Source: Bilabrum cf. latius (taxonomy: Eukaryota). From it: 64,000 bases of DNA. The DNA lies in assembly GCA_965178125.1 (NCBI GenBank), contig OZ237768.1, positions 496,001 through 560,000 of the forward strand. The letters run 5' to 3'. The notes beneath the pieces were generated by a model. It made no database searches. It saw only the letters and a program-made list of their open reading frames with translations, and was not told where the DNA came from. The position numbers and the translations under genes are program-made. Numbering within the stretch: the stretch's first letter is position 1; each line of letters opens with the position of its first letter. This document shows positions 1-64,000 of the stretch, one piece after another.

Positions 1-2698
1 CCACATCCACGCACACAGTGATCGGAGCGTTGATGTGGATCGAGTCCAGCGCATGCACCCACCTGGCCGCTGCCGCGTCCCGCTTGGTTGCCTTGGCTGC
101 CATCACCATGGACCCGTATATCCCGTGCTTGTCATCAGGCGTCTTGAGGAACAACCCGCGGTGGATGCAGCGACCTTTGGCACCGCCAGCAACACCACCA
201 GCTGAGCTAAACACTTCCAAGAGCGATGCAGGTCTCGGCACCAGTGCGGTCTTACTCTGAGCAGGTGAACTTTCGGCATGCGCATGCACCGCGCCTGGCA
301 GCTCCCGGGCGGCCTGTAATGCATGCGACAAAAATCGATCTCCGATGGCTTGGATTGTTTTCACTCGCTGCGATTCTCTGTAAGGATTATCTGCAATGTC
401 GAAGCGAGTCTTGTCGATGGCAGTCTGTGGGTAGCTTACTATGAGCTCATTGTCGATTGAGCCCACCTCTACAGGACGCTTGCCTGCGTTTCCAACAACT
501 ACATCGGCCGTTCGAGAGGCACGGGCAGGCGAAGCACCGCTACCGGTGGCAACAACAACGCTGCATTCCTGCACAGTTGTCGCAGCTGGAGATCGATCGA
601 TGCCAGAGCCGTCTGATTGAGTCAGCGCACTCGCTGCGCCACTCGCAAGCTCTGCGCCCGGATCTGCTACTGCAAGACCTGCCTGTTCACTTGCCGGGTC
701 AATCTCGTGAGCATCCAGAGCAGGTTCATATGACTGAAGCACCCGCTCGTCTTGAAGCTCCTCTTCTGGAGACAGGAGCACGCTGGAGTAGCCCTCGGCC
801 AGTGCAGCCAGCCGTTCCGGTACGGGGGCTTCTGCATCTAGATCTAGCTCATCCGCCTCCAGTATTGCATCGTAAGCACCTGCTGCTGTCACAGCCACGG
901 CAGCTCCGGCACCGGAAGCAGGCCCCAGTGAGCCAGTTGCTCCGATTCCAGTTGCAGTGGCAGTGGCAGTGGTACTGGTCTCGGTCGTATCTATCGGTTC
1001 TTTCCCGAGTATTTGGGCGATCGTCAACTGCGAGTCGCGAATGCTTTCATCCGCAGATTTGCCGAGGTAGTGGGTGCCAGAGCTGCCCACGCCAGCGGGT
1101 GCCGGCTGCGTGGCTCCACCAACCCCCGACATGGGGGGATCTGGCCATCCAGAGGACGCTGCCGACTTGCTGCCGGGATCCAGGTCGGATCCACCGGTGG
1201 ATTCTGATTTACCCAGGAGCTCTTCCATGAAGCTCTTGCTGTCGGCGGTTTCCGCCGACCATTCCGCACCGATCCCCCTTGCCTTCTTGATCCGATCTTC
1301 CCGCGCCTTCAGCCCCGCCCCCTTGATCACATTCTCCACCTCCTTCGCAACCTGCCCGACTGACGCAGGCCCTGGCCCGGCCACACCCCCTGGTACTGCC
1401 TCACTGGCCTCCTGCAGCTCTGCCAGCCGCTTCATGAACCCGCCCTCAGAGGCAGCCAGGTCGCACGCCTCTGGCACCCAGTAGCACACGTTGCCCAGGG
1501 CAAGCAGCAAGAGCCGCTCTGCCGTCATGAGCTCTTTCGTTGCGGCAGGCCCAGACAACGTCGAGACAGTACTGGCAGTGGTGCTTGTGCTTGCGAATCG
1601 AGCCGCGGTCGCAGGCTGGCCATCACCACTTCTATTAGTACAGCTTCTTGCGGATCCCGCAGCAGCGCTCGCTTGGCTCGAGGCGGTCCTGATGCGCATC
1701 TTGGCCAGCTCTTTGTTCGACAAGGGCCTGGTCGGCGGAGCTTCGTGTTCAGTAGCCCCGCCAGATGCAGCTGACCCCGACCCCCTGGTGGGTGCACGGG
1801 ATGGTGGTGCGCCAACTGGGCCCAGGATGGGTGTGCTTACCACGGGGGACCCCGGTCCCGGTAACGATTCGCTCTCGATTAGCATCGACCGCAAGGAGCT
1901 GAGCTGCACCAGAAGCTTACGGATAGTGTTGATGGCTCCGTCTTGTTGGGGACACGACGGCTCCTTCGCGGTAGCTGCCGCCGACGGTTCCGATTGATCA
2001 GCCTCGTGCGCCTCCACTTGCTAACCAAGCACGACTGTGGCATTCAACATCAAAGCAGCTGTGGTTGCAATAAGCTTCGGTTCGCTGCTTTCAAGTGATT
2101 TGTCCAGAATCTCCACCAGTTGTCGAATCGAAACACGCGGTGGCAAGATCTTTGATTCACGTGGCGCGGCTTCCCCATCAGCACAAAGCTTTGGTGAAGA
2201 CGCCATCGAAGCTTGATCACACTGCTTTGGCCCTGTCTATTCATTGTCCAGCCATGAGACTGCGGTAGCTTGCGCTGCAACACACGCTGCAAGCATCTCT
2301 GCTGCAAGCCTCCGGCCGCCATTGGAGCGTTCGGTGCAAGGAGCAATGGCAAGAGCTCGGACTACCAGCTCATGACCACGCGCCCGCAGGATATCGTGAA
2401 AACTATAGATAAGGCTCATGCCGCGAACCAAATCGAATGCGAAGTTCAGCTTTGCATCCGTCCAGCGCCCAAGCTTGTTCAAGACTGCATCGATCTCAGC
2501 TGATTCAAACTATACCGAATGGTGATAGCCTGTATCTGCCACCTTCTCACAGACGCTTGCGATCGCTTCGAAATCTCTCTCGCTGAGTTTGCTGCTTGCA
2601 TAATTCTCGATCTAGTCGTTCAACTTGCGTAGCTTTGGTACCAACTTAGACTCTTTGAGAATTCTCCCGAATGCAACACTTGCTCTATATGGGTACAT
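1..2698 (-). CDS. Hypothetical protein, 3' end outside the window; 4 in-frame TAG
   Basis: ORFs 2237..2482 and 2021..2206 share a frame and are joined through TAG at 2612, 2510, 2237 and 2021. The first in-frame ATG is at 2698 (MYPYRASVAFGRILKESK...). Below 2021 the frame appears open to the window edge. The start is uncertain and no family was recognised. Confidence 0.6.
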
Positions 2699-2927
2699 CT
2701 AGACTAGAGCGTACGATTCAAGAACTGTATGGTAAAAGCAGTCCCGGGGACGCAAAGTAGACCGAGCAAGTTGCGACCAACCCGGCGGCGGGCGGGCCCA
2801 GCGATTGTACAGGTTGCAACCGCGACCATAAACGGATCGATCTAGTGTTTACACCTTTGCGTGGAGTTCGAGACACCGGAATCAAAAGTTACCGGGCTTT
2901 TTATACCCAACACTACGTACATTCCGA

Positions 2928-5900
2928 ATGGCAGGTCGGAAAGAGAGCCCAAGATACGCCTTTGGACGTTACGCCGGCGCTGGAGTGAGATGGCTATCGC
3001 CTTAGTTTGTTGTGAATGGTACTTGCGCCCTACTCGTCTACAATCCTGTCGCTTGCATTTGTTCAACTATTTAAACAATCTTGCAGGGTATTGCCAAAGG
3101 AGATCGCTCTCATTTGGACGAAGCAGAGCTAGCAGAGTTCGACTGGCAGCGAAACACTTTTAAGGATGCAACTGACAAGCCGTATTGGCTGCAAGGAGAT
3201 GCCGCCTTCGACTCCAAGACTAACAAATTTAGGCGAAGACAGATTCGCTACTAGAAGCCAGTGAAAGACGCGATTCGTGCCCTATGGGTGCTCTTCAAGA
3301 AGGACCGCGCAATGACGGTCAGCAAGAGCGAGTACGTCGCATTCCTGATGCGAGTTTGTAAGCTTGTGATTCCTGACTTGGATAAAGACAGGGCGAAGGA
3401 ATTGGCGATGGACGACTGGGCAAAGGACTCCCGTGGGAGCAAGACGATGTCCTACAAGCACTTCATGGATGCAGTGAGATGCTCGATGAGGTCCATCAGC
3501 GCGTTGCACGTTGAGGCGGTTGCACCGCGGCCCGCGCGACGTGCTTCTTTTTCCTGTAGTCGCACACGGCATGCCCTTTCGTGTTGCTGCTGGAAATTGC
3601 TGCCTACTCCTTGACCCTCCCATCCCATCCCATCCAATGATGATATGCTCGCTCGCCTGCCCGATTGGGAGCCTCCTCAGAATGCTCGCCTCCCATCCCT
3701 CCATCCCTCCCTTCCCCCGTCGCTCGCTCGCTCGCTCTTGCGCAGATGTTCGAACTCGCCGACATGTGGTGCCCCACCATTGAAGCCAACGACTACGCGA
3801 GGCTCCTTAGGACAGTGAGGTTCAAGCTCACGCGAGTTGTGGTGTCCTCGTCCTCGGGCAGTGCAAGGGGCGGCAAGAGGGGCAGAAACAAGAACAAGCG
3901 AAGACTCAGGGCCGTCGTCCGCAGGGTCACGCCGGGGGAGGCAGAGAGGCTCACGAGAGAGAGGGCAAATCAGCTCAGGGGACGCCCGGGGGATCTGCTG
4001 CGGTACCTTGGAAAGCCGGCGGATGGTTCCGCTGGGTTGCGCGGCGCCGGGAAGGGTGCCCAGCAGACCCGCGGTCGCTCGGCCGAAGGTCGCGTATCCG
4101 GAGGTTCCGCTAGTGGCAGCGGCGGCGCCGCGCGCAGCCAGGCACGGCAGGCGCGCAGTGCTTCAGGTTCCCGCACCACGTCTGGGCGTGCGGGCCACAT
4201 CGCCCGCCCAGTGGTGAAGCATGGGGAAGTGGTCCCCCACAAGCAAGGGGGTGACTGGGATAGACCCTGGAGGAGGGGGGGGTCACCCCCCGCCAACCGG
4301 AGGGGAAAGAAGGTTCGCTCGAGTTCGGGCTCTCAGGGCATGCCAGCCGGCAAGGGTCGCCTCGGGGGCGGCGGGTCCCTTTCGGCGCGGGGCGCCGGCG
4401 GAGTGTACTCGTCACACAGCAGGAAGTCCCGCGATGGGGGGGTCTCCCCCAGCACAGGGTCCCGGTCCCTGCAGCACGCGGCCTCCCACGACGATCTGAT
4501 GGCGGCTGTGGGCACGGTCTTCGGCGGCCTTGGGGGTGCAGCGAACGGTGGTGCGGGACGCGACCGTGCGATGCACGACGAGAAGAAGAGCGGGGTGGCG
4601 AGGGGGGTGCCCCTGCCTCCTCCCGGACTGGCCGCCGCCGGACCCAGCGTTGCCGGCAGCGTCACGGGAGACTCGGCGAGCGGGTCGGGATCCGGAGCCG
4701 GAAGCGTGGGCGGGGAAGAAGGTGGGCACGAAAACGAAGATGAAGACGATGACATGCTGGCCATCGGACTTGCCACCGGCATGGATATGGGCATCGCACT
4801 GCCGCACAAGCGCCGCTCCCCCTCCCCAGACCATGGGGGACCCGCCCACAGGGGACTGGCACCGCCTCCGGGGGTAAGCGAGGAACCTTCGCTGGCCAGC
4901 ATGCGAAGCGCGGGGAGGCACTCACAGGCATCGTTGCTGTCAGAGTCTTCCGTGGGAAGCGTGGGATCGACCGGATCCTCCGCCAGCAGGCGCAGGCGAA
5001 AGCGCGGTGCTGTGCGTGGCAGTGGCAAGGACTCGCAGGCGATGCGGGGCCACCTGCCTCCACCTCTAAACCGCGGCGACAGCCACATGGATGAGGGTGA
5101 CTCGCACTCGGTGTCCAACCACAGCCACGCCAGCAGAGGACATTCGCCTTTGCCTCCTGGTCTGGAGCCCGTGTGGGACGCAGCGGGGGAAGAAGGTGCA
5201 GTCATGGCTGCGGATGGCCTGCCCGCGCCTTTGCCCACCAGGGAGGTGGACAGAGACGAAGAGACGGGAAACGATGCCGACGTGCAGCTGGGGGTGTCTG
5301 CATTCAGCTGGGAAGCGCCTGATGGCGTGGAGGATGGCGTGGAGGATGGCCAGCACGGCGACGGTTACGGCAAAAAACCAGACGATGGGGCTGATGAGTC
5401 CGCGGGTGGCGACGGCCTTGTGGACTGGGTTGAGATCATGGAGGAGGACGAAGATGGGAACCTGGTGGCGGCAGATCTGGGCAGGAATGACCGCGTCAAG
5501 ATCGAGTGGGCACAGCTGTCCGAGATTGAAGTGGCGGATGAGCTGCTGCCACCCTCACCCGAAGCATCAGCTGATGCCGGCAACGGGCCTGAGAGGGAGG
5601 GGGAGGGGCCCGCCAGCGGTGCAGGCGCGAACGAAGGGCTGGGACATTCCGAAGCGGCCAAGGAGGAAAGGGAGGCAGGCTCGGCAGGCGCGGGCGGGGC
5701 CAGCGCAGCCGCTGGGCGATCTGGCTCGCCCAACCGGTTTGGGTCTGACCCTCAGGCAGCGAGGCTCAGCGTGGACATGGACTCGGCGCAGGAAGTCAGC
5801 GGGTTCCAGGTCAACCTCAGTCCCGACGAGGCCGCTAAACTGCGGAACCAAGGCGCCGCGCGCACCACTAGCAGCGTGCATCGCGACGGGGACTCGACTA

Positions 5901-8900
5901 GGACCGGTGCATCGCATTCCACGTCATCGGGCTCCGGTGCGCGTTCTCCGTGGGCTGCTGCCGGGATGGCAGCCAAGGCAGCTGGCGTGGGCAAGGCCAA
6001 GTCGCGGTTTCACGGCATCTTGGCTCGTCACAGGGAGCACAAGGAGGCCGAGAGGAGGCAGGGGCAGGGCTCCGGTGCCACTGCCATGGTCGCTTGGCGG
6101 AGGATGCGATCAGCAGTGCGACCCGCGCTGGGTCTTGCGGCCATGTTCTCGCCCGCAGCCGCACATGCAGACCAGGACAACGCGGGTACAGGGTCGCCAC
6201 TCGGCTCTACCTCTGGCGACGGCGGCGGCAGCGGCAGCGGGGAGACCCCTCTGTCGAGATCTTTGTCAAGGCAGGGTACCGGTCGCGGCAGCTTCCAATC
6301 CGATGGGTCCGTGCGACACAGCAGTCCCAGTCCCAGCTCTGCAGCAAGCGGCAGTCAGGGCCGCAGCCCATTACAGGTGACTTCCAGCGTAAAATCGCTC
6401 CTGAGCGTAGCGTCAGCCATGCGCATGGAGCATCTCCTCAAATCGGAGGGGTCGGCGGCTTTCCTCGCCAAGCACTCAGTCAACGGGATGCCGCACCCTG
6501 GCATGATCATCGCAGCCAGGCGAGCCGCAAGAACCTGGCTGCGGACCACCCAAGAAGGCGGGAATCAGTCTCCCGAACGAGGCGGCGGTGATGGTGGGAC
6601 GTCATCGCGAGGCAGTCGCTCGCTCGTGTCCAGTGGCAGCCAGGGAGCCGGCGAGCTGATTCACGCCGGCGAGGGCGATTTGGGTGTGACCCCCATGGTG
6701 ACTTTTGGTGGGCACGTGTACACGTTTAGTGAGATTGATGCGCTCGTCGACGAGCCTGATTTTGACCTGAACACGCCGAAGGGCGCCGCTGCCGGAGGGG
6801 CGGGCCCCATGCCCAGGAAGTCGTCGGTAACCGACCAGGAGGCGCCGGAGGGGACGCTGGATGGTTCCGCAGGCGCCGCGCAAGGCAAAGGGCTGTCTGT
6901 GTCCACGCACGCGCCCCCAACCGGCCGCTCCCCGCTGCAGTCTCCCTTGCTTTAGAGGAGAGGGGGTCGCGTGCCTGCCCTGTCCGTGGCTGTGGCACCA
7001 GCGAGCGCAAGCGAGGAAGCCGACGCTGAGGATGGCGGGGCGCACGGCGATGGCAACGCTGACACCGATGGTCAAACTGGCGTAGATACATCTGGTTCAA
7101 GGTCCTCCGATAGCCCGGACCCCAGCTCGACCGCATCTTCCATGGCGCAGTCGGCGCTGACCCCTCAGGCAGAGCAGGCGCGCGCCCAGTGCATGCGCCG
7201 CGCCTCAGAAATGGCGATGGAGGACCTACAGGCGGAGCAGGTGGAATCCAACAAGGCGCACAGAAGCTCGCAACTGGGCCTTCACGTTGATGTGACGAGT
7301 GATCGGGAGGGCTCGGATGGTGGTACCCCTGAGGGCAAGCGGGACGAGGACGAGGGCGACGGACAGGGAACCAAGGAGCTGCCGGAGGGGGAACAGCCGT
7401 ACGCCCGATCGGCTGACGTATCGGCCGTGGTGCCTCACCTGCCCGAGTCGCTTGTAGACGTGGACGGGGGGCGTTCTGCGGACGACCAACTAGCCGTTGA
7501 GCTGTCTAGGGAGACCGGATCCCAAGAGGGCGAAGAGACCAAGGAGGGTGATGACGAGATCGACGCAGGGCAGGGTGCACCCGCGGACACCGGCATCACA
7601 GGGACACGTGGGCTGGACGTCCCGAGGCTGTGGGTGACGCACGACTTCGACCCATCCGTGACCGGAGATCCCAGCGACAGTTTCGCTTCCTCTGCGAATG
7701 GGGCGCTGCAGCTGCGCCTGAGGACGCACGCGCTGGCTCGCGGCCTCTCGAAGGCAATCGGGTGCGTGCTGCTGACTCGCGAATCCGTGTGCGAGCAGGC
7801 TTGGCGCCTCGTTGAAGAGGAAAGGGGCGAGTGGGAGAGGGACGAAGCGGCCGCCCTGAAACTGGAGCAGATCGTGCTGGAAGAGGAGCAAAAATGGAGG
7901 AAAAAGGAGGTAGCTAGGGCAAAGAAGCTCTACCGCAAGGCAGTGAAGAAGATCAAGGGCAAGAAGGGTGGCAAGCTGGTTGGCAAGAAGAAGGCTCAGA
8001 TGGAGGAACTGGAGGCCAAAGGGCCGCTAAACAACGCCGGTGTGGCATCGGACGAGGACTGGCTGGCCGGCCTTAAGTCCGGAATCGTAACAAGGAAGCA
8101 GACGAGGGAGCAAGGACGGAGAGCAAGGTCCGTCACGACCCCGGCAGTGCGAGCTGCCGCTGAAGCCATGGCCCGGGGTCAGGCGGTGGGGCACGGCGTG
8201 GTGGCGATGCTGCTGGTGGAGGCAATGGTGGGATGCGTGGAGGAAGGGACAGGCTTCGTACTGCAGGGCATCGATGTGGAGGGAGAGGAATGGGGCAACA
8301 GGCTCCGTGCTGCCGCCAAGGCCTTTGTGATCGGCCGGACCAAGTACCAGAAATGGGCCACTAAGAAGGACAAGGAACGTTCGCTGGCTCGAGCCCGGGC
8401 CGTGCTTGAGGCCAACCGAGGCGTGCTGGTGGCAGGCAGGACTCGCGTCGCTTTTGGTGCCGCGGAGAGGACTCTTCTCCAGGAGACGATGGACAGGGCC
8501 GCAGCACTTCGAGGCGGTGAAGGAAGCGATGCAGTGGTTGATGGGAGTGGGGCACCGAGTGCTGACCAGGGCAAGGGATCCGGAGTAGGGACTGCGGCGG
8601 GAAGCGGCGCGGCTGCATCCGGCGCGGGCGAAGACGATGGTGCGGCTGCTCACGGGGACGAATCGAGCGGACCCAAACCAGAGTACCCCGTGCTGGGCCG
8701 CCTGCCCCTTGCCGCGCAAGCCGCGCTGCTTGGTGAAGACCCGTTGATCTCGGCTGCGGCTGCGTTCGGCGATGAGGAGGACCGCCGGATCGCAGTGGAG
8801 ACCGCCACTGGGGCGATCGAGGCATTCCACTGCGAGGCGGCCGATCGCGGGTTTGACGCCCAGATCCGGTTCGGGCCTCCGCTGTCTATTATCCGGAGCG

Positions 8901-11900
8901 AAGAGGACTTGCTGCCCACGTCAGCCGTTCGCGTGGACGGTGCAGGGCTCTGCAAGGCAATGCAACCCGGACGCGGTGTGGATGCGCGGCTTGCAGTGGA
9001 CTGCGAGGCCGGAAGAATCATCCGCCTCGCGAAAGATGCTGCTGCGTACGAGCCGAGTTCGACCAGCGGCAGCGGAGAACAAATTGGGGCTGGAATCGCG
9101 ACCAATGATGGGTTTGCCCTGGCTGCGTGCCCGGGCCTCATGCACACATCCAGCTTGCTATCCCCTCTATCCTGCCGCGTGGCCGCATCGATCGCAGCCG
9201 CTGGAGCTGAGACTCCGCATGGGTTGGCACTTAACGCGGCTCGGCGGAAGGTCAGGCTGGCGCCTCTGCTGCAGCCCGCTGCTGCATGGCCTGCAACTAG
9301 GGAGGCGTGCGTCGGTGATGCGGCGCGTAGGAGGGCAGCATCGGCCTGGCGGGAGCGTGCGGCATGCTCGAGGCCGGTGCAGCCTTCCTCCCTTGCTTCG
9401 GCAGCGGAGGGGCTTGCTGCCGCGGCGGACGGTGACGATTACGCAGAGCAGGATCCAGAGGGCGAGGTGGAGGCAGGGATCGGTTCCGCAAATGCGCGGC
9501 GTGCACGCACCGCGCTGGCCAGGCGATCCGCGCAGCTGGCCTTACGGACCGGTACACACGTGTGTGCCGTGCCGTCCTCCGTTCTGGCGGGCGGGCTGGG
9601 TTCCGACGTGGTTGCCGAGAGGAGCCCACTACTGGGCCTTGGGCTAGATGGGGCCGCGTGGTGGCAGGCAGACGCCGGGGCAGAGTACGCCGAAGGCGGA
9701 GGCAGGGGCGCTGCTACTTCCGTTCCCTGGGATTCGTGGACACCTGACGAGGAGGCCGACGAGGAAGACTTCGGCGTGAAGCCAGGCGTGCTGCCCGTGG
9801 AGGAACAGGAAGGTGCCGAGGAGGCGCTGGCGGCCGCGGAGGTGCTTACAAGGAGGGGGGACTCGTGGGGCATGGCGGGACCGATCGGAGCAAGGGAACA
9901 CCAGCACGTGCGAGCCGCGGCGGACGATACTGCCATCGTGACGAGCGTGAATGGAGCTGCGAGGGACGCGGACGAAGACCCCGAGGACGAGGAGCAAGAG
10001 GGCAAGGCGCTCGAGGCAGGTGACCGCGATGCCGCTGATGCGCTGCCGCCCCTCGGTCCGTACCAGTCGCGCCGCACCCGCGCTTGGCGAGACGCGCAGG
10101 AGGTAGCCTCTGCAGGTCACGAGGGCGAGGTCAGGGGCATGCCGGCAAGGGGTCTGCTGCCCCCGCCGCCATTCCGCAGGCCACGCATGGCCGTGGTTGT
10201 TCCCTACGGCGCGCGTGTGACGAGTGCGAGTGCGACCCGCAACGGACATCGGCGGCCAGGCGTCAGCTCCGCTGCATTCCGGCTGCCTCTGCACCCCCAC
10301 GCGAGCGCTGACGCCCCGATGCGCAAAGTGCTGGCGGTGCACTCGGGCGTTCACCACGCGCACGGTCACTCTCACGGTCACTCCAGCCGCACGCACCTTT
10401 CGGAGTGGGCATCGCCCTGGCTGGCGCCCCACATCTCCAGACCTGCAGCGGGTGCGGCACCGCTTCGGTTTGCGCTGGAAACCACGGTGCAGGCGAATCA
10501 TGCCATCGAGGAGGCCATGCAGGCCGCTCTGGTGGCACTGCAAGGAAGCTCGGGCTCCCAGCTCGGATCCGCCTCTGGGGCGTTGCCCAGCACGGTGGCT
10601 CTCGCAAGGCCCCTGCCGCGGGCGAGGCCTCTTCCCATTCCGGCCTCTATGCTGACCGTGCTGACGACGGGGCCTGCCCTGTCTTAGTAGGAGGACGAGG
10701 AGGGTGGGGAGGATGAGGGGGAGGAGGAAGAAGAAGAGGAAGAGGACGGGGGTGGCAAGCCGTCCGCCGCAAAGAAACTCGCAAAGGCCAACAAAGCAGC
10801 CTTCAAGGGCTTGCGCTCCGCACGGGCCGTCGCACTGGAAATGCTCAGGGGGTTGCAGAAGAAGATAGTGGCTCCATCCAAGCTTGCAGCCGTGGCCCGT
10901 CTGCTCCTGCGCGGCATCTTGCCGGATGATGAGGCCACGCGGGGCGCCGGAGACGGGTCGTGGCTGGGCCAGCGGGGCGGGTGGTTCGCGGCAGCTGCCG
11001 GAGAGGCACAGGCAGAGAGCGAGTTCACGCTAGCGTCTGGTCAGGGCATGAAAGACGCCTTCGTGAGCGAGGCAGATGACGGGGCACAGCGGGCACTGCA
11101 GCAGCTGGCCCCCTTCAGCCAGCTGGGCCATATGCTGCTTCGCGCATCCTCGGCAGACGCCGTGCAGCGAATCTTGGCGCCGTCCCGCAGGAGTGACGGA
11201 GGGAATGGCGGCGACATGGTGCGCGCCTCAGAGTCGGGACAGCTTGGGATGGCCATGGCCGGCCCGAAAGGGGCAGTACTCAGGCAGCGAGCCGCAGCCG
11301 CGGCAGCCTTTGCGCTTCGGAGGTGCTGGAGCCCGTTCGGCAGGCACTGTCCCGTGGCGTGGGTTGAAATGGGCGCTGCAGTGGAGGGAAGGTGGGACTG
11401 CGCAGCCGAGTACCGCGGCTGCCTGTACCTCATCTCCGGTGCAAGGCAGTTGGCGCAGTTCCTGAGGTGCCCCAGGCGCTACATTGACGTCAGCGCGACC
11501 ACTCAGAGCGGACTCGGCAACGCCAGTGCATCAAACCGTGGTGCTCCTGACATGCCGCCAAAGCAGAGGATCGCCGTAGTGGGACCCAGGATGGCTGCCC
11601 CGATGACTTCGCTGGAATCTGCTGCGATTGAAGGAGCAGTAGGGCAGGCCATGCGGCCGCACGGTGGTGGTGATGCTTCGACTGCAGATGGATAGGACAC
11701 TCCCATTCGGAAGGTGGATGTCCGCAGCGCTGTGCAGGCAGCGATCATGCTGGCCTGGGAGCAGATCACTAGCGAAGAAGACAGGCTGGGCGAGGACATC
11801 AGAGCCGCGTGCGATGCTGCCTCTGCTGCCGCCGAGGAGGCAGAGGAGAAGAAGCAGCGGAAGGCACTGAAGAAGACCGCCAGCAAAGGCAAGCCAAAGG

Positions 11901-14900
11901 GCAAGGCAGCCAAGGCCAAGCAGCAGCAAGCCATCAAGCTTGCCGAGACCGGGCCATTGCCGCAGAAGGCGCGTGAGGCCGTCGTACTGGCTGGGGTCAA
12001 GGCTGCGATGAATGCCCGAAGCGTGGCCATCAAGCAGGCAGCTGACGCCAGCTAGGGCGACGATGCAGGGGATGGGCCTGCCTCCGGTGCGGGCGCCCCT
12101 TTCTCTGGCTTGCACGGCGTGTCCGCGAGCCGGAACGCAGTTGCGCTGTGCCACTGGATGAGGACCGGCAGGACGGCACCTCCCGCGCTGGTGGCCGCTG
12201 TGGTCGCCGAGCCACTCGGGGCAGCCCAATCCACGGGTGGATCGGAGGATGCAGCTGCTGCTGCAGCCAGCACCGAGGACCTGGAAGCTGCTTCGGCAGC
12301 CGTGCGAGCGTCCGAAGAGGAGTCCTTGGAGCTGTGGAGACTCGTGTCTATCGGCAAGAAGAGGATGGGAAAGAAGGACGCCGCGAAGCTGCAGGCAACA
12401 GTCAGGCAGATCGAGGAGAGGAGGAGGAAGCAGGCGGCGGCCGACATGGCGAACAAAGTGGTAGACGCGTGGGAGACGAGCCCGCTGGGTGCACTGCACT
12501 CCCGTGCAGGTCTTGCGGCGCCCGGGGCATGGGTGCCCTCTAGCGAGTGGGAAGCTCCCGCGGACAGATCCAACGGCTGGGTGCTGGGCGGGCTGGGCTC
12601 GGGTCCTCGAGACCTCGAGACGTGGCGGGCCCTCCTTCGGCTGGGCCAGGTGCCCGACACCGTGGTGCTGCTGGACAGCGCACACGCAGGCGTGGACGTG
12701 TCGCCAGCCGCAGAACTCACGCCCTCTGCGTCGGCCCAGACTGCGATGCGCCGGATCCGTCAGGAGTCCCAAGCTCCCATAAATCCATCGGCTGTCAGGC
12801 TGCTATCGCTCGCAGCTGAAGACCCAAGTGCCGACCATGGAGCCATCCGGACACTCATCGCCGGCTGCTCCCCCGCCGCTACCGGCGGTACACTCGGAGC
12901 CGAAATTGGCCCGGACGACGCGGCGGAGGAGGAAGAGGACGGGGAGGCGCTTCTGGAACCCACTGCCGAGGCCACACCTGCTGGCAGGCCCGCGCCCAGG
13001 CTGGTCCTGTTCGAAGAGACCGGCTTCGATCCGCGGGTGGAGCAGGAGGACGTCGCGGAGGCGGCGGGTGGAGGTGTGGATGAGCCTACGGAAGAGGGTG
13101 GAGAGGAGGAGGAGTCTTCCGGCTCCGATGCGCTTGTTCCCGCGACCAGGGGCCAGCCCATGCGTGTGCCTGTCCGGTCACCAGAGGAGGCGAGGATGCT
13201 CGCGCGAGAGGCAGGCCTGGATGATGACTCTGCTGCTGCCCTGGCCATGGGACCAAGCGAGATGTCCGTTGGGATACCCGGCACCAGCTCGGTGTTCCTG
13301 ACACAGCAGTTGCAGGGCACTGCAGAGCAGGGCAGGGAAGCGGCTGTGGTCAGCGAGAGGAAGCTGGTTCGTCTCCTGAGGTGCTGGGGCGTGCGGGTGG
13401 TGCGTGTTAAGGTGACTGCAGGTATGGGCCGGGCGGAAGTTGCCGCAGCTGCGGCCGCAGCCGTGCACCCGTTTGCTGCAGGGCAAATCGCAGGCGCTGC
13501 GCTGGGCGACACCGAGCATCCCCAGTGGTCGGGGGGTGAAGACGCCGAGGATGAACCGACGGATGGACCCAAGCTCGGCGAGGACGAGGCCGCGGCTGGC
13601 GTGCTCGTGGCTGCTGGAGCCCAGGAAGAAGAAGAGGAACGGGATGGTAGGCTGACCGCCGTGCGAGCTGCGGGTGGGTGGTTGGGTCGCGTCAAGGGCA
13701 GCGCTTGGCGACAAGAGGCGCTGGACGAGGTGCTTGCTGAGGAGGAGGAGAAGGCCGCCGAAGAGTTCGAGGCAGAGATGGAGGCAGAGGCGGAGGCTGC
13801 TGCTAGATAGATCGGGGCCCAGGCTGGGGCTGAAGAAGATGATGGAGAGCAAGAGGAGATTGATGGTGATGAGGGCGAGGATGGTGAAGTTGGAGATGGG
13901 GAAGAAGAAGGAGAAGAGGAAGAGGAGGAGGGTGGCGAAGAGGACGCAGGGACCGATGCCCTGGCCGCATAGCTGGAGGAGAGCGAAATTTCAGCCGCAA
14001 TCATACCCTACCTACGGCCCGGATACAAGCCTATCCTGGTACAGGATAGCAATGGCATCCACAGCGCCAGCGGTATCGTGTCAGTGGCTGTGGCTGGTGC
14101 AAAGTCATCTGGTCCTGCAAGAGGAGACGAAGAGGAAGAGGACCAGGAGGAGGCAGCAGCACTCGCGGCACAGCGCTAGCTTCGCCGTGCAGGTGCAAGG
14201 AGCATGCTCGGGCCATGGATGGGTGTCCGTTCGCTTGCCATCCCGGCCGAAGCGGAACTAGGGTCAGATGACGTGTATGGCGAGGATGCGGGTCCCATGT
14301 CAGAGGGCCAGTCGGCAGGTATTCTGAGAGGCACGCTGACAGAGGAGGGCTCGGATGGTCCAGACGCGGCTGCTCTTGCAGCTGCAGAGCGCGCACCGGT
14401 CACTTGGATCGGACGTTACTGCCCAACGATGCTGTGGGAGACGGGGCGGCTGGTGGTGGGCAATCCGCGGTTCGCCGTGAGGCTCCAGGAAGGCACCGTA
14501 TGGTGCGCCTCGAGCGCGGCTGCGTTCCGGTTGCAGCTGCGGGTGCTGGCGCAGGCCTCTGCGGTCGCGTATTACGGCTCCGGGTCGTGCACAGATACTC
14601 CCTGGCCGGCACTGGCCGCTGCCCGTCGCTCAATCGCCGAGTCGATTCAGGTATCGGCCGGCTCGCTCCCGGTTGACTCGAAGGATCCATTCGCCAGCAA
14701 GGCGATGGTGGCGGTCACGCCGAGCCAGCCAGGTCATCTGACCGTGCTGCAGCGAAGGTTCGCTGGGCTTGCGCTGGAGGGGTCTGCGGCAGGCGGAGAT
14801 ACCTCCTCTGGTAGTGTTGCTGCGCTCGCGACCAGCGGTGCGTCTACAAGCGCATCACTGGGTGGCTGGATCGGTGGGGCCGTTTGCCCGCCCACGGCCA

Positions 14901-17900
14901 TGGCAGTCCGCCTGGCGGTGCGGCATGCTGCCACGCTGGACATTACCGGCCCTCCTGCCCTGCTTCTGCCGAGGGCAGATGCCCCGCCTCCGCAGCCTTC
15001 GGCTGTCGTGGTGGTCCTGTGCCCCAGGGGCTTGCAGGGCTCAACGATCGTCCGGCAGGCCGTGCAAATCTGCGAGCAGCGAGCCAATGGGCCGGATGGC
15101 ACCGCTTGCGAGCACGAGGCCCTTGTTCAAGGAGACGACGATGATGGTGTCTTTGACGGCGGGGCTGCGGCGCAGAACTCCAACAGGTCTGGCACAACCC
15201 CGTCCATCCGCCTTGAGTCGGTGCAGCAGAGGCTCCACGATGGTGCAGACGGTTGGGCCGACAGCACCCGCGCGATCGAGTGGGCCAGGACAGCTGCCCA
15301 CGAGCAGAAGATACGCGAGAAGCAGGAGAGGTAGGCCAGGCGAGAGGAACGCGCCCGCAAGATCGCAGAGGCGGAGGCTTCGGGCCTGGATCCGGACGAG
15401 CTGGATCTGGGCGAGGAGCCGGAGGAGGAGCCTGAAGAGGAGGAGGATGGGGAACTGAGCCTGGTTAGGGACGGCGCCTGGCCGATGCTGCGCGGGCACG
15501 AGCTTGCTCTCGGCCTGCCTGCTGGGTGCGTCGCCGCGGCTGTTCGCGCAGCAGTGCAAGGCACCTCGGATGGATCGCCGAAGGGCGACGGTTCCGTAGT
15601 TGTGCTGTACGACTGGCCCTTCCATGCCCGTGCCGATGCAACGGCCCAGAAGCAAGCCTTGGCCAAGCTGGCGCGGGAGCAGAGTGGTCAATCCGGTTAC
15701 ATCACGAGCAAATCAACAGCGTCCACCTCGGCTGACGCAGACGGCGGAATGCACCACCTTAGCGAGCCGGTCGCCACTCAGCTCATCAGGATGCAAGCTG
15801 CGCCCACCACAGTTGTGGCACCACGAGGGGTGCTTCCGTCGGAGCCGGGCGGCGACGATGCGCCTGGGCGGGAGCAGCTGGTTGCGTGGATCGCCAAGCA
15901 GCGGACCGCCGCCGAGTTCACCTGGAGCCCACCCAGGCCAGAAGCGGGCGAGGAAGCACCTGAAGAGGGCGAGGAAGGCGAACCAGACGCGGAGCAGATC
16001 GTGAGCGCTCTCCTGGCGCTGGGCAAGCTGCCCACCAGGGAACAACGGGAGGCAGCCACGGAGGCGAAACAGGCTCGCTCGGAGGAGCAGGAGCAGGGGA
16101 GGGCAGACGCGCTGGAAGAGTACCAGGGCAAGATGCAGGAGGAGGCCGAGGCCGAGGTGGGCCAGCTGGCGGGCTTTGCCGACGCCATGCGGACAGCCGG
16201 GGTAACCGTGATCTCCAGCGTCGATTTCACTGGCACCCCGGGGTCTGTGGCAAACAGGCTCGCAGTGGTTCTCAGGCCAATGGTGGCTAGCCCGGAGGCA
16301 TCGCTGCCTCTTGCAACAGGAGTGAACGCCAAGGCGGTCGGTGCACTCGTCACACGAGATGCCACGGATGTTGACTCGGGTGCCGCCACCTCTCGTGGGT
16401 TGAGGGGCTGGTGCGTGCCCGGGCCAACGCTGGGCGATGCTGCCCTGATTTCTCCTGCCATGGCGCGACGGCTGCTCTCCACAGGCCGGGCCAGCATGTC
16501 ACGATTAGGAGGGCACTGTCCCGTTGCTCTGGTTGAAGACGGGCGCGGTGCTGCCTCACTGCATCGCAGGGCGGACCCTTGGATGCACGCGGTGCAGTCG
16601 GGCTGGTCCGCGATTGGGACATGGCCGGTGCTTGCGCACGGCCGCAAGACGGTGTATTTCTGCTCGTCACACCGCCGCGCCATGGCGTTTGCCGCCAATC
16701 CCGCTCGTTTCCTGCTGCAGGCCACAGCGGCGCCGCCCGTTTCCGAGGTGCTATCAGCCCCACGAGTTGCCCTCTTAGGCCCCCCCGGCACGGTGGTCAG
16801 AGGCGTGGCGGAGCGTCTTGCCAGGGATAGCGGTGCAATCGCTGTGTGCTCCTACACTGACGCCGTTGCGTGGGTGCTGCGGCAGGGCAGGCCCTCGTCC
16901 ACGTTTGGGGGGGCTGTCAGCACGGACGGGGTCGCTACGTGGCGCGCCATGTCGGCCTCTGACGAGGCTGCGGTTAGCTCTCGTGAGGCACGGCCGATTG
17001 GAGCATGCCCCGCCGGGTCTGATCCCTACTCCGAGGGAACAAGCGACGAGCGTGCCGCGGAATTGCTATCAGTGGAGGACGAGGAGTCCACGCTCAGGGG
17101 CCTGTCAAGGGACAAGGGGATCGCCGGGTCGGTCGCAGGGGGGCATGGGGGCATCGCGAAGATCAGCGGTGCGGAGGCTGTGACGATTGCGAGCGGTGCT
17201 GCGCTGGATTGCGAGGCGGAGGGTGACCCCAGGTTGGGAGGCACCGCAGCTTCCGGACTAGCAGGAGAGGTCGCTTCGTACCTGAGCGGCCTGGAGGCAT
17301 CGCCCGTGGTACCGAAGAGGCTGCAGCTCAGATGCCTCGCGGAGATGCTCCGATCGGCAGAGGTCCGTCGCCGTGGGTTCATTCTGGGCGGTGTGGTCCA
17401 ATCCAAAGAGGAAGCGGGGGAGCTGGCTGCGATGGGCGCCCCTGCCGCGCTCTTCCTCCGATTAGATGCAGGCACCCAGCTCGACGTGGTCGAGGCGGTC
17501 AAGGCCCGCGCACTGCAGCACGAGAGGCTGCAGAGGGTGGGCCTGGGGCGGGCCCCCGCGAGCACCGGAGCTCGCGGTGCTCCCAGCTGGCTGGGTGCAC
17601 TGCCTGGTGGTGACGAGGCCGGTGCCGCGGACAGGGCAAGGAGGCGAGCGGACCACTGGCACGTGCCCGAGGATGTCGCACTGCCGCCGTCCAGGGGTGG
17701 GGAAGACGAGGAGGAAGACGCCGGGGGTGATAATGCCGGTGGTGGTACGCAGGAGAAGTATCCGTTCACTGACAGGTACGTGGCCAGGGAGGCAGTGCCT
17801 GGAGGTGGTGCAGCGCACGATGACGGGCTGCTCTCTGCCGGCTGGCTGCGGGGGATTCGGAGCTCCGAGGGCGAGGAAGACCCCGGCGAGACAACAGCCA

Positions 17901-19975
17901 CACTATCGGCGGCCATGGCCAAGCGAGGTGGCTGGAGCAGGCTGTCCCACGGCGGGAGCGCGCTCTGGCGCTGGGACGGGCCCAAGACATCTGGGTCCCG
18001 ACAGGCGTCCTGGCCGTCCTCGTCACACCGAGGGAACAACGGCAATGCGGGGGCTGACGTGTGTGACGATCTCGACTCGCTTATCGCCATTCGCACTGGC
18101 GAGGCTGAGGCACAGCAGCCCGGCGCCCGCTCGTCACACTCTGACGAGGTCCTGGCACCTCGCGATCCCAGCACCGGAGGCATGTCACCTGTGCCTCTGG
18201 ATGTGTCCGTTCGGCCCGACATCGCCGTGGGCGCGATCGGCAGGTACGTTGCACAGGCGGACGAGCTTGAGGATGCCTTGCTGGACGGCGTGGACGCATC
18301 TGTGGTGGGTGTGGTTCGTCGGATAGACGCCCGCGTGTGGTCCGACAATTGGTCGGATGCGACCAGTGGAGACGGTCCCACGGGTCACGACCTCACCAAG
18401 AGGTACGACTCGGTGGTCGAGAGGGTCTCAAGGGAGGCTCTGCAGATCCTCAGGAAATGCACCGCGAAAGCCCTCGCTGTCGGTCGAGCCAGGGGCAGAC
18501 TCGTCGCACCGCCGCAGGTACGCTCCCACATGGCTGGCGCGCACATGTCGCTCGCCCGGGCGGTGGGCATGCCAGAGAGCGCGGGCCCTGCGGCGGTGCT
18601 TCGACGCGCGTACCGTGTGGCAGAGATCCTCGCGGGCAGGGCCCCTGCCGTGCAGCTGGGGGCCGTGGCAGAGCCTGAGATCGGGCTCAGGATGCGGGCC
18701 AGCAGCGCGATGAGGATGATCTGTCCCGTGGGATGGAAGACTTCCAGGGTGCTGCACGATGCGGCGAGCGCGTCGAGGCCCAGGCACCTGGCGGTGGAGT
18801 GGGGTGGTAGCGTGTACTTTGTGGCCAGTGCAGGGCCTGAGCTATCTGCATTCATGCGGTCTCCGTCCCGGGTGCTGGCGCAGCTCAGGCTGCCGAACGA
18901 GATGCCCAGACGGATCTTGCCCCAGGATGCCGATTACCCCGAGACCATCCTTCGCGCACCGGAGGGCGATTCTCTACGCGCTGGCGTGGATCCGGACTCG
19001 GTCATGCCTCGAGTGGGCGAGGCTGCCATCGACGACTTGCCGCTGCCTTCCCTTGGTGAATCCGGGGAGAGCAAGAAGAGGAGGAGGCAACTGGCGCTCG
19101 CTGGGATGTGCCCTGTTAGCCTGTGGGTGGTGACCCAGCACAACAACCGCCTGAAACAGATCCAGGCCATGCAGCCCACTGCGGGCCAATCCGCTTTGGA
19201 TCCGGCATGGAAGCAGCAGATGGTGCCCAAGCATGGAGATCCATCCATCTGCGTGTCCTACATGGGCAGGTTCTTCCGGCTTTCCTCAGAGGAAGCAGCG
19301 GAAGAATTCAGGAAGAAGCCGTGGATTTACGCCCACCAGTCCACCCCCGTTGACCTGCCTCCCCGTGGGATTCACAGGCTGTCCGCAAGAGAGCTGGGTC
19401 CCATGGGACTGGGGAGCATCGTGGCGTACTTGGAGCAAGGCCTCGGACGGATCGTGCGGGCGGGGCTTGAGAGCCTGTCAACAACCGTGGTGCCTGGTGC
19501 CACAGCATCGTCGCCTGGTCATGACTCTAAGCTGCTGCATCCCGCGCTCAAGGGCCGGAAACAGACAATGATGGCACTGCTTGCTCTGGAGCTGAGGGCC
19601 AGAAACCCCTATGAGAGGGCACACCACCGGGCCAGGCATCGCAGGCGACTGGAGGCGTTCGTCCGCGAGTCTCGGTTGGCAGCTGCACTGATGCCGCTGG
19701 CGAAGCAGGCCATGGAGGACGGCGAAGGGGGTCAGAAGGTCCTAGAGCTGGTTGTGAAGGGTGAAGACCGTGGCACGACGTCAGGTCGCGGTGGAGTTGT
19801 TGCGATGAAATCGGCTGGCGCGGGGGAGGCTACCCAGGACGAAGGCAAGGAGGAGAGGAAGGCGGGCGAGTCTTCTGCCGACGGCGAGGGTGAGGTTGGC
19901 ATGCTGCTGGAACGGTTCGAGAAGCTGGCCACCGTACAGCCTCGCCAGGTCCTGCGATCAACGTTCCGGGGCTGA
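2928..19975 (+). CDS. Giant adenylate kinase 9 (AK9)-like protein (~5,557 aa) with an N-terminal EF-hand-like region, YHS-like repeats and degenerate AK P-loops; 10 in-frame TAG
   Basis: Model: exons 2928-2984, 3087-3473 and 3746-19975 (introns 2985-3086 and 3474-3745, both GTGAGA...CAG). ORFs 3665, 6971, 10811, 11714, 12110, 14204 and 15485 share one frame, broken only by TAG (6953, 10685, 10688, 11693, 12053, 13808, 13970, 14177, 15332, plus 3252 in exon 2). It ends at TGA 19973-19975. Motifs: FGRHCPV, IGRYCPT, LGGHCPV, MICPV, LAGMCPV followed by F..(N/K)P..Y; RVALLGPPG; C-terminal YLEQGLG...LLALELRARNP resembling the AK9 C-terminus. Confidence 0.8.
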
Positions 19976-20319
19976 GCGGGTCGACATCTGGCTTGATTAG
20001 CTCTACATGAATCCATACAGAATCCGCTGTACAAATTCAAATACACAAGGATCTACATTTCTTCTAATTCTTGTTATCTAGCGCAGATTAAGGCTTGGTG
20101 TTGAGGTCAGGTGGTGGTAAATCCGAATTGGGTCTAGCGCCGCAAGATCCTTCCGTACGACCAAGCCAACGTATTCAGAATTTCGGATCCAAAATTAGTG
20201 TCAAGACTAGTTGCAATTCCAGGCAATCCGTATCCAAGAAGTACTTAGATTAGCTTGATAAAGGTCACGGCCAAACCAGATTCAACCTTGAACAGCAGAG
20301 ATACATCCGGGATCTTTTC

Positions 20320-23300
20320 TCATCGCCGGCTTCCGCTACCCCCAGCTGTCCGACTGCTACCGGCCTGCACCTGTGGCTTCCACTTCTGGGCCTTGAGCAT
20401 CTCCTTGGCTTCTTCTACGAGTTCCTCATCTGCAAACAACCACGGCTTAGTGATTTCCGGTAGCTTCTCTCTCCTCTTCAGGATGTCCAGGCCGGCAGCC
20501 CGCACGAACTGCATCCTCTCTTTCTCGGTCAAGGGGGCGTACAACTCTGCCTTGATGCGCTCCTGTTCCCTGGCCCTTGCCTCGGCATCCTCCTCGGATA
20601 TCTTCATGGAAGGCTTAGGCAGCAGTTTGGGCAGTCCTACCTGCCTGGATCCGATACTGGCGGGAGAGGCGCCGGGGGTCCCGAGGTTTCCAGACAAGTT
20701 CATGACTCCAAGACCCGAGTGCATGTTGCTGATGTTTGAGTTGCTTCCGACACGAACCAAGTTGCCTTGCTGACTTACATCACTTCCGGTGCTTGGCGCC
20801 ACCACCTGCATCCCTGTGCCTGAAACTTCCTGTGCCGATGCACCACGTCGCCTGGCTCCACTCATCACTGCCATCTAAAACTTTGGATTGTACTGCTGAG
20901 ACACATCCCGATCTCTCCGCAACTATCTTCCCTTGGCATCGTCATCAGATTGGCCGATCGCAGCCAGCACGTCACGCCTGCTATCAGCCTGCATAGCTGG
21001 AGATGGCAACAGCTGCCTTCCGGCTGAGGTGGCACCAGGCAATGGCAGCAACTTTCCATGACTAGCACTGCCTGCACTAGGCATCGCACTGCCGCTCGCT
21101 GCACCGTTACCACCACTGCCATTGCCACTGCCACTTGAAGGCCCCTAGCGAGAGCCAGATCCCGTGGAGCTGCCCAGCAGTCCCGTGTGGCCTTTCACAC
21201 CATCAGGTACCAGGGCCACGCTGTTCGCTCTGCCCGCCCTGTAGGCCATGGCAGCTGCGGACTGATTGGGCTTCTGGCTACCTGCGGAATTATCGCTGGA
21301 TCCCTCCTCCTGCGGCTTTGAATTGGCGCCGATGAGCCCGAATGCTTCCATCGATCCAGATTCCTCCGTGCTTCGCTCCACTTTCTGCGCAATGGCACCC
21401 ACGCTGCGCTGCGCAGGTGACTGTGGCGGCGGCGCAGCAAATCCGGTACCGTTGTTCCCTGGTCCCGGTCGGCCTACGGGAGTCATTGCCGCGGCGGATG
21501 GGTCGACACTTGCGGCCCTCGAAAGGATCCTGCTCCTCGCCCCTCTCGGATCCACGCTCATCGCCCGAGACATGCGGCCCCGCCTGCCGCCCAGTCCCGG
21601 AATGGCACCGCTCGATCTACGCCTCGCCCCAGGTGCTGCAAAACGGCCACGACCCTTGCTAACCGAGCGACCGCGTCGCCGCCTGTCACCACCATGCGTA
21701 GACTGCAGCTGCGTGATGCGCTGCTGTTCCATCGTGCGGTGCCGCAGGGAGGCAGCGTGGCCTTCGACGATCCAGCCCTGCATCTTGATGTCCAAACCGG
21801 CGATGTCGACGAACGTTGACTTGGTTCTCGGGGTGCACACGAACCTTCTCTTAACGTGGCTGTAAGTCTTGTTCGTGATGTGCACCTCGCCGGGAATCCC
21901 TTCGCTCTCGTACTGGTTGGCGAGCCAAGGTGTGAATCCCCACAGCAGGTACCTTGGTCTCTACAGGCCGCCAATAACAGCACCTAGCGCATCTCCAGTG
22001 TGAATGCCAATCCTGAGTTTAACATCCAGCTGAAGCCGCCGCCGGAACTTTGCCATTTCCTCCAGCATCCGCAGCGCAAACACCACCATGGCGTGAGCGG
22101 ACTGCGCCGGGGTAGGCGGACCTTGGTTCTTCTGCGAGTTTGGTGCCCCCCCAGGCCCCCGAATGCCATCAGCATCCACTGCTGCCGGGCCTGAGCCGAC
22201 CCCTACCCCTCCACCGCCGCTCTCGTCTTCCGAGTCCGAGCTGGATTCCTAAAACAGGGCCTTTTGTGCCGCTGCTGCCTCCGAGTCGAATGTCGTGCTC
22301 CGGCCGCTCCCGATGCTTTCCCGAATCGAATCCTCCGGCAGAATGCTACTCTTTTCCCGCTCCTTCTGCCCGGAGTTCATGAGCTCCCTTCCTTTCGCTT
22401 TCTTCTGCTTCTCCTTAATGTTTCTCACCTGATGCAGCAGCCCGCCGACCACTACCAGACAGTCTCCGATGGTATCCACCGAGAACAGCTGCTTGTCCAT
22501 CCGAGCATGGAAGGCGCTGTAGATTGCATCAAGGATAACGAGAAGATGTTCGGGTCGCTTCAGCTTGCCAGTCAGGGGCGTAAAGCCCTTGATGTCGGCA
22601 TACAGCACTGTTACCTCCTTGAGCTGCTCAAAGACAGGTTTCCCCTGGAGGATCCGGTTCAGGTACGAGCGACCGGGAAGAACGTTCACGAGAACGTCCC
22701 TGACTTCGTTCGTCTTGGCTTTGGCCAGCTGCCTCGATCGCTGCGTCCTGCGGATCACACGCTCGGCCTGCACGGTCAGCAGCCACGGACCGAGCAGAGA
22801 CAGAAACGCATACGAGCTCAAGTGGAGGAGCGCCATCACCGAGAGGTCTCCGTACACTCTGCTAGGCTTGTGCACAGTGGCATGCACCGCTTCGATCGCT
22901 TCTTCCGGTGGCATCAGCATCCCAATCGCACTCGAAACGTTGAATCGGGGATCGATACGCAGCAGAGCTGTCTGGTCTACGTTTGGCCCAAGCACATGAA
23001 GGGATCCGAGAAGCGCGGGAATCACGAGCACCTGGATGCACAGCCCCGCACCGCACACGCCAAGCGAGCGCCTCCCGGGCGAAACCGCCCTGGTCTGCGA
23101 AGCGATTAGTAGCAGGATGGCCAAAGTCGTCAGGCCTCCGAACGACTCGGATACTGACAGGATGGACACGGTCAGGAGCGACGGCAGGATGGCAATCACG
23201 ACGATGCTCGCAAGCAGATTGAAACCGATGCGGCTGTGCGCCACCCCAGGTGACAAGAACCCGCAGCACCACGGCTTGAGCTTGAGTCGAAGGGGATGCA

Positions 23301-26300
23301 ACGGCCCACACGCTGCCCTTCGCTTGCCAGCAGTGTCCATGTGGTCCTTGCTCGGAATCAGGTCCAGATGCTCTGGCACCTGGCTGGCGATTTCCTGCCC
23401 GCAATAGCACGTGCAGCACGAAAATCCGCATCCGAGCAGCTGGAACGCGACAGCAATGGCTTTGGCGCAGCCGTATTGGCCATAGGTGCACAGGCACGAG
23501 CAGCAGCACATTGCGCCCAAGACGCGACCTCTGGTACACTGGCCATGGTACCTGTCCCAATGCCTCTCGCACGACCGCCGGGATTCCGTCAAATCGCAGC
23601 AACACAGTAGAACGTGTTTGCAACAATGCTGGTCTTCCTTTGTTCCGAGGCATGGGCAGGCGACGCCTCGGTCGCAGGTATCTCGGTCCTCACTGAGAAC
23701 AGCCTCGTACTGCTCCCCAGAATCGTATGCTGAGACCCCGCCGCCGAAATGAGTTAGAGCATCTCGTAATGAGGCGCGGCGAGACACGCGTTTCCTCAGC
23801 TTCATCGACTTGCGTCGGCGTCGCATCTCCCCTGCCCGCGCCTGGCTATCGGCTGGGGGCAGAGGCGGGGCGACCGAAGGCGGCTGCTTGGGGTGCTGTA
23901 CCCGCCTGCCAGTGCCAGTGCCAGTGCCACGGCCTCCTGTGCTAGTCGACAGGAACCCCGCCCCACGAGATGCCACAGGCAGCGGGGCAGGGGCCACCCG
24001 TGCGGGCGACTTGCCCGCGCTCAGACTGGGAACTTCATGCTGAACGGATAGAAGACCGCCCACTCGCTCCAGCTCACCGCTGTCTTCATGGCCATTGTAT
24101 ATTCCACGTCCCGCAGACATGCCGCCCGTTTCCCCTGGGATAGAGTCGGCGGTCGGCCGGAGGGCACTCAGCCCACCAGACTTGCGCCGACTGCGCTTGG
24201 GTCCGCGGCCCTTCCCGCCGATTGAAACGCTAGGTGTCGTCTTGCTTCGGGTCGAACCAAAGCAGGCGCAACACCGGATTGGGTAACGAGTCCTCAGTGG
24301 TCCCATCCAGCTAGATTTGGACCTGCGCGCGCCACTTTCTGAATCCGACGAGCTGCCGCTTGAGTCACCGGGACTATCAGAATCAGAGGAAGAGCCTGGG
24401 CTGTCGCTCTACTGCGAAGCACTGTGCTCCCCGGGACTGCGCCGCCCCGATCCCATGCTGCTAGCTTCAACACCTAGGCCCCCGCCACCAACTCGGCTTG
24501 CTGCATCGCCGTTGCCAGACCGTGGAAGTGTGGAAGCAAGCTGCGCGTTGGCCGCCTCAAGCTGCTTCTTGCGCTGCTCCTTAGCTCGTTTCCGACCGAT
24601 GAGCCTCATGAGCACCCTGGTCTTTGGCCGCCGGGCTCCGCGACCGCAGTCTCTGAAATCACACGCTACTGTGGAGCACAAGCAACCCGCGCTGCAGCAG
24701 TATGGATACGTGTACTTTGCTATCTCGCTAGTCATGAAGCAGCAGCAGAATGCGTCCTGCCTTACGTCACGATTACCGCTCCTGGAATGCAGGAATTCTT
24801 CCAGTTCCGCCATTGCCTCCTTGATGGTGATGTCGTCCTTATCCTCGCGCTCTCTGGCGTGACAGCAGCAGCACATGCGGTACCACACGCAGCGGCACGT
24901 CCTCCTCCAGAGCTTCCCGGCATGCCCGAACAAGTGGTTGGTATTAATGCCCCTGAAATGGCTGCATTGCACCCCGCACACCACCAAGGCAATATAGATG
25001 GCAAACGAGGCTAGAAGAACCCCAAAACTAAGCAGCGACCGGACCGAATCTTCCACTGCGAGTGCGGTCGGGCCCAGGATGGAAGCAGCCGCTCGCACGG
25101 GGTCGATCGAGTCAGCGAGGTAATTGAATGCGATTCCGGCCCCTCCGATGACGATACCCACGATGAGAACGGAGGACAGGGAGACCGCCACGTGCATCGC
25201 GGATAGCTCCCTGAGCGACCGCCTGACAAGGTTCGCGGTCGCGCGATCGACCAGCGACTCCATGTTCATGAGGCTCTTTGTCATCGCGGCGACTCTCGCA
25301 GCTGCCCGCTTCTCCGCCTTTTTTCGCTTGCTCTCAATCGCCTTGACGGGGCGCGCCGACAGCTTCGAGTCCCTCTCTGCGGCGTCCCGCGAGGTGTTGT
25401 GCGAGCTGGTGCTGGCTGCACTGCTTGCGGCACTGTTGGCTGCACTGCCAGGGACTGGATTCGCAGGAGGCGCGGACGCTACGAGAACTCCCTGCATGCT
25501 CCCAATTTCACCCGGTGCCGTCTTGTGCGGGGAGGACTTGTCCCGCTCGGAAAGTCCCTCCATAGAGGCAGTGAGCCCGATCATCGAGCCAGCGCCGTCC
25601 ACCACGAGCCCTTGCACCCCCTCGTCGTCCAACAAGCCAGCGCTTCTTGCCTTGTCAGCCAGCGACTTGTAGTTGCTAATGAGGTAGTGCATGCGGCGCC
25701 CGCAGCAAGCCTTGGTGCAGCCCAGCACTGCGCAGCAAGACTCGCAGCATGATTTCGGTCTTTTGAAAGGAGTAATCTTCTTGTGCTTGCCTTGCCGGTA
25801 GTTGATGGGCTGGTTCATTCCAACGTTCCTATCCATCGCGAAGAACCAGAGAACCGATTGTGCGAGTGCGGACAGGGTAGGGTCCTCGTTCGATTCACCG
25901 AGATGGCATGCGCCGCAGCACGTGGTGTCTGCGTAGACGTCATAGCAAGATGGCTCGACAGCGCCTTCGACGTCACTTTGACCATCAGGATCATCGTCGA
26001 GCTACGGAGTCTTTGGATCGGAGGATGACAGAGGGATCACTGCATCCTCCGGTGGGTGCTGCTTGCGGTCCATCGATTCCGCAACCCTCTTTCGGAGGGA
26101 TAGGAGGGCTCGCGGCCCACGTGCATGCGAGACAAGGCTGCCAGCGTCATCGCAACTAAAGAGCCACATCAGCACGTACCAGCAGGACCCAAGCCGCATT
26201 GACTGGATGGCATCAGTCGCAGGATCGAAATAGTCTTCATTCGAAAAAAATGTCCTGCTCACGATGTGCTGCAGCTGCACGCTGCCCAGGTAGGCCCGCT

Positions 26301-29300
26301 TCAGCCGGACATACCGATGCCCCGTGAAGCTGAAGGGGTGGTAGTACTGGTGCTGCGCCACAGCTCGCAACACACGCTCCGTGGCCACACTCGCCGCCTG
26401 CCTGGGCATGATCTCTTCAAGGAGAGCATCCCTCGCCCTCTGCTGGGCAGCGGTGGGCTCCCCGTTGCTCTGCTGCTCTAGAGGCTGCAGGATCCCGAGG
26501 ACTTCACCGTATCGTTTGGGTGCCTTGTCTTCTACCTGGGTGGGGACGGGCAGCTGCGGCGTAGTGTCCACGCGGCCTGCAGCGCCCTGGATCCGATCAT
26601 AGCCGTTGGCAAACGTCTCATTCATCTGCTGCGTCACGCTGTCCTGCATGTGGTCCGCTCGGCCCGTGCTTGTGCCTTCGCCCGAATCCAGCTCCAGTCC
26701 CTATCCCACAGTCGAGCCGTGCGCGTCACCCATGGGCATCATGCTGCCCCGGCCCATCATGCTGGCAGATTCTCCTCCCGTCTGCTGCAGCGTCTCGTCC
26801 CAGGCCGACAGACTTGCGACTCCGGGCCCGATGTTATCACTCGTCACACCGTTCCAACGGCCTTGCGAACCCTTGACCATCCCAGGCATCTCACCAGAAA
26901 CATCTCTGTGGGTCACGGACTCCGGCCTTACACCCATGCTTGGAAACTCCCCGTTTCCACCCGCCGCAGCCGCAGCAGCCGCAGCAGCTCCAACCGCGGA
27001 GGCGCTTGCTCCAACCCGAGCACGCCGGCCCTGTATGGACTAAGACAGCCTGCCGGAGCTCCCAGGTCTAGCAGGCGCCCTGCCCTATCCACCCGGTGGG
27101 TTAGTGGACGTGCGGACAGTCATGCTCAAGAACTATTGCGGGCCCCGCGGCGGGCGCGAACTCGCCTGTACGGCGGTCATGTCGGTGGGAACCGTCTCGA
27201 AAGTTCCCTCGCGCAAGAGGGAAGAAACGCGGTATATTCCTGGCATCAGCGCGGGTGCTCGCAACAGAGCAGGGTAGAGAAGCCTTCGGTCGCGGCTCCT
27301 CGCTGCGAACCGAATGATCGACATCATCGTGTCCCAAGCAGACATGGCGGCACCTGCCTCCTCAGGCGGAATACCGAACTGGTGCGCAATGGTACTTGGA
27401 ACAGCGAGTTGGTTCAGACTACGCGTGTACTCTCGTTCTACCAGGGCCGATTCGCCCTCGGTATCGTTGCCATCGATGTACAATTTCGTTTGTTTCGAGG
27501 AGGTTGGCGCTGCTCCGAGCTTGCGGCTGCTACCTGCACCGGCATTACCACTGGCCACCTCGACCGTTTGCTGCTTCCCAATCTTGTGTATAGGCTCATT
27601 GGAAGACGATGTGCCCGCTTGCACGATGGGAAACGAACCGTATGGCCTCCGAACTACTAGCTTTGCCACATAGGCAGACTGCGCACCGGGCAGCCCGATG
27701 TGCATGGGCATGCACTTGGGGCCTCCGAGCGCCACCGAATTCTTGAGGCTGTTGGCTGGATGCAGTTCTCGATGCATGATCATCTCATCCGTGTCTTCTT
27801 CCGTGCTGTAAAAACCCTCAGTGTCGAAGAAAAGATCGATCATCTCCTTGCGGTGGTCCCGCTCCGGGCGGCGCAAGGACCGCCGGCGGGTGCCTGACGG
27901 GGTCGGGCTATTTCTTCTGGGTGGTGGAGGGAGTTCAGCCGCCTTTTTGCACTCCTGGATGACCCTCTTGAAAGTAGCGTGCTGTTTCCGGGTAATCTGG
28001 TGCAGGTTGAGTCCGGGGGCATCTGTCTGCACGTGCACCACCGAGAGGTCGGCAAGGTGCTGATTCGACAATGTGCTGTCCTTTGGCATCGTACGGAGGA
28101 CCTGCTTGACCTTGCTCTAAATTCGGACGGCGCGTGTCCTGTCACGAATGTAGGCCTGCAGTTTCAGAGCTCGTTCCACGTTTGCTTTGGCCTGCGCTAT
28201 GGCCTCCTGGCTGGTCTTGCGGTTGCTGGGTGGTGGGGCCATTCGGGAGCTGTACGGAGCTAGTGTCATGTCAGTGGGATGCACCTTGATGCGGACGCTC
28301 GGAGTCTGGTTTCGGACCCCCTCTGGCATATGCTGCTCAAATGACTCGCCCAGGTTGGAAATGTACCTGCGCCTGCCGACATCGTCCCCAGATGCAACCC
28401 TGGCAGAGTCCAGCGGAGGCGGTTGCCTGGCAGTTCCTGACGTCTCATTGGACTCCCCGAGAGTGCCTAGGCGGTTCTATCTCGGGGTGTTGACTGACTC
28501 GTAGGATTCTTTGCCGCGATGCAGCCTTACTCCAAGTTCTGTTGACACGCGCGAAGATCCAGCTTCCTTTGCAGCACCCGATGACCCGCTCCTGTCGCGA
28601 TTACCGGCTCCCGGGCTGGAGGATCCAGACTCGTGTTCGAGGTGGGGCGTGCGACGAACTAGATTCAAATCGATGGACGGGCCCTGCGGATGGCCGCGAG
28701 CGCTCCGTGGCGGCTTGCCTTGGTTGTCGGGAGACTTCAATAGGCTTCTGTTCGATGCACCTGGCTGGAGCATCACCCCGTCACTGGGATGGGCATCGAT
28801 TGAGATGTAGTGCTGAGGCCTTCTATTTCCATACCCTGCTGCACCACCTCTAGTTGACTCCAACTTGCTCCCATCGCTCGAATCTCTGCCATCGCGCGAC
28901 ACAGCTGGCTGTTGCAATCCATTGTGGACGGTGGGCTCACCTAGCACCATGGAGCCGAGCTCGACCGATTGCATGGCCAGCGATTTCATGGCGAGCTGAG
29001 CGGCGCTTTGGCCACCGCCCCTCTTTTTCCTGGCCCTAGTGGAGACATACCTGGGCACAGCGGGTAGCAGTGATATCTCCGCTCCCGGCCTCAGCCAAAA
29101 CACGTGGAAAAGCTTGTCACCCTTGCCCTTGAGCTTGACCGCTCCCCTGTACAGAGCTGTGAATGTCATGGGATGGTTAAGCGCAGTCATTTCCAGCGAT
29201 TGCCTCAGCTCCATGAGGCAATCCATGCTCATGAGGATTTGGCTGGTGGCGCTCTTGCCCGCATGCCGACTCGTCACGTTGACGGGGTCGCCAAAGAGCC

Positions 29301-32300
29301 TGCGGGTTGGTAGAGCGAGGGGGGGGGGGGGGGGGGCGAAGATGGCCAATGGGGTCGACAGGGTGCGCGCAGATCGAATAGTAAAGGCGCATAGAGCATA
29401 AAGTTTGTTTGTTGCGAGGCGCTAACGTTGCCTCACTTCCATGCCGGAGTCCTCGCCCCTACTGTTCCTGCTGTGATTGCGCCCGAGTGCAGACCGATCT
29501 TGATCTGGATGCTCTCCGGGTCGTCCATGTTGTCCGGATCCACACGGAATTCGCCAGCCTCTGTGAAGTCGTGGATCATCTTCTGCATCAGCACGGCCAT
29601 GTTACAGGCGCACTCGGCATGCATCGTCGTTGGCTCAAGAGCACCTGCGACGCCGAGCCACGTGGACTCGATCGTTTCCACTTTAGTCACATGGCAGGCG
29701 CTCGCGAGGCGGTCAAAGAGGCCGAATACCCTGTCCAAAGCGGCTACCACCTTGTGGTCGGGGTACTTCTTTACCAGCTTGGCGTAACCAACAGCGTACG
29801 CGAACAGCACCGTCGTACTCTTGTGCTTATCGGCGAGGTGCTCAAACCTCTCTTCTTTCGTGGCGTCAAGGGAATGAAGGTAGTCGACAAGTGCCAGCTC
29901 GGAAGCATTCAGCGCAGAGAGGTTCTTCTCTGCTCGCTTGAGGAGCTGGTCTTTGTGCTTGTGACCTTTCGCCACCCACTTTGCCTCGGCCTCCAGTGCC
30001 CTGTCCCGAGTGCTACGCGACGAAGATTCGGCGCCTTCACCAGCATGACTGCTTCCCGCTCCAGATGCAGCCCCAGAAGAACCTCCTGCCGGTGCCCTCG
30101 GCTTCTTCCTGGTGGGTCGTGAGGGTCTTTGCCTACCGTTGGCCGGAGATTGTTGGCTGCTCGTCCGACTGGGTTCTGCTGCTGCTTCCGCTGCTGCTGC
30201 TTCCGCTGCTGCTGCAGACGATGTAGGGTCTGGTGCCAGCGTCTTGTACTGATGCGAGAGCGGGGACTTTCGCGATGATCCGGTGGTGTGCTGCGCAGCA
30301 TTGTTAGGTTGGGATCTAGTGCGCGGAAAATCTGGATCATCACTGCTGCGGTCTGCTGCCTTCCCTTCGAAATCGAGGGGGGCGAGTCTGCCGGGTGGCT
30401 TGACTCCGATTGGCTGGGTTCCGACCGCTCCATATTCATCTGCCCGGGAACTGCCTGCATTCTGAGACTTGCTGGACTTGCCGCCTTCTGCTTTGCTGCC
30501 TTCGATCGCAGCACTAGGCTCCGAGGTAGATGAGGGCTCTCTTCGGCTGCCGTCGTCTTCTCCCTCCTCGCCTTGTCTGACGCTTGCTTTGCTAGCGATC
30601 GATCCAACTGAAGAAGCAAACGATGCACCAGCAATACCAGTTCCGTTGCCTTGAGTATGCTGGTGATCGGAACCGTGTGAAGTGCTGGAAATGGTCCCTA
30701 TCGCGACCATTTCAGCTGCCAGCTACTTCTTCGCTTTCATCAGCGCCAACCTGCGCTGCTCTGGCAGCTGCAGCATGTACCAAGCACGCACACGAAGCGC
30801 ATTCACGTGCGAATCGCAGGCGCGCCTAAATCCAGTGCTGAGTCTGGATAGCTCAGCGCCTCGCTCTGCGACCGCATCTGCCCTCTTCTTCAACCTGCCT
30901 TCATCTCCGAAGAAAACCATGCTGCCATTTCCAGGCCCGTCCGTGTCTGCGCCTGCCTCATCCACGTCCATATCTGCCTCGCCCTGTCGTAGAGCCTCTG
31001 ACGCTTCCTTCCCCTCCCCATTGTTTTCCATCTCCTTTGCTAGCTCTTTAGCCACTCGCACAGTGGCGCGCTGGTCGATAGTTGCCAGGTCTGCACGACG
31101 ACCACGCTTCTTGCGTTTCAGCTACGAGGGCAAAGTGGGTCCCAGGTCAAGGGTGCTCGACCCTAGCTCTACTCTGACTTGCTTGCGATACCTGCTGGTA
31201 AACTGAGCACTTCCCTCTATCCCAATGGAGCTATAGGACGGCATGTTGCCCGCACCTTTTGATGCGCTGCCGAAGCCAAGCTCTCCGAGGCTTGCACCGG
31301 AGGGCAATGCACCCCCAAGAGCACCAGACTCCTCGATGGACAGGCGATGGGCCCCTGCACCACCGCCGGGGTTCTTTGACGATCCCACACCGATCATCAT
31401 TGCAGGATCGAAGCTACCGATGCTGTCGGTGCCGTCCCCGTCTCCAGTGGCAAGAAACTTCTCGACTGATTCGGAGGCACCAGCGCCCGTGTAAATTCTC
31501 CTGTTACCGCTTGACGAAGTTGAGTTGCCCTGCTGTGTACTATGCTTTGTTCCAAGGGCTTTTTGGACATCATTGGCGGCCATCCGCGCTTCCGATAAGC
31601 GCCTTCGAGCACGCTTGATTGGCCCAGTAGTCACACCGGTCTCCTTCGCTTCTGTCGCATCTGCAACCTCGCCGCCAGACTCGCCGCCCCTTCGGTTGTC
31701 CAGCTCCATGATTCCGGATGAGTCTCCATCCGAGTCGTCGTACTTGCCAGTAGCCGCTTGATCGTCGTCATCGTAATCCACGATACCGAGAGCAGTGTCC
31801 AGATCACCAATGGGGCCAAACCCACCGCCTTCCGGCCTGTTTTCCTGCGCTTCTAGCATCTCCAGCTTGTCTCCCATTCTAGCGTGTTTGCGTCCAGCCG
31901 ATGCAGACATCCAGTTGGCCACGGTATCGCCCCCCATGGAAAACGACCTGCCTTTGCTTAGGGTCATTGCCTCGACGCTCTGATGGATCGCAGCGAGTGT
32001 CCTTGGATCAGCCGCGGCCTCCAACATGGAGAGCTGAAGACTGGCCCCCATCCCGTCAGCCAGCATCTTCAGGTGACTCCCTTCTCCGCCTTGCCGCCGC
32101 CTGTTCGTGGTCATGGCCTGCATGTCAACATCATCGCTTCCGGCCGACTACCTCTTTGAAGTCCCCCTGTGTCGACGCCCGCCGGCGGCTGAATGCTCCG
32201 CGGAAGCCCTCCGATTTCCAACCTCCTGCCCACCAACTACGATAGGCCCCCCAGAGGCAGCCGACATGGCGCTGGCATCCGAAGAGCGCTGCGTGCTCGC

Positions 32301-35300
32301 ACGGGTCGCAACGGGGGCATCTGTGCCGGCTAGTCCCGACCTGGCCGTGGTGTGCCCGCCGCCCGTTGCACCATCAGAAGCTGCCGATCCTCGTCCCGAC
32401 ATTCCTGACATGTCAAGGTTGTCTGATTGCTGCAGGTCAATCACTGCTTTGTGCTTGGCCTGTCCACCCTCAGTGCCGGCCCCAGCTCTGTGTCTCGTGC
32501 CTCGCTAATCGATCTGATGAAGCCCGGGCGCATTCGGGCCATAAGCGTTGGTGGCTCCGCCGTGCGAAGCTCTGCTGATCCACGAAGCCGTCTGCGTGAG
32601 CACTCGCTCCGTGGCATACTCGGGTCTCTCGTACTCGGACTCGCTGCCACCTCCCACAAGCTCGTCATCGTCGTGCTCAAGATCATCATCGTCATCCTCG
32701 TCGTCCTCGTCTTCGCGGACGACTGGCAGATCAGGTGGCTTGCTGATGGGCTGCGGTGCCGCGACCCGGCGCAAGGTTGCAGAAGGACCCTGGGGACCTG
32801 GCAGTGCTACTGCTGGATCCACTGGCTCATCACCTTCGCTAGACCGTGACGAATGACCTTCGGTTTCGCTTTTTTGGCTATGAACGGCCGTCCTGCCGTT
32901 CTTGGTTCGCTCCTCCCCGCTCGCGTTGGAGCTGTCCTGTCGCGAGCCAGACAGCTCGTTTGAGGATCCAGCCCCCTCGCGGCCCTCTGCGATACTGGGC
33001 AGCTCGGACAAGACCTTGTTTGCGCCCTGTCCGTGTCCGCCCAGACCAAGAGAACCGGGTGCAACCTCGCCGACCCTCGAGCCGCTTGCCAGCTACAAGC
33101 TCTCGCCCTCGACCCCCGGCACTATATCAGCGGATGGAAGGGGCCGGAGGGGTGCTTTCTTGGTCTCCATGTCACTTGTCACTTTCTTTACAACGTCGAG
33201 CGTGGTTGAAATCGTGCTACCGGACTATGTGCGGGTCCTGCCTGTCTTCTGCATGTGGGCCTAAACGAAGCTTGGTGCCCGTTCCAGCTCGCCTCCTCCA
33301 GTACCCACGTCTCCTAGCTTGACCGCTCTGTTCTCTGCCTGTAACTTGCTCATGTGGTTCTGGGGCAGCATGGTGAGGGCCAGAGACTTCTGCACCAGAC
33401 GGTCAACGGCTAGTTTCACCCGGCAGTTGAACTCGTCCAGGAGCCTCCAGGCGTTGCTGCGGCCTGACCTGTACATCATCCTCGACGCCCACATCGTGAT
33501 GATACCGCCCACGATGCGAAGCGATTGTACGGTTAAGTGCACTTCACCAACCGTGAATGGAGCCGCCGCTAGAATCTCGCCCCGTACCGCAAGTACCTGG
33601 GCGTCGTCTCCGACGGGACGCCGAAACAGGTCGCTTGACGAGCCCCATAGAGACAGGTGGGGGCACCCATCGTCAAGCTCCAGCTAGAAATCGAACCCTG
33701 GCAGGCTACACACCGCCACGGCGATGCCCTGAGCACCCTACCAGATCGACACGCCCACGCTGATGGCCTACAAGGCAAGCCCGACTATCGCGCTCGCCCA
33801 TGGCAGCTGGGACGGTGCAACGTGACACATGGCACCCACGAACACAAGCAGGTCGATGAAGTACTGCAGCACAGTGTACGATGCAGAGAGAGTGGAAGTC
33901 GGGTGGTCCAAGGGCACCAGGTGCTGGATCAGAAAGCTGTGCAGCAGGTCCAGCACAAACACGCCCGAGAAGGTGATGAGCAAAAGCGCGTTCATGTCGC
34001 CGATTATCTGAACCATCCTTCCCTGGGTAGGTCGCCTCGAGCTCGAGAGCCTGGTCTGCATCATTTTCTGGAACACCTTGTACCCGATCGGCTTGCTCTT
34101 GCTCTTGCCCTTGGATTTGCTCGAGCTGGCGGAGGCGGGCTTCCTAGCAGCCGCAGCTCCAGCAGCCCCGCCAGAGGATGGCCGCACGTTGCTGCTGCTG
34201 CTGCCCGTGTGCTTCCTCTTGCTATCTGAATCCAAGTACCTAGTACGGCTGGCCGATGGAAAGTGACCAGAGCTATCATCGGTATCTTCAAGCGGGTTCT
34301 AACCGTCAGCTGTGAACGCACGCGGGCTCGCCTTTGGGTCACGACCGCGATCGCTGGTCGGTAGCGACTGGCTTACGGCAAGCGACGCTACACTGTCACC
34401 GTCGGAGCATTGAGAGCAGCAGCAGCAGCAGACCCTGCGGCACAGGGCATACCTGCAGCACACCACAAAGCACAGCCTGCCAGCCAGCGACCCCCCCTGC
34501 TCCCGAGGCCTGGTGTCTTTTTTGTCTATGTGCATGTCTTCCAGCCGGGCTCGAGCCTGGGACACCTCCTCTAGTCGAGGCACGGGTTTAGCGTACATTT
34601 GCGTGCCTGCCTTGACGTCGTGCTCGATGGCACGCAAGGGGGCGCCCATCGCCGCCAAAACGGGCTCAAAGGGGACTCGAGTCGCCTCCTCGCTATGCTC
34701 GTCCCACCTGCCATCTGCACCGGGAGGTAGCAGCCCACTGGCCGCAAGTTCCCCCTCGGAGTTCCGAGCGAGCATGTCGTGGATCCCATTGCTGGGCGTG
34801 GGGGCAGCTTCCGTTGGTGGTGCTACACCACCGCCACTGCCTTCTGCAGGCCCCGGCCCTTTGTGTAGGCCACCGCCTTGTGATGAGGAGCCTTTGAGCG
34901 AGGACCGCTGCTCCACCTGCCTGACGATCTGCACGCCCGCCTCGTTTTCGTGGAGCGCCACCTGGTAGGCCGCGTGCAAGAACCTCGCTTGTTCCCTGGC
35001 ACGCTCCTCCTCCATCTGCTGGTCCAGCTCCTCCCGTGCCTGTCCCCTCGCCGCCTGCATCTCGAGCGACGACACCTAAGGGATGTTATACCCAGTCTGA
35101 TAGGGACCAAGCACTTCCCTGTGCCACGTCGACAAAGCCGCACACAGCCCCAGCACCAGAAGCACCCTCAGCACCTGCACGAGCACCAGCGACAGCTTAC
35201 CCCATCCCCCGAGCAACGCACCTTCCTGCCCTTCCTCATCATACTCTATCGAGGGAACAAACCCGCCAAGCACGTGTCCCCTCACGCTCAGATGAACGTG

Positions 35301-36884
35301 CACCGAGTGCAGCGCGGCAGAGACAATCACGTAGGCCAGGAAGAGGTAGCTCGCTGCAACGATCGTCTGCAGTCGGGACCGCTCGAAGCTATACAGGGCA
35401 TATGCCTGCTACCACAACGGGTCGACGTACGTTTGCCAACGGCTGTCTTTCGTCGCTGCCATGATACCCGCGGTATCATATTTGGCTCCGGATCCGCCCT
35501 CCCCCTCTTCCTCGCTGTCTGCGTCGCTGTCTTGGTCCCGGCCGGGGGACGGTGCCCCTGGGCCGCTTGCGTCCGGCGTGGTGCCACCGCCAACCGCAGG
35601 CGCTACTGCAGGCACGCTGCTTTGGTCAGCGGAAGGGAGAAACACGCTGCCACCCGTGCCCCCGCTCCGTCTGCTTGTCCCGAGCAGGACGCTGCCCGCC
35701 GTCTCCCTGCCTTTTCCGCTCTTGCTCAGCAATCCCTTCCCGGCGTGCAGCCCGTCCCGCATACTCATCGCTCGCTTGCGCTTCTCTCTAAATCCAACTT
35801 TATCAGATGGATCTTCCAACCTGGAGGCGAGCCTTAGCGGTGTTCGCATTCCGCGAGACTGGCCGTCCGGAGAGAGTGCGGCACCAAATGAAGTTTCTCG
35901 CTTCGGCGTGGCAGGGATCGGTGTCTGAGGCGGCGCATTGGAAGGAGTTTGCTAACCGCTTTTACTTTCGCTGGAGCTATGGGATTTCCATCCGCCGGAA
36001 CGTTTCGGCTGGTAGGACAGGTCGGTTACGGGGCCGTGCTCTTTGAATCGGTCTCCGATGGCCTCGTTGACAGGCCCAGGGAGCGACGCTCTCCTAGCCT
36101 TTCCGGATGCACTTGCATGACTACTTCCAGACCTAGCGCGGCCGTCTTGGGGTGATGCCTCCCGGTGACCGCCGGTGTCCGGCATTCCCAGCACACCATG
36201 GTCAACGCTTCCTCGCGTCCACGCCATCAGGGAGCTCTTGCGGTGGCGCTTCGGGGTTTTGGCAGCCATACCTGCTGGTGTACTAAAATTACGATGATGC
36301 GCAGGCGTGAAAGCGTCGTCGTCGTCGTTCAGAGACATTTCGGCGTTGCTAATTTCCAGGGCTGGCGGCCGTCTGCCTCTTTGCGACGTTCCAGTCTCGA
36401 CTGCGAGGCCTTCGAACTAATTTTGACTAGCTTCCGAACCCAAATCTGCTCCTTCATTGGGAAATTCGGATGCCTGGCCTGTGAACACGGAAGGTAGAGT
36501 GCAGTGACAGTTCCAACGAATACAACGCATAGTGCCGGCAGTGTTGGTGAGCCAGCCATATCGCGCCCCAATACCCACAATTATGGTACATTCGATAGAA
36601 TTGATTTGGATTTCGCTGCCAAACAAACCAAATACACCGTAAAAGAGCGGACACACTCCACTGACCGGGTCGTGTTTGATTCATCGCAGCAGCGGTTTCT
36701 TAGAACGATGCACACAGCATGACTAGGGTAATTGGATCAATAATGCATACTAGAACTTACCTAACGGGTCCGCCAAACGCTAGGTGGTGGTTCCATCCAC
36801 AAACTGTTGCAATGCTCGCTCCTCCCGTTGCAGCAGCTTGTCAACGTCAACCTTGGCGACAGTCATCCAGTGGTTTGAATTCAT
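20320..36884 (-). CDS. Giant membrane class III nucleotidyl cyclase (~5,381 aa) with TM blocks and two catalytic domains, probably a guanylyl cyclase; 29 in-frame TAG
   Basis: Model: exons 36884-36761, 36478-29437 and 29299-20320 (introns 36479-36760 GTAAGT..CAG and 29300-29436 GTGAGG..CAG). Splicing the second intron restores PAWKLFGDPVNVTSR. Domain 1: TVLFAYAVGY, KVETIEST, IKIGLHSG, VKLKGKG. Domain 2: VLYADIKGFT, VDTIGDC, LRIGIHTG, RPRYLLWG. All gaps between the listed ORFs were translated and contain only TAG. It ends at TGA 20320-20322. Confidence 0.85.
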
Positions 36885-37061
36885 GTCGGGATCCATACTG
36901 GTAGATTAATGCTGCGAGTGTCTTCCGATTTCCCCCTAAAAGGGTCCTCGCAAATGGTCGGATGGTCGCAGTGTTTCTGGACCTGCTGCCGGGAGCCGGT
37001 CGCAACCTATTTCGCAGAATCCGTGTCAATTGCGGAGGAAAACTGGTACATCAGCAACCAC

Positions 37062-38110
37062 ATGATCATTTATGCAGCAGTAGCGAATGAACAAACAATA
37101 TTAGTCGAACACGCGTCCCACGCAGGGTAGTTCCTTGCCGTCGCACACAAGTTGCTGAGCTCTGAGAATCTTCCAAACTACGATACGAGAATATCGTACA
37201 GTGCAGACAAGTAAGGTCACTGAACACGCGTGCTATGATTGGAAGGTGTGCATCACACATTCAATACGCCTTGCTGGATGCTGGTGACCGCAGGCACAAG
37301 TTTCACCTTATCGTGGACTAGGGCATGCGTTTCGTATGTCTCGCGGAAGCATAGTTGGGCCATAGGATACCATTCCTGCTCCTACAAGATATCAGATCAA
37401 AGTTTATTGCATCGGTAAGAGCTTAATCCTGCCAACTAACCATCAAGTGCCGAACTAACGCACCCTGCCACTGCTCTTTCGCGTTGCGGGCTGTAGCGCA
37501 GTTTCCTGGAGACGAGGCTCTACGGGCCACTGAGCCGGACAGTTACGTTCGTGCATTTAGTTCTCAGCTAAAGCTCCTTGTTGTAAGGTCCAGCTCGATT
37601 TGGCTTCCTTTTGCAAAGCACCTTTAGGGACTCACCGGTTCACCCGTTCCTTCCTTGATTCTGCGCAGGAAAAATATGCCGACCCAGCACAATCGAAAGT
37701 GTAGGCAATTAAAAATGAGCTAGACCAGGTCAGATCCGTGGCTATGGAGGGAATCGGTGAGACGACGCCCCGGCTGCGTTCAATCCGCACTTGCTCGCTT
37801 CACGTCTGTCGCTGCGCTGCTCCTCATGTTTTATTGAGACCATCAAAGCTGCGCGCGACAACGTGTATGTTATACTGCAGATCTTGTTTTGGACCGCGGT
37901 GAGGGCGTTGATGAGATGGCAGAACGGACGACTTTGCTCGCCGAGTCCTCGAGGCAATTCGCCACTGCGGGCAGGCGCTTGAAATCGACCATGTGGTGGA
38001 GGAACGCAAGGATGCAGTGCCTCGTGGTAGTGGCCGTGCTAGTATTGTTGTTGATTGTGCTGGGAGTGGGCTGCGGACCCTCCTTCTGCCTCTCAGGGCG
38101 GGGGACATAA
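37062..38110 (+). CDS. VAMP7: VAMP7-type longin R-SNARE (222 aa); 4 in-frame TAG, ends at TAA
   Basis: Exons 37062-37210, 37294-37414, 37502-37582, 37669-37756 and 37881-38110, all with GT..CAG introns in matching phase. Longin N-terminus MIIYAAVANEQTILVEH..G*FL..FHLIVD*GMRFVCLAEA*LGHRIPF. SNARE coil with zero-layer Arg (VLDRGE), then MWWRN and a C-terminal TM segment. TAGs at 37128, 37319, 37352 and 37702. Confidence 0.92.
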
Positions 38111-38228
38111 TGCATACCTAGTAGGCCGAGCACGCTTGCCTTTCCTGTCACGGCATGTAAGCACCCGTACTACAAATCGAATGGAAATTGTACCCCACAA
38201 TGTCAGCAACCGCCCCACTCCCATTCCG

Positions 38229-40216
38229 TCACTTTGTCGGCACGAATGCCAGCCCCTCAAACTTGAAGGGCCCAAGGTCGGCAAACCCCTCCCGAAGCCC
38301 CACCCCCTCCACCACGGCCGCCACCCCCGAAACCGGAACACCGTGCAGCAGCGGCCCCCTCCCGTCCGTGAAGAGCACGCCCCTCTCATTCTCCAGAGCC
38401 TCTGCCCTGTGGCAGGCCGCCGGCCACGGCACCTCGGCGAACCTTGGCGAACGTTCCTTGCCGACCGGCGCATCCGCAACGGAAGCGGAAGCACTCGCGT
38501 CAGCGGGAACACTAGTGGCGTTGCGGGAGCCCACTCGATGCTCCCCTCTCCCCTCCCCACCACCACCCTACGCCGCCCCCTTGCCCGCCTAGCTAGTCCC
38601 TCTATCCCTATCCCCATCACCACCTGATTCGCGCCTGCTTGCTTCATTCCCATCGGAGGAGGAGGAGGAGGAGGCAGCACCACCCGCGAACCTGAGTGCC
38701 GCTAGGCAGAATGCCTCCGTGGAATCGATGGCCCCTTGCCCCAGCCACGCCTCCACAGCCTCGAGCACCTTGCGCCTGCGCTGGTTCGCGAACGTTCGCA
38801 GAGGAAGCAGCTCGGCCACCGTGGGGACCGACCGGCCACCGGTTGCAACCTCAATCCCACCGCCGGTTGCAACCACCTCGGGCATCCTCTCGTCCAGCAG
38901 CACCTCCCCTTCCGCGCTGAGCACGGTGATCTTGCTGTGCACCTGATCCTCCACCTCCTTGGACTTGAGGGCGAGGTACACACCGTGAGATCCGGGCACC
39001 GCCCGGATGGCCGTGAAGCCGAACGTGTCCTCCCGCGGCCCCGCTGTCACCGTGTGCACGTGCGCGAAATCGTCAGAGGCTCGCAGCAGGAGGTTCGCGC
39101 CCCTGTACTAGTCCTGCTTGGGCGTGTACGGCGTGGATGGACTCCTCTTCCTGGGTGCGAAGATCCACTCCCTGCTGCTGCCCACGTATGCCACGGCCTC
39201 GTGCCAGAGGTACCCGGGTTCGGTCACGTTCGCCGCGGTTCGCAGCGCCGCGTATATGCTGGACCATCGGTAGTTCTGCACCCTGCCTGTACCCAGGTCG
39301 ATGGTCTTGGTCCATTCCGAGTCCCTGTGCACCGTCCGGCCCTGAGCGTCCTGGAAGGCCCTCCCCATGGATCCCACCCAAATCATCCCGTCTCGTGTCG
39401 TGCTCCATTCGGACTTGAAGGGCCGTGGCTGGTCCCCGTCCCCGTCCGCGAGAGCCCACCGCTGGAAGAGAGCGCCGTCCTCGGGCCGGATTTTCCAGAC
39501 GAGCCCTGTGACGTCACAGAAACCGAATAGCTTGTCGTGGTGGAAGAGCAGCTCGCTCAGCTCCATGGAGCGGCCCCCTCGGTTCATGCGAGCACGAAGC
39601 ACCTGCTCGCCCAGCCACTCGATTCGGTACCTGGGCTTGTCGGTCTCCGGCTCACCGGGCAGTCCATCCACCCGTTTGAGCACACCTTTGCGCAACACAG
39701 ACCCCCAGTAGCTTTTCTCCATCTTACGCTCTCCCCGAGGCTCCACAAACCCCTTCGGGTCCTCGCTCCCGTCCGTTGGCAGCCCAGAGCCGGAGAAACG
39801 GATTCGGTCCTCCAGCCCTCTGGAAGCATGATCCATATCCGTGACGATATAAAACTCATGATCCTGCGATGTGACAGGTATCTCCCGAAACGCATCTGCA
39901 GGCTTTGCTTCAACATGCAAACCTTGGTGAACCACGCAGAATATGTTCGTGCTAGCGGCCAACTCACCCTGGTGTCGTACTTTAATCGATCAAAATCAGC
40001 GGCAGATATACCTCCGCTATGATCAAGAGAAGCGGCAGCCCTTGGGGCAGCTGGAGACGGGGCTTCCGTCGGAGGCACCGCTTCAAGATTCGATGCCGAC
40101 CCTCGCGCACCTGCAGCGTGTTCGTGGATGCTCCGCGCCACATCCAGCGTTGGATTACTCTTAAGCAGTAATATCACAACAGCAACGATGAGTGCTACAT
40201 TGATGTATCCTTGCAT
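38229..40216 (-). CDS. Ca2+-activated nucleotidase/apyrase (CANT1/Cimex family), ~627 aa, with signal anchor and a large C-terminal insertion; 3 in-frame TAG
   Basis: Exons 40216-39968 and 39863-38229 (intron 39864-39967). Motifs IVTDMD, RSMELSEL, LADGDG...FKSEW, VGSMG, PGYLWHEA, APRK, RGANLLL, FGFTA, ALKSKEV and terminal KFEGLAFV followed by TGA. Confidence 0.9.
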
Positions 40217-40472
40217 CGCAAAATAGTGCCGGAACTTCCGGCCGTCAACGTGTGCGTTGCGGCTCCGGATTCATGGAGAAACCTGGCGAATGATGATGCA
40301 TGATGATGACGACTTGTTGCCATTGCAAATGGCACTGTCTTGGAAAGTACGTGCCCAACCAAAGTGCCCCCTCCCACAACGACCAACCACCCTTTCATAA
40401 CAAGTTTCCATTCTAGTGTACAAGAAGCTACATCAACACCTACCGGCACCGGGCACGCGCACGCGCATCAGA

Positions 40473-40812
40473 TCACGTATCCACTTGCACCCTTGCTCGC
40501 CGCCCGGAGTGCCCACTGGCCTGCGAGGACGCGGCAATGCCCCCGAGAGACCCCGGCTCGACCTTCGCGCCCCGCTTCCGCCGGCCGCTCGCACTCGTCA
40601 CACCGTCCCCCGCACCTGCCCCGAGAGACCCGGGCTCGAGCTTGGCCCCACGCGACCTCCTGCTGGACCTACCACCGGACGATGCCGAGGAGGAGGAGGA
40701 GGAGGAGGAGGAGGCAGCCGAAGAGGAGCCAATCGACCCCGGCTCGAGCTTCGCCAGGCCCCTCCCTCCCCTGCTGCCCCTGCCCCTCCTCCTACCCCCG
40801 CGCCCCATCTCT

Positions 40813-40851
<39 letters not shown>

Positions 40852-42465
40852 CCATCCTCGTCGTCCTCGTCATCAGCACCCCCTGTGGCCGCCTCACCCT
40901 CGCCCCCCTCAGCGGCTGCCGCTGCCCCCTTCAGCTATGCCCTGCCCTCCTTGGTGCAGTGCAGGTGCTTGGTGCCTGATGCGTCGCGGGACTGCGGATT
41001 CATACAAATGCAAGGGTACATGTGATTCAACGCTTGCGCCATAACGGGGTGAACGGCTGAATGCATGAAAAGCATAGCTCGCAATGATGCGCAAATGAAG
41101 CAAGGGGACGACGATTCTCACGAAAACCACGGGCCGCTTGCAGACCGGGCATCGCTACGCGTGAGTCGCAAGCGACGGCATGAACTCCGCGTAAGCCCTA
41201 TCTGAGAGACAGAACTCTTTGCTGACGGCGCACTTGCCTCTGGCTGCGAGGTCACTGGCGACCTCGGCGGACTTACCCGGCTGCGGCCTACCTGATGTGC
41301 TCAGGGGGATGAGCCAGCCCTCGGTGAGCAAATCGGCGGTGACTCTGCGAGGGGAGGGGGTAGAGGGGAAATATGGAGTGAGAAAGTCAGTGGAATGGAT
41401 CGAGACGGGTGGCAAGCGGGGGAGGGGTGGCAGTACCCTAAGCTACGGAAGCGAGTGGTTTAGGTGGCACCACACGTCCGAGCCATGGCACGCTGTGGCA
41501 CTGAACGGCACACTTGGTCCCATAGGCACACTGAATACTGTAGGAGAAGGGCAAATGCTCACCTGTGGGGTCTGTGCAGCTTGCTCTGGCGAAGGTTCGA
41601 CACGCTTCGATCCATGCCTGTGGGCGCGGGGGCCCCGTCCCGCTGCTGGGCAGTTGCCTTGATGTTGCCGACCAGCTCCTTGATGGACCCGTAGTCTAGT
41701 TTGCCTTCCCTGCGAGCGAGTTGATCATGGAGAGAGAGATTATATCGCGGGAGGGATGTTGATGGAGAGAGCGTACCACGAGGGGATGCAAGCGTTCTGT
41801 CAAGCTTGCGATGCTAGCCTGGTAGTGCTGACGCATCGCACAATGCCTCGTAGTAATGGCATTCACAGGTAAAAGCCAAAAATACAAGCCCGGCGACGAC
41901 GTCCCCTCACCCATCCGTGGCTACGTACTGGACGATCATGTCCAGAACGAGCACCTGCCAGTCGTCCAGGCCGGCACCCTTCCTCGTAATGTCATCTGGG
42001 TTCTGCGGGACGTGGCATTCATAGTTGAGAATGACATAAGTTGGCCGTTGTGGCTCGCCTCATTCCAAGCTGCATGGATACCACTGGATTTGCAATGTAC
42101 TCACCCTGTCCACTAGCGCTAGCATCTTCTTCCCATTAAGCTCGCTCGCGAACGCCTAAAAGTACATCCCAAACTTTTCAATTGATGAGTTGACTTGCTT
42201 TAGGCAACTTTGAAACGTTTTGGGATCTCTAGAGGCTGCGTCTTCTCCTACGGGAGATTTGAACTCCTCAAGTGCGAACTCAAAATGGTCCTCAGCTTCC
42301 CCTACAGTACAACAGCGCTGTGCCTGCGCAACTTTGATAAGGCGAAGAATGGTTATTTCTTGTTCTACACCCAATCACTCCAAGCACGTGAACAAATAGG
42401 GCCTACCTTACGGCAAGCAGCTGAAAAAATGCTCGGTGGACATCCGTCAACTTTGCAAATTCCAT
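40473..42465 (-). CDS. NSE1: SMC5/6 complex subunit NSE1 (~417 aa) with a reduced RING and an acidic/RG-rich tail; 3 in-frame TAG
   Basis: Six exons: 42465-42412, 42323-42105, 42002-41911, 41709-41563, 41344-41122 and 40991-40473, with GT..CAG introns in phase. N-terminus LTDVHRAFFQLL resembles NSMCE1 MTDVHRRFLQLL. Also LALVDR, LLTEGWL, LSDRAYAEF.P.L and CPVC...HLHC. It ends at TGA. Confidence 0.8.
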
Positions 42466-42560
42466 GACAAGTGGATGAGTCTCAAGCTCTACCATTTTAA
42501 TACTACAGAGATCGATATTCGGGGGTAAAGTATCAAGGTGTGGCTCTGTGGCAAGCAATC

Positions 42561-45552
42561 ATGCAAGGTAAATCATACAAATCCGGAGCTTCAAATACGC
42601 AGATTGCTGTGGAGCACTGATTGCCCTTGAACGAGGTCAGAGAGAACAGGCAAAGCCTTGGTCTATTTTCTTATATTCTCCCACCTTGTGAAACACCGCT
42701 TTATACCATGGTGTCGCTGTGAGGGCTGTGATATCGAGCTGAAGGTTGAAATGCTTGCCTTCGGTGATTTTAAACTTCAGCTGTGAATTACCTTGCAAGT
42801 AATCGCAGGAAAGGCTACGTGATTCAGGCGGTTTCTGCAAAGAATAAGGCGCAACTGCATCGGATTTTACAGAAAATAGCATGCCCTGACATCGTTGATA
42901 GTGTGAGGGCAGCTGCAGTCTCTTGTGTTTGCTCTCGACAGTCGCTGCAGTGGCGAGCACCGATCAATTCAAAGCTGTAGATTCGCTTGATTCGAAATTT
43001 CTATATGAATACTTCATATTTACGTTCAGACCCCGCCAAATAGATCTGTGATTCGGAGGAGGGTAGAGGCGGTTGGTTGCACCTCACGCTTCTACTTATT
43101 GAATGCAGGCTGGTTGGACGACTTTGCATCATGCGGCATACCAAGGCATCACGAGTTCAGTTGAGATTGTTCTCAGATTCGGCGCTAGCGTCGACATTCG
43201 GGACAACGTGAGAGACAGAGAGACGAAGCACTTGCTCGCCTGTTCGAAACAGGACAACCTTGGATCAACTAGATCTCGATCGTTTTACGAGGCGCCAACC
43301 GCACGCAGACAGGTCGCACGCCTCTCCACTGGGCATTGGAGAGGGGTCACATGGACGTGGTGCGCATGCTGGTAGAGGCTGGCGCTGACCCGCACGGGGC
43401 GGAAGATGTGAGTGGATTCGTTCAAGCCCGGTAGCCTTACTGTACACGGCGTAATTTCAAATCCATTCCGCGGCTTTAGGTAGCGCGCTAGATCCGCCAA
43501 TGTTCCTCCTGCTTTCATGCCACGCAGGCGGTGGACTTGGCCGATCTACTCGGTGAATTCCGCATGCTCAAACCGACGCAACGATCTGATGATGCGAAGA
43601 GTGATGCCGGAGAACGCAAAAAAGAGCAAAATTGCAAAGGCAATCCGAGAAATTCGCGGCAAAGGGCCCCTCAACTGAAGGCTGCAGGGGCAAGTCTTCC
43701 AGCAGGGTCCAAGACAGCATACAATGCAGCAGGACCCAAAGCAGCAGGTGATGCACCAGGGCCAAAGACAGCAGACTATGCAGCAGCGGCAAATGCAGCA
43801 GACGATGCAGCAGGGCCCAAAGCAGCAGACGATGCTGCAGGGCCCAAGGCAGCAGGTGATGCAGCAGGGGCAAATGCAGCAGGTGTCGTAGCGGAGTCCA
43901 AGGCGTTCAGCGATGCTGAAGGTAGAGTTGCATCAGGCATTTCGGGTGCCGCGGAGGACACCCATCATACTGGATCCACCACACCCTCCGCACCCCACGA
44001 CAGAATCACTGTGCCAGATGCATCGATATCGGCGCTTGTGCCCTCTCTCGGCGGGGACCAAGTCGGGCTGCTGGGGATGACTGGGTCACTGCTAGGCAGC
44101 TCTAGCGGGCTGAGCGATATCCTTCGCTCGAATACCATCGCATCGGTAGCAACTGATGTTCCAGTCCTGCCAACGAAAGCAGTTTAGCGGGACTTGGGGA
44201 GTGATGCTGTGATCGGGGTAGCCAGCCAGCGATTGCACTCATCAGACAGTCCGCTCTCAGCTCCATCGGCCAAACCAGTCTCACTCTTTGACGACTGGGC
44301 GACTGGGATGCCAGCTGGTAGCACGGCCACTAGCCTACACGCCGGAGGCATAAGTCCTGTCGAAGAAGCAGCCCCTTCAAACGCGAGGCCTGCCCTGTAG
44401 CATCACGCATAGCACATCCACGCATGGACTCAGGAGCCCGTTTACGGCGGAAGCACCGCCCACACTCGCCGATCGATGGGCTGGGCCGCCTCAGAGAACG
44501 TTCCGATCGAGGGACTCGCGTGTGACCCCGTTGTGGCCCAAGCCACGAAGCAGTACCCTCCAGCCGCCGTTGCCGAGATATCAGCATTGCAAGAGAAGGT
44601 AAGTCGGCTCGAGTGCGAGCTGCACGGCGTCAGAGGCAGCGGCGGTGCGGGTGCGGGTGATGAGGACGGCAGAGATGCAGCAAGCAGCGGTAAAGGGAGC
44701 GGTAATGATCGGTCTGAGTTTCGAGAAGGCTCTACTGTCAAGCACGCATCCACGCAACCTATCGGCGCTAGAAGAGTCGATAGCGAGCCCGCGAAAGGCT
44801 CCTCCACCGGTGGATCTGGAACCAAGGCCTCTGTGACTGTTTTTGCGACGGATGCTTCTAGGCGTATTCACGACCAGATTGCGTCGCTGAAGAGGCAGCT
44901 AGCAGCCAAGCGCAGACTCATCGCACAGAGCAAGCCCAAATTGGATAACAACCGGAGTGCCTTTTTGAGGCGACAGCTCCGTTCGAATGCTGACAAGATC
45001 AAGCGGCTCGAAGAGCGCCTGCACAAGACGCAGGATTAGATGAAAGCAGCGAAACATGGACGACCACAGCTGACGCCAGCCGCAGAAGCAAAGGCAATGC
45101 GGCGGCAGCCTCTTCAGGCGCAATCCACCAATTCGCAAGAGGAGGTGAAATAGTCACGGCTGCACGTTGAGCTCACGGGCGGGGCCGACGAAGCTGCCCA
45201 AGGTGCCTCCACCGCTCCGGAAACAGAGCAAAGCCTTCGGGCGCAGCTGGATTATATCTCAGCCGAGTGCGAGTTGCTCAGGAAGAAAAATGCTACAGCT
45301 GAGGCCCACGTCACGGAGGTTATGAAGAGCAAAAGGACCGAGAAGGCATTTTTGTTGCGGAGGCTTGATGCAGTCAAGACTGAAAACAGGAAGCTGACCC
45401 ATCGCGCATCCTAGCTGCAGGCTGAGAAACGCAGAATAGCCCAGAGTGCGGCAGAGCTCCGAGGAAACAACGCAAAGCTGCATGAGGACCTGAAGAGTAT
45501 CCGGTAGGTTTGCGCCAAGTTGTCCTCCGAGCTGGATGCGATGCGCGGGTAA
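42561..45552 (+). CDS. Ankyrin-repeat protein with a low-complexity middle and C-terminal coiled coil; ~7 in-frame TAG
   Basis: Introns 42568-42780, 42903-43108, 43208-43308 and 43408-43527 give DIVDSAGWTTLHHAAYQG...[37 protein letters not shown]. ORFs 43531, 44194 and 44476 share a frame, joined by TAG. It ends at TAA 45550-45552 or splices onward (see findings). The first exon is tentative. Confidence 0.72.
43723..43885 (+). repeat. Imperfect 27-bp coding tandem repeat (AAGPKAADD-like, ~6 copies)
   Basis: Repeated gatgcagcagggcccaaagcagca-like units in the ankyrin gene, visible in the ORF 43531 translation. Confidence 0.8.
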
Positions 45553-45733
45553 GAGGCAGAGCGGGGCAAGCCTTTCGAGAGCGTGTAAGAAAGGCACGTC
45601 AGGCGAGATGTGCCGCTGCTGCGTGGAGAAGGTGTTGCTGGCGGTGCTGCGGCGGCGATGGGGCTTGACTGCCTCGCTCTGGTGGAAGCATCGTCTTCTC
45701 AGCTGCACACTGACCATCCGCCGAGTTTGTCAG

Positions 45734-48700
45734 TCCTAGCGATCCTGGTCAGGTCAGGTTTTCGTCACCACGAGATTCCCGTTACCAACTAGGCCTACTA
45801 GGTAATACTAGTCGCCCACTTGTGACGGAGCTATTCCCACCAGCGCAAGTTCGCCATCTTCTACGGCAAGGAAATGGGCGAGGGTGGGCTCCAAACACGG
45901 AGGATCCCAATCCGGGAATCGGGGTCCCCGATTCGGGGACAGGGATTGGACAGGGATCGAGCGTTATGATAGCGAACTTTCCATCTTTCTGCTGGGTCAA
46001 TGGCCAGCACCTCGTGGCCAAGGCGCCCGTGGGCATCGGCACGTGCCCCGTGGTCGTCGCCACCGTTATGGGCACTAGGAGTGACGACTACGACGAGCCG
46101 CTTACCTTCGACTACGCAGCCCCATTGCTCACGAACGTGAGTAAGGCCGGCAAACCAGACTAGTGGTACAGGCACGGGGAATCCGTCCAGCCGGATGACT
46201 GGGCCAACGCGCTAGTGGTGTGTGCAGAAAATCTCCCCCTCATGGGGATGGGCGGCAGCCTGGCCATCGAGGTGTCCAGCGAGCCATGTTTGAGAGTGAG
46301 GCAGCGAAACGACATGTGCCTTGAGTGCACAGGCGTGTCCGGGAGCAGCATGCGAGAGCAGCTGGCGATGGTAAAGGTGACTGTAGAGGGACAGTCCGGT
46401 TCCCTGCGCCAGTTCCTGCCCTTGCTACAGCGGCCGCAGGTGCGTATAGAGGCGGTAACTAGGGAGGGCAGTGCCCAATTGGTGCTAGAGACGGCCATTG
46501 CATAGGCGGGGTCCGATGGGACCGTGGGACTGTACGGCCGACTGACACGAGGAGCCTCTGCATCAGCAATTGGCAGCTCCGAGCGCAGGTCGCTGCAGAG
46601 GGATGACCCAGCTGCACTGGAGTAGCAGCTGGCCTCTCCCTAGACCAGAATACCGCTGTGCAACGTGTCCGCAGCAGCGGCCTAGGACGGGCAGACAGTC
46701 GTATGCGATGTGCCCGCCAACACATCCCGTCGGATCCTGGCCGTGGTGGATGCTGACCCGGCGGCCGGGTGGCAGCTTCAGGTCATGGCATGCACGGAGT
46801 TCGAGTGCTCCGACTTCGTGGGGAGGGAGGTGCAGGCGCTTGGGGGCCGCAGCATTCCCCCTCTTGGTGTGCGTGCCTTCCGGCTGCGGTCCGAGGGGTC
46901 TCTGCTGCTGGTGACGTGGCTGGCGCTAGAGCGGGACGGTGAGGCCGAGGCACTGAGCCAGGCTACGGAGATGCGTGAGGTGTCTGTGTTCCACGTGGGC
47001 CTGGGGACTGCGGGCGGAGACTTGCAGACATCGACCACTGTGGGCGCCGCGATCGAGCGGCGGGAAGAAGGATGGACATCGGTGGTGATAGGGGAAGACC
47101 TGGTGCAAACCGTGAGAAGGTGGGGAACTGCAGCCCCCCTGCTGCGTCCCTCCAACTCCAGCACGGCTGCGGACGCCAGCGATGCATCCGATGCGATGCA
47201 GCTGCCCAACAACGATACGGATGAGGCGCAGCTGCAGCAGGCCATCCAGTCGCTACGCAGTCTCCGTGGTACTTTCCGAATCGCAATATTCCAGGCAGAG
47301 GTGCAGCTGCCACGGCAGGACTGGGCGGAGGGTCCTGTATCTGTTGCCGTTGCTGGAGTGCCCGAGGGCGGTGACTACGAGCAAGCACTGTGGACGGGCA
47401 CTTCGGCCGCTATCCGGGACTCGTGCCAAGCCAGCGAGTACCTGGACCAGCAAGGGGGGCTGGAGCAGCAGCAGTGCCGGCCGTGTCCCGCCGCAGGCGG
47501 GCTGGGTGTCGCATCGGGTAATGGGACGGGGCAGGTCGCACAGTGCGGTGGCTAGCCCCTCCAAGAGGTACCTGCGTGCGATGGGTTCTGGCGCGTGCCC
47601 TGGGGCCTGAACAACGTGAGCGGGGACCCGCTGCCCTTCGCGCCTTGTCCAGACCCTCTGCAATGTGGGGGTTTCGCTTGCGGGCAGAGGCAGGACGTGT
47701 CTGTCTATGAGCTGCGGTGTGACCAGATCCTGGCTGTGGACGAGCAGCTGGGCCGCAACGAGCTGCAGAGGGCCATGGAGGACGTGGATGACGGGCTACA
47801 AAGCAGATGGATCGAGCTTACGCTGCCCGAGTGCGGGCCCGAAGACGGGCTGCTGACGGTGGACGTGCAGCAGGTAGAGGGTTGCAGGGACAATCACGCC
47901 GGGGTGCTTTGCGCTCAATGTGCGGTTGGATACAGTCTGAGCGTGGATGGAAGCTGTACGGTGTGCCGGCCTGGGCTGTCGGCGCTTCAGGTGATGGGCG
48001 GGGGACTTCTGATCGTCCTTGGGATCGGGGCGCTGTTGCTGCTGGCCCATCGTGAGGCCATGGCAAGAAGTACTGGGTCGAGCGGGGAACATGCTGGCGG
48101 TACAAAGGGGGTTGAAGACAGCGAGGACAAGTAGAAGGGATCCCCCCTGGGCATCGTGAGGGTCGTTCTAGGCCACGTGCAGGTTGTCTCCATCTCGAGC
48201 GCCGTGGTGGCCGACTGGCCCAAGGGATTTCTTGACCTGTTTGCAGTGTCGGATGCTGGTACATCTGCGGGCGTTGACCTGGCCTCCCCGGACTGCATCG
48301 CGTTCTCTGGGGTGGATCGAGGGCTAAATCCGGTGCATGGAATCAGGCTGGGCCAATCTCCGGTTCTACTGCGAGTGATCATGGCATTCATCCTGCCGGT
48401 GCTGTTGGTGGGCTTCGCGGCTCTTGCGTGCTGGGGGTTGCCCGAGTGGGTTCTCAGGGTGGTGGCGGGGCAGGAGGTGGAAGAAGAGGAGGGGGGGGAG
48501 ATCGCCAAGGTCGTTTCAGGATTGCTTGGAGTAGGTGGAAAGGGCAAGGACAAAGAGGGCATCAGCAGAGATGGGGATGGCAAGGCTCTAGCCGCCTCCA
48601 CGGGGCCGGCCATGGCAGCGAGTCCAATATCAGGTACAACGCCACGCAACCTCCTCGCCAGCCCTATAGGTGCATCAAGAGGAATTAACCCGCGCGGTGC

Positions 48701-50039
48701 CGCCCCTACTGGCACAGCGCCTGGATTCATGGCCTCTAATCCGGCGGCTTCACAGGGAGCTGCTGGCGCGTGGCGTGGCAGCAGGAGATCCAGCATGCCA
48801 GCGGTAGGCACATGGAGCGGCATCGGACGTGGAAATGGCTTGCGCAGTGACAGCAGCAGGGGGCATTTAGCAATTGCGGCCACTAGTTTGCCCGACCTAG
48901 AAGGTTCCAAGCTGTTCGGTCGAGGGACCATCCCACCGAGTCCCCCAAGCCCTCCGTCTGGATATTGGCCGAGTCTCAAGGACCGGGTGATCCTGTCATC
49001 CACGGCGATCATGGCTCTGCTCCACGCCTTTGTGACCACGCAGGCCATGCAGCTGCTCGTGTGCCAGCCAGTGGGGCCAGGGACAAGCCCCACGGACGCG
49101 ACGGAGGGGGGGTGGACGGGGCGAGCATTCCAGTCGCGGCTGGCGGCGGATCTTGACGTGCGGTGCGACTCGACTGCGAGTGCAAGGGCGGGCGTGGGAT
49201 TGATGATCCTCGTGCTGTTCTCTCTCGGGGTACCCCTTGGACTGGCCGTGGCAGTGTGCATGAGGCGGCTCAAGTCCCCCCGCAGCAAGTACCAGATGAG
49301 CTACATGGTGTCCAGCTATGCCCCACATGCGCCGTTCTGGGAGAGCGTTGCGATGCTGCGGAAGGGTCTGCTGGCAGTGCTGGTGGCAGGGCTCAGGCCG
49401 GTGGGTGCCTCCATGCAAACAGCCGTTGCTGTAATGATCATCGTGGGCAACCTATGGGCCATCACGCAGTATCGGCCCCTGAAGACAGGGCTGGAGAATT
49501 GGCTGGAGCAAGTGTCGGCCGTGGTGCTGCTCATCACGCTCATGCCTGTTCTGATGCTGCCTTCGTCATTCGAATCGGTGCTGGCGGAGCAGCAGGCGGC
49601 ATTCGATGACCTGGGGGGTCAGGAGCGTCTTCGAGAGTCTCTGGGCGCGTTCGTGTTCTGGGCCAACGTTCTGTTCTTTATCCTTGTGGGGATGTGCCTG
49701 GTGATTGAAGTCGTCCCCCGGGCGATGTTGGTTTGGATGCACGGATGGATGGTTTGGGGGTTGCACACGGTTCAAGATGGATTGTCGGCCTGTGGGGTAG
49801 ATTGCGGGTGCTTGGCACAGAGTGGCGAAAGAAAGGGTAGGATCATGAAAGCTGCTCAGGATGAATCGACAGGTGTGAAGGAGAGCAAGGGCGGGAGTGC
49901 TGCTCGTGCAGACTCGGGGAATGGCGAGCCTAAGGATGGCATACAGGACTAGGCGGGTGAGGTGCAGACGCGGAGCCCGCTGGCGCTACTGCAAGGGTTG
50001 CAGGATTTGCAAGCTGGGACTAGTGCCCAGGAAGCCTAA
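45734..50039 (+). CDS. Large multi-pass membrane protein with an Ig/IPT-like and Cys-rich ectodomain; 5 in-frame TAG, ends at TAA; 5' end unresolved
   Basis: ORFs 45822, 46215, 46710, 47595 and 48156 share a frame, joined by TAG (46161, 46503, 47553, 48132, 49950), ending at TAA 50037-50039. Contains TFDYAAPLLTNVS, GFWRVPW, CRDNHAGVLCAQCAVGY..SCTVC, several hydrophobic helices and a Y....PFWESVAMLRK motif common in protist multi-TM proteins. Confidence 0.75.
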
Positions 50040-50443
50040 GCTGTATCGTTCCTTAGTGGCAAGGTCACAATCCTTCGTCTGACGCCGATGTGCCCGAAGA
50101 TCTAGACGTGTTGGAGGCATCCTTAGACGAATCCTACCGTTTACTCTGTCTGAAGCAGTTGAAATTGGACCTATAAATGCTCACAATTCTTCAGTATCAA
50201 TGAAGAGAGGCATACATGGGCTCCGTATCCCCGCCCCCCGCGGGATAAGCCTCCGCGTTGCATATAGGCTTGCATCCAATTGATTGACTCGAATCCTCGT
50301 ATCCAGTTATATCCCGATGACAAGGTTCCTGAACTTTTCTCCTTGTTTTACAAATGTAAGCAAGCAAGAGCAGCATATCCGGACGGGTTTGTCAGAAGTT
50401 TTGATTCTAAAACAAGACTAGAGCTAGTTATTCTCGTTTTAAT

Positions 50444-53400
50444 TCAATTCCCATCCTCTCTTTCCACCCCCTGCACCCCGAAGGCCCCCTTCACCTCCAG
50501 TAGAGCACCGCACTCCTCTTTGACGCAAGAATCCGCATCCTCCCGAAGCAGCCAGCGCCTCCTAGCAGCTCGCTCCCAGATACAGGCCTCCCCATATACA
50601 CATGATCCAGCAACATCCGAATCAACACCATCACCACCCTTGATCTGCCCCGGCACCCTCGGCTTGGGCGCCGACCCAACAGCACCGAATGATAGACCCA
50701 TGCAGGACCTGCCTTCTTGCACACGGACACACGCCACCCGCTGACCTGTCACGAAGGACGCAACGTCTAACGGTGCTCCGAAGCCAGGTCCAGCACCGGC
50801 CCCAGCCCTAGTCCCAGCACCGGCCCCAGCCGCCGTGGCGTTCGCAGGATCCTCGTCGGCACCAGCCCCGGAGGCAGCGGGAGGAATCACGCTGCCACCT
50901 CTATGTGAGAATGGCCCATCCCCACTGGCCCCACTCGCTCCATCACCATCACCATCATCATCACCATCATCATCACCATCATCATCACTCGTCACACCCG
51001 CACAGGCCCGCAGCCCTTCCTCACTCTCTGGCCCGAACAACAGTGCCCTTAGCGCCAGAATCGCCTAGGACGGATCCAACCTCAGCTAGGGCAACGGCTG
51101 CTGCAGCCCCCTCAGGATCGCCTCCAGCCAAGGGCCAGCCCGCCTCAGCCTGGGAATCTTCGCAGGGTCGTACACGAACCCGCAATCAGGCAACGGCCCC
51201 TCGTCTTCCCTTGGACCACCACTCCCACTGGAGCCAGCAGCAGTTGCAGTTGCACCGCTTGCAAAGGCACCAGCACCCGAGCTGGCCCCTTCCTCTCGAC
51301 CTGCACCTGCTGCCAGCACGTTCCACACCATGCGACTTGCGGCCCACGCATCTGCGGACTCGTATGCCTGATCCAGTGTGACGAGTGGAGCCCCTTTCGA
51401 ATCAGTGGCCCACTGCCCCTTGTTCATCGCAGTCAGCTCCGGTGCCCTGGTCACAGCCGCACCGTGCTCGTTCAACTCCTCCGAGGCGAAGGCAACGGGG
51501 ATTGATCCCGCGCCCGCACCCTCAAAAGCAGGCGGACTGCTTCCAGTGCTTGCCCCAGACCTCCCGACAGCAGAGCTTGCACCACCACTAGCACCAACAG
51601 ACACGCGCCCTGACCTTCGCCGCATCGTCTCCAGAAAGCTACTGCCGCCCGACGACCCAGCCGCACCACCAGCACCACCACCTGCATCAAGTCCATTGTC
51701 CGCCCCAGCTGCCCTGCCCCTGGCATCCGCCTCCATTTTCCTCCTGCCCTCTGCAAACTCACGGTCCAGCTCAGAGGCATGACCGCCTTTATACAGCAAC
51801 CGACCGCACCCAAAATCGCCCAGCACCAGGCGCCCGTCTGCAGCCAGGAAGAAATTGTCCGCCTTGATATCACGATGCACCGCCCCGTGGGCTAGCATGT
51901 GCTGGGTGGCCTCCAGAGCCCCTAGCAGCCATAGCGCCGCCTCCCTGGGCCCCGTGCACGGCATGTCCTCTACGGCCAACTTCAGGCTCGTGGGGTACCG
52001 GGGCATGACGATCCACGTGGTGCGTCTGGCCACCACGCCCAAGTCCATCAAGCCCCTGCGCACCCAAGGTATGACGAGTGCGGAGGATCCGAAGAAGGAG
52101 TGCAGAACAGGCACGATGTGCGGGCAGCTGGTGCCAAGCACCCGAGGCACCCTCCATTCCTCCCTGTGCTTGTTCACCACATCCTGGGAGTAGTAGGTGC
52201 TCGTGTTGGCGAATGGAAGCAGGCCCTTGACGGCGAGCTAGGTCACCAATCCACCGGTGGATGCTGGTGCACCAGCTCTCGTTCCGGCAGGAGCAGTCTA
52301 CGCATCGGCCGCAAAGACGAATCCGTTGACGCCGTCGCCTCCCCCTGCCTTGCCCTCGGGCAGGTTCAGCGGTGGGATGCGTCCCGCCTCTACCAGCAGG
52401 AAGGGGTCACTGGATGCGGCCGATGCAGCAGCATCTGTCGATCTCTGGATCCTCGTGGCTTTGCCCACCTCTACCACTTTGACCGCTCCGCCCACCAAGA
52501 CCTCCAGCTCCTCAGCGGCAGGCACAGAGCCCAGATCAATCCGGTTGCCGTCAGCACTGTGAACGTACTCGAGTCGGCCAGCGGCGTGCTGCATCCAGTC
52601 GCTGCATTCACGCAAAGCATTAGGCAGTGACGTCTCAATGCCATCAGCTCTAGTAGGAGCCCCATGTCTGTCAATGATTTCAGCTGCCACCTCCCTCACC
52701 CTCCCATCCCCGCCCCAAGATTCCAGCAGGTTTGCAGCAGGGGCGTACCATCGCAGCTCGGACACGGCCAGCACCGCGGCGTTAGATGGTTCCGCAAAGC
52801 CCAGCGCGAGCAATCCCCGGACGATCCCGAGAGATGCTGCCCCTGACCTGCCCGAGCCCAGCACTCCCAGCGCACGACCAACGGACCCGTCCTCACCCAG
52901 CCCCTGCCACAGCTCTCTAGCAGCTGGGTCCCCCCACAAGACAGCCAATGCATCGGCCGCCTCAGGGGCTCTAGTCTCTTCCAGCAGCATGGCCAGCCAG
53001 GCCACTGCACCCGAGTGGACAAGTGCAGCTCTGCATGCATCGCTCGATCGGGCCAGAGCCAGAGCCCACGCAGCAGGCCGATACGATGCCCCTTGGGGGA
53101 GCATGGGATACAGTCCAGTCTATGCCACTGCGTTAATACTAGGCATTAAAGCGCACTGCACTGCTGCAACTGCGTGCGGAACCAAAGCAGGATCGTCCAC
53201 GAGGCCCAGGACGAGGGCGGCTCTGCAGGCGCCTGGGGTGAGTGCATTGCACGGCAGCTACCTGGTGAGTGCAGCTTTGGCACCGAGTGCCTTGGCAGCC
53301 TGCTCATGAACAGCGCCTTCCGAAACATCGTCGATGGCCTCGGCAAGAGCGTGGCATGCAGCGTCTGCGCATTCGCCATCTCTGCCACTGGAAGCAGCCA

Positions 53401-54730
53401 GTGCCATCAGCGCGGCGTCCACTGATCGATAGCACGCAATGTAAACGGCAGAGATGGAGCCCTCGCTAACGTGACCCGCTTGCCTGACCTGCAGGGCCCG
53501 CTAGACTAGGAGCCTTCGGTCGCTGGGGGAGAGGGACTCTATGGCCTAGTTCATCTCGTACAACGATACTGACTCCAAGCTACCAATCGACTCGAATTGA
53601 CGTGCCAGCTCTATCATGGTTCCTGTTGATGCCAACAGAACGGCTGGTAACCCATCTGCTCTGAAGCCAGTACTGCGTACCTATGAGCGTTTGGTGATTT
53701 CCCTTACGATGGAGGCGTCACAATTCATTACCCAGAGTGTCAGCTCCCGCAGTGCCCCCTTGGTCTTCAGGGCCTCCCCGAGCCAGCGAGCACCATCATC
53801 ACCCACCTTGGTGTTCCTGAGATCCAGCTACTGCAGGGCCCCGTTGGTCTTCAGGGCCTCCCCGAGCCAGCGAGCTCCATCATCACCCACCTTGGTGCCA
53901 CTGAGATCCAGCTACCGCTGGGCCACGTTGGTCTTCAGGGCCTCCCCGAGCCAGCGAGCCCCATAATCACCCACCTTGGTGCTCCTGAGATCCAGCTACC
54001 GCAGGGCCCCGTTGGTCTTCAGGGCCTCCCCGAGCCAGCGAGCACCATCATCACCCACCTTGGTGTAATTGAGACCCAGCTACTGCAGGGCCCCGTTGGT
54101 CTTCAGGGCGTCCCCAAGCCAGCGAGCCCCATCATCACCCACCTTGGTGCCACTGAGATCCAGCTACCGCAGGGTCCCGTTGGTCTTCAGGGCCTCCCCG
54201 AGCCAGCGAGCACCATCATCACCCACCTTGGTGTAATTGAGACCCAGCTACCGCAGGGTCCCGTTGGTCTTCAGGGCCTCCCCGAGCCAGCGAGCACCAT
54301 CATCACCCACCTTGGTGTAATTGAGACCCAGCTACAGCAGGGTCCCGTTGGTCTTCAGGGCCTCCCCGAGCCAGCGAGCACCATCATCACCCACCTTGGT
54401 GCCACTGAGATCCAGCTACCGCAGGGTCCCGTTGGTCTTCAGGGCCTCCCCGAGCCAGCGAGCACCATCATCACCCATATTGGTGCCGCCTAGATCTAGC
54501 TTCTGCAGCGTCAATATATGTTTAAGCAGACTTCCAAGGGCCCATATAGCCTGTTCAGGCATCTGGATGCCAATCATATCGAGAATTCGGGGATCTTGGC
54601 TTCGGTTCATTGCCATCAGGCATCCGATCCGCTCTTGCATCCACTTACGCATAGGCAACAAACGGGATCGGACTACACCATATAGATCCGGAGTGATTTC
54701 ATCGCTTGACGCTTCTCGGTGCGAACCCAT
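50444..54730 (-). CDS. LRR (ribonuclease-inhibitor type) + helical region + PINK1-like protein kinase (~1,430 aa); ~17 in-frame TAG
   Basis: ORFs 54416, 52298, 51086 and 50444 share one frame, with only TAG between them. Kinase motifs GDGVNGFVF, LAVKG, CPHIVPVLHSF, VMPRYPTSL, VHRDIKADN, DFG, RAPE, ADAWA. It ends at TGA. The start at ATG 54730 is tentative. Confidence 0.8.
53740..54510 (-). repeat. 84-bp tandem array encoding 28-aa LRR units (LR*LDLSGTKVGDDGARWLGEALKTNGT), about 9 near-identical copies
   Basis: Exact 84-nt periodicity. TAG sits in the same column at 53828, 53912, 53996, 54080, 54164, 54248, 54332 and 54416. Confidence 0.95.
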
Positions 54731-55604
54731 CGCTTGACGCTTCTCCTGGAGCCATTCTCGGCATAAAGATTGCAATAACTCTGCATGTCGTCCACGAATC
54801 TAGAATTATATGGACAATATTGAGATGTTGGCAAGCAATTGTCTCATTTATGTCTCATATTCATGTTGTGCTGACCCTCTTTACGCAACAGTTGAATCTT
54901 GGTTAGTCTGGTAGGGCTCACTAGCTCGTCTGCATCATAAAATGCAGGTTTACCACCACCAGATGTTTGGACTAGCTTTTGTTCGAGCAAAGATGGTATA
55001 AATAGAGACTTTTTCCGGCATGGTATGACACCTGACGGCACTCTCAATCGTGCCTCGAATCACCACCTATGTTGCCTAACAACGGATACAATACTTCGTA
55101 AGCAAAGTAGCGCGGCAAGATTTTCCATTCCGTTTACACCAATATGTCCTTAGCCTATTCGTAAAACCCTCGATAGCTAGATAAGGCGCTTGTACCTGGG
55201 CGGCTATGCCCGGCATCAGTGGGCCCACTTTTCCATAAATTGTCGCACGTAACTTCGATGGATTGGTCAAATTGATACAGTATATGGATCTATCTGTTTG
55301 TTTTTCTTATTCAAGGCAAGAATTGGTGGAGATTAGCGTTAATTGGAGGCATGAACCGGAAAGAGAGAAGCGTCAAGCGATGGGTTCGCCGACAGGCAGG
55401 CCTGCCAGAGCCCGCGAGACGCCAACTTTGTGTGGCCCGTACACTCAATCAAAGTGATTATACGGTGCTTAAGCGATCAATTATCAATATTTATTACTTA
55501 TTTTCCATCATGGTGTATAGTAAGTGTGCAATGCAGTCGAAATAGACTCACTACAAGGGACTGAAAACAGCCAGAAGCGTCAAGCGATGAAATCACTCCG
55601 GATC
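54685..55604. repeat. Nested inverted repeats around an AT-richer core (possible MITE-like element)
   Basis: 54685-54716 is the exact reverse complement of 55573-55604 (32 bp), and 54721-54745 of 55365-55389 (25 bp). All four arms share the core ATCGCTTGACGCTTCT. Confidence 0.7.
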
Positions 55605-57063
55605 CTTTTGTTGACTTGACCCGGCACCACATAGCTTCGCAAGCCGAGTGCGGATCGAGTCGATGGCTTCCCTCTCAGTAACGGGAAGAATCGGCCTCAC
55701 AATCCGCGAGTATTGCTCGAGTGTACGTTTAATAGCGAGCTAGTTGCACTCGTACCGTTTATGCTCTGCCTCGAGTGTTCCCAAATTGTGCTCTGCCCCC
55801 GCCCTCGAGATGTTATCATCAAGCGGCAGACACACCACGCATACCCGGGACAGCGGCTTAGAACTAGCTCCATTCCCTCGCTCGCGACCAGCCTCAATCA
55901 ATCTGCGAATCACGATTGGGCCTCCTCGCATAAAGCACACATACACGATGCGACGGAGGGAACTTGCGTCTGCAGAAGTTACAGCTGCACCGTCACTGGC
56001 GCCAGTACCGCTCGTCCCCCCCGCAGCAGCACCTCCAGCAGCACCCGCCTCCACACCCGCGGGCTCGTACTAATAGGCCCATCCGCGCAGCCACTCAGGG
56101 TTGTACAGAGTTATGTTCATGTGCTCACGCTGTGCCTGTCGCGTGCGCTCCACCGTGCTAATGGGCACGCCGGAATCGTACGTGTAGTTGATGGAATGGA
56201 TGCGGCCAGACCCCCTCAGCGCCTTGAGTCCGATTATTTCCAACTTATCTCGGCCGAAGACCGCCCGATGGCACCTGTGCTACCACTCTGATGGGGCGCT
56301 GGACGGGTTGATGGGCGAGTAGCGGTATCCGAAGTAATTATCCTCCGTAAGGTCCTTGTAGGCGATGTGGGGGTCGCAGCCCGTCTCGGCCCCATGTGGC
56401 GGCATCACGGCTATTTTTGGTTTATTGGGCCAGGCTTGAGCAGAAAGGCGAGCAACGGCTTCCAAAAGGCAGTGCATGACCTGGGATCGATTCATGCCAT
56501 CATGGCACACGGGAACGACGATGTCCCCCGGCCGCAACAGCGCGATCTGTCGAGCCATGAGCGGCCCGGTTGCATCAGGGTACCCATTCGGCCCTGGTTC
56601 AGGAAATATAGACTCTTCGTCATCCGTCACGCGAATCTGCAAGATGACGAAGAGTCGGAGACATTCGGCAGTTTGTGATAGAGACGGCGCACAAAGCAAC
56701 AACATGCACTTAACATTCGAAGAATCAACAATAAGAAATAATCGCATCTTGTGGGAGCGGCAAATAATGCCTAAATTCGCACGTTCTTGTAAAGCACCAT
56801 GGCTGAGATCCTGGCTGTCGACAAACCACGCCAATTCTCACAGTCCCCCCAAGGCTTTGAAAGCAGTCGGTCTAACTCTTCAGGTACTCATGATTTTCGC
56901 GTATCAGTTCGGCGTAGCGCTCGAGCCTAGCCTGATCAAGACCAGTCTTGGACAAGATGTCTAATCCCTCCAGATCCAGGCCCGGGATCTAGTTGACAAT
57001 AACGTGAGTCCCCTCAACCTCAGGGAAAGTAGATTCATGAACTGTTGCACCTTGACTAGCCAT
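55593..57063 (-). CDS. CX5R-motif phosphatase-like protein (~421 aa); 5 in-frame TAG
   Basis: Exons 57063-56842 and 56636-55593 (intron 56637-56841, GTGAGA..CAG). Contains IVVPVCHDGMNRSQV, a beta-strand followed by C-X5-R-S as in the P-loop of LMW-PTP/arsenate reductase/Ssu72-type enzymes. It ends at TGA. Confidence 0.65.
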
Positions 57064-57413
57064 ATTGTAGTAAATCAACCACTGTTCCAGTGAAGCAGAG
57101 CTTGAAAAAGATCGTGCGTCGACCGTCGACGTTTGCCATGTTAGCGAACGTTCTTCGATGTCAAAACCTTCGGCAAAGGCGAACACAATTCAAAACTCCG
57201 TACTTCGCTCTCGACAAACAGTCATTCACAATTCCACTCCTCCTTGACAATCACCCCGAAGGCCCCCTTCACCTCCAGAAGTGCTGTTAACAAGTGCACG
57301 GCCCTCCATACCATGGGATAGACCTATGAGCGATTAGCAGAATATCTCCTTACTGAGGACAGGCGTACCTCAGGAATGTCAGGGTGGGACATGGGAGTGC
57401 CCCTAGAAATTCC

Positions 57414-60400
57414 TCATACATCACCTCCAGCGGTTGCAGCGGGCTAGTGACCACCTTCCTAGATCCCCAGCAAGTCAGCAAGCGCGGTGCAGCACGCCTG
57501 CATGTAGGCAGATGCCCCATCACGCGCAAATACGCTCCGGCGCAGGTGCCTGTCCCACACGCTTGCCTCTCCTGGGAGCAAGAACAGCATACCACTGCGA
57601 GAAACTGCACCGGCTTCGACGTCTGCCACCGGTGCCACCGATTTCATGGTGCCGATGGTGGGTGCCTGCAGCAGAGACATCAGTGCTGCCTCCGCTCCTG
57701 TTCGCCCCATGGATGACGCGGCACCTGACGCTGCCAACCCATGCGGTGCATCGCCGCTCTAGAGTGCAGAGGGGGGCAGGAACTCGTGAGCACCAGCAAG
57801 TCCCAGTGAAAGCGAGTTCGCCTGCTGGTTGCTGCTGCAGGCCACCGAGCTGTCAGAAACGCAGCGCCGCAGCTCATATGACATCGTGCTGTCCTCGCGC
57901 ATCAGGGGCTATCGCATACCACCGTTGATAGAGAAGGAGTCTTGCCGCTGTAATTGAGGCGGGCGTACTTGCTGCTCCTGGGCGTACGCTTCGGCCGAAT
58001 CGGGCCGGTCGCTGTCTGGCGTGTGGTAACCGTCCAGCCCTCCAGCGATCTCTCTCGTCACCGGCTCGATCGCTTCATCGGCGTGGTCCAAAGCGACCAC
58101 GTGGTCCACAACGAATCGAGCTGCAGCCTCCCTGCTGGATGCCACATGAGCCACATCCGCCGTGGTTGTAGGCCCGTACAGTGCCGCAACCAGGGCCATG
58201 CACGCTTTTTTCGAGCTCAGTCGGCGGGAGGGGTCCCCCTGCAGCAGGCCTCGCAGCACCGCCTTGATCACGTCGCCGCACACTGAGTGGTGTGTCGTGT
58301 CATCGTGCTCATCCACCGGATCAGGAAGGTCCCCGTTGGAGTATATCCGGGTCGTATCGGGAAACGGCTTGCGAGTCACCCGCCCCTCCAGCCTCCACGG
58401 AAGCGACTTCCGAATCAGATCCCAGATGAGCCTGGCTGCGGCCCACGGCTCTGAGGACGTCATCACATCAGCCATTGGCTTGTCTCCCACCACTGTAGCT
58501 GCATCTTGACCAGTGCTCACCCCGGCAAGCGCGATGATTTCCGGTGCCCGCGTGCAGAAAGCACCGCCAACGTTGTTGTCCTGCTGCACTTCCGTAAAAG
58601 TAAGTGCCTGTGCTCCTGGAGCAGCCATCAAGAATGGGCCTCCTCTATCGGGATGCATGCGACTTCCTGGTGCAGGCGTGGTCCCTGCTGCACCTGCTGC
58701 TCCTGCTGCACCTTCTGCTCCTGCTGCTCCTGCTGCACCACCGCCCTGGGCCTGTGTATGCCCGCTTTCTGATCCCTGTCCAGAGGCACCATCACTTTCA
58801 TTGTACATCACGCAGGCCTCGCCAAAGTCTCCGAGTACAACCCGACCGTCCTGTGTCAGGAACACGTTGTCTGCCTTGATATCCCGGTGCGCAACCCCGC
58901 GGGCGATGGAGTGCTGGATCGCCTCGAGCAGCTGCAGCAGCCACAGGCACAGCAGTCGCTAGCTGAGACCATGTGCACCATCATCCAGTATAGATAAAAC
59001 GGTTTCAAGACTTGCCGGATACCGATGAAATACGCTCCAGCGCGTGCGATCAGCGATTGCTCTGCCTGCGGTTTCAAGCCACCCAGACCCGATCCACGGA
59101 ACCATAAGCTGGATAGATCCCGTGAAAGAGTGCCGCACTTGCGCTACATTTGGATGCGGGGCCAGGCAGGGCGACATGCTCGGGGCGATATCTAGCGAGC
59201 TCGCAACTGACGATGCATCCTCATGTTCGGTGACATCTCGTTGGGGAAGGGAAGTGCGCCGCTCCTGGCCCTGCTGGCTTGCCATAGGAGAAATTTCCCC
59301 ACGAAGCCAGAGCAAAGGATCTCTGAAGAAGCGGTCGTCGAAATCGTCACTTTCCCGGGCCAGCAAATTGTCAATCAGCTCTTCTTTGCGGAATATATCT
59401 TCTGCCTCGGCATCTGGGTCGAGATCCGGAGGTGCATCTCTGCCAGCCTGCATGCCGCGATGCACGCGATTCAGGGGAAGGCCTCCGCGCAACACGGCGT
59501 GATTCACAACGGATCGACTCGCACTGCTTTTAGACTGCAGCGAAGTTTCGTCTCTGTCTGGTGCTTCGCGGTGCCGACTAATAGGATCAAGTGAATGCCC
59601 AATGTAGCGAATCGCAAACACCACGGCATTGCAGCCCTCCCTTCGAGAGGTGCCGTCTGCCGGGTCGCTGACTGGCCTGGCCCTCCCAGTCTGCAGCTGT
59701 GTCTCGTGCTCTCTTGGATGCGTTCCCGGGGGGAATCTAACTTCCTGTGCCTGACCCCTGGCGCCATCACGGGCGTCAACGACTCTGAATTTCCCATGGC
59801 AGAGCGTGCTCTCGAGCTCGTGCACTGTGCCAACAGACCCCAGGTCAATCGTACCGCATCTGAGATACTGGATGCGTGGATGCGATGCCGTCCAGTCTCC
59901 TCTGAGATTTGGAGGCAAAGCCAGTTGTTCTGTGGTCCTGATCACGCTGTAGTAATGTCTCCATCGCCGTACAGCTCTGTGCCTGGCTCTAGCTAGCGTT
60001 GCAACCACCACATCTGGCTTGTCCTAGTCGGCCGATGTACCAGTCAATCTGGGTCGCACACTAGTTTCTGCTGATATCCACGCCGTTGTGAGCTGCTCAG
60101 CTGTGGGAGGCTATTTCTGGCTCTCGGTTTTCTCTCCCCGGTCCATGAGTAGCTGGTACAGGGGCAGTTTGGAGGACCTGTCGTACAGCCGCTGGCCAAG
60201 GACCTGCCTTGTGAGTGACTTTGCTCCACTTGTCAAGTCTGCAGTGGCTTCATCACACGCAAGTTGCGTGCCAAGCTAGACTGCAAACCAAAGAGCTACT
60301 AGCACAACTAGGCACTGCATGGCAGTTAACATCACCGTCTGCAGGTTCCAAGACCATAACCCGCTGGAGTACACCACGTACTCTATAGCAACAATGGGAA

Positions 60401-62885
60401 GGAGGGCGATGAACTCCGTGGCTACTGCACCTCTATACTCGACCAGACCCAAGGGAATCCACGAGAGTGAATTAGTACAGAATCGCGACCTGAGTGAGGC
60501 AACGAGTCGCAGCACAATGGCAGTGCCTTCGATTGCAATGATCACAGCTAGCATCCAAGAGGCAGGCGCAGATGCAGACATCCCGAACATGACCACAGCA
60601 ACCGAATGCCCATGGAGTGCCACTGCTGGGACAAATTGAACAGCAGGCACGACGGCAAAGCCAGCCCCAGTTACTGCAAGCATCGCCACTGTCTATACGC
60701 TGTCAGCGACAGCAGTGCTGAACAGCATACCTGGCGTGCATCTGCGTGCCTGGCACACCGAGGTCACATTGCCAGCACCAGCAAACCTCGTGTTGGATTG
60801 CTCATTGCATGCAGTTTCAAGCATGCCGGCGTATCGATGCCAGAGAGAACTGCCTCCGTACAGGTCCTGCGCGTCAGCTGGCCCAAATGGCGCTCTGCAT
60901 TTGATGCACTGGCCAGTCTCACAAGAGGCGCATCTGTCGTCACACACCAGGTATGGGTAGTTGAAACCGCTTGGAGATGGCGATGGAGTCTGGGAAGAAC
61001 CTGGCGTTGGCTTCTGGCTGGGTGAGCAACTGGGACTACCAGATGCAGAGGGAGTCGGCGATACAAATGGAACCTGCGGAAAACACACCTGACACAATTT
61101 AACGTAGCGATGCCATTTAAAATATGCTTCAGATCATACGATTGCAATGATATTATCACACATCAAGATATATTTTTGCCGTTTCGGACTCACATGAGAT
61201 ATTGCAGGGGTTCTAGTTGGGCTGCCTGAAGTTGTCGTTGTTGGCACCGGAGACGCCGTGGTCGTCGTGTTGGGCGTGGACGATGGAGACGGTGCAGCCG
61301 GGGATGCCGTGGTCGTCGTGCTGGGCGTGGACGATGGAGACGGTGCAGCCGGGGATGCCGTGGTCGTCGTGTTGGGCGTAGGCGATGGAGACGGTGCAGC
61401 CGGGGATGCCGTGGTCGTCGTGTTGGGCGTGGACGATGGAGACGGTGCAGCCGGGGATGCCGTGGTCGTCGTGTTGGGCGTGGACGATGGAGACGGTGCA
61501 GCCGGGGATGCCGTGGTCGTCGTGTTGGGCGTGGACGATGGAGACGGTGCAGCTGGGGACGGCGATGGCGACGGCGGTGGCTTTGTGCCGAAACCAAGCA
61601 TCGTTCCACCGGTAGTTACGACCACGCCGCTGGTCTAATCCGGACCAATGATAGATCCGTACTGCACCTGATCGCCAGCGGCAAGCTGCAGCCCCACGTC
61701 CCAATCGACCAACTTCTGGCTCGTGTCAATGTGATTGACCTGCCCTTGCTCGGTTGTTACGAAGAGGTTGTAGCAATAGTCGCATCCTTTCACTTTTGAA
61801 GAGGACATGATGGGGGCGATGGTGCTTGACCCCAAGGCCTTCCATTGGTCGTTATAGTCGATCTCTTTGCCAATTACACCATCCATGCCCCCAGTTATCA
61901 GATATTCCCCTAATATGAGTACCTGAGCGCCTGAAAGCTACCAAGGGCTGTAAGTTGCGCCGAGTGACTTCCCATTTGATTTCTTGAAGCACTCCATGAT
62001 GTTGGGCGTGCACCACCCTCCCCGCACCCGCTGGCCCTGCTGATGCGTCGTTGTCAGCGTCCCGAGGACGTGGCATACCCCTGGCGTGTCTCTGAATACT
62101 ACGGGCAAAATAGCCTCGTATGCGTCGAAACCGTCTTTGCCCGCTGGACTGTGGGACCATAATAGGGTTCCGCTCGCAAGATCGAAGGCCTTGACGGTTC
62201 TTGCCGCGCCTACGAAGACCGTGCCGCCTTCCACCAGAGGCGTGACCGCGTTGGTGATAAGAGGAGCGTAGCTACCGTCCGAACGGTCCCGAATGTTTGC
62301 GATCTGTTGCTGCCAGAGAAGCTTGCCTTCGTTTTTGGAGACCTTGTATAGGACACAGCCAGCCACTGCAAGCACAGAGTCGCCAGCGTCAACCGGTGGA
62401 GCGGCCGGATTATCTGGAATAGCCTCATTTCCCAGCGTCCAAATCTGCTCTCCCGACTTGGCATCCCAGGCAATAAGTGCAGAGTTTTGGTCCTAGCCGC
62501 AAAGTGTGTAGACGGTACCGCCGTCTGTCGATAGCGTCGCTCCACTAGTTGGGCCGCATGCGCTCTTGAAGTCCTTCTCCCACTTGATCCGTCCAGACAC
62601 AGGATCAAGCAAGAACAACGTGTCCGGCTTTAGATCATCATTCCAAGTGGTCACAGCCACCGAATCCGCGTCGATTGAAGGAATTGTAAGCGAGGGTCCA
62701 AGCTTGACTTCCCACTGCTATTTTGGATCTGCAGTAAGTGCTCGCTCCTTGAACCGAAAAGCCATGGTGTTGTTTTTTCTCAGGTGTTCTGCACATGACG
62801 AACCAATCAGATACGAGACAAGGACAGCCAAGACGTACGAATGGGTCAGGGTTTTGCTTGATTTCGCTACCGTGTTCAATCGCAT
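57414..62885 (-). CDS. Receptor-like protein (~1,783 aa): signal peptide, PQQ/BamB-like beta-propeller, mucin-like stalk, Cys-rich segment, TM helices and PINK1-like kinase; ~13 in-frame TAG
   Basis: ORFs 61938, 61635, 61134, 60693, 60276, 58959, 57909 and 57459 share one frame. One intron (61074-61193, GTGAGT..CAG) removes the only internal TGA. Propeller motifs LDPVSGRIKW, AWDAKSGEQIW, AFDLASGTLLW. Kinase motifs EGCNAVVF, LAPHPNV, YPASL, LLQLLEA, AHRDIKADN, DFG, RAPE. It ends at TGA 57414. Confidence 0.8.
61255..61560 (-). repeat. 51-bp tandem repeat x6 encoding AAPSPSSTPNTTTTASP (mucin-like stalk)
   Basis: Six near-identical units starting at 61255, 61306, 61357, 61408, 61459 and 61510. 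Confidence 0.92.
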
Positions 62886-63157
62886 GGTACCAATTGTTTG
62901 GGCAAGTTCATCTGCAGCTGTTCATGGATTGCTGCAATGGTGAGAAAGCCAAAAACATTCCACCCGTGACGCCACTGGCACTCTTCATCTTCGGGAATTG
63001 GTACCAGCCAAAGCAGATTCTGCAGGAAGCGACATGCGTGGTGCTAGACTGTGTGTTGACACTCAATGAATTGATCCAGGCAAATATCAGCTGCTCACAA
63101 AACTATCATCGATAAGACCTGCTATGTATCCTCAATGCAGCGCTATCGCACTGGCAC

Positions 63158-64000
63158 TCACTGCCTCCACTCGCCCGGCAGGCCGTCTTCGTCCCCATCC
63201 CCCACCCCCACCCCCACCCGACTCAAGTCAGTCACGTCTCCATAAGGGTCAGGGTCTGATCTGGGCAAGCCACTGCCGCTACCACTGCCAGTGGCTACTG
63301 AGTGGTCATGCCCTGTGTCCTCTCGCGAGCTAGTCTGTCTGCCAGTGGTCACGTCATGCCCTTCGCCAGCACCCAATGGCAGCTCACTCGTCACAGCCCA
63401 CCTAGACACGTCCTTGTCGTGTATCCCACTACTGCCTGCACCATTCCGGTCCAGTCCCACCGCTCGACGAACCTTCTCCGAATGTTCCTTGAGCTCGGAC
63501 AGAGCTCCCGTCCACACGTGCGACAGCGTCTGGGCGCCTTCACGAACCTTCGATCGCGCGACTGACGCCGCCTCCATCCCGGCCTCTTCTGCCTTCGCCA
63601 CTGCGGTGGATGCAATGGTTCCGCTGGCCAATGCGCGGCGCCCCAGGGGTCCCTTAGCGGCTGCAGTCGCCTCGTCGTCGGCTGCACCACCGCCTCTTGA
63701 ATCTTCTTGCGCGTCCCTGATCCGCCGTCTGGATTCTTCGATGCTAGCTCTGGCTTTAACCTGAGAATCGGACCCGGAGTGACCGAAATCAGCCCTGGAG
63801 ATTTGTCGCTCGGTCCCTGCCTGCCCCACAGCGGCAAGCACGCCGGCAGAAACCGCCGTCGCTGCTCGGAATCGCCAAGGAAAATATCTAACTTGGTGCG
63901 TCCAGTTACGAGCTGCAAATTTGAATGGAAGCAAACGGCAGTAAATACTCGGACTATGGCTTGATTGGGCATCGACCGATCCAAAGCACATGCCGCAGTG
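63158..64000 (-). CDS. 3' part of a hypothetical protein (5' end outside the window)
   Basis: ORF 63158..63991 has Ala/Glu/Arg-rich helical composition and ends at TGA. Its first ~130 nt look intron-like. No family was recognised. Confidence 0.5.
   Translation of the reverse strand, partial: HCGMCFGSVDAQSSHSPSIYCRLLPFKFAARNWTHQVRYFPWRFRAATAVSAGVLAAVGQAGTERQISRADFGHSGSDSQVKARASIEESRRRIRDAQEDSRGGGAADDEATAAAKGPLGRRALASGTIASTAVAKAEEAGMEAASVARSKVREGAQTLSHVWTGALSELKEHSEKVRRAVGLDRNGAGSSGIHDKDVSRWAVTSELPLGAGEGHDVTTGRQTSSREDTGHDHSVATGSGSGSGLPRSDPDPYGDVTDLSRVGVGVGDGDEDGLPGEWRQ

What the first reader, a model, noticed from the sequence alone, without database searches (positions are those of the whole stretch)
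1..64000. Variant nuclear genetic code: TAG is a sense codon while TAA and TGA still terminate
Seen: in 11 genes on both strands, consecutive ORF fragments are in the same frame and separated only by TAG (more than 80 cases by manual count). The two giant genes alone carry 39 TAG, 0 TAA and 0 TGA in ~10,900 codons, with no frameshifts. TAGs fall inside intact conserved domains (VAMP7 longin and SNARE, apyrase, cyclase, kinases, NSE1, LRR). Homology-defined gene ends are TGA or TAA. Known: UAA and UAG are almost always reassigned together in eukaryotes. UAG-only codes are reported from very few lineages (e.g. the fornicate Iotanema, UAG=Gln; an uncultured rhizarian, UAG=Leu; some phyllopharyngean ciliates). 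Inference: this GC-rich protist with ~100-300 nt introns does not look like a ciliate and may be an independent, possibly undescribed origin. It would need a CUA-anticodon tRNA and an eRF1 that reads UAA and UGA but not UAG.
Basis: partly seen in the sequence, partly recalled or inferred. Interest (0 to 1): 0.96.

Follow-up and report, generated by a model that had tools for sequence, protein, structure and literature searches.

The report
Protist reads stop codon TAG as glutamine
This stretch of GC-rich nuclear DNA from an unidentified protist is written in a rare genetic code in which TAG means glutamine while TAA and TGA still end genes, apparently in a lineage different from those where this code has been described.

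Summary
Reading TAG as sense opens frames of 5443, 3093 and 2415 codons; reading TAA or TGA as sense does not. Eleven frames (18,423 codons) hold 100 in-frame TAG, 0 TAA and 0 TGA, although TAA and TGA are common off-frame.

Contigs from three runs filed under other organism names are spliced at GT..AG introns. They carry 11 of these TAGs unchanged, so editing and splicing-out are excluded for those sites.

Related environmental sequences also carry in-frame TAG, several at the same positions. Opposite a TAG they have glutamine in 13 of 19 comparisons.

VAMP7 ends at TAA in the window and in a relative; the apyrase gene ends at TGA in both.

So the code is UAG=Gln with UAA and UGA as stops (NCBI table 15 type). 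That kind is known from Iotanema and a few ciliates.

The window differs from those lineages: 60% GC, introns of 83-124 nt, TGA-dominant stops. Its lineage could not be placed.

No tRNA(CUA) or eRF1 could be examined, because no genome is held. Use of TAG also as a terminator is not excluded.

The parts
3644..19975 (+). Giant single frame of 5443 codons with 9 in-frame TAG, 0 TAA, 0 TGA; ends at TGA. No Pfam family. Language-model lead to adenylate kinase 9-like proteins for its last 1545 residues.
29437..36680 (-). 5' part of a giant cyclase gene (frame 29433-36680, 2415 codons, 15 in-frame TAG). First cyclase catalytic domain at its end. Relatives' fragments align here.
29300..29436 (-). Inferred 137-nt intron (GTGAGG..CCGCAG) that joins the two cyclase frames and restores the cyclase domain. 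One of the 14 TAG of the downstream frame lies in it.
   Evidence: inference from domain continuity; no RNA evidence here
20320..29299 (-). 3' part of the cyclase gene (frame 20320-29601, 14 TAG, one of them intronic). The second cyclase domain holds a TAG. Ends at TGA.
36681..36905 (-). Short conserved frame upstream of the cyclase frame. One of its TAG is conserved in the relative L001.
37062..38110 (+). VAMP7-like gene. Five exons: 37062-37210, 37294-37413, 37501-37582, 37669-37755, 37880-38110. Four GT..AG introns seen spliced in three runs. 4 in-frame TAG (37128, 37319, 37352, 37702). Stop TAA at 38108-38110.
38229..40213 (-). Apyrase (PF06079) gene. Exons about 39967-40213 and 38229-39862; intron 39863-39966 seen spliced. 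TAG at 39108-39110 inside the domain. Ends at TGA. Carries a long insertion shared with the relative.
43165..45552 (+). Ankyrin/coiled-coil frame with 12 TAG (some near its start may be intronic). Ends at TAA.
45714..50039 (+). Membrane-protein frame of 1441 codons with 8 TAG. Ends at TAA. The TAG at 49950-49952 is covered by a contig of run X5.
50444..54805 (-). LRR_6 plus protein-kinase frame of 1453 codons with 18 TAG. Ends at TGA.
53741..54508 (-). 84-nt tandem array (9.1 copies, 91% matches) that encodes the LRR units. 8 units carry TAG at the same position (L-R/Q/L-TAG-L-D/G-L).
55593..56837 (-). Frame of 414 codons with 3 TAG and no Pfam family. The TAG at 55740-55742 is covered by a contig of run X5.
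57414..61133 (-). Protein-kinase frame of 1239 codons with 9 TAG, one (residue 725) inside the kinase match. Ends at TGA.
61134..62921 (-). PQQ_2 beta-propeller frame of 595 codons with 4 TAG, 2 of them inside the domain match. Ends at TGA.
2..2848 (-). PUL-domain frame that runs off the window. 5 TAG, 2 of them inside the domain match.

Best explanation
The window is nuclear DNA of a GC-rich, intron-bearing eukaryote whose ribosomes read UAG as glutamine and stop only at UAA and UGA (the code listed as NCBI table 15).

Shown here:
- TAG lies in frame throughout many genes.
- It stays TAG in spliced transcripts.
- It is conserved, or exchanged mainly with CAG/CAA, in related species.
- TAA and TGA never occur in frame, and they end the two genes whose ends are fixed by homology.

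Inferred from established knowledge of such codes (PMC5304391, passages read):
- Decoding needs a tRNA-Gln with anticodon CUA. That anticodon pairs with UAG but not UAA, and most simply arises by one change in a duplicated tRNA-Gln(CUG).
- It also needs an eRF1 that has lost or weakened recognition of UAG while keeping UAA and UGA.

The trait is shared by several related lineages seen only in metagenomes and run assemblies, so it is a property of a clade and not of one strain.
For: 1. Frames. TAG-sense opens frames of 5443, 3093 and 2415 codons; TAA-sense or TGA-sense does not. Simulated sequence reached 568 codons at most in 50 trials.

2. Counts. In-frame TAG 100, TAA 0, TGA 0 in 18,423 codons. 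Off-frame counts are 121 TAA and 695 TGA.

3. RNA.
- Contigs of runs X5, X7 and X8 (two studies) skip four GT..AG introns of VAMP7 and one of the apyrase gene.
- The DNA run X4 runs through these introns.
- The listed pieces have 0 differences from the window.
- 11 in-frame TAG lie inside these pieces.

4. Relatives.
- L001, a 4002-bp metagenome contig, is syntenic with the window and carries in-frame TAG of its own.
- In the true frames 5 TAG are shared.
- Of the 10 TAG-versus-residue pairs, 5 are Gln (CAG 4, CAA 1); the rest are E, D, S, I and L once each.

5. Closer relatives.
- Their frame fragments are 76-97% identical to the window.
- They have Gln opposite the window's TAG in 7 of 8 comparisons (6 sites); the exception is Leu.
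- Four fragments end exactly where the window has TAG (3 sites). One ends where the window has Gln.

6. Score. The BLOSUM62 sum over all 19 residues opposite a TAG is Q 60, E 24, K 6, S -2.

7. TAA is a stop.
- VAMP7 ends at TAA a few residues after its membrane anchor in both the window and L001.
- If TAA were Gln with the CAA:CAG ratio (170:506), about 34 in-frame TAA would be expected; none is seen.
- In frames bounded by TGA on both sides, about 15 are expected and none is seen, P about 3e-7.

8. TGA is a stop. It ends the apyrase domain in both species and 9 of the 12 frames that end inside the window.
Against: - No tRNA gene lies in the window and no genome is held. The decoding tRNA and eRF1 are therefore unseen.
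- The amino acid is inferred from comparisons, not from peptides. 6 of the 19 residues opposite a TAG are not Gln (E, D, S, I, L, L).
- CAG-to-TAG is a single transition, so mutation bias alone inflates Gln/TAG pairing to some extent.
- Only two gene ends are fixed by homology, so use of TAG as a terminator in some contexts is not excluded.
- The RNA evidence comes from assembled contigs, which drop rare variants. The runs are only guessed to be RNA, and the tool flags X5 as 'probably DNA'. Their spliced joints are the evidence that cDNA is in them.
- For the protein fragments of relatives the codon at their ends is not visible. Only the coincidence with the window's TAG positions suggests it is TAG.
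Confidence: 0.87

Rival explanations
1. Ambiguous code: UAG is glutamine inside genes but also ends some genes, depending on context, as all stop codons do in Condylostoma and some karyorelict ciliates.
For: Only two gene ends are fixed by homology. All other ends were defined by me as the first TAA or TGA. Several frames have a TAG 14-29 codons before that stop.
Against: In-frame TAG is spread along the whole length of the frames, including relative positions 0.98-0.99, with no visible thinning near the ends. Both homology-defined ends, in two species each, use TAA or TGA. In Iotanema and the phyllopharyngean ciliates no such dual use was found (PMC5304391 section 7; PMC11687900 passages).
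Confidence: 0.07
2. UAG is a sense codon for an amino acid other than glutamine: glutamate, lysine, leucine as in the rhizarian exLh, or serine as in Scotinosphaera.
For: 6 of the 19 residues opposite a TAG are not Gln (E, D, S, I, L, L). Distant homologues have H, D, K, N or R at the cyclase-domain TAG column and E at the apyrase column.
Against: Gln stands opposite TAG in 13 of 19 comparisons. The BLOSUM62 sums are Q 60, E 24, K 6, S -2, with L lower still. TAG falls at polar, variable positions and not at conserved hydrophobic ones.
Confidence: 0.04
3. Ordinary coupled reassignment of UAA and UAG (NCBI table 6), with in-frame TAA merely rare because the genome is GC-rich.
For: TAA is the rarest of the three triplets in the window: 416 against 889 TAG and 1603 TGA on both strands.
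Against: There are 0 in-frame TAA where about 34 would be expected from the CAA:CAG ratio, and 0 where about 15 are expected in TGA-bounded frames. There are 121 TAA in the two other phases of the same frames. TAA ends VAMP7 just after the membrane anchor in the window and in L001, and similarity stops there.
Confidence: 0.02
4. No code change: the TAGs are removed or altered before translation (RNA editing, unnoticed introns), are assembly errors, or the genes are pseudogenes.
For: None found. Some TAG near frame starts and one in the cyclase gene do lie in likely introns.
Against: Spliced contigs from three runs keep 11 TAG with 0 differences. The independent DNA run X4 matches the window without differences across 36001-53789 in the listed pieces. 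TAG positions are conserved in relatives while the surrounding protein is 76-97% identical. About a hundred TAG and no TAA or TGA in 18,423 codons is not what decay would give.
Confidence: 0.01

Closest known systems
Iotanema spirale (Fornicata): UAG = Gln, UAA and UGA stop (PMC5304391, section 7 read)
   Same: Same codon assignment as inferred here: UAG is read as glutamine, is not seen as a terminator, and UAA and UGA are kept as stops. It was inferred in the same way, from glutamine at aligned positions.
   Different: Iotanema ends genes with UAA in 104 cases and UGA in 15. The window has TAA 3 and TGA 10 (Fisher p = 2e-6). Iotanema is known from a transcriptome of a gut anaerobe. The window is 60% GC genomic DNA, with relatives in metagenomes and an apyrase nearest to those of marine protists. 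The same organism is unlikely; their relationship was not tested.
Ciliates with UAG = Gln only: Hartmannula sinica, Trochilia petrani, Protocruzia tuzeti (PMC11687900, passages read)
   Same: UAG is reassigned to glutamine while UAA and UGA terminate (translation table 15). No sign of dual use was found.
   Different: Those genomes end 93.5-100% of aligned C-termini with UAA (PMC11687900 passages). The window is TGA-dominant, 60% GC, has introns of 83-124 nt seen spliced, and carries genes of about 16 kb on a contig of at least 64 kb. That ciliates are usually AT-rich with very short introns, and that phyllopharyngeans have gene-sized chromosomes, is recalled and not tested here.
Rhizarian exLh (UAG = Leu) and Scotinosphaera (UAG = Ser)
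   Same: UAG alone is reassigned in a non-ciliate nuclear genome, and UAA and UGA are kept as stops. exLh was likewise found inside sequencing runs filed under another organism's name (PMC5304391 passages).
   Different: The amino acid differs. Here Leu stands opposite TAG in 2 of 19 comparisons and Ser in 1 of 19, against Gln in 13. For Scotinosphaera I saw only one sentence, in PMC11687900.
UAR = Gln codes (NCBI table 6: many ciliates, ulvophycean green algae, hexamitin diplomonads, Amoeboaphelidium)
   Same: A stop codon is captured by glutamine, presumably through a tRNA-Gln derived from the CAG or CAA reader.
   Different: In those codes TAA is also sense and TGA is the only stop. Here TAA is never in frame and ends VAMP7 in two species.

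Membership tests
UAG=Gln, UAA/UGA=stop nuclear code (NCBI table 15 type) | UAG occurs in frame inside many protein-coding genes | tested here: met
   100 in-frame TAG in 11 frames plus 4 in VAMP7. 15 of them lie inside Pfam-matched stretches.
UAG=Gln, UAA/UGA=stop nuclear code (NCBI table 15 type) | UAG persists in mature mRNA | tested here: met
   11 TAG lie inside spliced or exonic contig pieces of runs X5, X7 and X8 with 0 differences. These are contigs, not raw reads.
UAG=Gln, UAA/UGA=stop nuclear code (NCBI table 15 type) | UAG is decoded as glutamine | tested here: met
   Gln stands opposite TAG in 13 of 19 comparisons with relatives. BLOSUM62 sums: Q 60, E 24. This is a comparative inference only; there are no peptides.
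UAG=Gln, UAA/UGA=stop nuclear code (NCBI table 15 type) | UAA still terminates | tested here: met
   0 in-frame TAA against about 34 expected. VAMP7 ends at TAA in the window and in L001.
UAG=Gln, UAA/UGA=stop nuclear code (NCBI table 15 type) | UGA still terminates | tested here: met
   0 in-frame TGA against 695 off-frame. The apyrase gene ends at TGA in the window and in L001.
UAG=Gln, UAA/UGA=stop nuclear code (NCBI table 15 type) | UAG is not used as a terminator | tested here: inconclusive
   Only two homology-defined gene ends are available, neither at TAG. There is no thinning of TAG towards frame ends.
UAG=Gln, UAA/UGA=stop nuclear code (NCBI table 15 type) | A tRNA-Gln with anticodon CUA and no tRNA with anticodon UUA | not testable with these tools
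   No tRNA gene in the window, no Rfam match, no genome held.
UAG=Gln, UAA/UGA=stop nuclear code (NCBI table 15 type) | eRF1 N-domain altered so that UAG is not recognised | not testable with these tools
   eRF1 is not in the window. There was no allowed query sequence and no genome.
UAR=Gln code (NCBI table 6) | TAA in frame as a sense codon | tested here: not met
   0 in-frame TAA in 18,423 codons. TAA ends VAMP7 in two species.
UAG=Leu code (rhizarian exLh; table 16 type) | TAG aligned with leucine in relatives | tested here: not met
   Leu in 2 of 19 comparisons.
Iotanema spirale itself | UAA as the predominant terminator (104 UAA : 15 UGA) | tested here: not met
   The window has TAA 3: TGA 10, Fisher p = 2e-6. 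Most window ends are first-stop ends, not homology-defined ends.
Pyrrolysine-type UAG recoding | Rare UAG in a few specific enzymes | tested here: not met
   TAG makes up about 13% of Gln-type codons (102 TAG, 506 CAG, 170 CAA) across unrelated genes.

The most novel reading that the evidence does not exclude
This is an independent and so far undescribed origin of the UAG-to-glutamine reassignment, in a GC-rich protist clade that ends most genes with TGA.
- At least four related lineages are visible: the window, L001, and two or three sets of run or metagenome fragments.
- The clade lies outside ciliates and fornicates.
- It arose in a base-composition regime opposite to the AT-rich, UAA-dominant genomes where this code has been found before.
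Probability: 0.5. Interest if true: 0.82.

Novelty: new member of a known kind. Interest (0 to 1): 0.72.

Why it matters
UAA and UAG almost always share one meaning. Each lineage that splits them tests why. One reason offered is that a tRNA with anticodon CUA reads UAG alone, whereas eRF1 must be retuned (PMC5304391 passages).

The UAG=Gln lineages for which I read stop usage (Iotanema, Hartmannula sinica, Trochilia petrani) end nearly all genes with UAA. In such genomes UAG may have become rare before it was captured. That last step is my inference.

A 60% GC genome that ends most genes with TGA, and spends about 13% of its glutamine-type codons on TAG, does not fit that route so easily. If the lineage is new, it would be a useful contrast for codon-capture against ambiguous-intermediate models.

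There is also a practical cost. Public protein sets already hold this clade's genes cut into pieces at TAG. Annotation with the standard code is therefore wrong for the whole genome.

Tried and rejected
- Whole genome: none is held, so no genome-wide codon inference, tRNA search or eRF1 search was possible.
- tRNA and RNA families in the window: none found.
- Earlier notes of this scan: nothing on this genome or on look-alike stretches. The word search gave only an unrelated phage note.
- RNA runs: no listed holder is on record as RNA. X5, X7 and X8 are guessed RNA, and I relied on their spliced joints alone.
- Paralogues inside the window: only one useful pair, the two kinases at 44% over 118 residues. 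Too little to read TAG from.
- Cyclase domain column at the TAG: H 12, D 7, K 6, N 5, R 5 and others among 45 alignments to distant homologues. The column is variable and polar, so it does not decide the amino acid.
- Lineage from the cyclase: only domain-level hits at 26-44% identity to ciliate, volvocine-alga and unnamed proteins.
- Lineage from the apyrase:
  - The window and L001 sit on a long branch inside an 11-row clade. Its only named member is a Symbiodinium sp. KB8 protein.
  - The wider clade holds Effrenium, Salpingoeca punica, Calcidiscus and unnamed marine sequences.
  - One patchily distributed gene on a quick tree (SH-aLRT only, 73 rows, chosen as hits of at least 250 residues from ranks 1-70 plus three others) does not place the organism.
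A TAG-free part of the giant gene gave only an adenylate kinase 9-like lead at score 0.90.
- NSE1: not recovered by Pfam on single frame pieces.
- Literature:
  - Five full-text searches on UAG reassignment, table 15, in-frame TAG/UAG and choanoflagellates and one on Scotinosphaera showed no report of a GC-rich non-ciliate eukaryote with UAG=Gln.
  - For these I read search listings only, apart from PMC5304391 and PMC11687900.
  - The library lacks most subscription journals, and supplements were not seen.


Full report
**What is in the sequence**

The window is 60.6% G+C. It holds no tRNA gene and no Rfam family at gathering score. No whole genome is held for it.

- Under the standard stops the longest frame is 1546 codons.
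- With TAG read through, frames of 5443 (3644-19975 +), 3093 (20320-29601 -), 2415 (29433-36680 -), 1453, 1441 and 1239 codons appear.
- Reading TAA through changes nothing at the top (1546). Reading TGA through gives 1600.
- Fifty first-order Markov simulations of the window gave a longest TAG-sense frame of 409 codons on average and 568 at most.
- In eleven frames on both strands (18,423 codons) there are 100 in-frame TAG, 0 TAA and 0 TGA.
- The other two phases of the same DNA hold 121 TAA and 695 TGA, so these triplets are not simply missing from the sequence.

- The two giant genes hold 38 TAG, not 39.
- The cyclase gene is two overlapping frames. A 137-nt GT..AG intron (29300-29436, minus strand) would join them and restore the catalytic domain. 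That intron is my inference from the domain and is not shown by RNA.

**The genes are real and TAG sits inside their domains**

Pfam finds these families:
- apyrase, 3e-70;
- two guanylate/adenylate cyclase domains;
- two protein kinases;
- LRR_6 repeats;
- PQQ_2;
- PUL;
- ankyrin.

TAG lies inside the matched stretches of apyrase (1), cyclase (1), kinase (1), LRR_6 (8), PQQ_2 (2) and PUL (2).

The eight LRR cases are copies of one 84-nt tandem unit, so they count as one event. NSE1 was not recovered by Pfam on the frame pieces I gave it.

**TAG is in the mRNA**

A search for runs that hold 36600-46500 found four DNA-like runs of 'organism A' with all sampled words. It also found four runs filed under other coded organisms with 23-41% of the words.

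I laid X5, X7, X8 and X4 on 36001-56000.
- The first three hold contigs that skip four GT..AG introns of a VAMP7-like gene and one intron of the apyrase gene.
- X4 runs straight through these introns.
- The listed pieces have no differences from the window.
- The spliced VAMP7 message is a 222-codon frame with four TAG and a TAA stop.
- In all, 11 in-frame TAG lie inside listed pieces of these runs.

Editing of the T, or removal by splicing, is thus excluded for those sites. The limit is that contigs, not raw reads, were laid.

**Relatives share the trait and point to glutamine**

The apyrase has a close relative in a metagenome (P0001). Its 4002-bp contig L001 (54% GC) carries apyrase, VAMP7 and the start of the cyclase gene in the same arrangement. 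It has in-frame TAG of its own.

In the true reading frames:
- five TAG are shared by both;
- of the ten places where only one of the two has TAG, the other has CAG four times and CAA once;
- GAG, GAC, AGC, ATT and CTT occur once each.

A search for shorter proteins with the 2415-codon frame found frame fragments of closer relatives, 76-97% identical, from two run assemblies and one metagenome.
- They show Gln opposite the window's TAG in 7 of 8 comparisons at six sites. The exception is Leu.
- Four fragments end exactly at a window TAG (three sites). One ends where the window has Gln.

Summed BLOSUM62 scores over all 19 residues opposite a TAG are Q 60, E 24, K 6 and S -2.

Distant homologues are consistent with a polar residue but do not decide. 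They have E at the apyrase column and H, D, K, N or R at the cyclase column.

**TAA and TGA are stops**

- VAMP7 ends at TAA shortly after its membrane anchor in the window and in L001, and similarity stops there.
- The apyrase domain ends at TGA in both.
- With 102 TAG, 506 CAG and 170 CAA in thirteen frames, about 34 in-frame TAA would be expected if TAA were glutamine too.
- In frames bounded by TGA on both sides about 15 are expected. None is seen.
- TAG is spread evenly along the frames up to their ends.

With only two homology-defined ends I cannot exclude that TAG also terminates some genes.

**Mechanism**

Shown: the codon's behaviour in DNA, in spliced RNA contigs and across relatives.

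Inferred from what is established for such codes (PMC5304391, passages and section 7 read):
- A tRNA-Gln with anticodon CUA reads UAG but not UAA. It is one change away from tRNA-Gln(CUG).
- eRF1 no longer recognises UAG efficiently.

Neither molecule could be looked for here.

**Comparison with what is known**

UAG=Gln with UAA and UGA as stops is the table 15 code. It is reported for Iotanema spirale and for the ciliates Protocruzia tuzeti, Hartmannula sinica and Trochilia petrani. UAG alone is Leu in the rhizarian exLh and some ciliate MAGs, and Ser in Scotinosphaera (PMC5304391; PMC11687900, passages read).

The window differs from those lineages.
- Iotanema ends genes with UAA 104 times against UGA 15. 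H. sinica and T. petrani end more than 93% with UAA.
- The window has TAA 3 against TGA 10 (Fisher p = 2e-6 against Iotanema).
- It is GC-rich and has introns of 83-124 nt.

So this is very unlikely to be Iotanema, and it does not look like those ciliates.

**What the organism is stays open**

- The cyclase has only domain-level relatives.
- In a quick apyrase tree the window and L001 sit on a long branch among unnamed marine sequences. Symbiodinium sp. KB8 is the nearest named protein. Effrenium, Salpingoeca punica and Calcidiscus lie a little further out.
- I take this as no more than a hint of a marine protist.
- Six full-text searches found no report that fits.

**Verdict**

I add that the amino acid is glutamine and that the trait is shared by a small clade.

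The kind of code is known. Its occurrence in a GC-rich, TGA-terminating, apparently non-ciliate lineage is probably a new member and possibly an independent origin.
- the assignment itself has precedents;
- the lineage is unplaced;
- the tRNA and eRF1 are unseen.

Noticed in passing
window 36600-46500 (runs X5-X8): The transcripts match the window with 0 differences in runs filed under three other coded organism names (B, C, D; three studies), while the DNA runs are 'organism A'. The organism may travel as a symbiont, prey, contaminant or under several names, as the rhizarian exLh did in insect data.
   Followed up: no
window 40670-41336: Summed contig depth jumps to about 31,000 in X4 (against about 45-50 nearby), and to 1300-2900 in the other runs. 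Many contigs break or loop back at 40803-40871. This is a GAG/GAC-type acidic simple repeat that recurs across the genome or in other organisms.
   Followed up: no
window 54787-55602: A second, diverged version of this stretch (45 differences and 3 gaps in a 705-nt contig) is present in both X5 and the DNA run X4, beside the window's own version. It is an allele or a recent paralogue.
   Followed up: no
window 38229-39110 and L001 1561-2125: The apyrase domain is interrupted near its end by an insertion of roughly 190 residues. It is shared with the relative L001 and is absent from the other homologues aligned (P0002, P0003).
   Followed up: partly
window 15338-19972: The last 1545 residues of the 5443-codon gene carry several copies of a cysteine-proline-valine motif. 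By language-model features they resemble adenylate kinase 9-like, cilium-associated proteins (score 0.90, a lead only). Pfam finds nothing.
   Followed up: partly
window 36001-36477 (X5 record 9): A 16,206-nt contig of run X5 enters the laid stretch here and runs leftwards. Its length matches the roughly 16.3-kb cyclase gene (20320-36680), so it may be its full transcript. I could not lay it on the rest of the gene.
   Followed up: no
window 61247-61559 and 43700-43904: Coding tandem repeats. One has a 51-nt unit in 6.1 copies (96% matches) that gives a Pro/Ser/Thr-rich stalk after the PQQ_2 domain. The other has 27/54/81-nt units that give an Ala/Gly/Pro/Lys-rich tract in the ankyrin gene.
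   Followed up: no
window 39967-40213: Contigs of two runs from different studies (X7, X8) both stop at 40213 with no extra letters. This is a weak hint at the 5' end of the apyrase mRNA, and no spliced-leader sequence is visible there.
   Followed up: no

Follow-up and report, generated by a model that had tools for sequence, protein, structure and literature searches.

When a nuclear genetic code is altered, UAG and UAA, to our knowledge, nearly always take on a new meaning as a pair. The exceptions reported are few, and comprise Iotanema, a rhizarian, Scotinosphaera, Protocruzia, some phyllopharyngeans and one ciliate in which two amino acids are involved (PMC5304391, PMC8271138, PMC11687900). 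In the fornicate Iotanema spirale, UAG is described as encoding glutamine and UAA is kept as a stop (PMC5304391, PMC9161772), and its eRF1 is reported to carry a T32G change in the GTS motif (PMC5304391). Among ciliates, reassignment of UAG only, to glutamine or to leucine, is reported for Protocruzia tuzeti and for phyllopharyngean ciliate MAGs, and one ciliate is described as having UAA as lysine and UAG as glutamate (PMC11687900); the assignment in which UAG = Gln is the only change is named 'genetic code 15' in PMC9523058. UAG is given as leucine in Rhizaria sp. exLh (PMC5304391), and as serine in Scotinosphaera, where TAA and TGA are the stops (PMC8271138). Reassignment of both codons to glutamine (UAR = Gln, table 6) is listed for many ciliates, for Dasycladales and other ulvophytes, for hexamitin diplomonads and for Amoeboaphelidium protococcarum (PMC5304391, PMC6299283, PMC8271138).

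Here we analysed a 64-kb stretch of DNA (the window, by which we mean that whole stretch) which is very probably eukaryotic nuclear DNA from an organism whose genome-wide code has UAG as a sense codon, most likely for glutamine, and UAA and UGA as the only terminators. This is the assignment of Iotanema and of NCBI table 15 (UAG sense, UAA and UGA stops), and the uncoupling of UAG from UAA is a kind of code that has already been described and is not new. As in the published account of Iotanema, the organism would be a non-ciliate eukaryote in which UAG stands for glutamine through a predicted tRNA-Gln(CUA) and an altered eRF1; unlike Iotanema, the window is GC-rich (about 0.6), has giant low-complexity genes and is rich in short GT-AG introns. 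Nothing was found that links it to fornicates. Where UAG = Gln in the ciliates reported to have changed UAG only, the codon table is the same as here, with TAA and TGA as stops. Ciliate genomes are typically AT-rich with tiny introns, a picture unlike this GC-rich, intron-bearing window. With exLh and Scotinosphaera, as these are described, the window shares a difference in meaning between UAG and UAA, with UAA still a terminator; it differs from them in that both leucine (exLh) and serine (Scotinosphaera) are disfavoured for its UAG. Like the UAR = Gln codes, it has UAG changed from stop to glutamine but, unlike those codes, in which TGA is given as the sole stop, TAA here serves as the terminator of at least three genes and does not occur among ~17,000 in-frame codons. 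Besides Iotanema, the literature yielded no GC-rich lineage outside the ciliates in which UAG = Gln is the sole change, although further taxa may appear in supplementary tables.

The VAMP7-like gene and the position of its end

The gene at the centre of this analysis (37062..38110, forward strand) consists of five exons that together amount to 669 nt, or 222 codons and a stop (Table 1). In its reading frame, the stop triplets that come before TAA 38108-38110 are four TAGs, with no TAA and no TGA among them. A longin domain was recognised on exon 2 alone (Pfam PF13774, E 2.1e-9, score 37.6 versus a cut-off of 26.2), and Synaptobrevin (PF00957, E 5.4e-16) was recognised in exon 5, where the profile is used to its end (89/89) at residue 65 of the 75 residues of the exon, 10 residues before the TAA. 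In phmmer comparisons exon 5 also aligned with VAMP2 and VAMP4 chains, with vLDRge placed opposite VLERdq of VAMP2, arginine to arginine; by the usual layer numbering this arginine would be that of the central (zero) layer of the SNARE motif. The sole hydrophobic 19-mer of the protein covers residues 193-211 of 222 and is followed by the tail GCGPSFCLSGRGT, while the N-terminus, MIIYAAVAN, matches the N-termini of homologues in the alignment. Judged from its sequence, the predicted product is a VAMP7-like longin R-SNARE and a candidate orthologue of VAMP7, rather than of Sec22 or Ykt6, with which its anchor and WW motif are in keeping.

Table 1 Features of the VAMP7-like gene and the adjoining apyrase gene, and positions at which gene models in the window end.
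Feature	Position	Strand	Details
VAMP7-like exon 1	37062..37210	+	Start ATG 37062; longin N-terminal part; TAG 37128-37130 = codon 23
VAMP7-like intron 1	37211..37293	+	83 nt, GTAAGG..CCGCAG; joint in X6, X7, X8
VAMP7-like exon 2	37294..37414	+	Longin core; TAG 37319-37321 = codon 59, TAG 37352-37354 = codon 70
VAMP7-like intron 2	37415..37501	+	87 nt, GTAAGA..GCGCAG; joint in X6, X7, X8
VAMP7-like exon 3	37502..37582	+	Longin C-terminal part / linker; from gene model, spliced contigs and alignment
VAMP7-like intron 3	37583..37668	+	86 nt, GTAAGG..GCGCAG; joint in X6, X7, X8
VAMP7-like exon 4	37669..37756	+	N-terminal half of SNARE motif; TAG 37702-37704 = codon 129
VAMP7-like intron 4	37757..37880	+	124 nt, GTGAGA..CTGCAG; joint in X6, X7, X8
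VAMP7-like exon 5, coding part	37881..38107	+	SNARE motif, LDRGE, WW juxtamembrane motif, anchor, tail GCGPSFCLSGRGT
TAA terminator of VAMP7-like gene	38108..38110	+	From homologue C-termini and relatives P0046, P0047 and L001
Spacer between convergent stop codons	38111..38228	.	118 nt; TGTAA at 38156
Apyrase last exon	38229..39862	-	TGA terminator 38229-38231; in-frame TAG 39108-10, 38589-91, 38568-70
Gene-model ends at TGA (seven)	19973, 20320, 38229, 40475, 50444, 55593, and 57414 or more likely 57222		
Gene-model ends at TAA (three)	38108, 45550, 50037		

Like VAMP7 and longin R-SNAREs, the protein combines a longin domain, an R-SNARE motif, one C-terminal anchor and a short Cys-containing luminal tail in ~222 residues. 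It differs from the named VAMP7-type homologues in its sequence, with at most ~40% identity over the SNARE/anchor exon, and in the four UAG codons of its gene. Eight of ten exon-5 hits that were looked up carried a source name, five of these being 'vesicle-associated membrane protein 7', and the best named VAMP7 hits were scattered over eukaryotes. The four TAGs come ahead of the conserved SNARE motif and of the anchor, so that all of them must be read through. That four TAGs lie inside a 222-residue longin R-SNARE had been the original prediction, and the gene model, the Pfam matches and the spliced contigs agree with it.

In each of the sequencing runs X6, X7 and X8, which come from two studies, a single contig joins the exons exactly at all four introns; the runs are RNA by prediction rather than by record, and for X6 there is a flag 'probably DNA'. 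These spliced contigs begin at 37052, 37061 and 37123, join 37210 to 37294, and stop short of the TAA, at 38099 (X7), 38078 (X8) and about 37986 (X6, by arithmetic). Their exon 1-2 pieces (exon 2: 37294-37413) show no other letters in the three runs, and TAGs 37128, 37319 and 37352 are therefore unchanged in the spliced contigs; nor are differing letters listed anywhere on the VAMP7-like stretch in the contigs of X6, X7 and X8. In the neighbouring apyrase gene, the intron at 39863-39966 is a joint in three runs. We read the VAMP7-like gene as a normal gene that is expressed and spliced, the expression being seen in runs that are RNA-like by prediction.

The end of the protein was compared with those of its homologues. 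Searched by HMMER with exon 5, the protein library gave 1,065 matches at E<=0.001, and among the matches listed 31 hits were 195-260 residues long, of which the 22 that aligned over more than 180 residues were used and nine were dropped. The WW juxtamembrane motif is common to the VAMP7-like protein and these 22 homologues, as are the anchor and a CG..F..C tail, and the distance from the WW motif to the C-terminus is 38 residues in the VAMP7-like protein versus 34-66 (median ~42) in the homologues. Relatives P0046 (95% identical) and P0047 (60% identical), together with the orthologue on metagenome contig L001, end at the same place or a few residues from it. A word-index search with exon 5 for longer homologues found none. 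The TAA had been said to fall just after the anchor and a short Cys-containing tail, where VAMP7 proteins end, and this holds for the 22 full-length homologues; in the alignment of the spliced protein with VAMP7-type homologues that had been proposed as a check, the TAA coincides with their C-termini.

Past this TAA, the reading frame stays open as far as TGA 38264-66, which lies beyond the stop TGA 38229-31 of the apyrase gene on the other strand, so that a read-through extension of the VAMP7-like protein would overlap apyrase coding sequence. This is in keeping with the earlier claim that reading through the TAA would lead into the convergent apyrase gene. Since the 118-nt spacer is flanked by two convergent stop codons, it must hold both 3' UTRs.

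A relative on a metagenome contig and the meaning of UAG

A scan of metagenomes queried with the apyrase protein by itself found nothing, and a scan with an alignment of that protein and its closest relative, P0006, led to one contig, L001 (4,002 nt, G+C 0.54), on which a VAMP7 and an apyrase gene converge as they do in the window. The VAMP7 gene of L001 has 226 codons and four intron positions that are identical to those of the window gene in place and phase, and 165 of 222 aligned residues (74%) are identical to the window protein. There are nine in-frame TAGs in this gene, three of which stand at window positions (including TAG 37702-37704) and one of which lies 35 codons ahead of the stop, before the membrane anchor. 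Its terminator is a TAA, four codons later than the window TAA. The L001 apyrase gene has two in-frame TAGs and a TGA end after the same C-terminal motif as in the window. At the nucleotide level, the identity of window and L001 is 0.64 over the last VAMP7 exon and 0.60 over the last 120 nt of apyrase, whereas the spacer that follows the TAA gives 0.47 (shuffled spacers, 0.48); because similarity drops to shuffle level beyond the TAA, constraint ends at that codon.

In two related organisms, then, UAG is decoded inside conserved spliced genes, and UAA and UGA stand at conserved ends. The homology of the gene, its spliced contigs and its orthologue from another organism all agree, and the pattern of VAMP7 TAGs is not chance. 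Taken together, the VAMP7-like gene, the open reading frames across the window and the L001 relative all bear out the original prediction that UAG and UAA are uncoupled.

The comparison of window and L001 also bears on which amino acid UAG stands for. Ten well-aligned sites have a TAG in just one of the two, and the codon opposite is a Gln codon in five cases (CAG in four, CAA in one), the other five being GAG, GAC, AGC, ATT and CTT; two further TAG sites were left out, as they lie inside an unalignable apyrase insert. Because glutamine is found opposite TAG at half of these sites in a close relative, UAG most likely encodes glutamine, an assignment that comes from one pairwise sequence comparison and sits beside distant-homologue columns that slightly favour glutamate. 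Under this assignment, ~13% of the putative Gln codons of the window's long open reading frames would be UAG, as would four of 11 in the VAMP7-like gene. Leucine, as in exLh, and serine, as in Scotinosphaera, were tried and rejected, with one Leu and one Ser codon versus five Gln codons at the 10 sites. Leucine is present in none of the 22 homologues at the window's four VAMP7 TAG sites, and is common at two L001 TAG sites.

It is unlikely that the same uncoupled code has UAG as glutamate, or as another polar residue. Such a reading has a precedent in a ciliate (PMC11687900) and draws on the column log-odds at the 12 TAG sites with enough homologues, where glutamate (+2.6) is ahead of glutamine (-0.4), aspartate (-3.0), serine (-7.6) and leucine (-19.4); it also fits the site of apyrase TAG 39108, at which 29 of 41 homologues have glutamate, and the GAG of the window that stands opposite one L001 TAG. 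The pairwise sites, however, give a Glu codon at one of 10 and a Gln codon at five, the closest apyrase relative has glutamine at the 39108 site, and at the SNARE position ..SSR[Q]F.. glutamine is the commonest residue of the homologues (6/22). In the gene at 50444-54805, which encodes 28-residue LRR repeats, TAG occupies the same exposed position in eight of 10 repeats, the other two having lysine and glutamate; a TAG site in a cyclase has arginine or lysine opposite it in solved structures, which says little about its meaning; and two kinase genes, aligned as paralogues, are too diverged to give the meaning of TAG.

Gene ends and stop triplets across the window

The gene that converges on the VAMP7-like gene encodes an apyrase (reverse strand; Pfam Apyrase PF06079, E 3.1e-70). 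Its best homologues are ~46% identical, and the best named ones are from choanoflagellates. Among proteins bearing an NCBI name, none came close to identity with those of the window, which sets the genome apart from annotated NCBI genomes such as that of Amoeboaphelidium protococcarum, and the homologues point to no clear affinity. A lineage-specific insert of ~190 residues precedes the conserved C-terminal motif FKFEGLAFV, which aligns with the KYEGLEFI-type C-termini of 40-41 apyrase homologues and of P0006, and the open reading frame ends in ..FKFEGLAFVPTK followed by TGA 38229-31. Because this motif lies downstream of both TAG 38589 and TAG 38568, the two TAGs are read through and the TGA terminates; each TAG was considered as the apyrase terminator and rejected on this ground.

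In an alternative code with two meanings for UAG, the codon would be mostly sense and, by context, the terminator of some genes. Codes with context-dependent stop and sense codons exist in karyorelict ciliates and in Condylostoma. RNA-like apyrase contigs start at 38576-38612, close to TAGs 38568 and 38589, and the inspected sample holds only about ten gene ends. Nevertheless, we consider such a code quite improbable, since the apyrase motif downstream of both TAGs is common to L001, none of the ten gene models in the window ends at TAG, and the L001 VAMP7 TAG that lies 35 codons before the stop is still ahead of the anchor. Two gene ends in the window, those of VAMP7 and apyrase, are fixed by homology, and in neither the window nor L001 is the orthologue-defined end a TAG (TAA for VAMP7, TGA for apyrase). 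The sample from which the code is deduced is 64 kb plus one 4-kb contig; UAA may still be read through at a low level, and genes outside the 64 kb may have UAG as their terminator.

Counts across the window, which has ~60% G+C, point in the same direction as the gene ends. Nine long open reading frames, bounded by TAA and TGA only, comprise 16,824 codons, among which there are 90 TAG, no TAA and no TGA. If TAA were used like TAG, ~26 would be expected (CAA:CAG = 138:478), and off-frame reading of the same DNA gives 99 TAA in 33,630 triplets. Because the frames are bounded by TAA and TGA, these zeros are partly built in, and lengths of open reading frames were therefore compared under different codes. 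Under the standard code the five longest have 1546, 1243, 1103, 719 and 673 codons; with TAG as sense they have 5443, 3093, 2415, 1453 and 1441 codons; with TAA as sense they are the same as under the standard code; and TAA added to TAG brings gains of 0-43 codons only, at the ends. The independent parts of the argument for the code are this length test and the orthologue-defined ends. A codon-usage log-odds scan around every stop triplet discriminated weakly: the TAA and TGA triplets with 'coding' on both sides were mostly antisense to long genes, and no TAA with clear two-sided coding potential was found on the sense strand of recognised genes in the window.

These counts make it very unlikely that both codons are reassigned (UAR = Gln), with UAA rare from GC-richness and acting as a stop by context. 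UAR = Gln is described as the commonest variant nuclear code (PMC5304391), and TAA is indeed the rarest stop triplet on the two strands of the window, at 416 versus 889 TAG and 1,603 TGA. Against it stand the absence of TAA beside 90 in-frame TAG, the failure of TAA as sense to lengthen any of the five longest frames, the lack of sense-strand TAA within recognised genes, and the two VAMP7 orthologues, both of which end at TAA with similarity lost after it. The multi-pass membrane gene that had been predicted to end at TAA 50037 likewise does so, in an open reading frame (45714-50039) with about 8-9 hydrophobic segments. A further TAA, at 3072-74 on the forward strand, which had been placed inside a predicted intron, lies between two same-frame open reading frames (2832-3074 and 3075-3614).

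An artefact or a non-cellular source (unseen introns, RNA editing, a pseudogene, or a giant virus with TAG = Gln) is scarcely credible, for although X6 is possibly DNA, the TAGs are kept in spliced contigs of three runs with no other letters, L001 has kept 74% of the residues, every intron position and three of the four TAGs, low-complexity open reading frames of 2,400 to 5,400 codons lie in the window together with housekeeping genes that have several introns, and the Pfam hits of the window include no viral hallmark family.

Separation of UAG from UAA and its implications

In the reading that we favour, with UAG as sense and UAA and UGA as the only terminators, ribosomes would decode the four VAMP7 UAGs and then stop at the UAA, 10 residues beyond the end of the Synaptobrevin profile. 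By analogy with the systems described in PMC5304391 and PMC9161772, UAG would be read by a predicted tRNA-Gln with anticodon CUA, unable to pair with UAA, and eRF1 would have lost or weakened its recognition of the G in UAG, with recognition of UAA and UGA kept. The tRNA-Gln(CUA) is expected because, as argued in that literature, only a CUA anticodon reads UAG while ignoring UAA. Scans for tRNA genes found none in the window or in L001, no eRF1 gene was found in the window, and Rfam gave no matches at the gathering threshold. A protein search with gene J gave four matches.

Neither the standard code nor table 6 will give a correct annotation of this genome, and standard-code gene calls already leave such genes fragmented in public protein collections, as in P0006, P0042, P0046 and P0047. 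We also put forward, tentatively and as something short of probable, that the window and L001 belong to a lineage outside the ciliates that is as yet undescribed, GC-rich and intron-bearing and has two or more well-diverged members, and in which UAG is a frequent Gln codon and the uncoupling had a further independent origin. If this is true, the internal diversity of the lineage would make it possible to trace the changes in tRNA(CUA) and eRF1. A further GC-rich non-ciliate case with a diverged relative would bear independently on the question of how a CUA-tRNA and eRF1 can separate UAG from UAA.

Very long reading frames and TAG-bearing repeats

Two overlapping reading frames of 2,415 and 3,093 codons, with 29 TAGs between them, each carry one part of an adenylate/guanylate cyclase domain. 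The overlap lies at 29433-29601, where their frames differ, and, judged by eye, the first cyclase domain is interrupted at ..TVGARTPAWK and picks up again at ..RLFGDPVNVTSR... Because the domain stops and resumes in this way, the two look like a single gene that exceeds 5,400 codons and has an intron at the overlap. The 5,443-codon ORF gave no Pfam match; judged by eye, it is of low complexity and has a recurring G..CPV..W-type motif. The stretch 3075-3614, in frame with the TAA (3072-74) that it follows, is likely an upstream exon. In the tandem LRR repeats, eight of the ten units carry a TAG at the identical position (..L[RQL]xL[DG]L..), so the codon was duplicated together with the repeat.

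Features discussed in this part (window positions)
Feature	Position	Strand	Remarks
Pair of very long ORFs (2,415 and 3,093 codons)	20320-36680	-	Cyclase domain parts
5,443-codon ORF	3644-19975	+	Nine TAGs
Ten tandem 28-residue RNI-type LRR repeats	53700-54550	-	Pfam LRR_6
PQQ/kinase gene end region	57150-57500	-	1,239-codon ORF closed by TGA 57414-16
Six-exon gene, 448 codons	40475-42558	-	Ends at TGA 40475
Short acidic/GA-rich coding repeat	40800-40860		Within 3' exon of six-exon gene
Apyrase insert, ~190 residues	38300-38880	-	Between domain body and last conserved strand
TGTAA offsets downstream of stops			VAMP7 +46; 45552 +32; 50039 +316; 50444 +92; 55593 +455

Gene structures and the apyrase insert

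The TGA that closes the PQQ/kinase ORF probably sits within an intron. Some 60 codons further downstream, the unchanged frame encodes a motif (..LLEVKGAFGV..) that matches the C-terminal sequence ..LLEVKGAFGVQGVEREDGN encoded by the paralogous LRR-kinase gene, and a further TGA (57222-24) comes after it; a candidate donor, GTGATG, is found 6 nt ahead of TGA 57414-16, and a candidate acceptor, AACAG, ahead of the motif. In the six-exon gene, which has three in-frame TAGs, all five introns are backed by spliced contigs. Its product, for which a family search gave no confident match, carries a Cys-rich motif (CPVC) in its C-terminal part, and after this motif comes an acidic tail rich in Ser. Across all four sequencing runs, the coding repeat in the gene's 3' exon draws in foreign contigs by the hundreds, producing a depth spike with many loose ends, so depth at this repeat is meaningless. 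The insert in the apyrase gene, convergent to VAMP7, is also present, strongly diverged, in the metagenome contig of a related organism (L001, 1600-2050), and is absent from every other homologue among the 40 compared.

TGTAA downstream of stop codons

TGTAA, the polyadenylation signal in chlorophyte algae, lies within 600 nt downstream of the stop codon at five of ten gene ends in the window, against ~1.5 expected from its density there (33 copies, both strands). Two copies also shortly follow the VAMP7 stop in L001. This is at most a weak hint, and the VAMP7 homologues give no pointer to green algae.

Follow-up and report, generated by a model that had tools for sequence, protein, structure and literature searches.

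Which amino acid does TAG specify in the nuclear genes of this organism? The question is raised by the stretch of 64,000 nucleotides analysed here (the window), which is part of contig C34 in an assembly of 48.6 Mb and 111 contigs, has a GC content of 60.6% and displays very long reading frames only when TAG is left open: frames of 5444, 3094 and 2416 codons then appear, for which chance is excluded, and 13 long ORFs contain 101 in-frame TAG codons, 97 of which lie downstream of the first Met. One of these codons was flagged in an apyrase gene, in the context PKQD-TAG-YRGANLLL, where it lies opposite the Glu of the KDDERKG motif of human CANT1 KDDERKGANLLL (PDB 1s18). An initial annotation had favoured Gln as the meaning of TAG, while pointing out that several conserved sites, including this one, suggested Glu instead.

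Table 1. Coordinates of the features discussed in the text (positions in the window unless a contig is named).
Feature	Position	Strand	Remarks
Apyrase, in-frame TAG read as Gln, at the CANT1 'DDE' site	39108..39110	-	homologs, CAG in the ortholog, spliced contigs
Apyrase exon 2, CANT1-type (PF06079), with C-terminal insertion and 3 TAG, ending in TGA	38229..39862	-	
Apyrase intron, GT-AG (CT..AC on the plus strand)	39863..39966	-	removed in X5 and X6 contigs
Apyrase exon 1, N-terminal hydrophobic segment	39967..40216	-	putative ATG start
TAG in kinase (GLS-TAG-RLL)	58959..58961	-	Glu ahead by 1.4 bits, within noise
TAG TAG preceding an acidic tract (EDEE) in the 5444-codon ORF	10685..10690	+	ORF reading only
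TAG in cyclase-like ORF (DPLW-TAG-QAY)	35409..35411	-	ORF reading only
TAG in hydrophobic segment (GLAL-TAG-AISV)	33768..33770	-	ORF reading only
LRR-kinase-like ORF	50444..54805	-	8 tandem LRRs with TAG at one repeat position (54418-53828)
TAG-free virophage type (L123-L130)	C21:637455-648417; C36:465567-470499; C1:620438-632307; C40:337908-344597		

In the apyrase, the flagged column is occupied by Glu in 20 of 22 homologs, with Ala in one and Gln in one, which speaks for a reading in which UAG encodes Glu and UAA is still a stop. A second apyrase of the same genome (C4:604740-605531), a canonical paralog, has the usual Asp-Glu. Profile comparisons at window sites lean the same way: with TAG read as Gln or as Glu, the Pfam scores were 238.7/240.4 bits for the apyrase, 40.4/41.8 for the kinase, 82.5/95.1 for LRR_6 and 94.7/94.2 for the cyclase, so that Glu led by 1.7, 1.4 and 12.6 bits in the first three and Gln by 0.5 bits in the last. 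The LRR score comes from 8 TAG-bearing repeats that are copies of one unit rather than 8 independent sites, and repeats without TAG have Lys and Glu at that position. The Glu leaning that had been pointed out was thus recovered in three of four comparisons; as a genome-wide reading, however, Glu failed in the dynein columns described below. The leaning of the window sites is also not decisive because true Gln codons occupy Glu columns equally often (6-9%).

The kinase, cyclase, acidic-tract and hydrophobic-segment sites that had been cited were found (Table 1), as was HAG-TAG-FLAV near 37128, in an ORF whose VAMP7-like name is the label of the initial annotation. Two of its arguments for Gln, that TAG has few Glu neighbours and is absent from poly-Glu, were borne out: Glu accounts for 5 of the 194 neighbours of TAG in the 13 long window ORFs, and none of the 19 runs of at least three Glu contains a TAG. 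Over 264 kb, the Glu-neighbour rate of TAG (0.051) is nearer to those of CAG (0.062) and CAA (0.076) than to those of GAA (0.086) and GAG (0.097), which weakly supports Gln.

The only Gln-bearing apyrase homolog (P0124), which is also the closest of the 22 with 76% identity, comes from a metagenome contig (L080; Ga0136560_1008408, positions 515-2125), and the database protein begins immediately after a TAG. This ortholog contains two in-frame TAG codons and has CAG at the flagged site, which argues against the Glu reading; one of its TAG codons faces a CAG of the window gene and the other a GAG, the latter in a variable stretch. The reciprocal TAG/CAG swap indicates a lineage-specific change from Glu to Gln and a code common to both organisms. 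Judging from these sequences, Gln was already in place at the flagged site in this apyrase subfamily, and a second species uses the same UAG=Gln code. The window apyrase (38229-39989, minus strand) and L080 also share a long insertion ahead of the last strand. A literature search gave no paper on what the Glu of CANT1 does at this position.

A different explanation would be that such TAG codons are not real or are removed, through sequencing errors, a pseudogene, tiny introns or RNA editing. Nothing was found in its favour, although the assembly does include a contig with a second, foreign-looking 18S, and we consider it extremely improbable. Four runs from four studies cover the flagged TAG without differing letters in the pieces listed, and contigs from runs X5 and X6 (from studies other than that of X1), which we take to be RNA runs although the record lists none as such, lack positions 39863-39966 and agree with the gene on both sides of the TAG and at it, with no other letters. 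Since these contigs are spliced and would thus represent mRNA, editing and hidden introns are excluded at this site, so that an artefact or editing is refuted for it. The in-frame TAG codons of a second organism, the presence of a cognate tRNA in the genome and the interruption of dynein domains by TAG only also argue against such an explanation.

The main evidence on the identity of the amino acid comes from 19 dynein heavy-chain paralogs, from each of which we took 10 kb. When TAG is left open, 18 of these genes are each covered by a single frame that is 3,224 codons long or longer, and TAG numbers reach 48 per 10 kb. Of 28 dynein AAA_6 matches, TAG lies within 12, and TAA or TGA within none. 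TAG codons were placed on a profile built from 69 of the 120 homologs listed, all DHC2-type and thus representing a single protein family; 150 of 270 aligned confidently, at 133 distinct profile positions, and the 120 others were dropped. Their columns scored 168 bits for Gln, 83 for Lys, 42 for Glu, 36 for Asn, -123 for Tyr, -172 for Leu and -199 for Trp, and CAA and CAG gave the same order of residues. All 15 control codons recovered their standard residue with this profile. In equal-size samples, the difference between Gln and Glu was +127 bits for TAG, +117 and +105 for CAG and CAA, and -74 and -66 for GAG and GAA, so that Glu codons themselves stand at about -70. Gln exceeded Glu in all 19 genes and was the top residue in 10000 of 10000 gene bootstraps; the best single residue was Gln in 15 genes, Lys in 3 and Arg in 1, the four exceptions having 1-7 sites each.

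Restricting the comparison to columns that are at least 90% conserved gave the same picture: TAG lies in Gln columns at 24 of 41 sites and in Glu columns at 3, as compared with 34 and 5 of 55 for CAA, whereas GAA lies in Glu columns at 66 of 92 sites and in Gln columns at 2. Glu columns account for 26 of 436 CAG sites and for 582 of 751 GAR sites, and TAG differs from GAR (Fisher p=1.9e-23), while no difference from CAR was seen (p=0.73). In this one protein family, the profile-column check proposed with the initial annotation came out for Gln, with Glu far from dominating the TAG columns, and its preference for Gln over Glu and its view that Leu, Tyr and Trp fit poorly both held; the column scores reject six other readings of TAG, as Glu, Leu, Tyr, Trp, Lys or Ser. 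Together with the CAG of the ortholog, these columns refute the Glu reading computationally: a UAG-only Glu code with UAA as a stop, which had been considered at the outset, is not supported and has at most a negligible chance of being right. Codon swaps between host paralogs, in which TAG faces GAG 4 times, CAG 3 times, TGG twice and six other codons once each over 264 kb, were discarded as a test, being too few and mixed.

Genes of this genome end at the two other stop codons. Among 62 ORFs of at least 300 codons in 264 kb, 41 end in TGA and 21 in TAA, and seven of the eight dynein frame ends that fall inside the fetched DNA match the C-termini of homologs (six TGA, one TAA), the eighth being an internal break. 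A code in which UAA and UAG both encode Gln (table 6) is rejected, since TAA is the stop of eRF1, of a dynein and of 21 of the 62 ORFs. TAG makes up 15.6% of the Gln codons of 76 long ORFs, is evenly spread along them and is present in 71 of them; the coding score is -0.026 downstream of the last TAG and -0.043 upstream of it, as against -0.375 beyond the stop. This even spread, the coding-like sequence downstream of TAG and the homolog-matched ends indirectly show no sign of TAG as a context-dependent stop in these genes. Based on these sequence comparisons, we estimate with a probability of about 96% that nuclear UAG encodes Gln and that UAA and UGA are stops. This corresponds to what we take to be the type of NCBI table 15. 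Such a table is already known, and the novelty is its occurrence in a stramenopile: in the open-access literature, supplements aside, we found no nuclear code change in a bicosoecid or any other stramenopile. That 71 of 76 long ORFs contain TAG also implies that gene calling with the standard code cuts short most genes in this clade.

No tRNA gene was detected within the window; a single tRNA(CUA) gene was located elsewhere in the genome (C23:907607-907679, 69.8 bits; Rfam and ARAGORN). It was the sole match of a genome-wide CUA/UUA anticodon pattern, which thus gave no tRNA(UUA); this pattern would miss intron-containing or atypical tRNAs, and Rfam scored 63 of 780 candidates. The initial annotation had expected a tRNA derived from tRNA-Gln or tRNA-Glu; its stems instead resemble those of tRNA-Tyr. 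Of the 12 base pairs in its acceptor and anticodon stems, 10 recur in the host tRNA-Tyr(GUA), as against 6 in tRNA-Gln(CUG), 4 in tRNA-Glu and 3 in tRNA-Gln(UUG), both differences from tRNA-Tyr being compensated pairs; C1-G72, a G27-U43 wobble pair and a 5-base variable loop are common to the two. The next-best match was 6 pairs among 41 other tRNA rows and at most 5 among six more, and tRNAs for different amino acids shared at most 8 pairs in 224 comparisons, in a set made up of host tRNAs; nuclear tRNA-His, tRNA-Leu and tRNA-Glu(UUC), which were not recovered from the whole genome by Rfam or by patterns, are absent from it. Whole-sequence identity was unresolving (Tyr 50, Ser 50, Glu 49, Gln 49).

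Other parts of this tRNA point to Gln. Its D stem is that of tRNA-Gln(UUG) at 8 of 8 positions, and it has G73 and G10-C25 as in tRNA-Gln(UUG), whereas Tyr and Glu tRNAs have A73. In the accessible part of PMC9976931, A73 and C1-G72 are given as Tyr determinants in eukaryotes, the 10-25 pair, U35 and the discriminator as Gln determinants in E. coli, and a missing residue 47 as a Glu determinant in E. coli. C38 as in tRNA-Glu and a D arm that also resembles tRNA-Glu(CUC) could be taken in favour of the Glu reading, but G73, G10-C25 and the presence of residue 47 set the tRNA(CUA) apart from the host tRNA-Glu. A suppressor derived from tRNA-Gln is not supported by the stems, the D stem and G73 being the only matches to tRNA-Gln(UUG). 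The simplest history, to which we give about even odds, would be that of a Tyr amber suppressor that switched to Gln: the tRNA(CUA) would have arisen from tRNA-Tyr(GUA) by G34C and then have gained Gln identity through A73G, the replacement of U2-A71 by G2-C71 and a Gln-type D stem. If so, UAG would at some stage have been read as Tyr or in a mixed way. C33 carries a true GlnRS, which is ordinary in sequence, with three departures at conserved columns in addition to an Arg-to-Gly difference from human in the anticodon domain, which was dismissed as ordinary (Gly in 94 of 148 homologs). The tRNA(CUA) pattern had no match in IMG/VR.

The retention of C1-G72, a eukaryotic Tyr determinant (PMC9976931, accessible part), could mean that UAG is mainly Gln and partly ambiguous, with some Tyr insertion or some termination, and the same may be suggested by the eRF1 motifs described below and by the lower share of TAG among Gln codons in dyneins (9%, versus 16% regionally). 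We consider this unlikely: the other Tyr determinant, A73, is replaced by G73, TAG shows no excess in Tyr columns at 70% conservation or more (2 of 65, as compared with 3 of 92 for CAA), it is neither enriched nor depleted near gene ends, and the dynein genes richest in TAG are incompatible with much termination.

The eRF1 gene, on C35 (L054), has three introns predicted from homology, and two of the 16 Gln-type codons counted are TAG, both in the N domain. One lies at human Q44, which is Gln in 116 of 118 homologs, and the other at human L69, which is Leu in 117 of 118. As Q69 is found also in PDB 8ip8 and Zostera, and thus in plant eRF1, L69Q is insufficient and was rejected as a sole cause. 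GTS, NIKS, E55 and S70 are retained, and R28K, G29A, N30D, I35V, S60V and K130H (human numbering) were seen in 0-3 of 110-118 homologs. The accessible part of PMC5304391 links L69A and T32G to weaker UAG recognition and names the retained motifs. Termination at UAG would possibly curb the synthesis of eRF1 itself through its N-domain TAG codons, as a feedback.

Under the preferred UAG=Gln code, GlnRS would charge the tRNA(CUA) with Gln; a C at position 34 cannot wobble with A, so that only UAG would be read and UAA would remain a stop; and an eRF1 with altered N-domain residues would compete poorly at UAG. The change would have occurred after the split from Cafeteria and be common to at least one other species. 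The top dynein heavy-chain match among the 120 homologs listed is from Cafeteria roenbergensis (60%), and a FastTree of one gene (last 1,500 residues, 34 sequences) joins the host, as the sister lineage, to a group formed by Cafeteria and one JGI sequence (support 1.0). On this single gene tree, the host appears to be a bicosoecid-like stramenopile, sister to Cafeteria. Cafeteria has annotated full-length proteins, and we take its nuclear code to be standard. The complete picture would be that of a first change of the nuclear code among stramenopiles, in a bicosoecid clade that is rich in GC and prefers TGA, with a single former tRNA-Tyr now serving Gln and virophages recording a barrier; it is tentative, and we rate it slightly below an even chance.

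UAG-only reassignments are rare: the accessible part of PMC11687900 names, besides several ciliates, a single case each from a rhizarian, a fornicate and a green alga, and the host would be an independent stramenopile case. Its code is the same as that of the fornicate Iotanema spirale, with UAG=Gln, UAA as a stop and the two codons uncoupled (PMC5304391), and since Iotanema belongs to another supergroup, the host code must have originated independently; Iotanema eRF1 has T32G in GTS, whereas the host has an intact GTS with changed neighbouring residues. The ciliates Hartmannula sinica and Trochilia petrani also use UAG=Gln with UAA/UGA stops and no sign of context-dependent UAG (PMC11687900), as does Protocruzia tuzeti, cited there, in its UAG=Gln and UAA/UGA stops. 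However, UAA is the stop in 87-98% of genes in these ciliates whereas TGA is the main one in the GC-rich host, and according to the accessible part of the same source neither H. sinica nor T. petrani yielded a suppressor tRNA, unlike the host. In Oligohymenophorea sp. PL0344 (PMC10553269), UAG is likewise read apart from UAA by tRNA(CUA), but with UAG=Glu and UAA=Lys and by ten tRNA(CUA), all most like tRNA-Glu, in contrast with the single tRNA with Tyr-like stems of the host. The rhizarian exLh (PMC5304391) similarly has UAG alone reassigned and position 69 of eRF1 altered, with UAG=Leu and L69A there and L69Q in the host. All of these comparisons rest on the accessible parts of the sources. 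In a GC-rich genome, it is not obvious that such a code would arise by AT bias removing TAG. With a contiguous genome, a decoding tRNA, eRF1, GlnRS and a second species with the same code in hand, it becomes testable which eRF1 residues lose UAG and yet keep UAA and UGA. The same holds for a swap of amino-acid identity by a suppressor tRNA in the course of reassignment. Also testable are the proposed Tyr origin of the tRNA and the two classes of virophage described below, the Glu reading being excluded.

Independent evidence for the Gln code comes from endogenous virophages. A 27-kb virophage-like element (C34:460682-487632; L087-L089; GC about 0.30) lies 8.4 kb upstream of the window; it has 426-bp inverted repeats, matches to integrase, penton and primase, a weak capsid match, and in-frame TAG in all its long genes. 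Its capsid has 35 matches across the genome, about 20 near-identical copies occur elsewhere, and IMG/VR gave no relative of it. Near-identical virophage copies are polymorphic at 9 TAG sites, where the alternative to TAG is CAA or CAG in 7 cases, a Lys codon in 2 and a Glu codon in none. This alternation with CAA/CAG independently supports UAG=Gln. Four virophage types use TAG, at TAG/Gln codon counts of 101/302, 83/317, 102/260 and 44/215, and in four copies of a second virophage-like type the counts are 0/124, 0/73, 0/78 and 1/114 (a doubtful ORF). This second type is essentially without TAG as sense codon or stop and is thus readable in either code; it is possibly a recent arrival from a host with the standard code. 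If the code does act as a barrier, these counts would record it, with long-resident types using TAG for 20-39% of their Gln codons and another type for none. Streblomastix strix also has integrated DNA viruses in the variant code of their host (PMC10120064, accessible part), but there the code is UAR=Gln, whereas in our host TAG-using and TAG-free virophages reside in one genome.

Several further features were noted. The mitochondrial genome (C111; L047-L050) has 38.4 kb and 24% GC, and uses TGA=Trp with a tRNA(UCA); ARAGORN finds only 10 tRNAs in it. A mitochondrial TGA=Trp is reported for a bicosoecid (PMC6723347, accessible part), in line with the placement of the host. A small contig (C95:1-10000; L051, L076) carries TTTGGGG-type repeats and a second 18S of 1802 nt, as compared with 1700 nt in the C12 array. 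This second 18S is presumably dinoflagellate-like, and the contig is probably from a contaminant or a co-cultured organism. Both tRNA-Ile genes found have the anticodon GAU, which is unusual for a nuclear tRNA-Ile of a eukaryote. A group of near-identical tRNA-Met(CAU)-like genes (L022, L032, L036, L044-L046) differs from two other tRNA-Met genes and resembles tRNA-Pro(UGG), with 8 of 12 stem pairs; these genes are perhaps repeat-borne.

In the window, a small gene (41122-42003, minus strand) contains two further GT-AG introns (41345-41562 and 41709-41909), confirmed by spliced contigs, and runs X1 and X5 differ at many letters over positions 54787-55572, which are probably a dispersed repeat or a divergent allele. 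C34:418390-492170 contains a family of similar ORFs, six or more in number and each about 555-620 codons long, whose starts resemble signal peptides; some of them lie beside the virophage.
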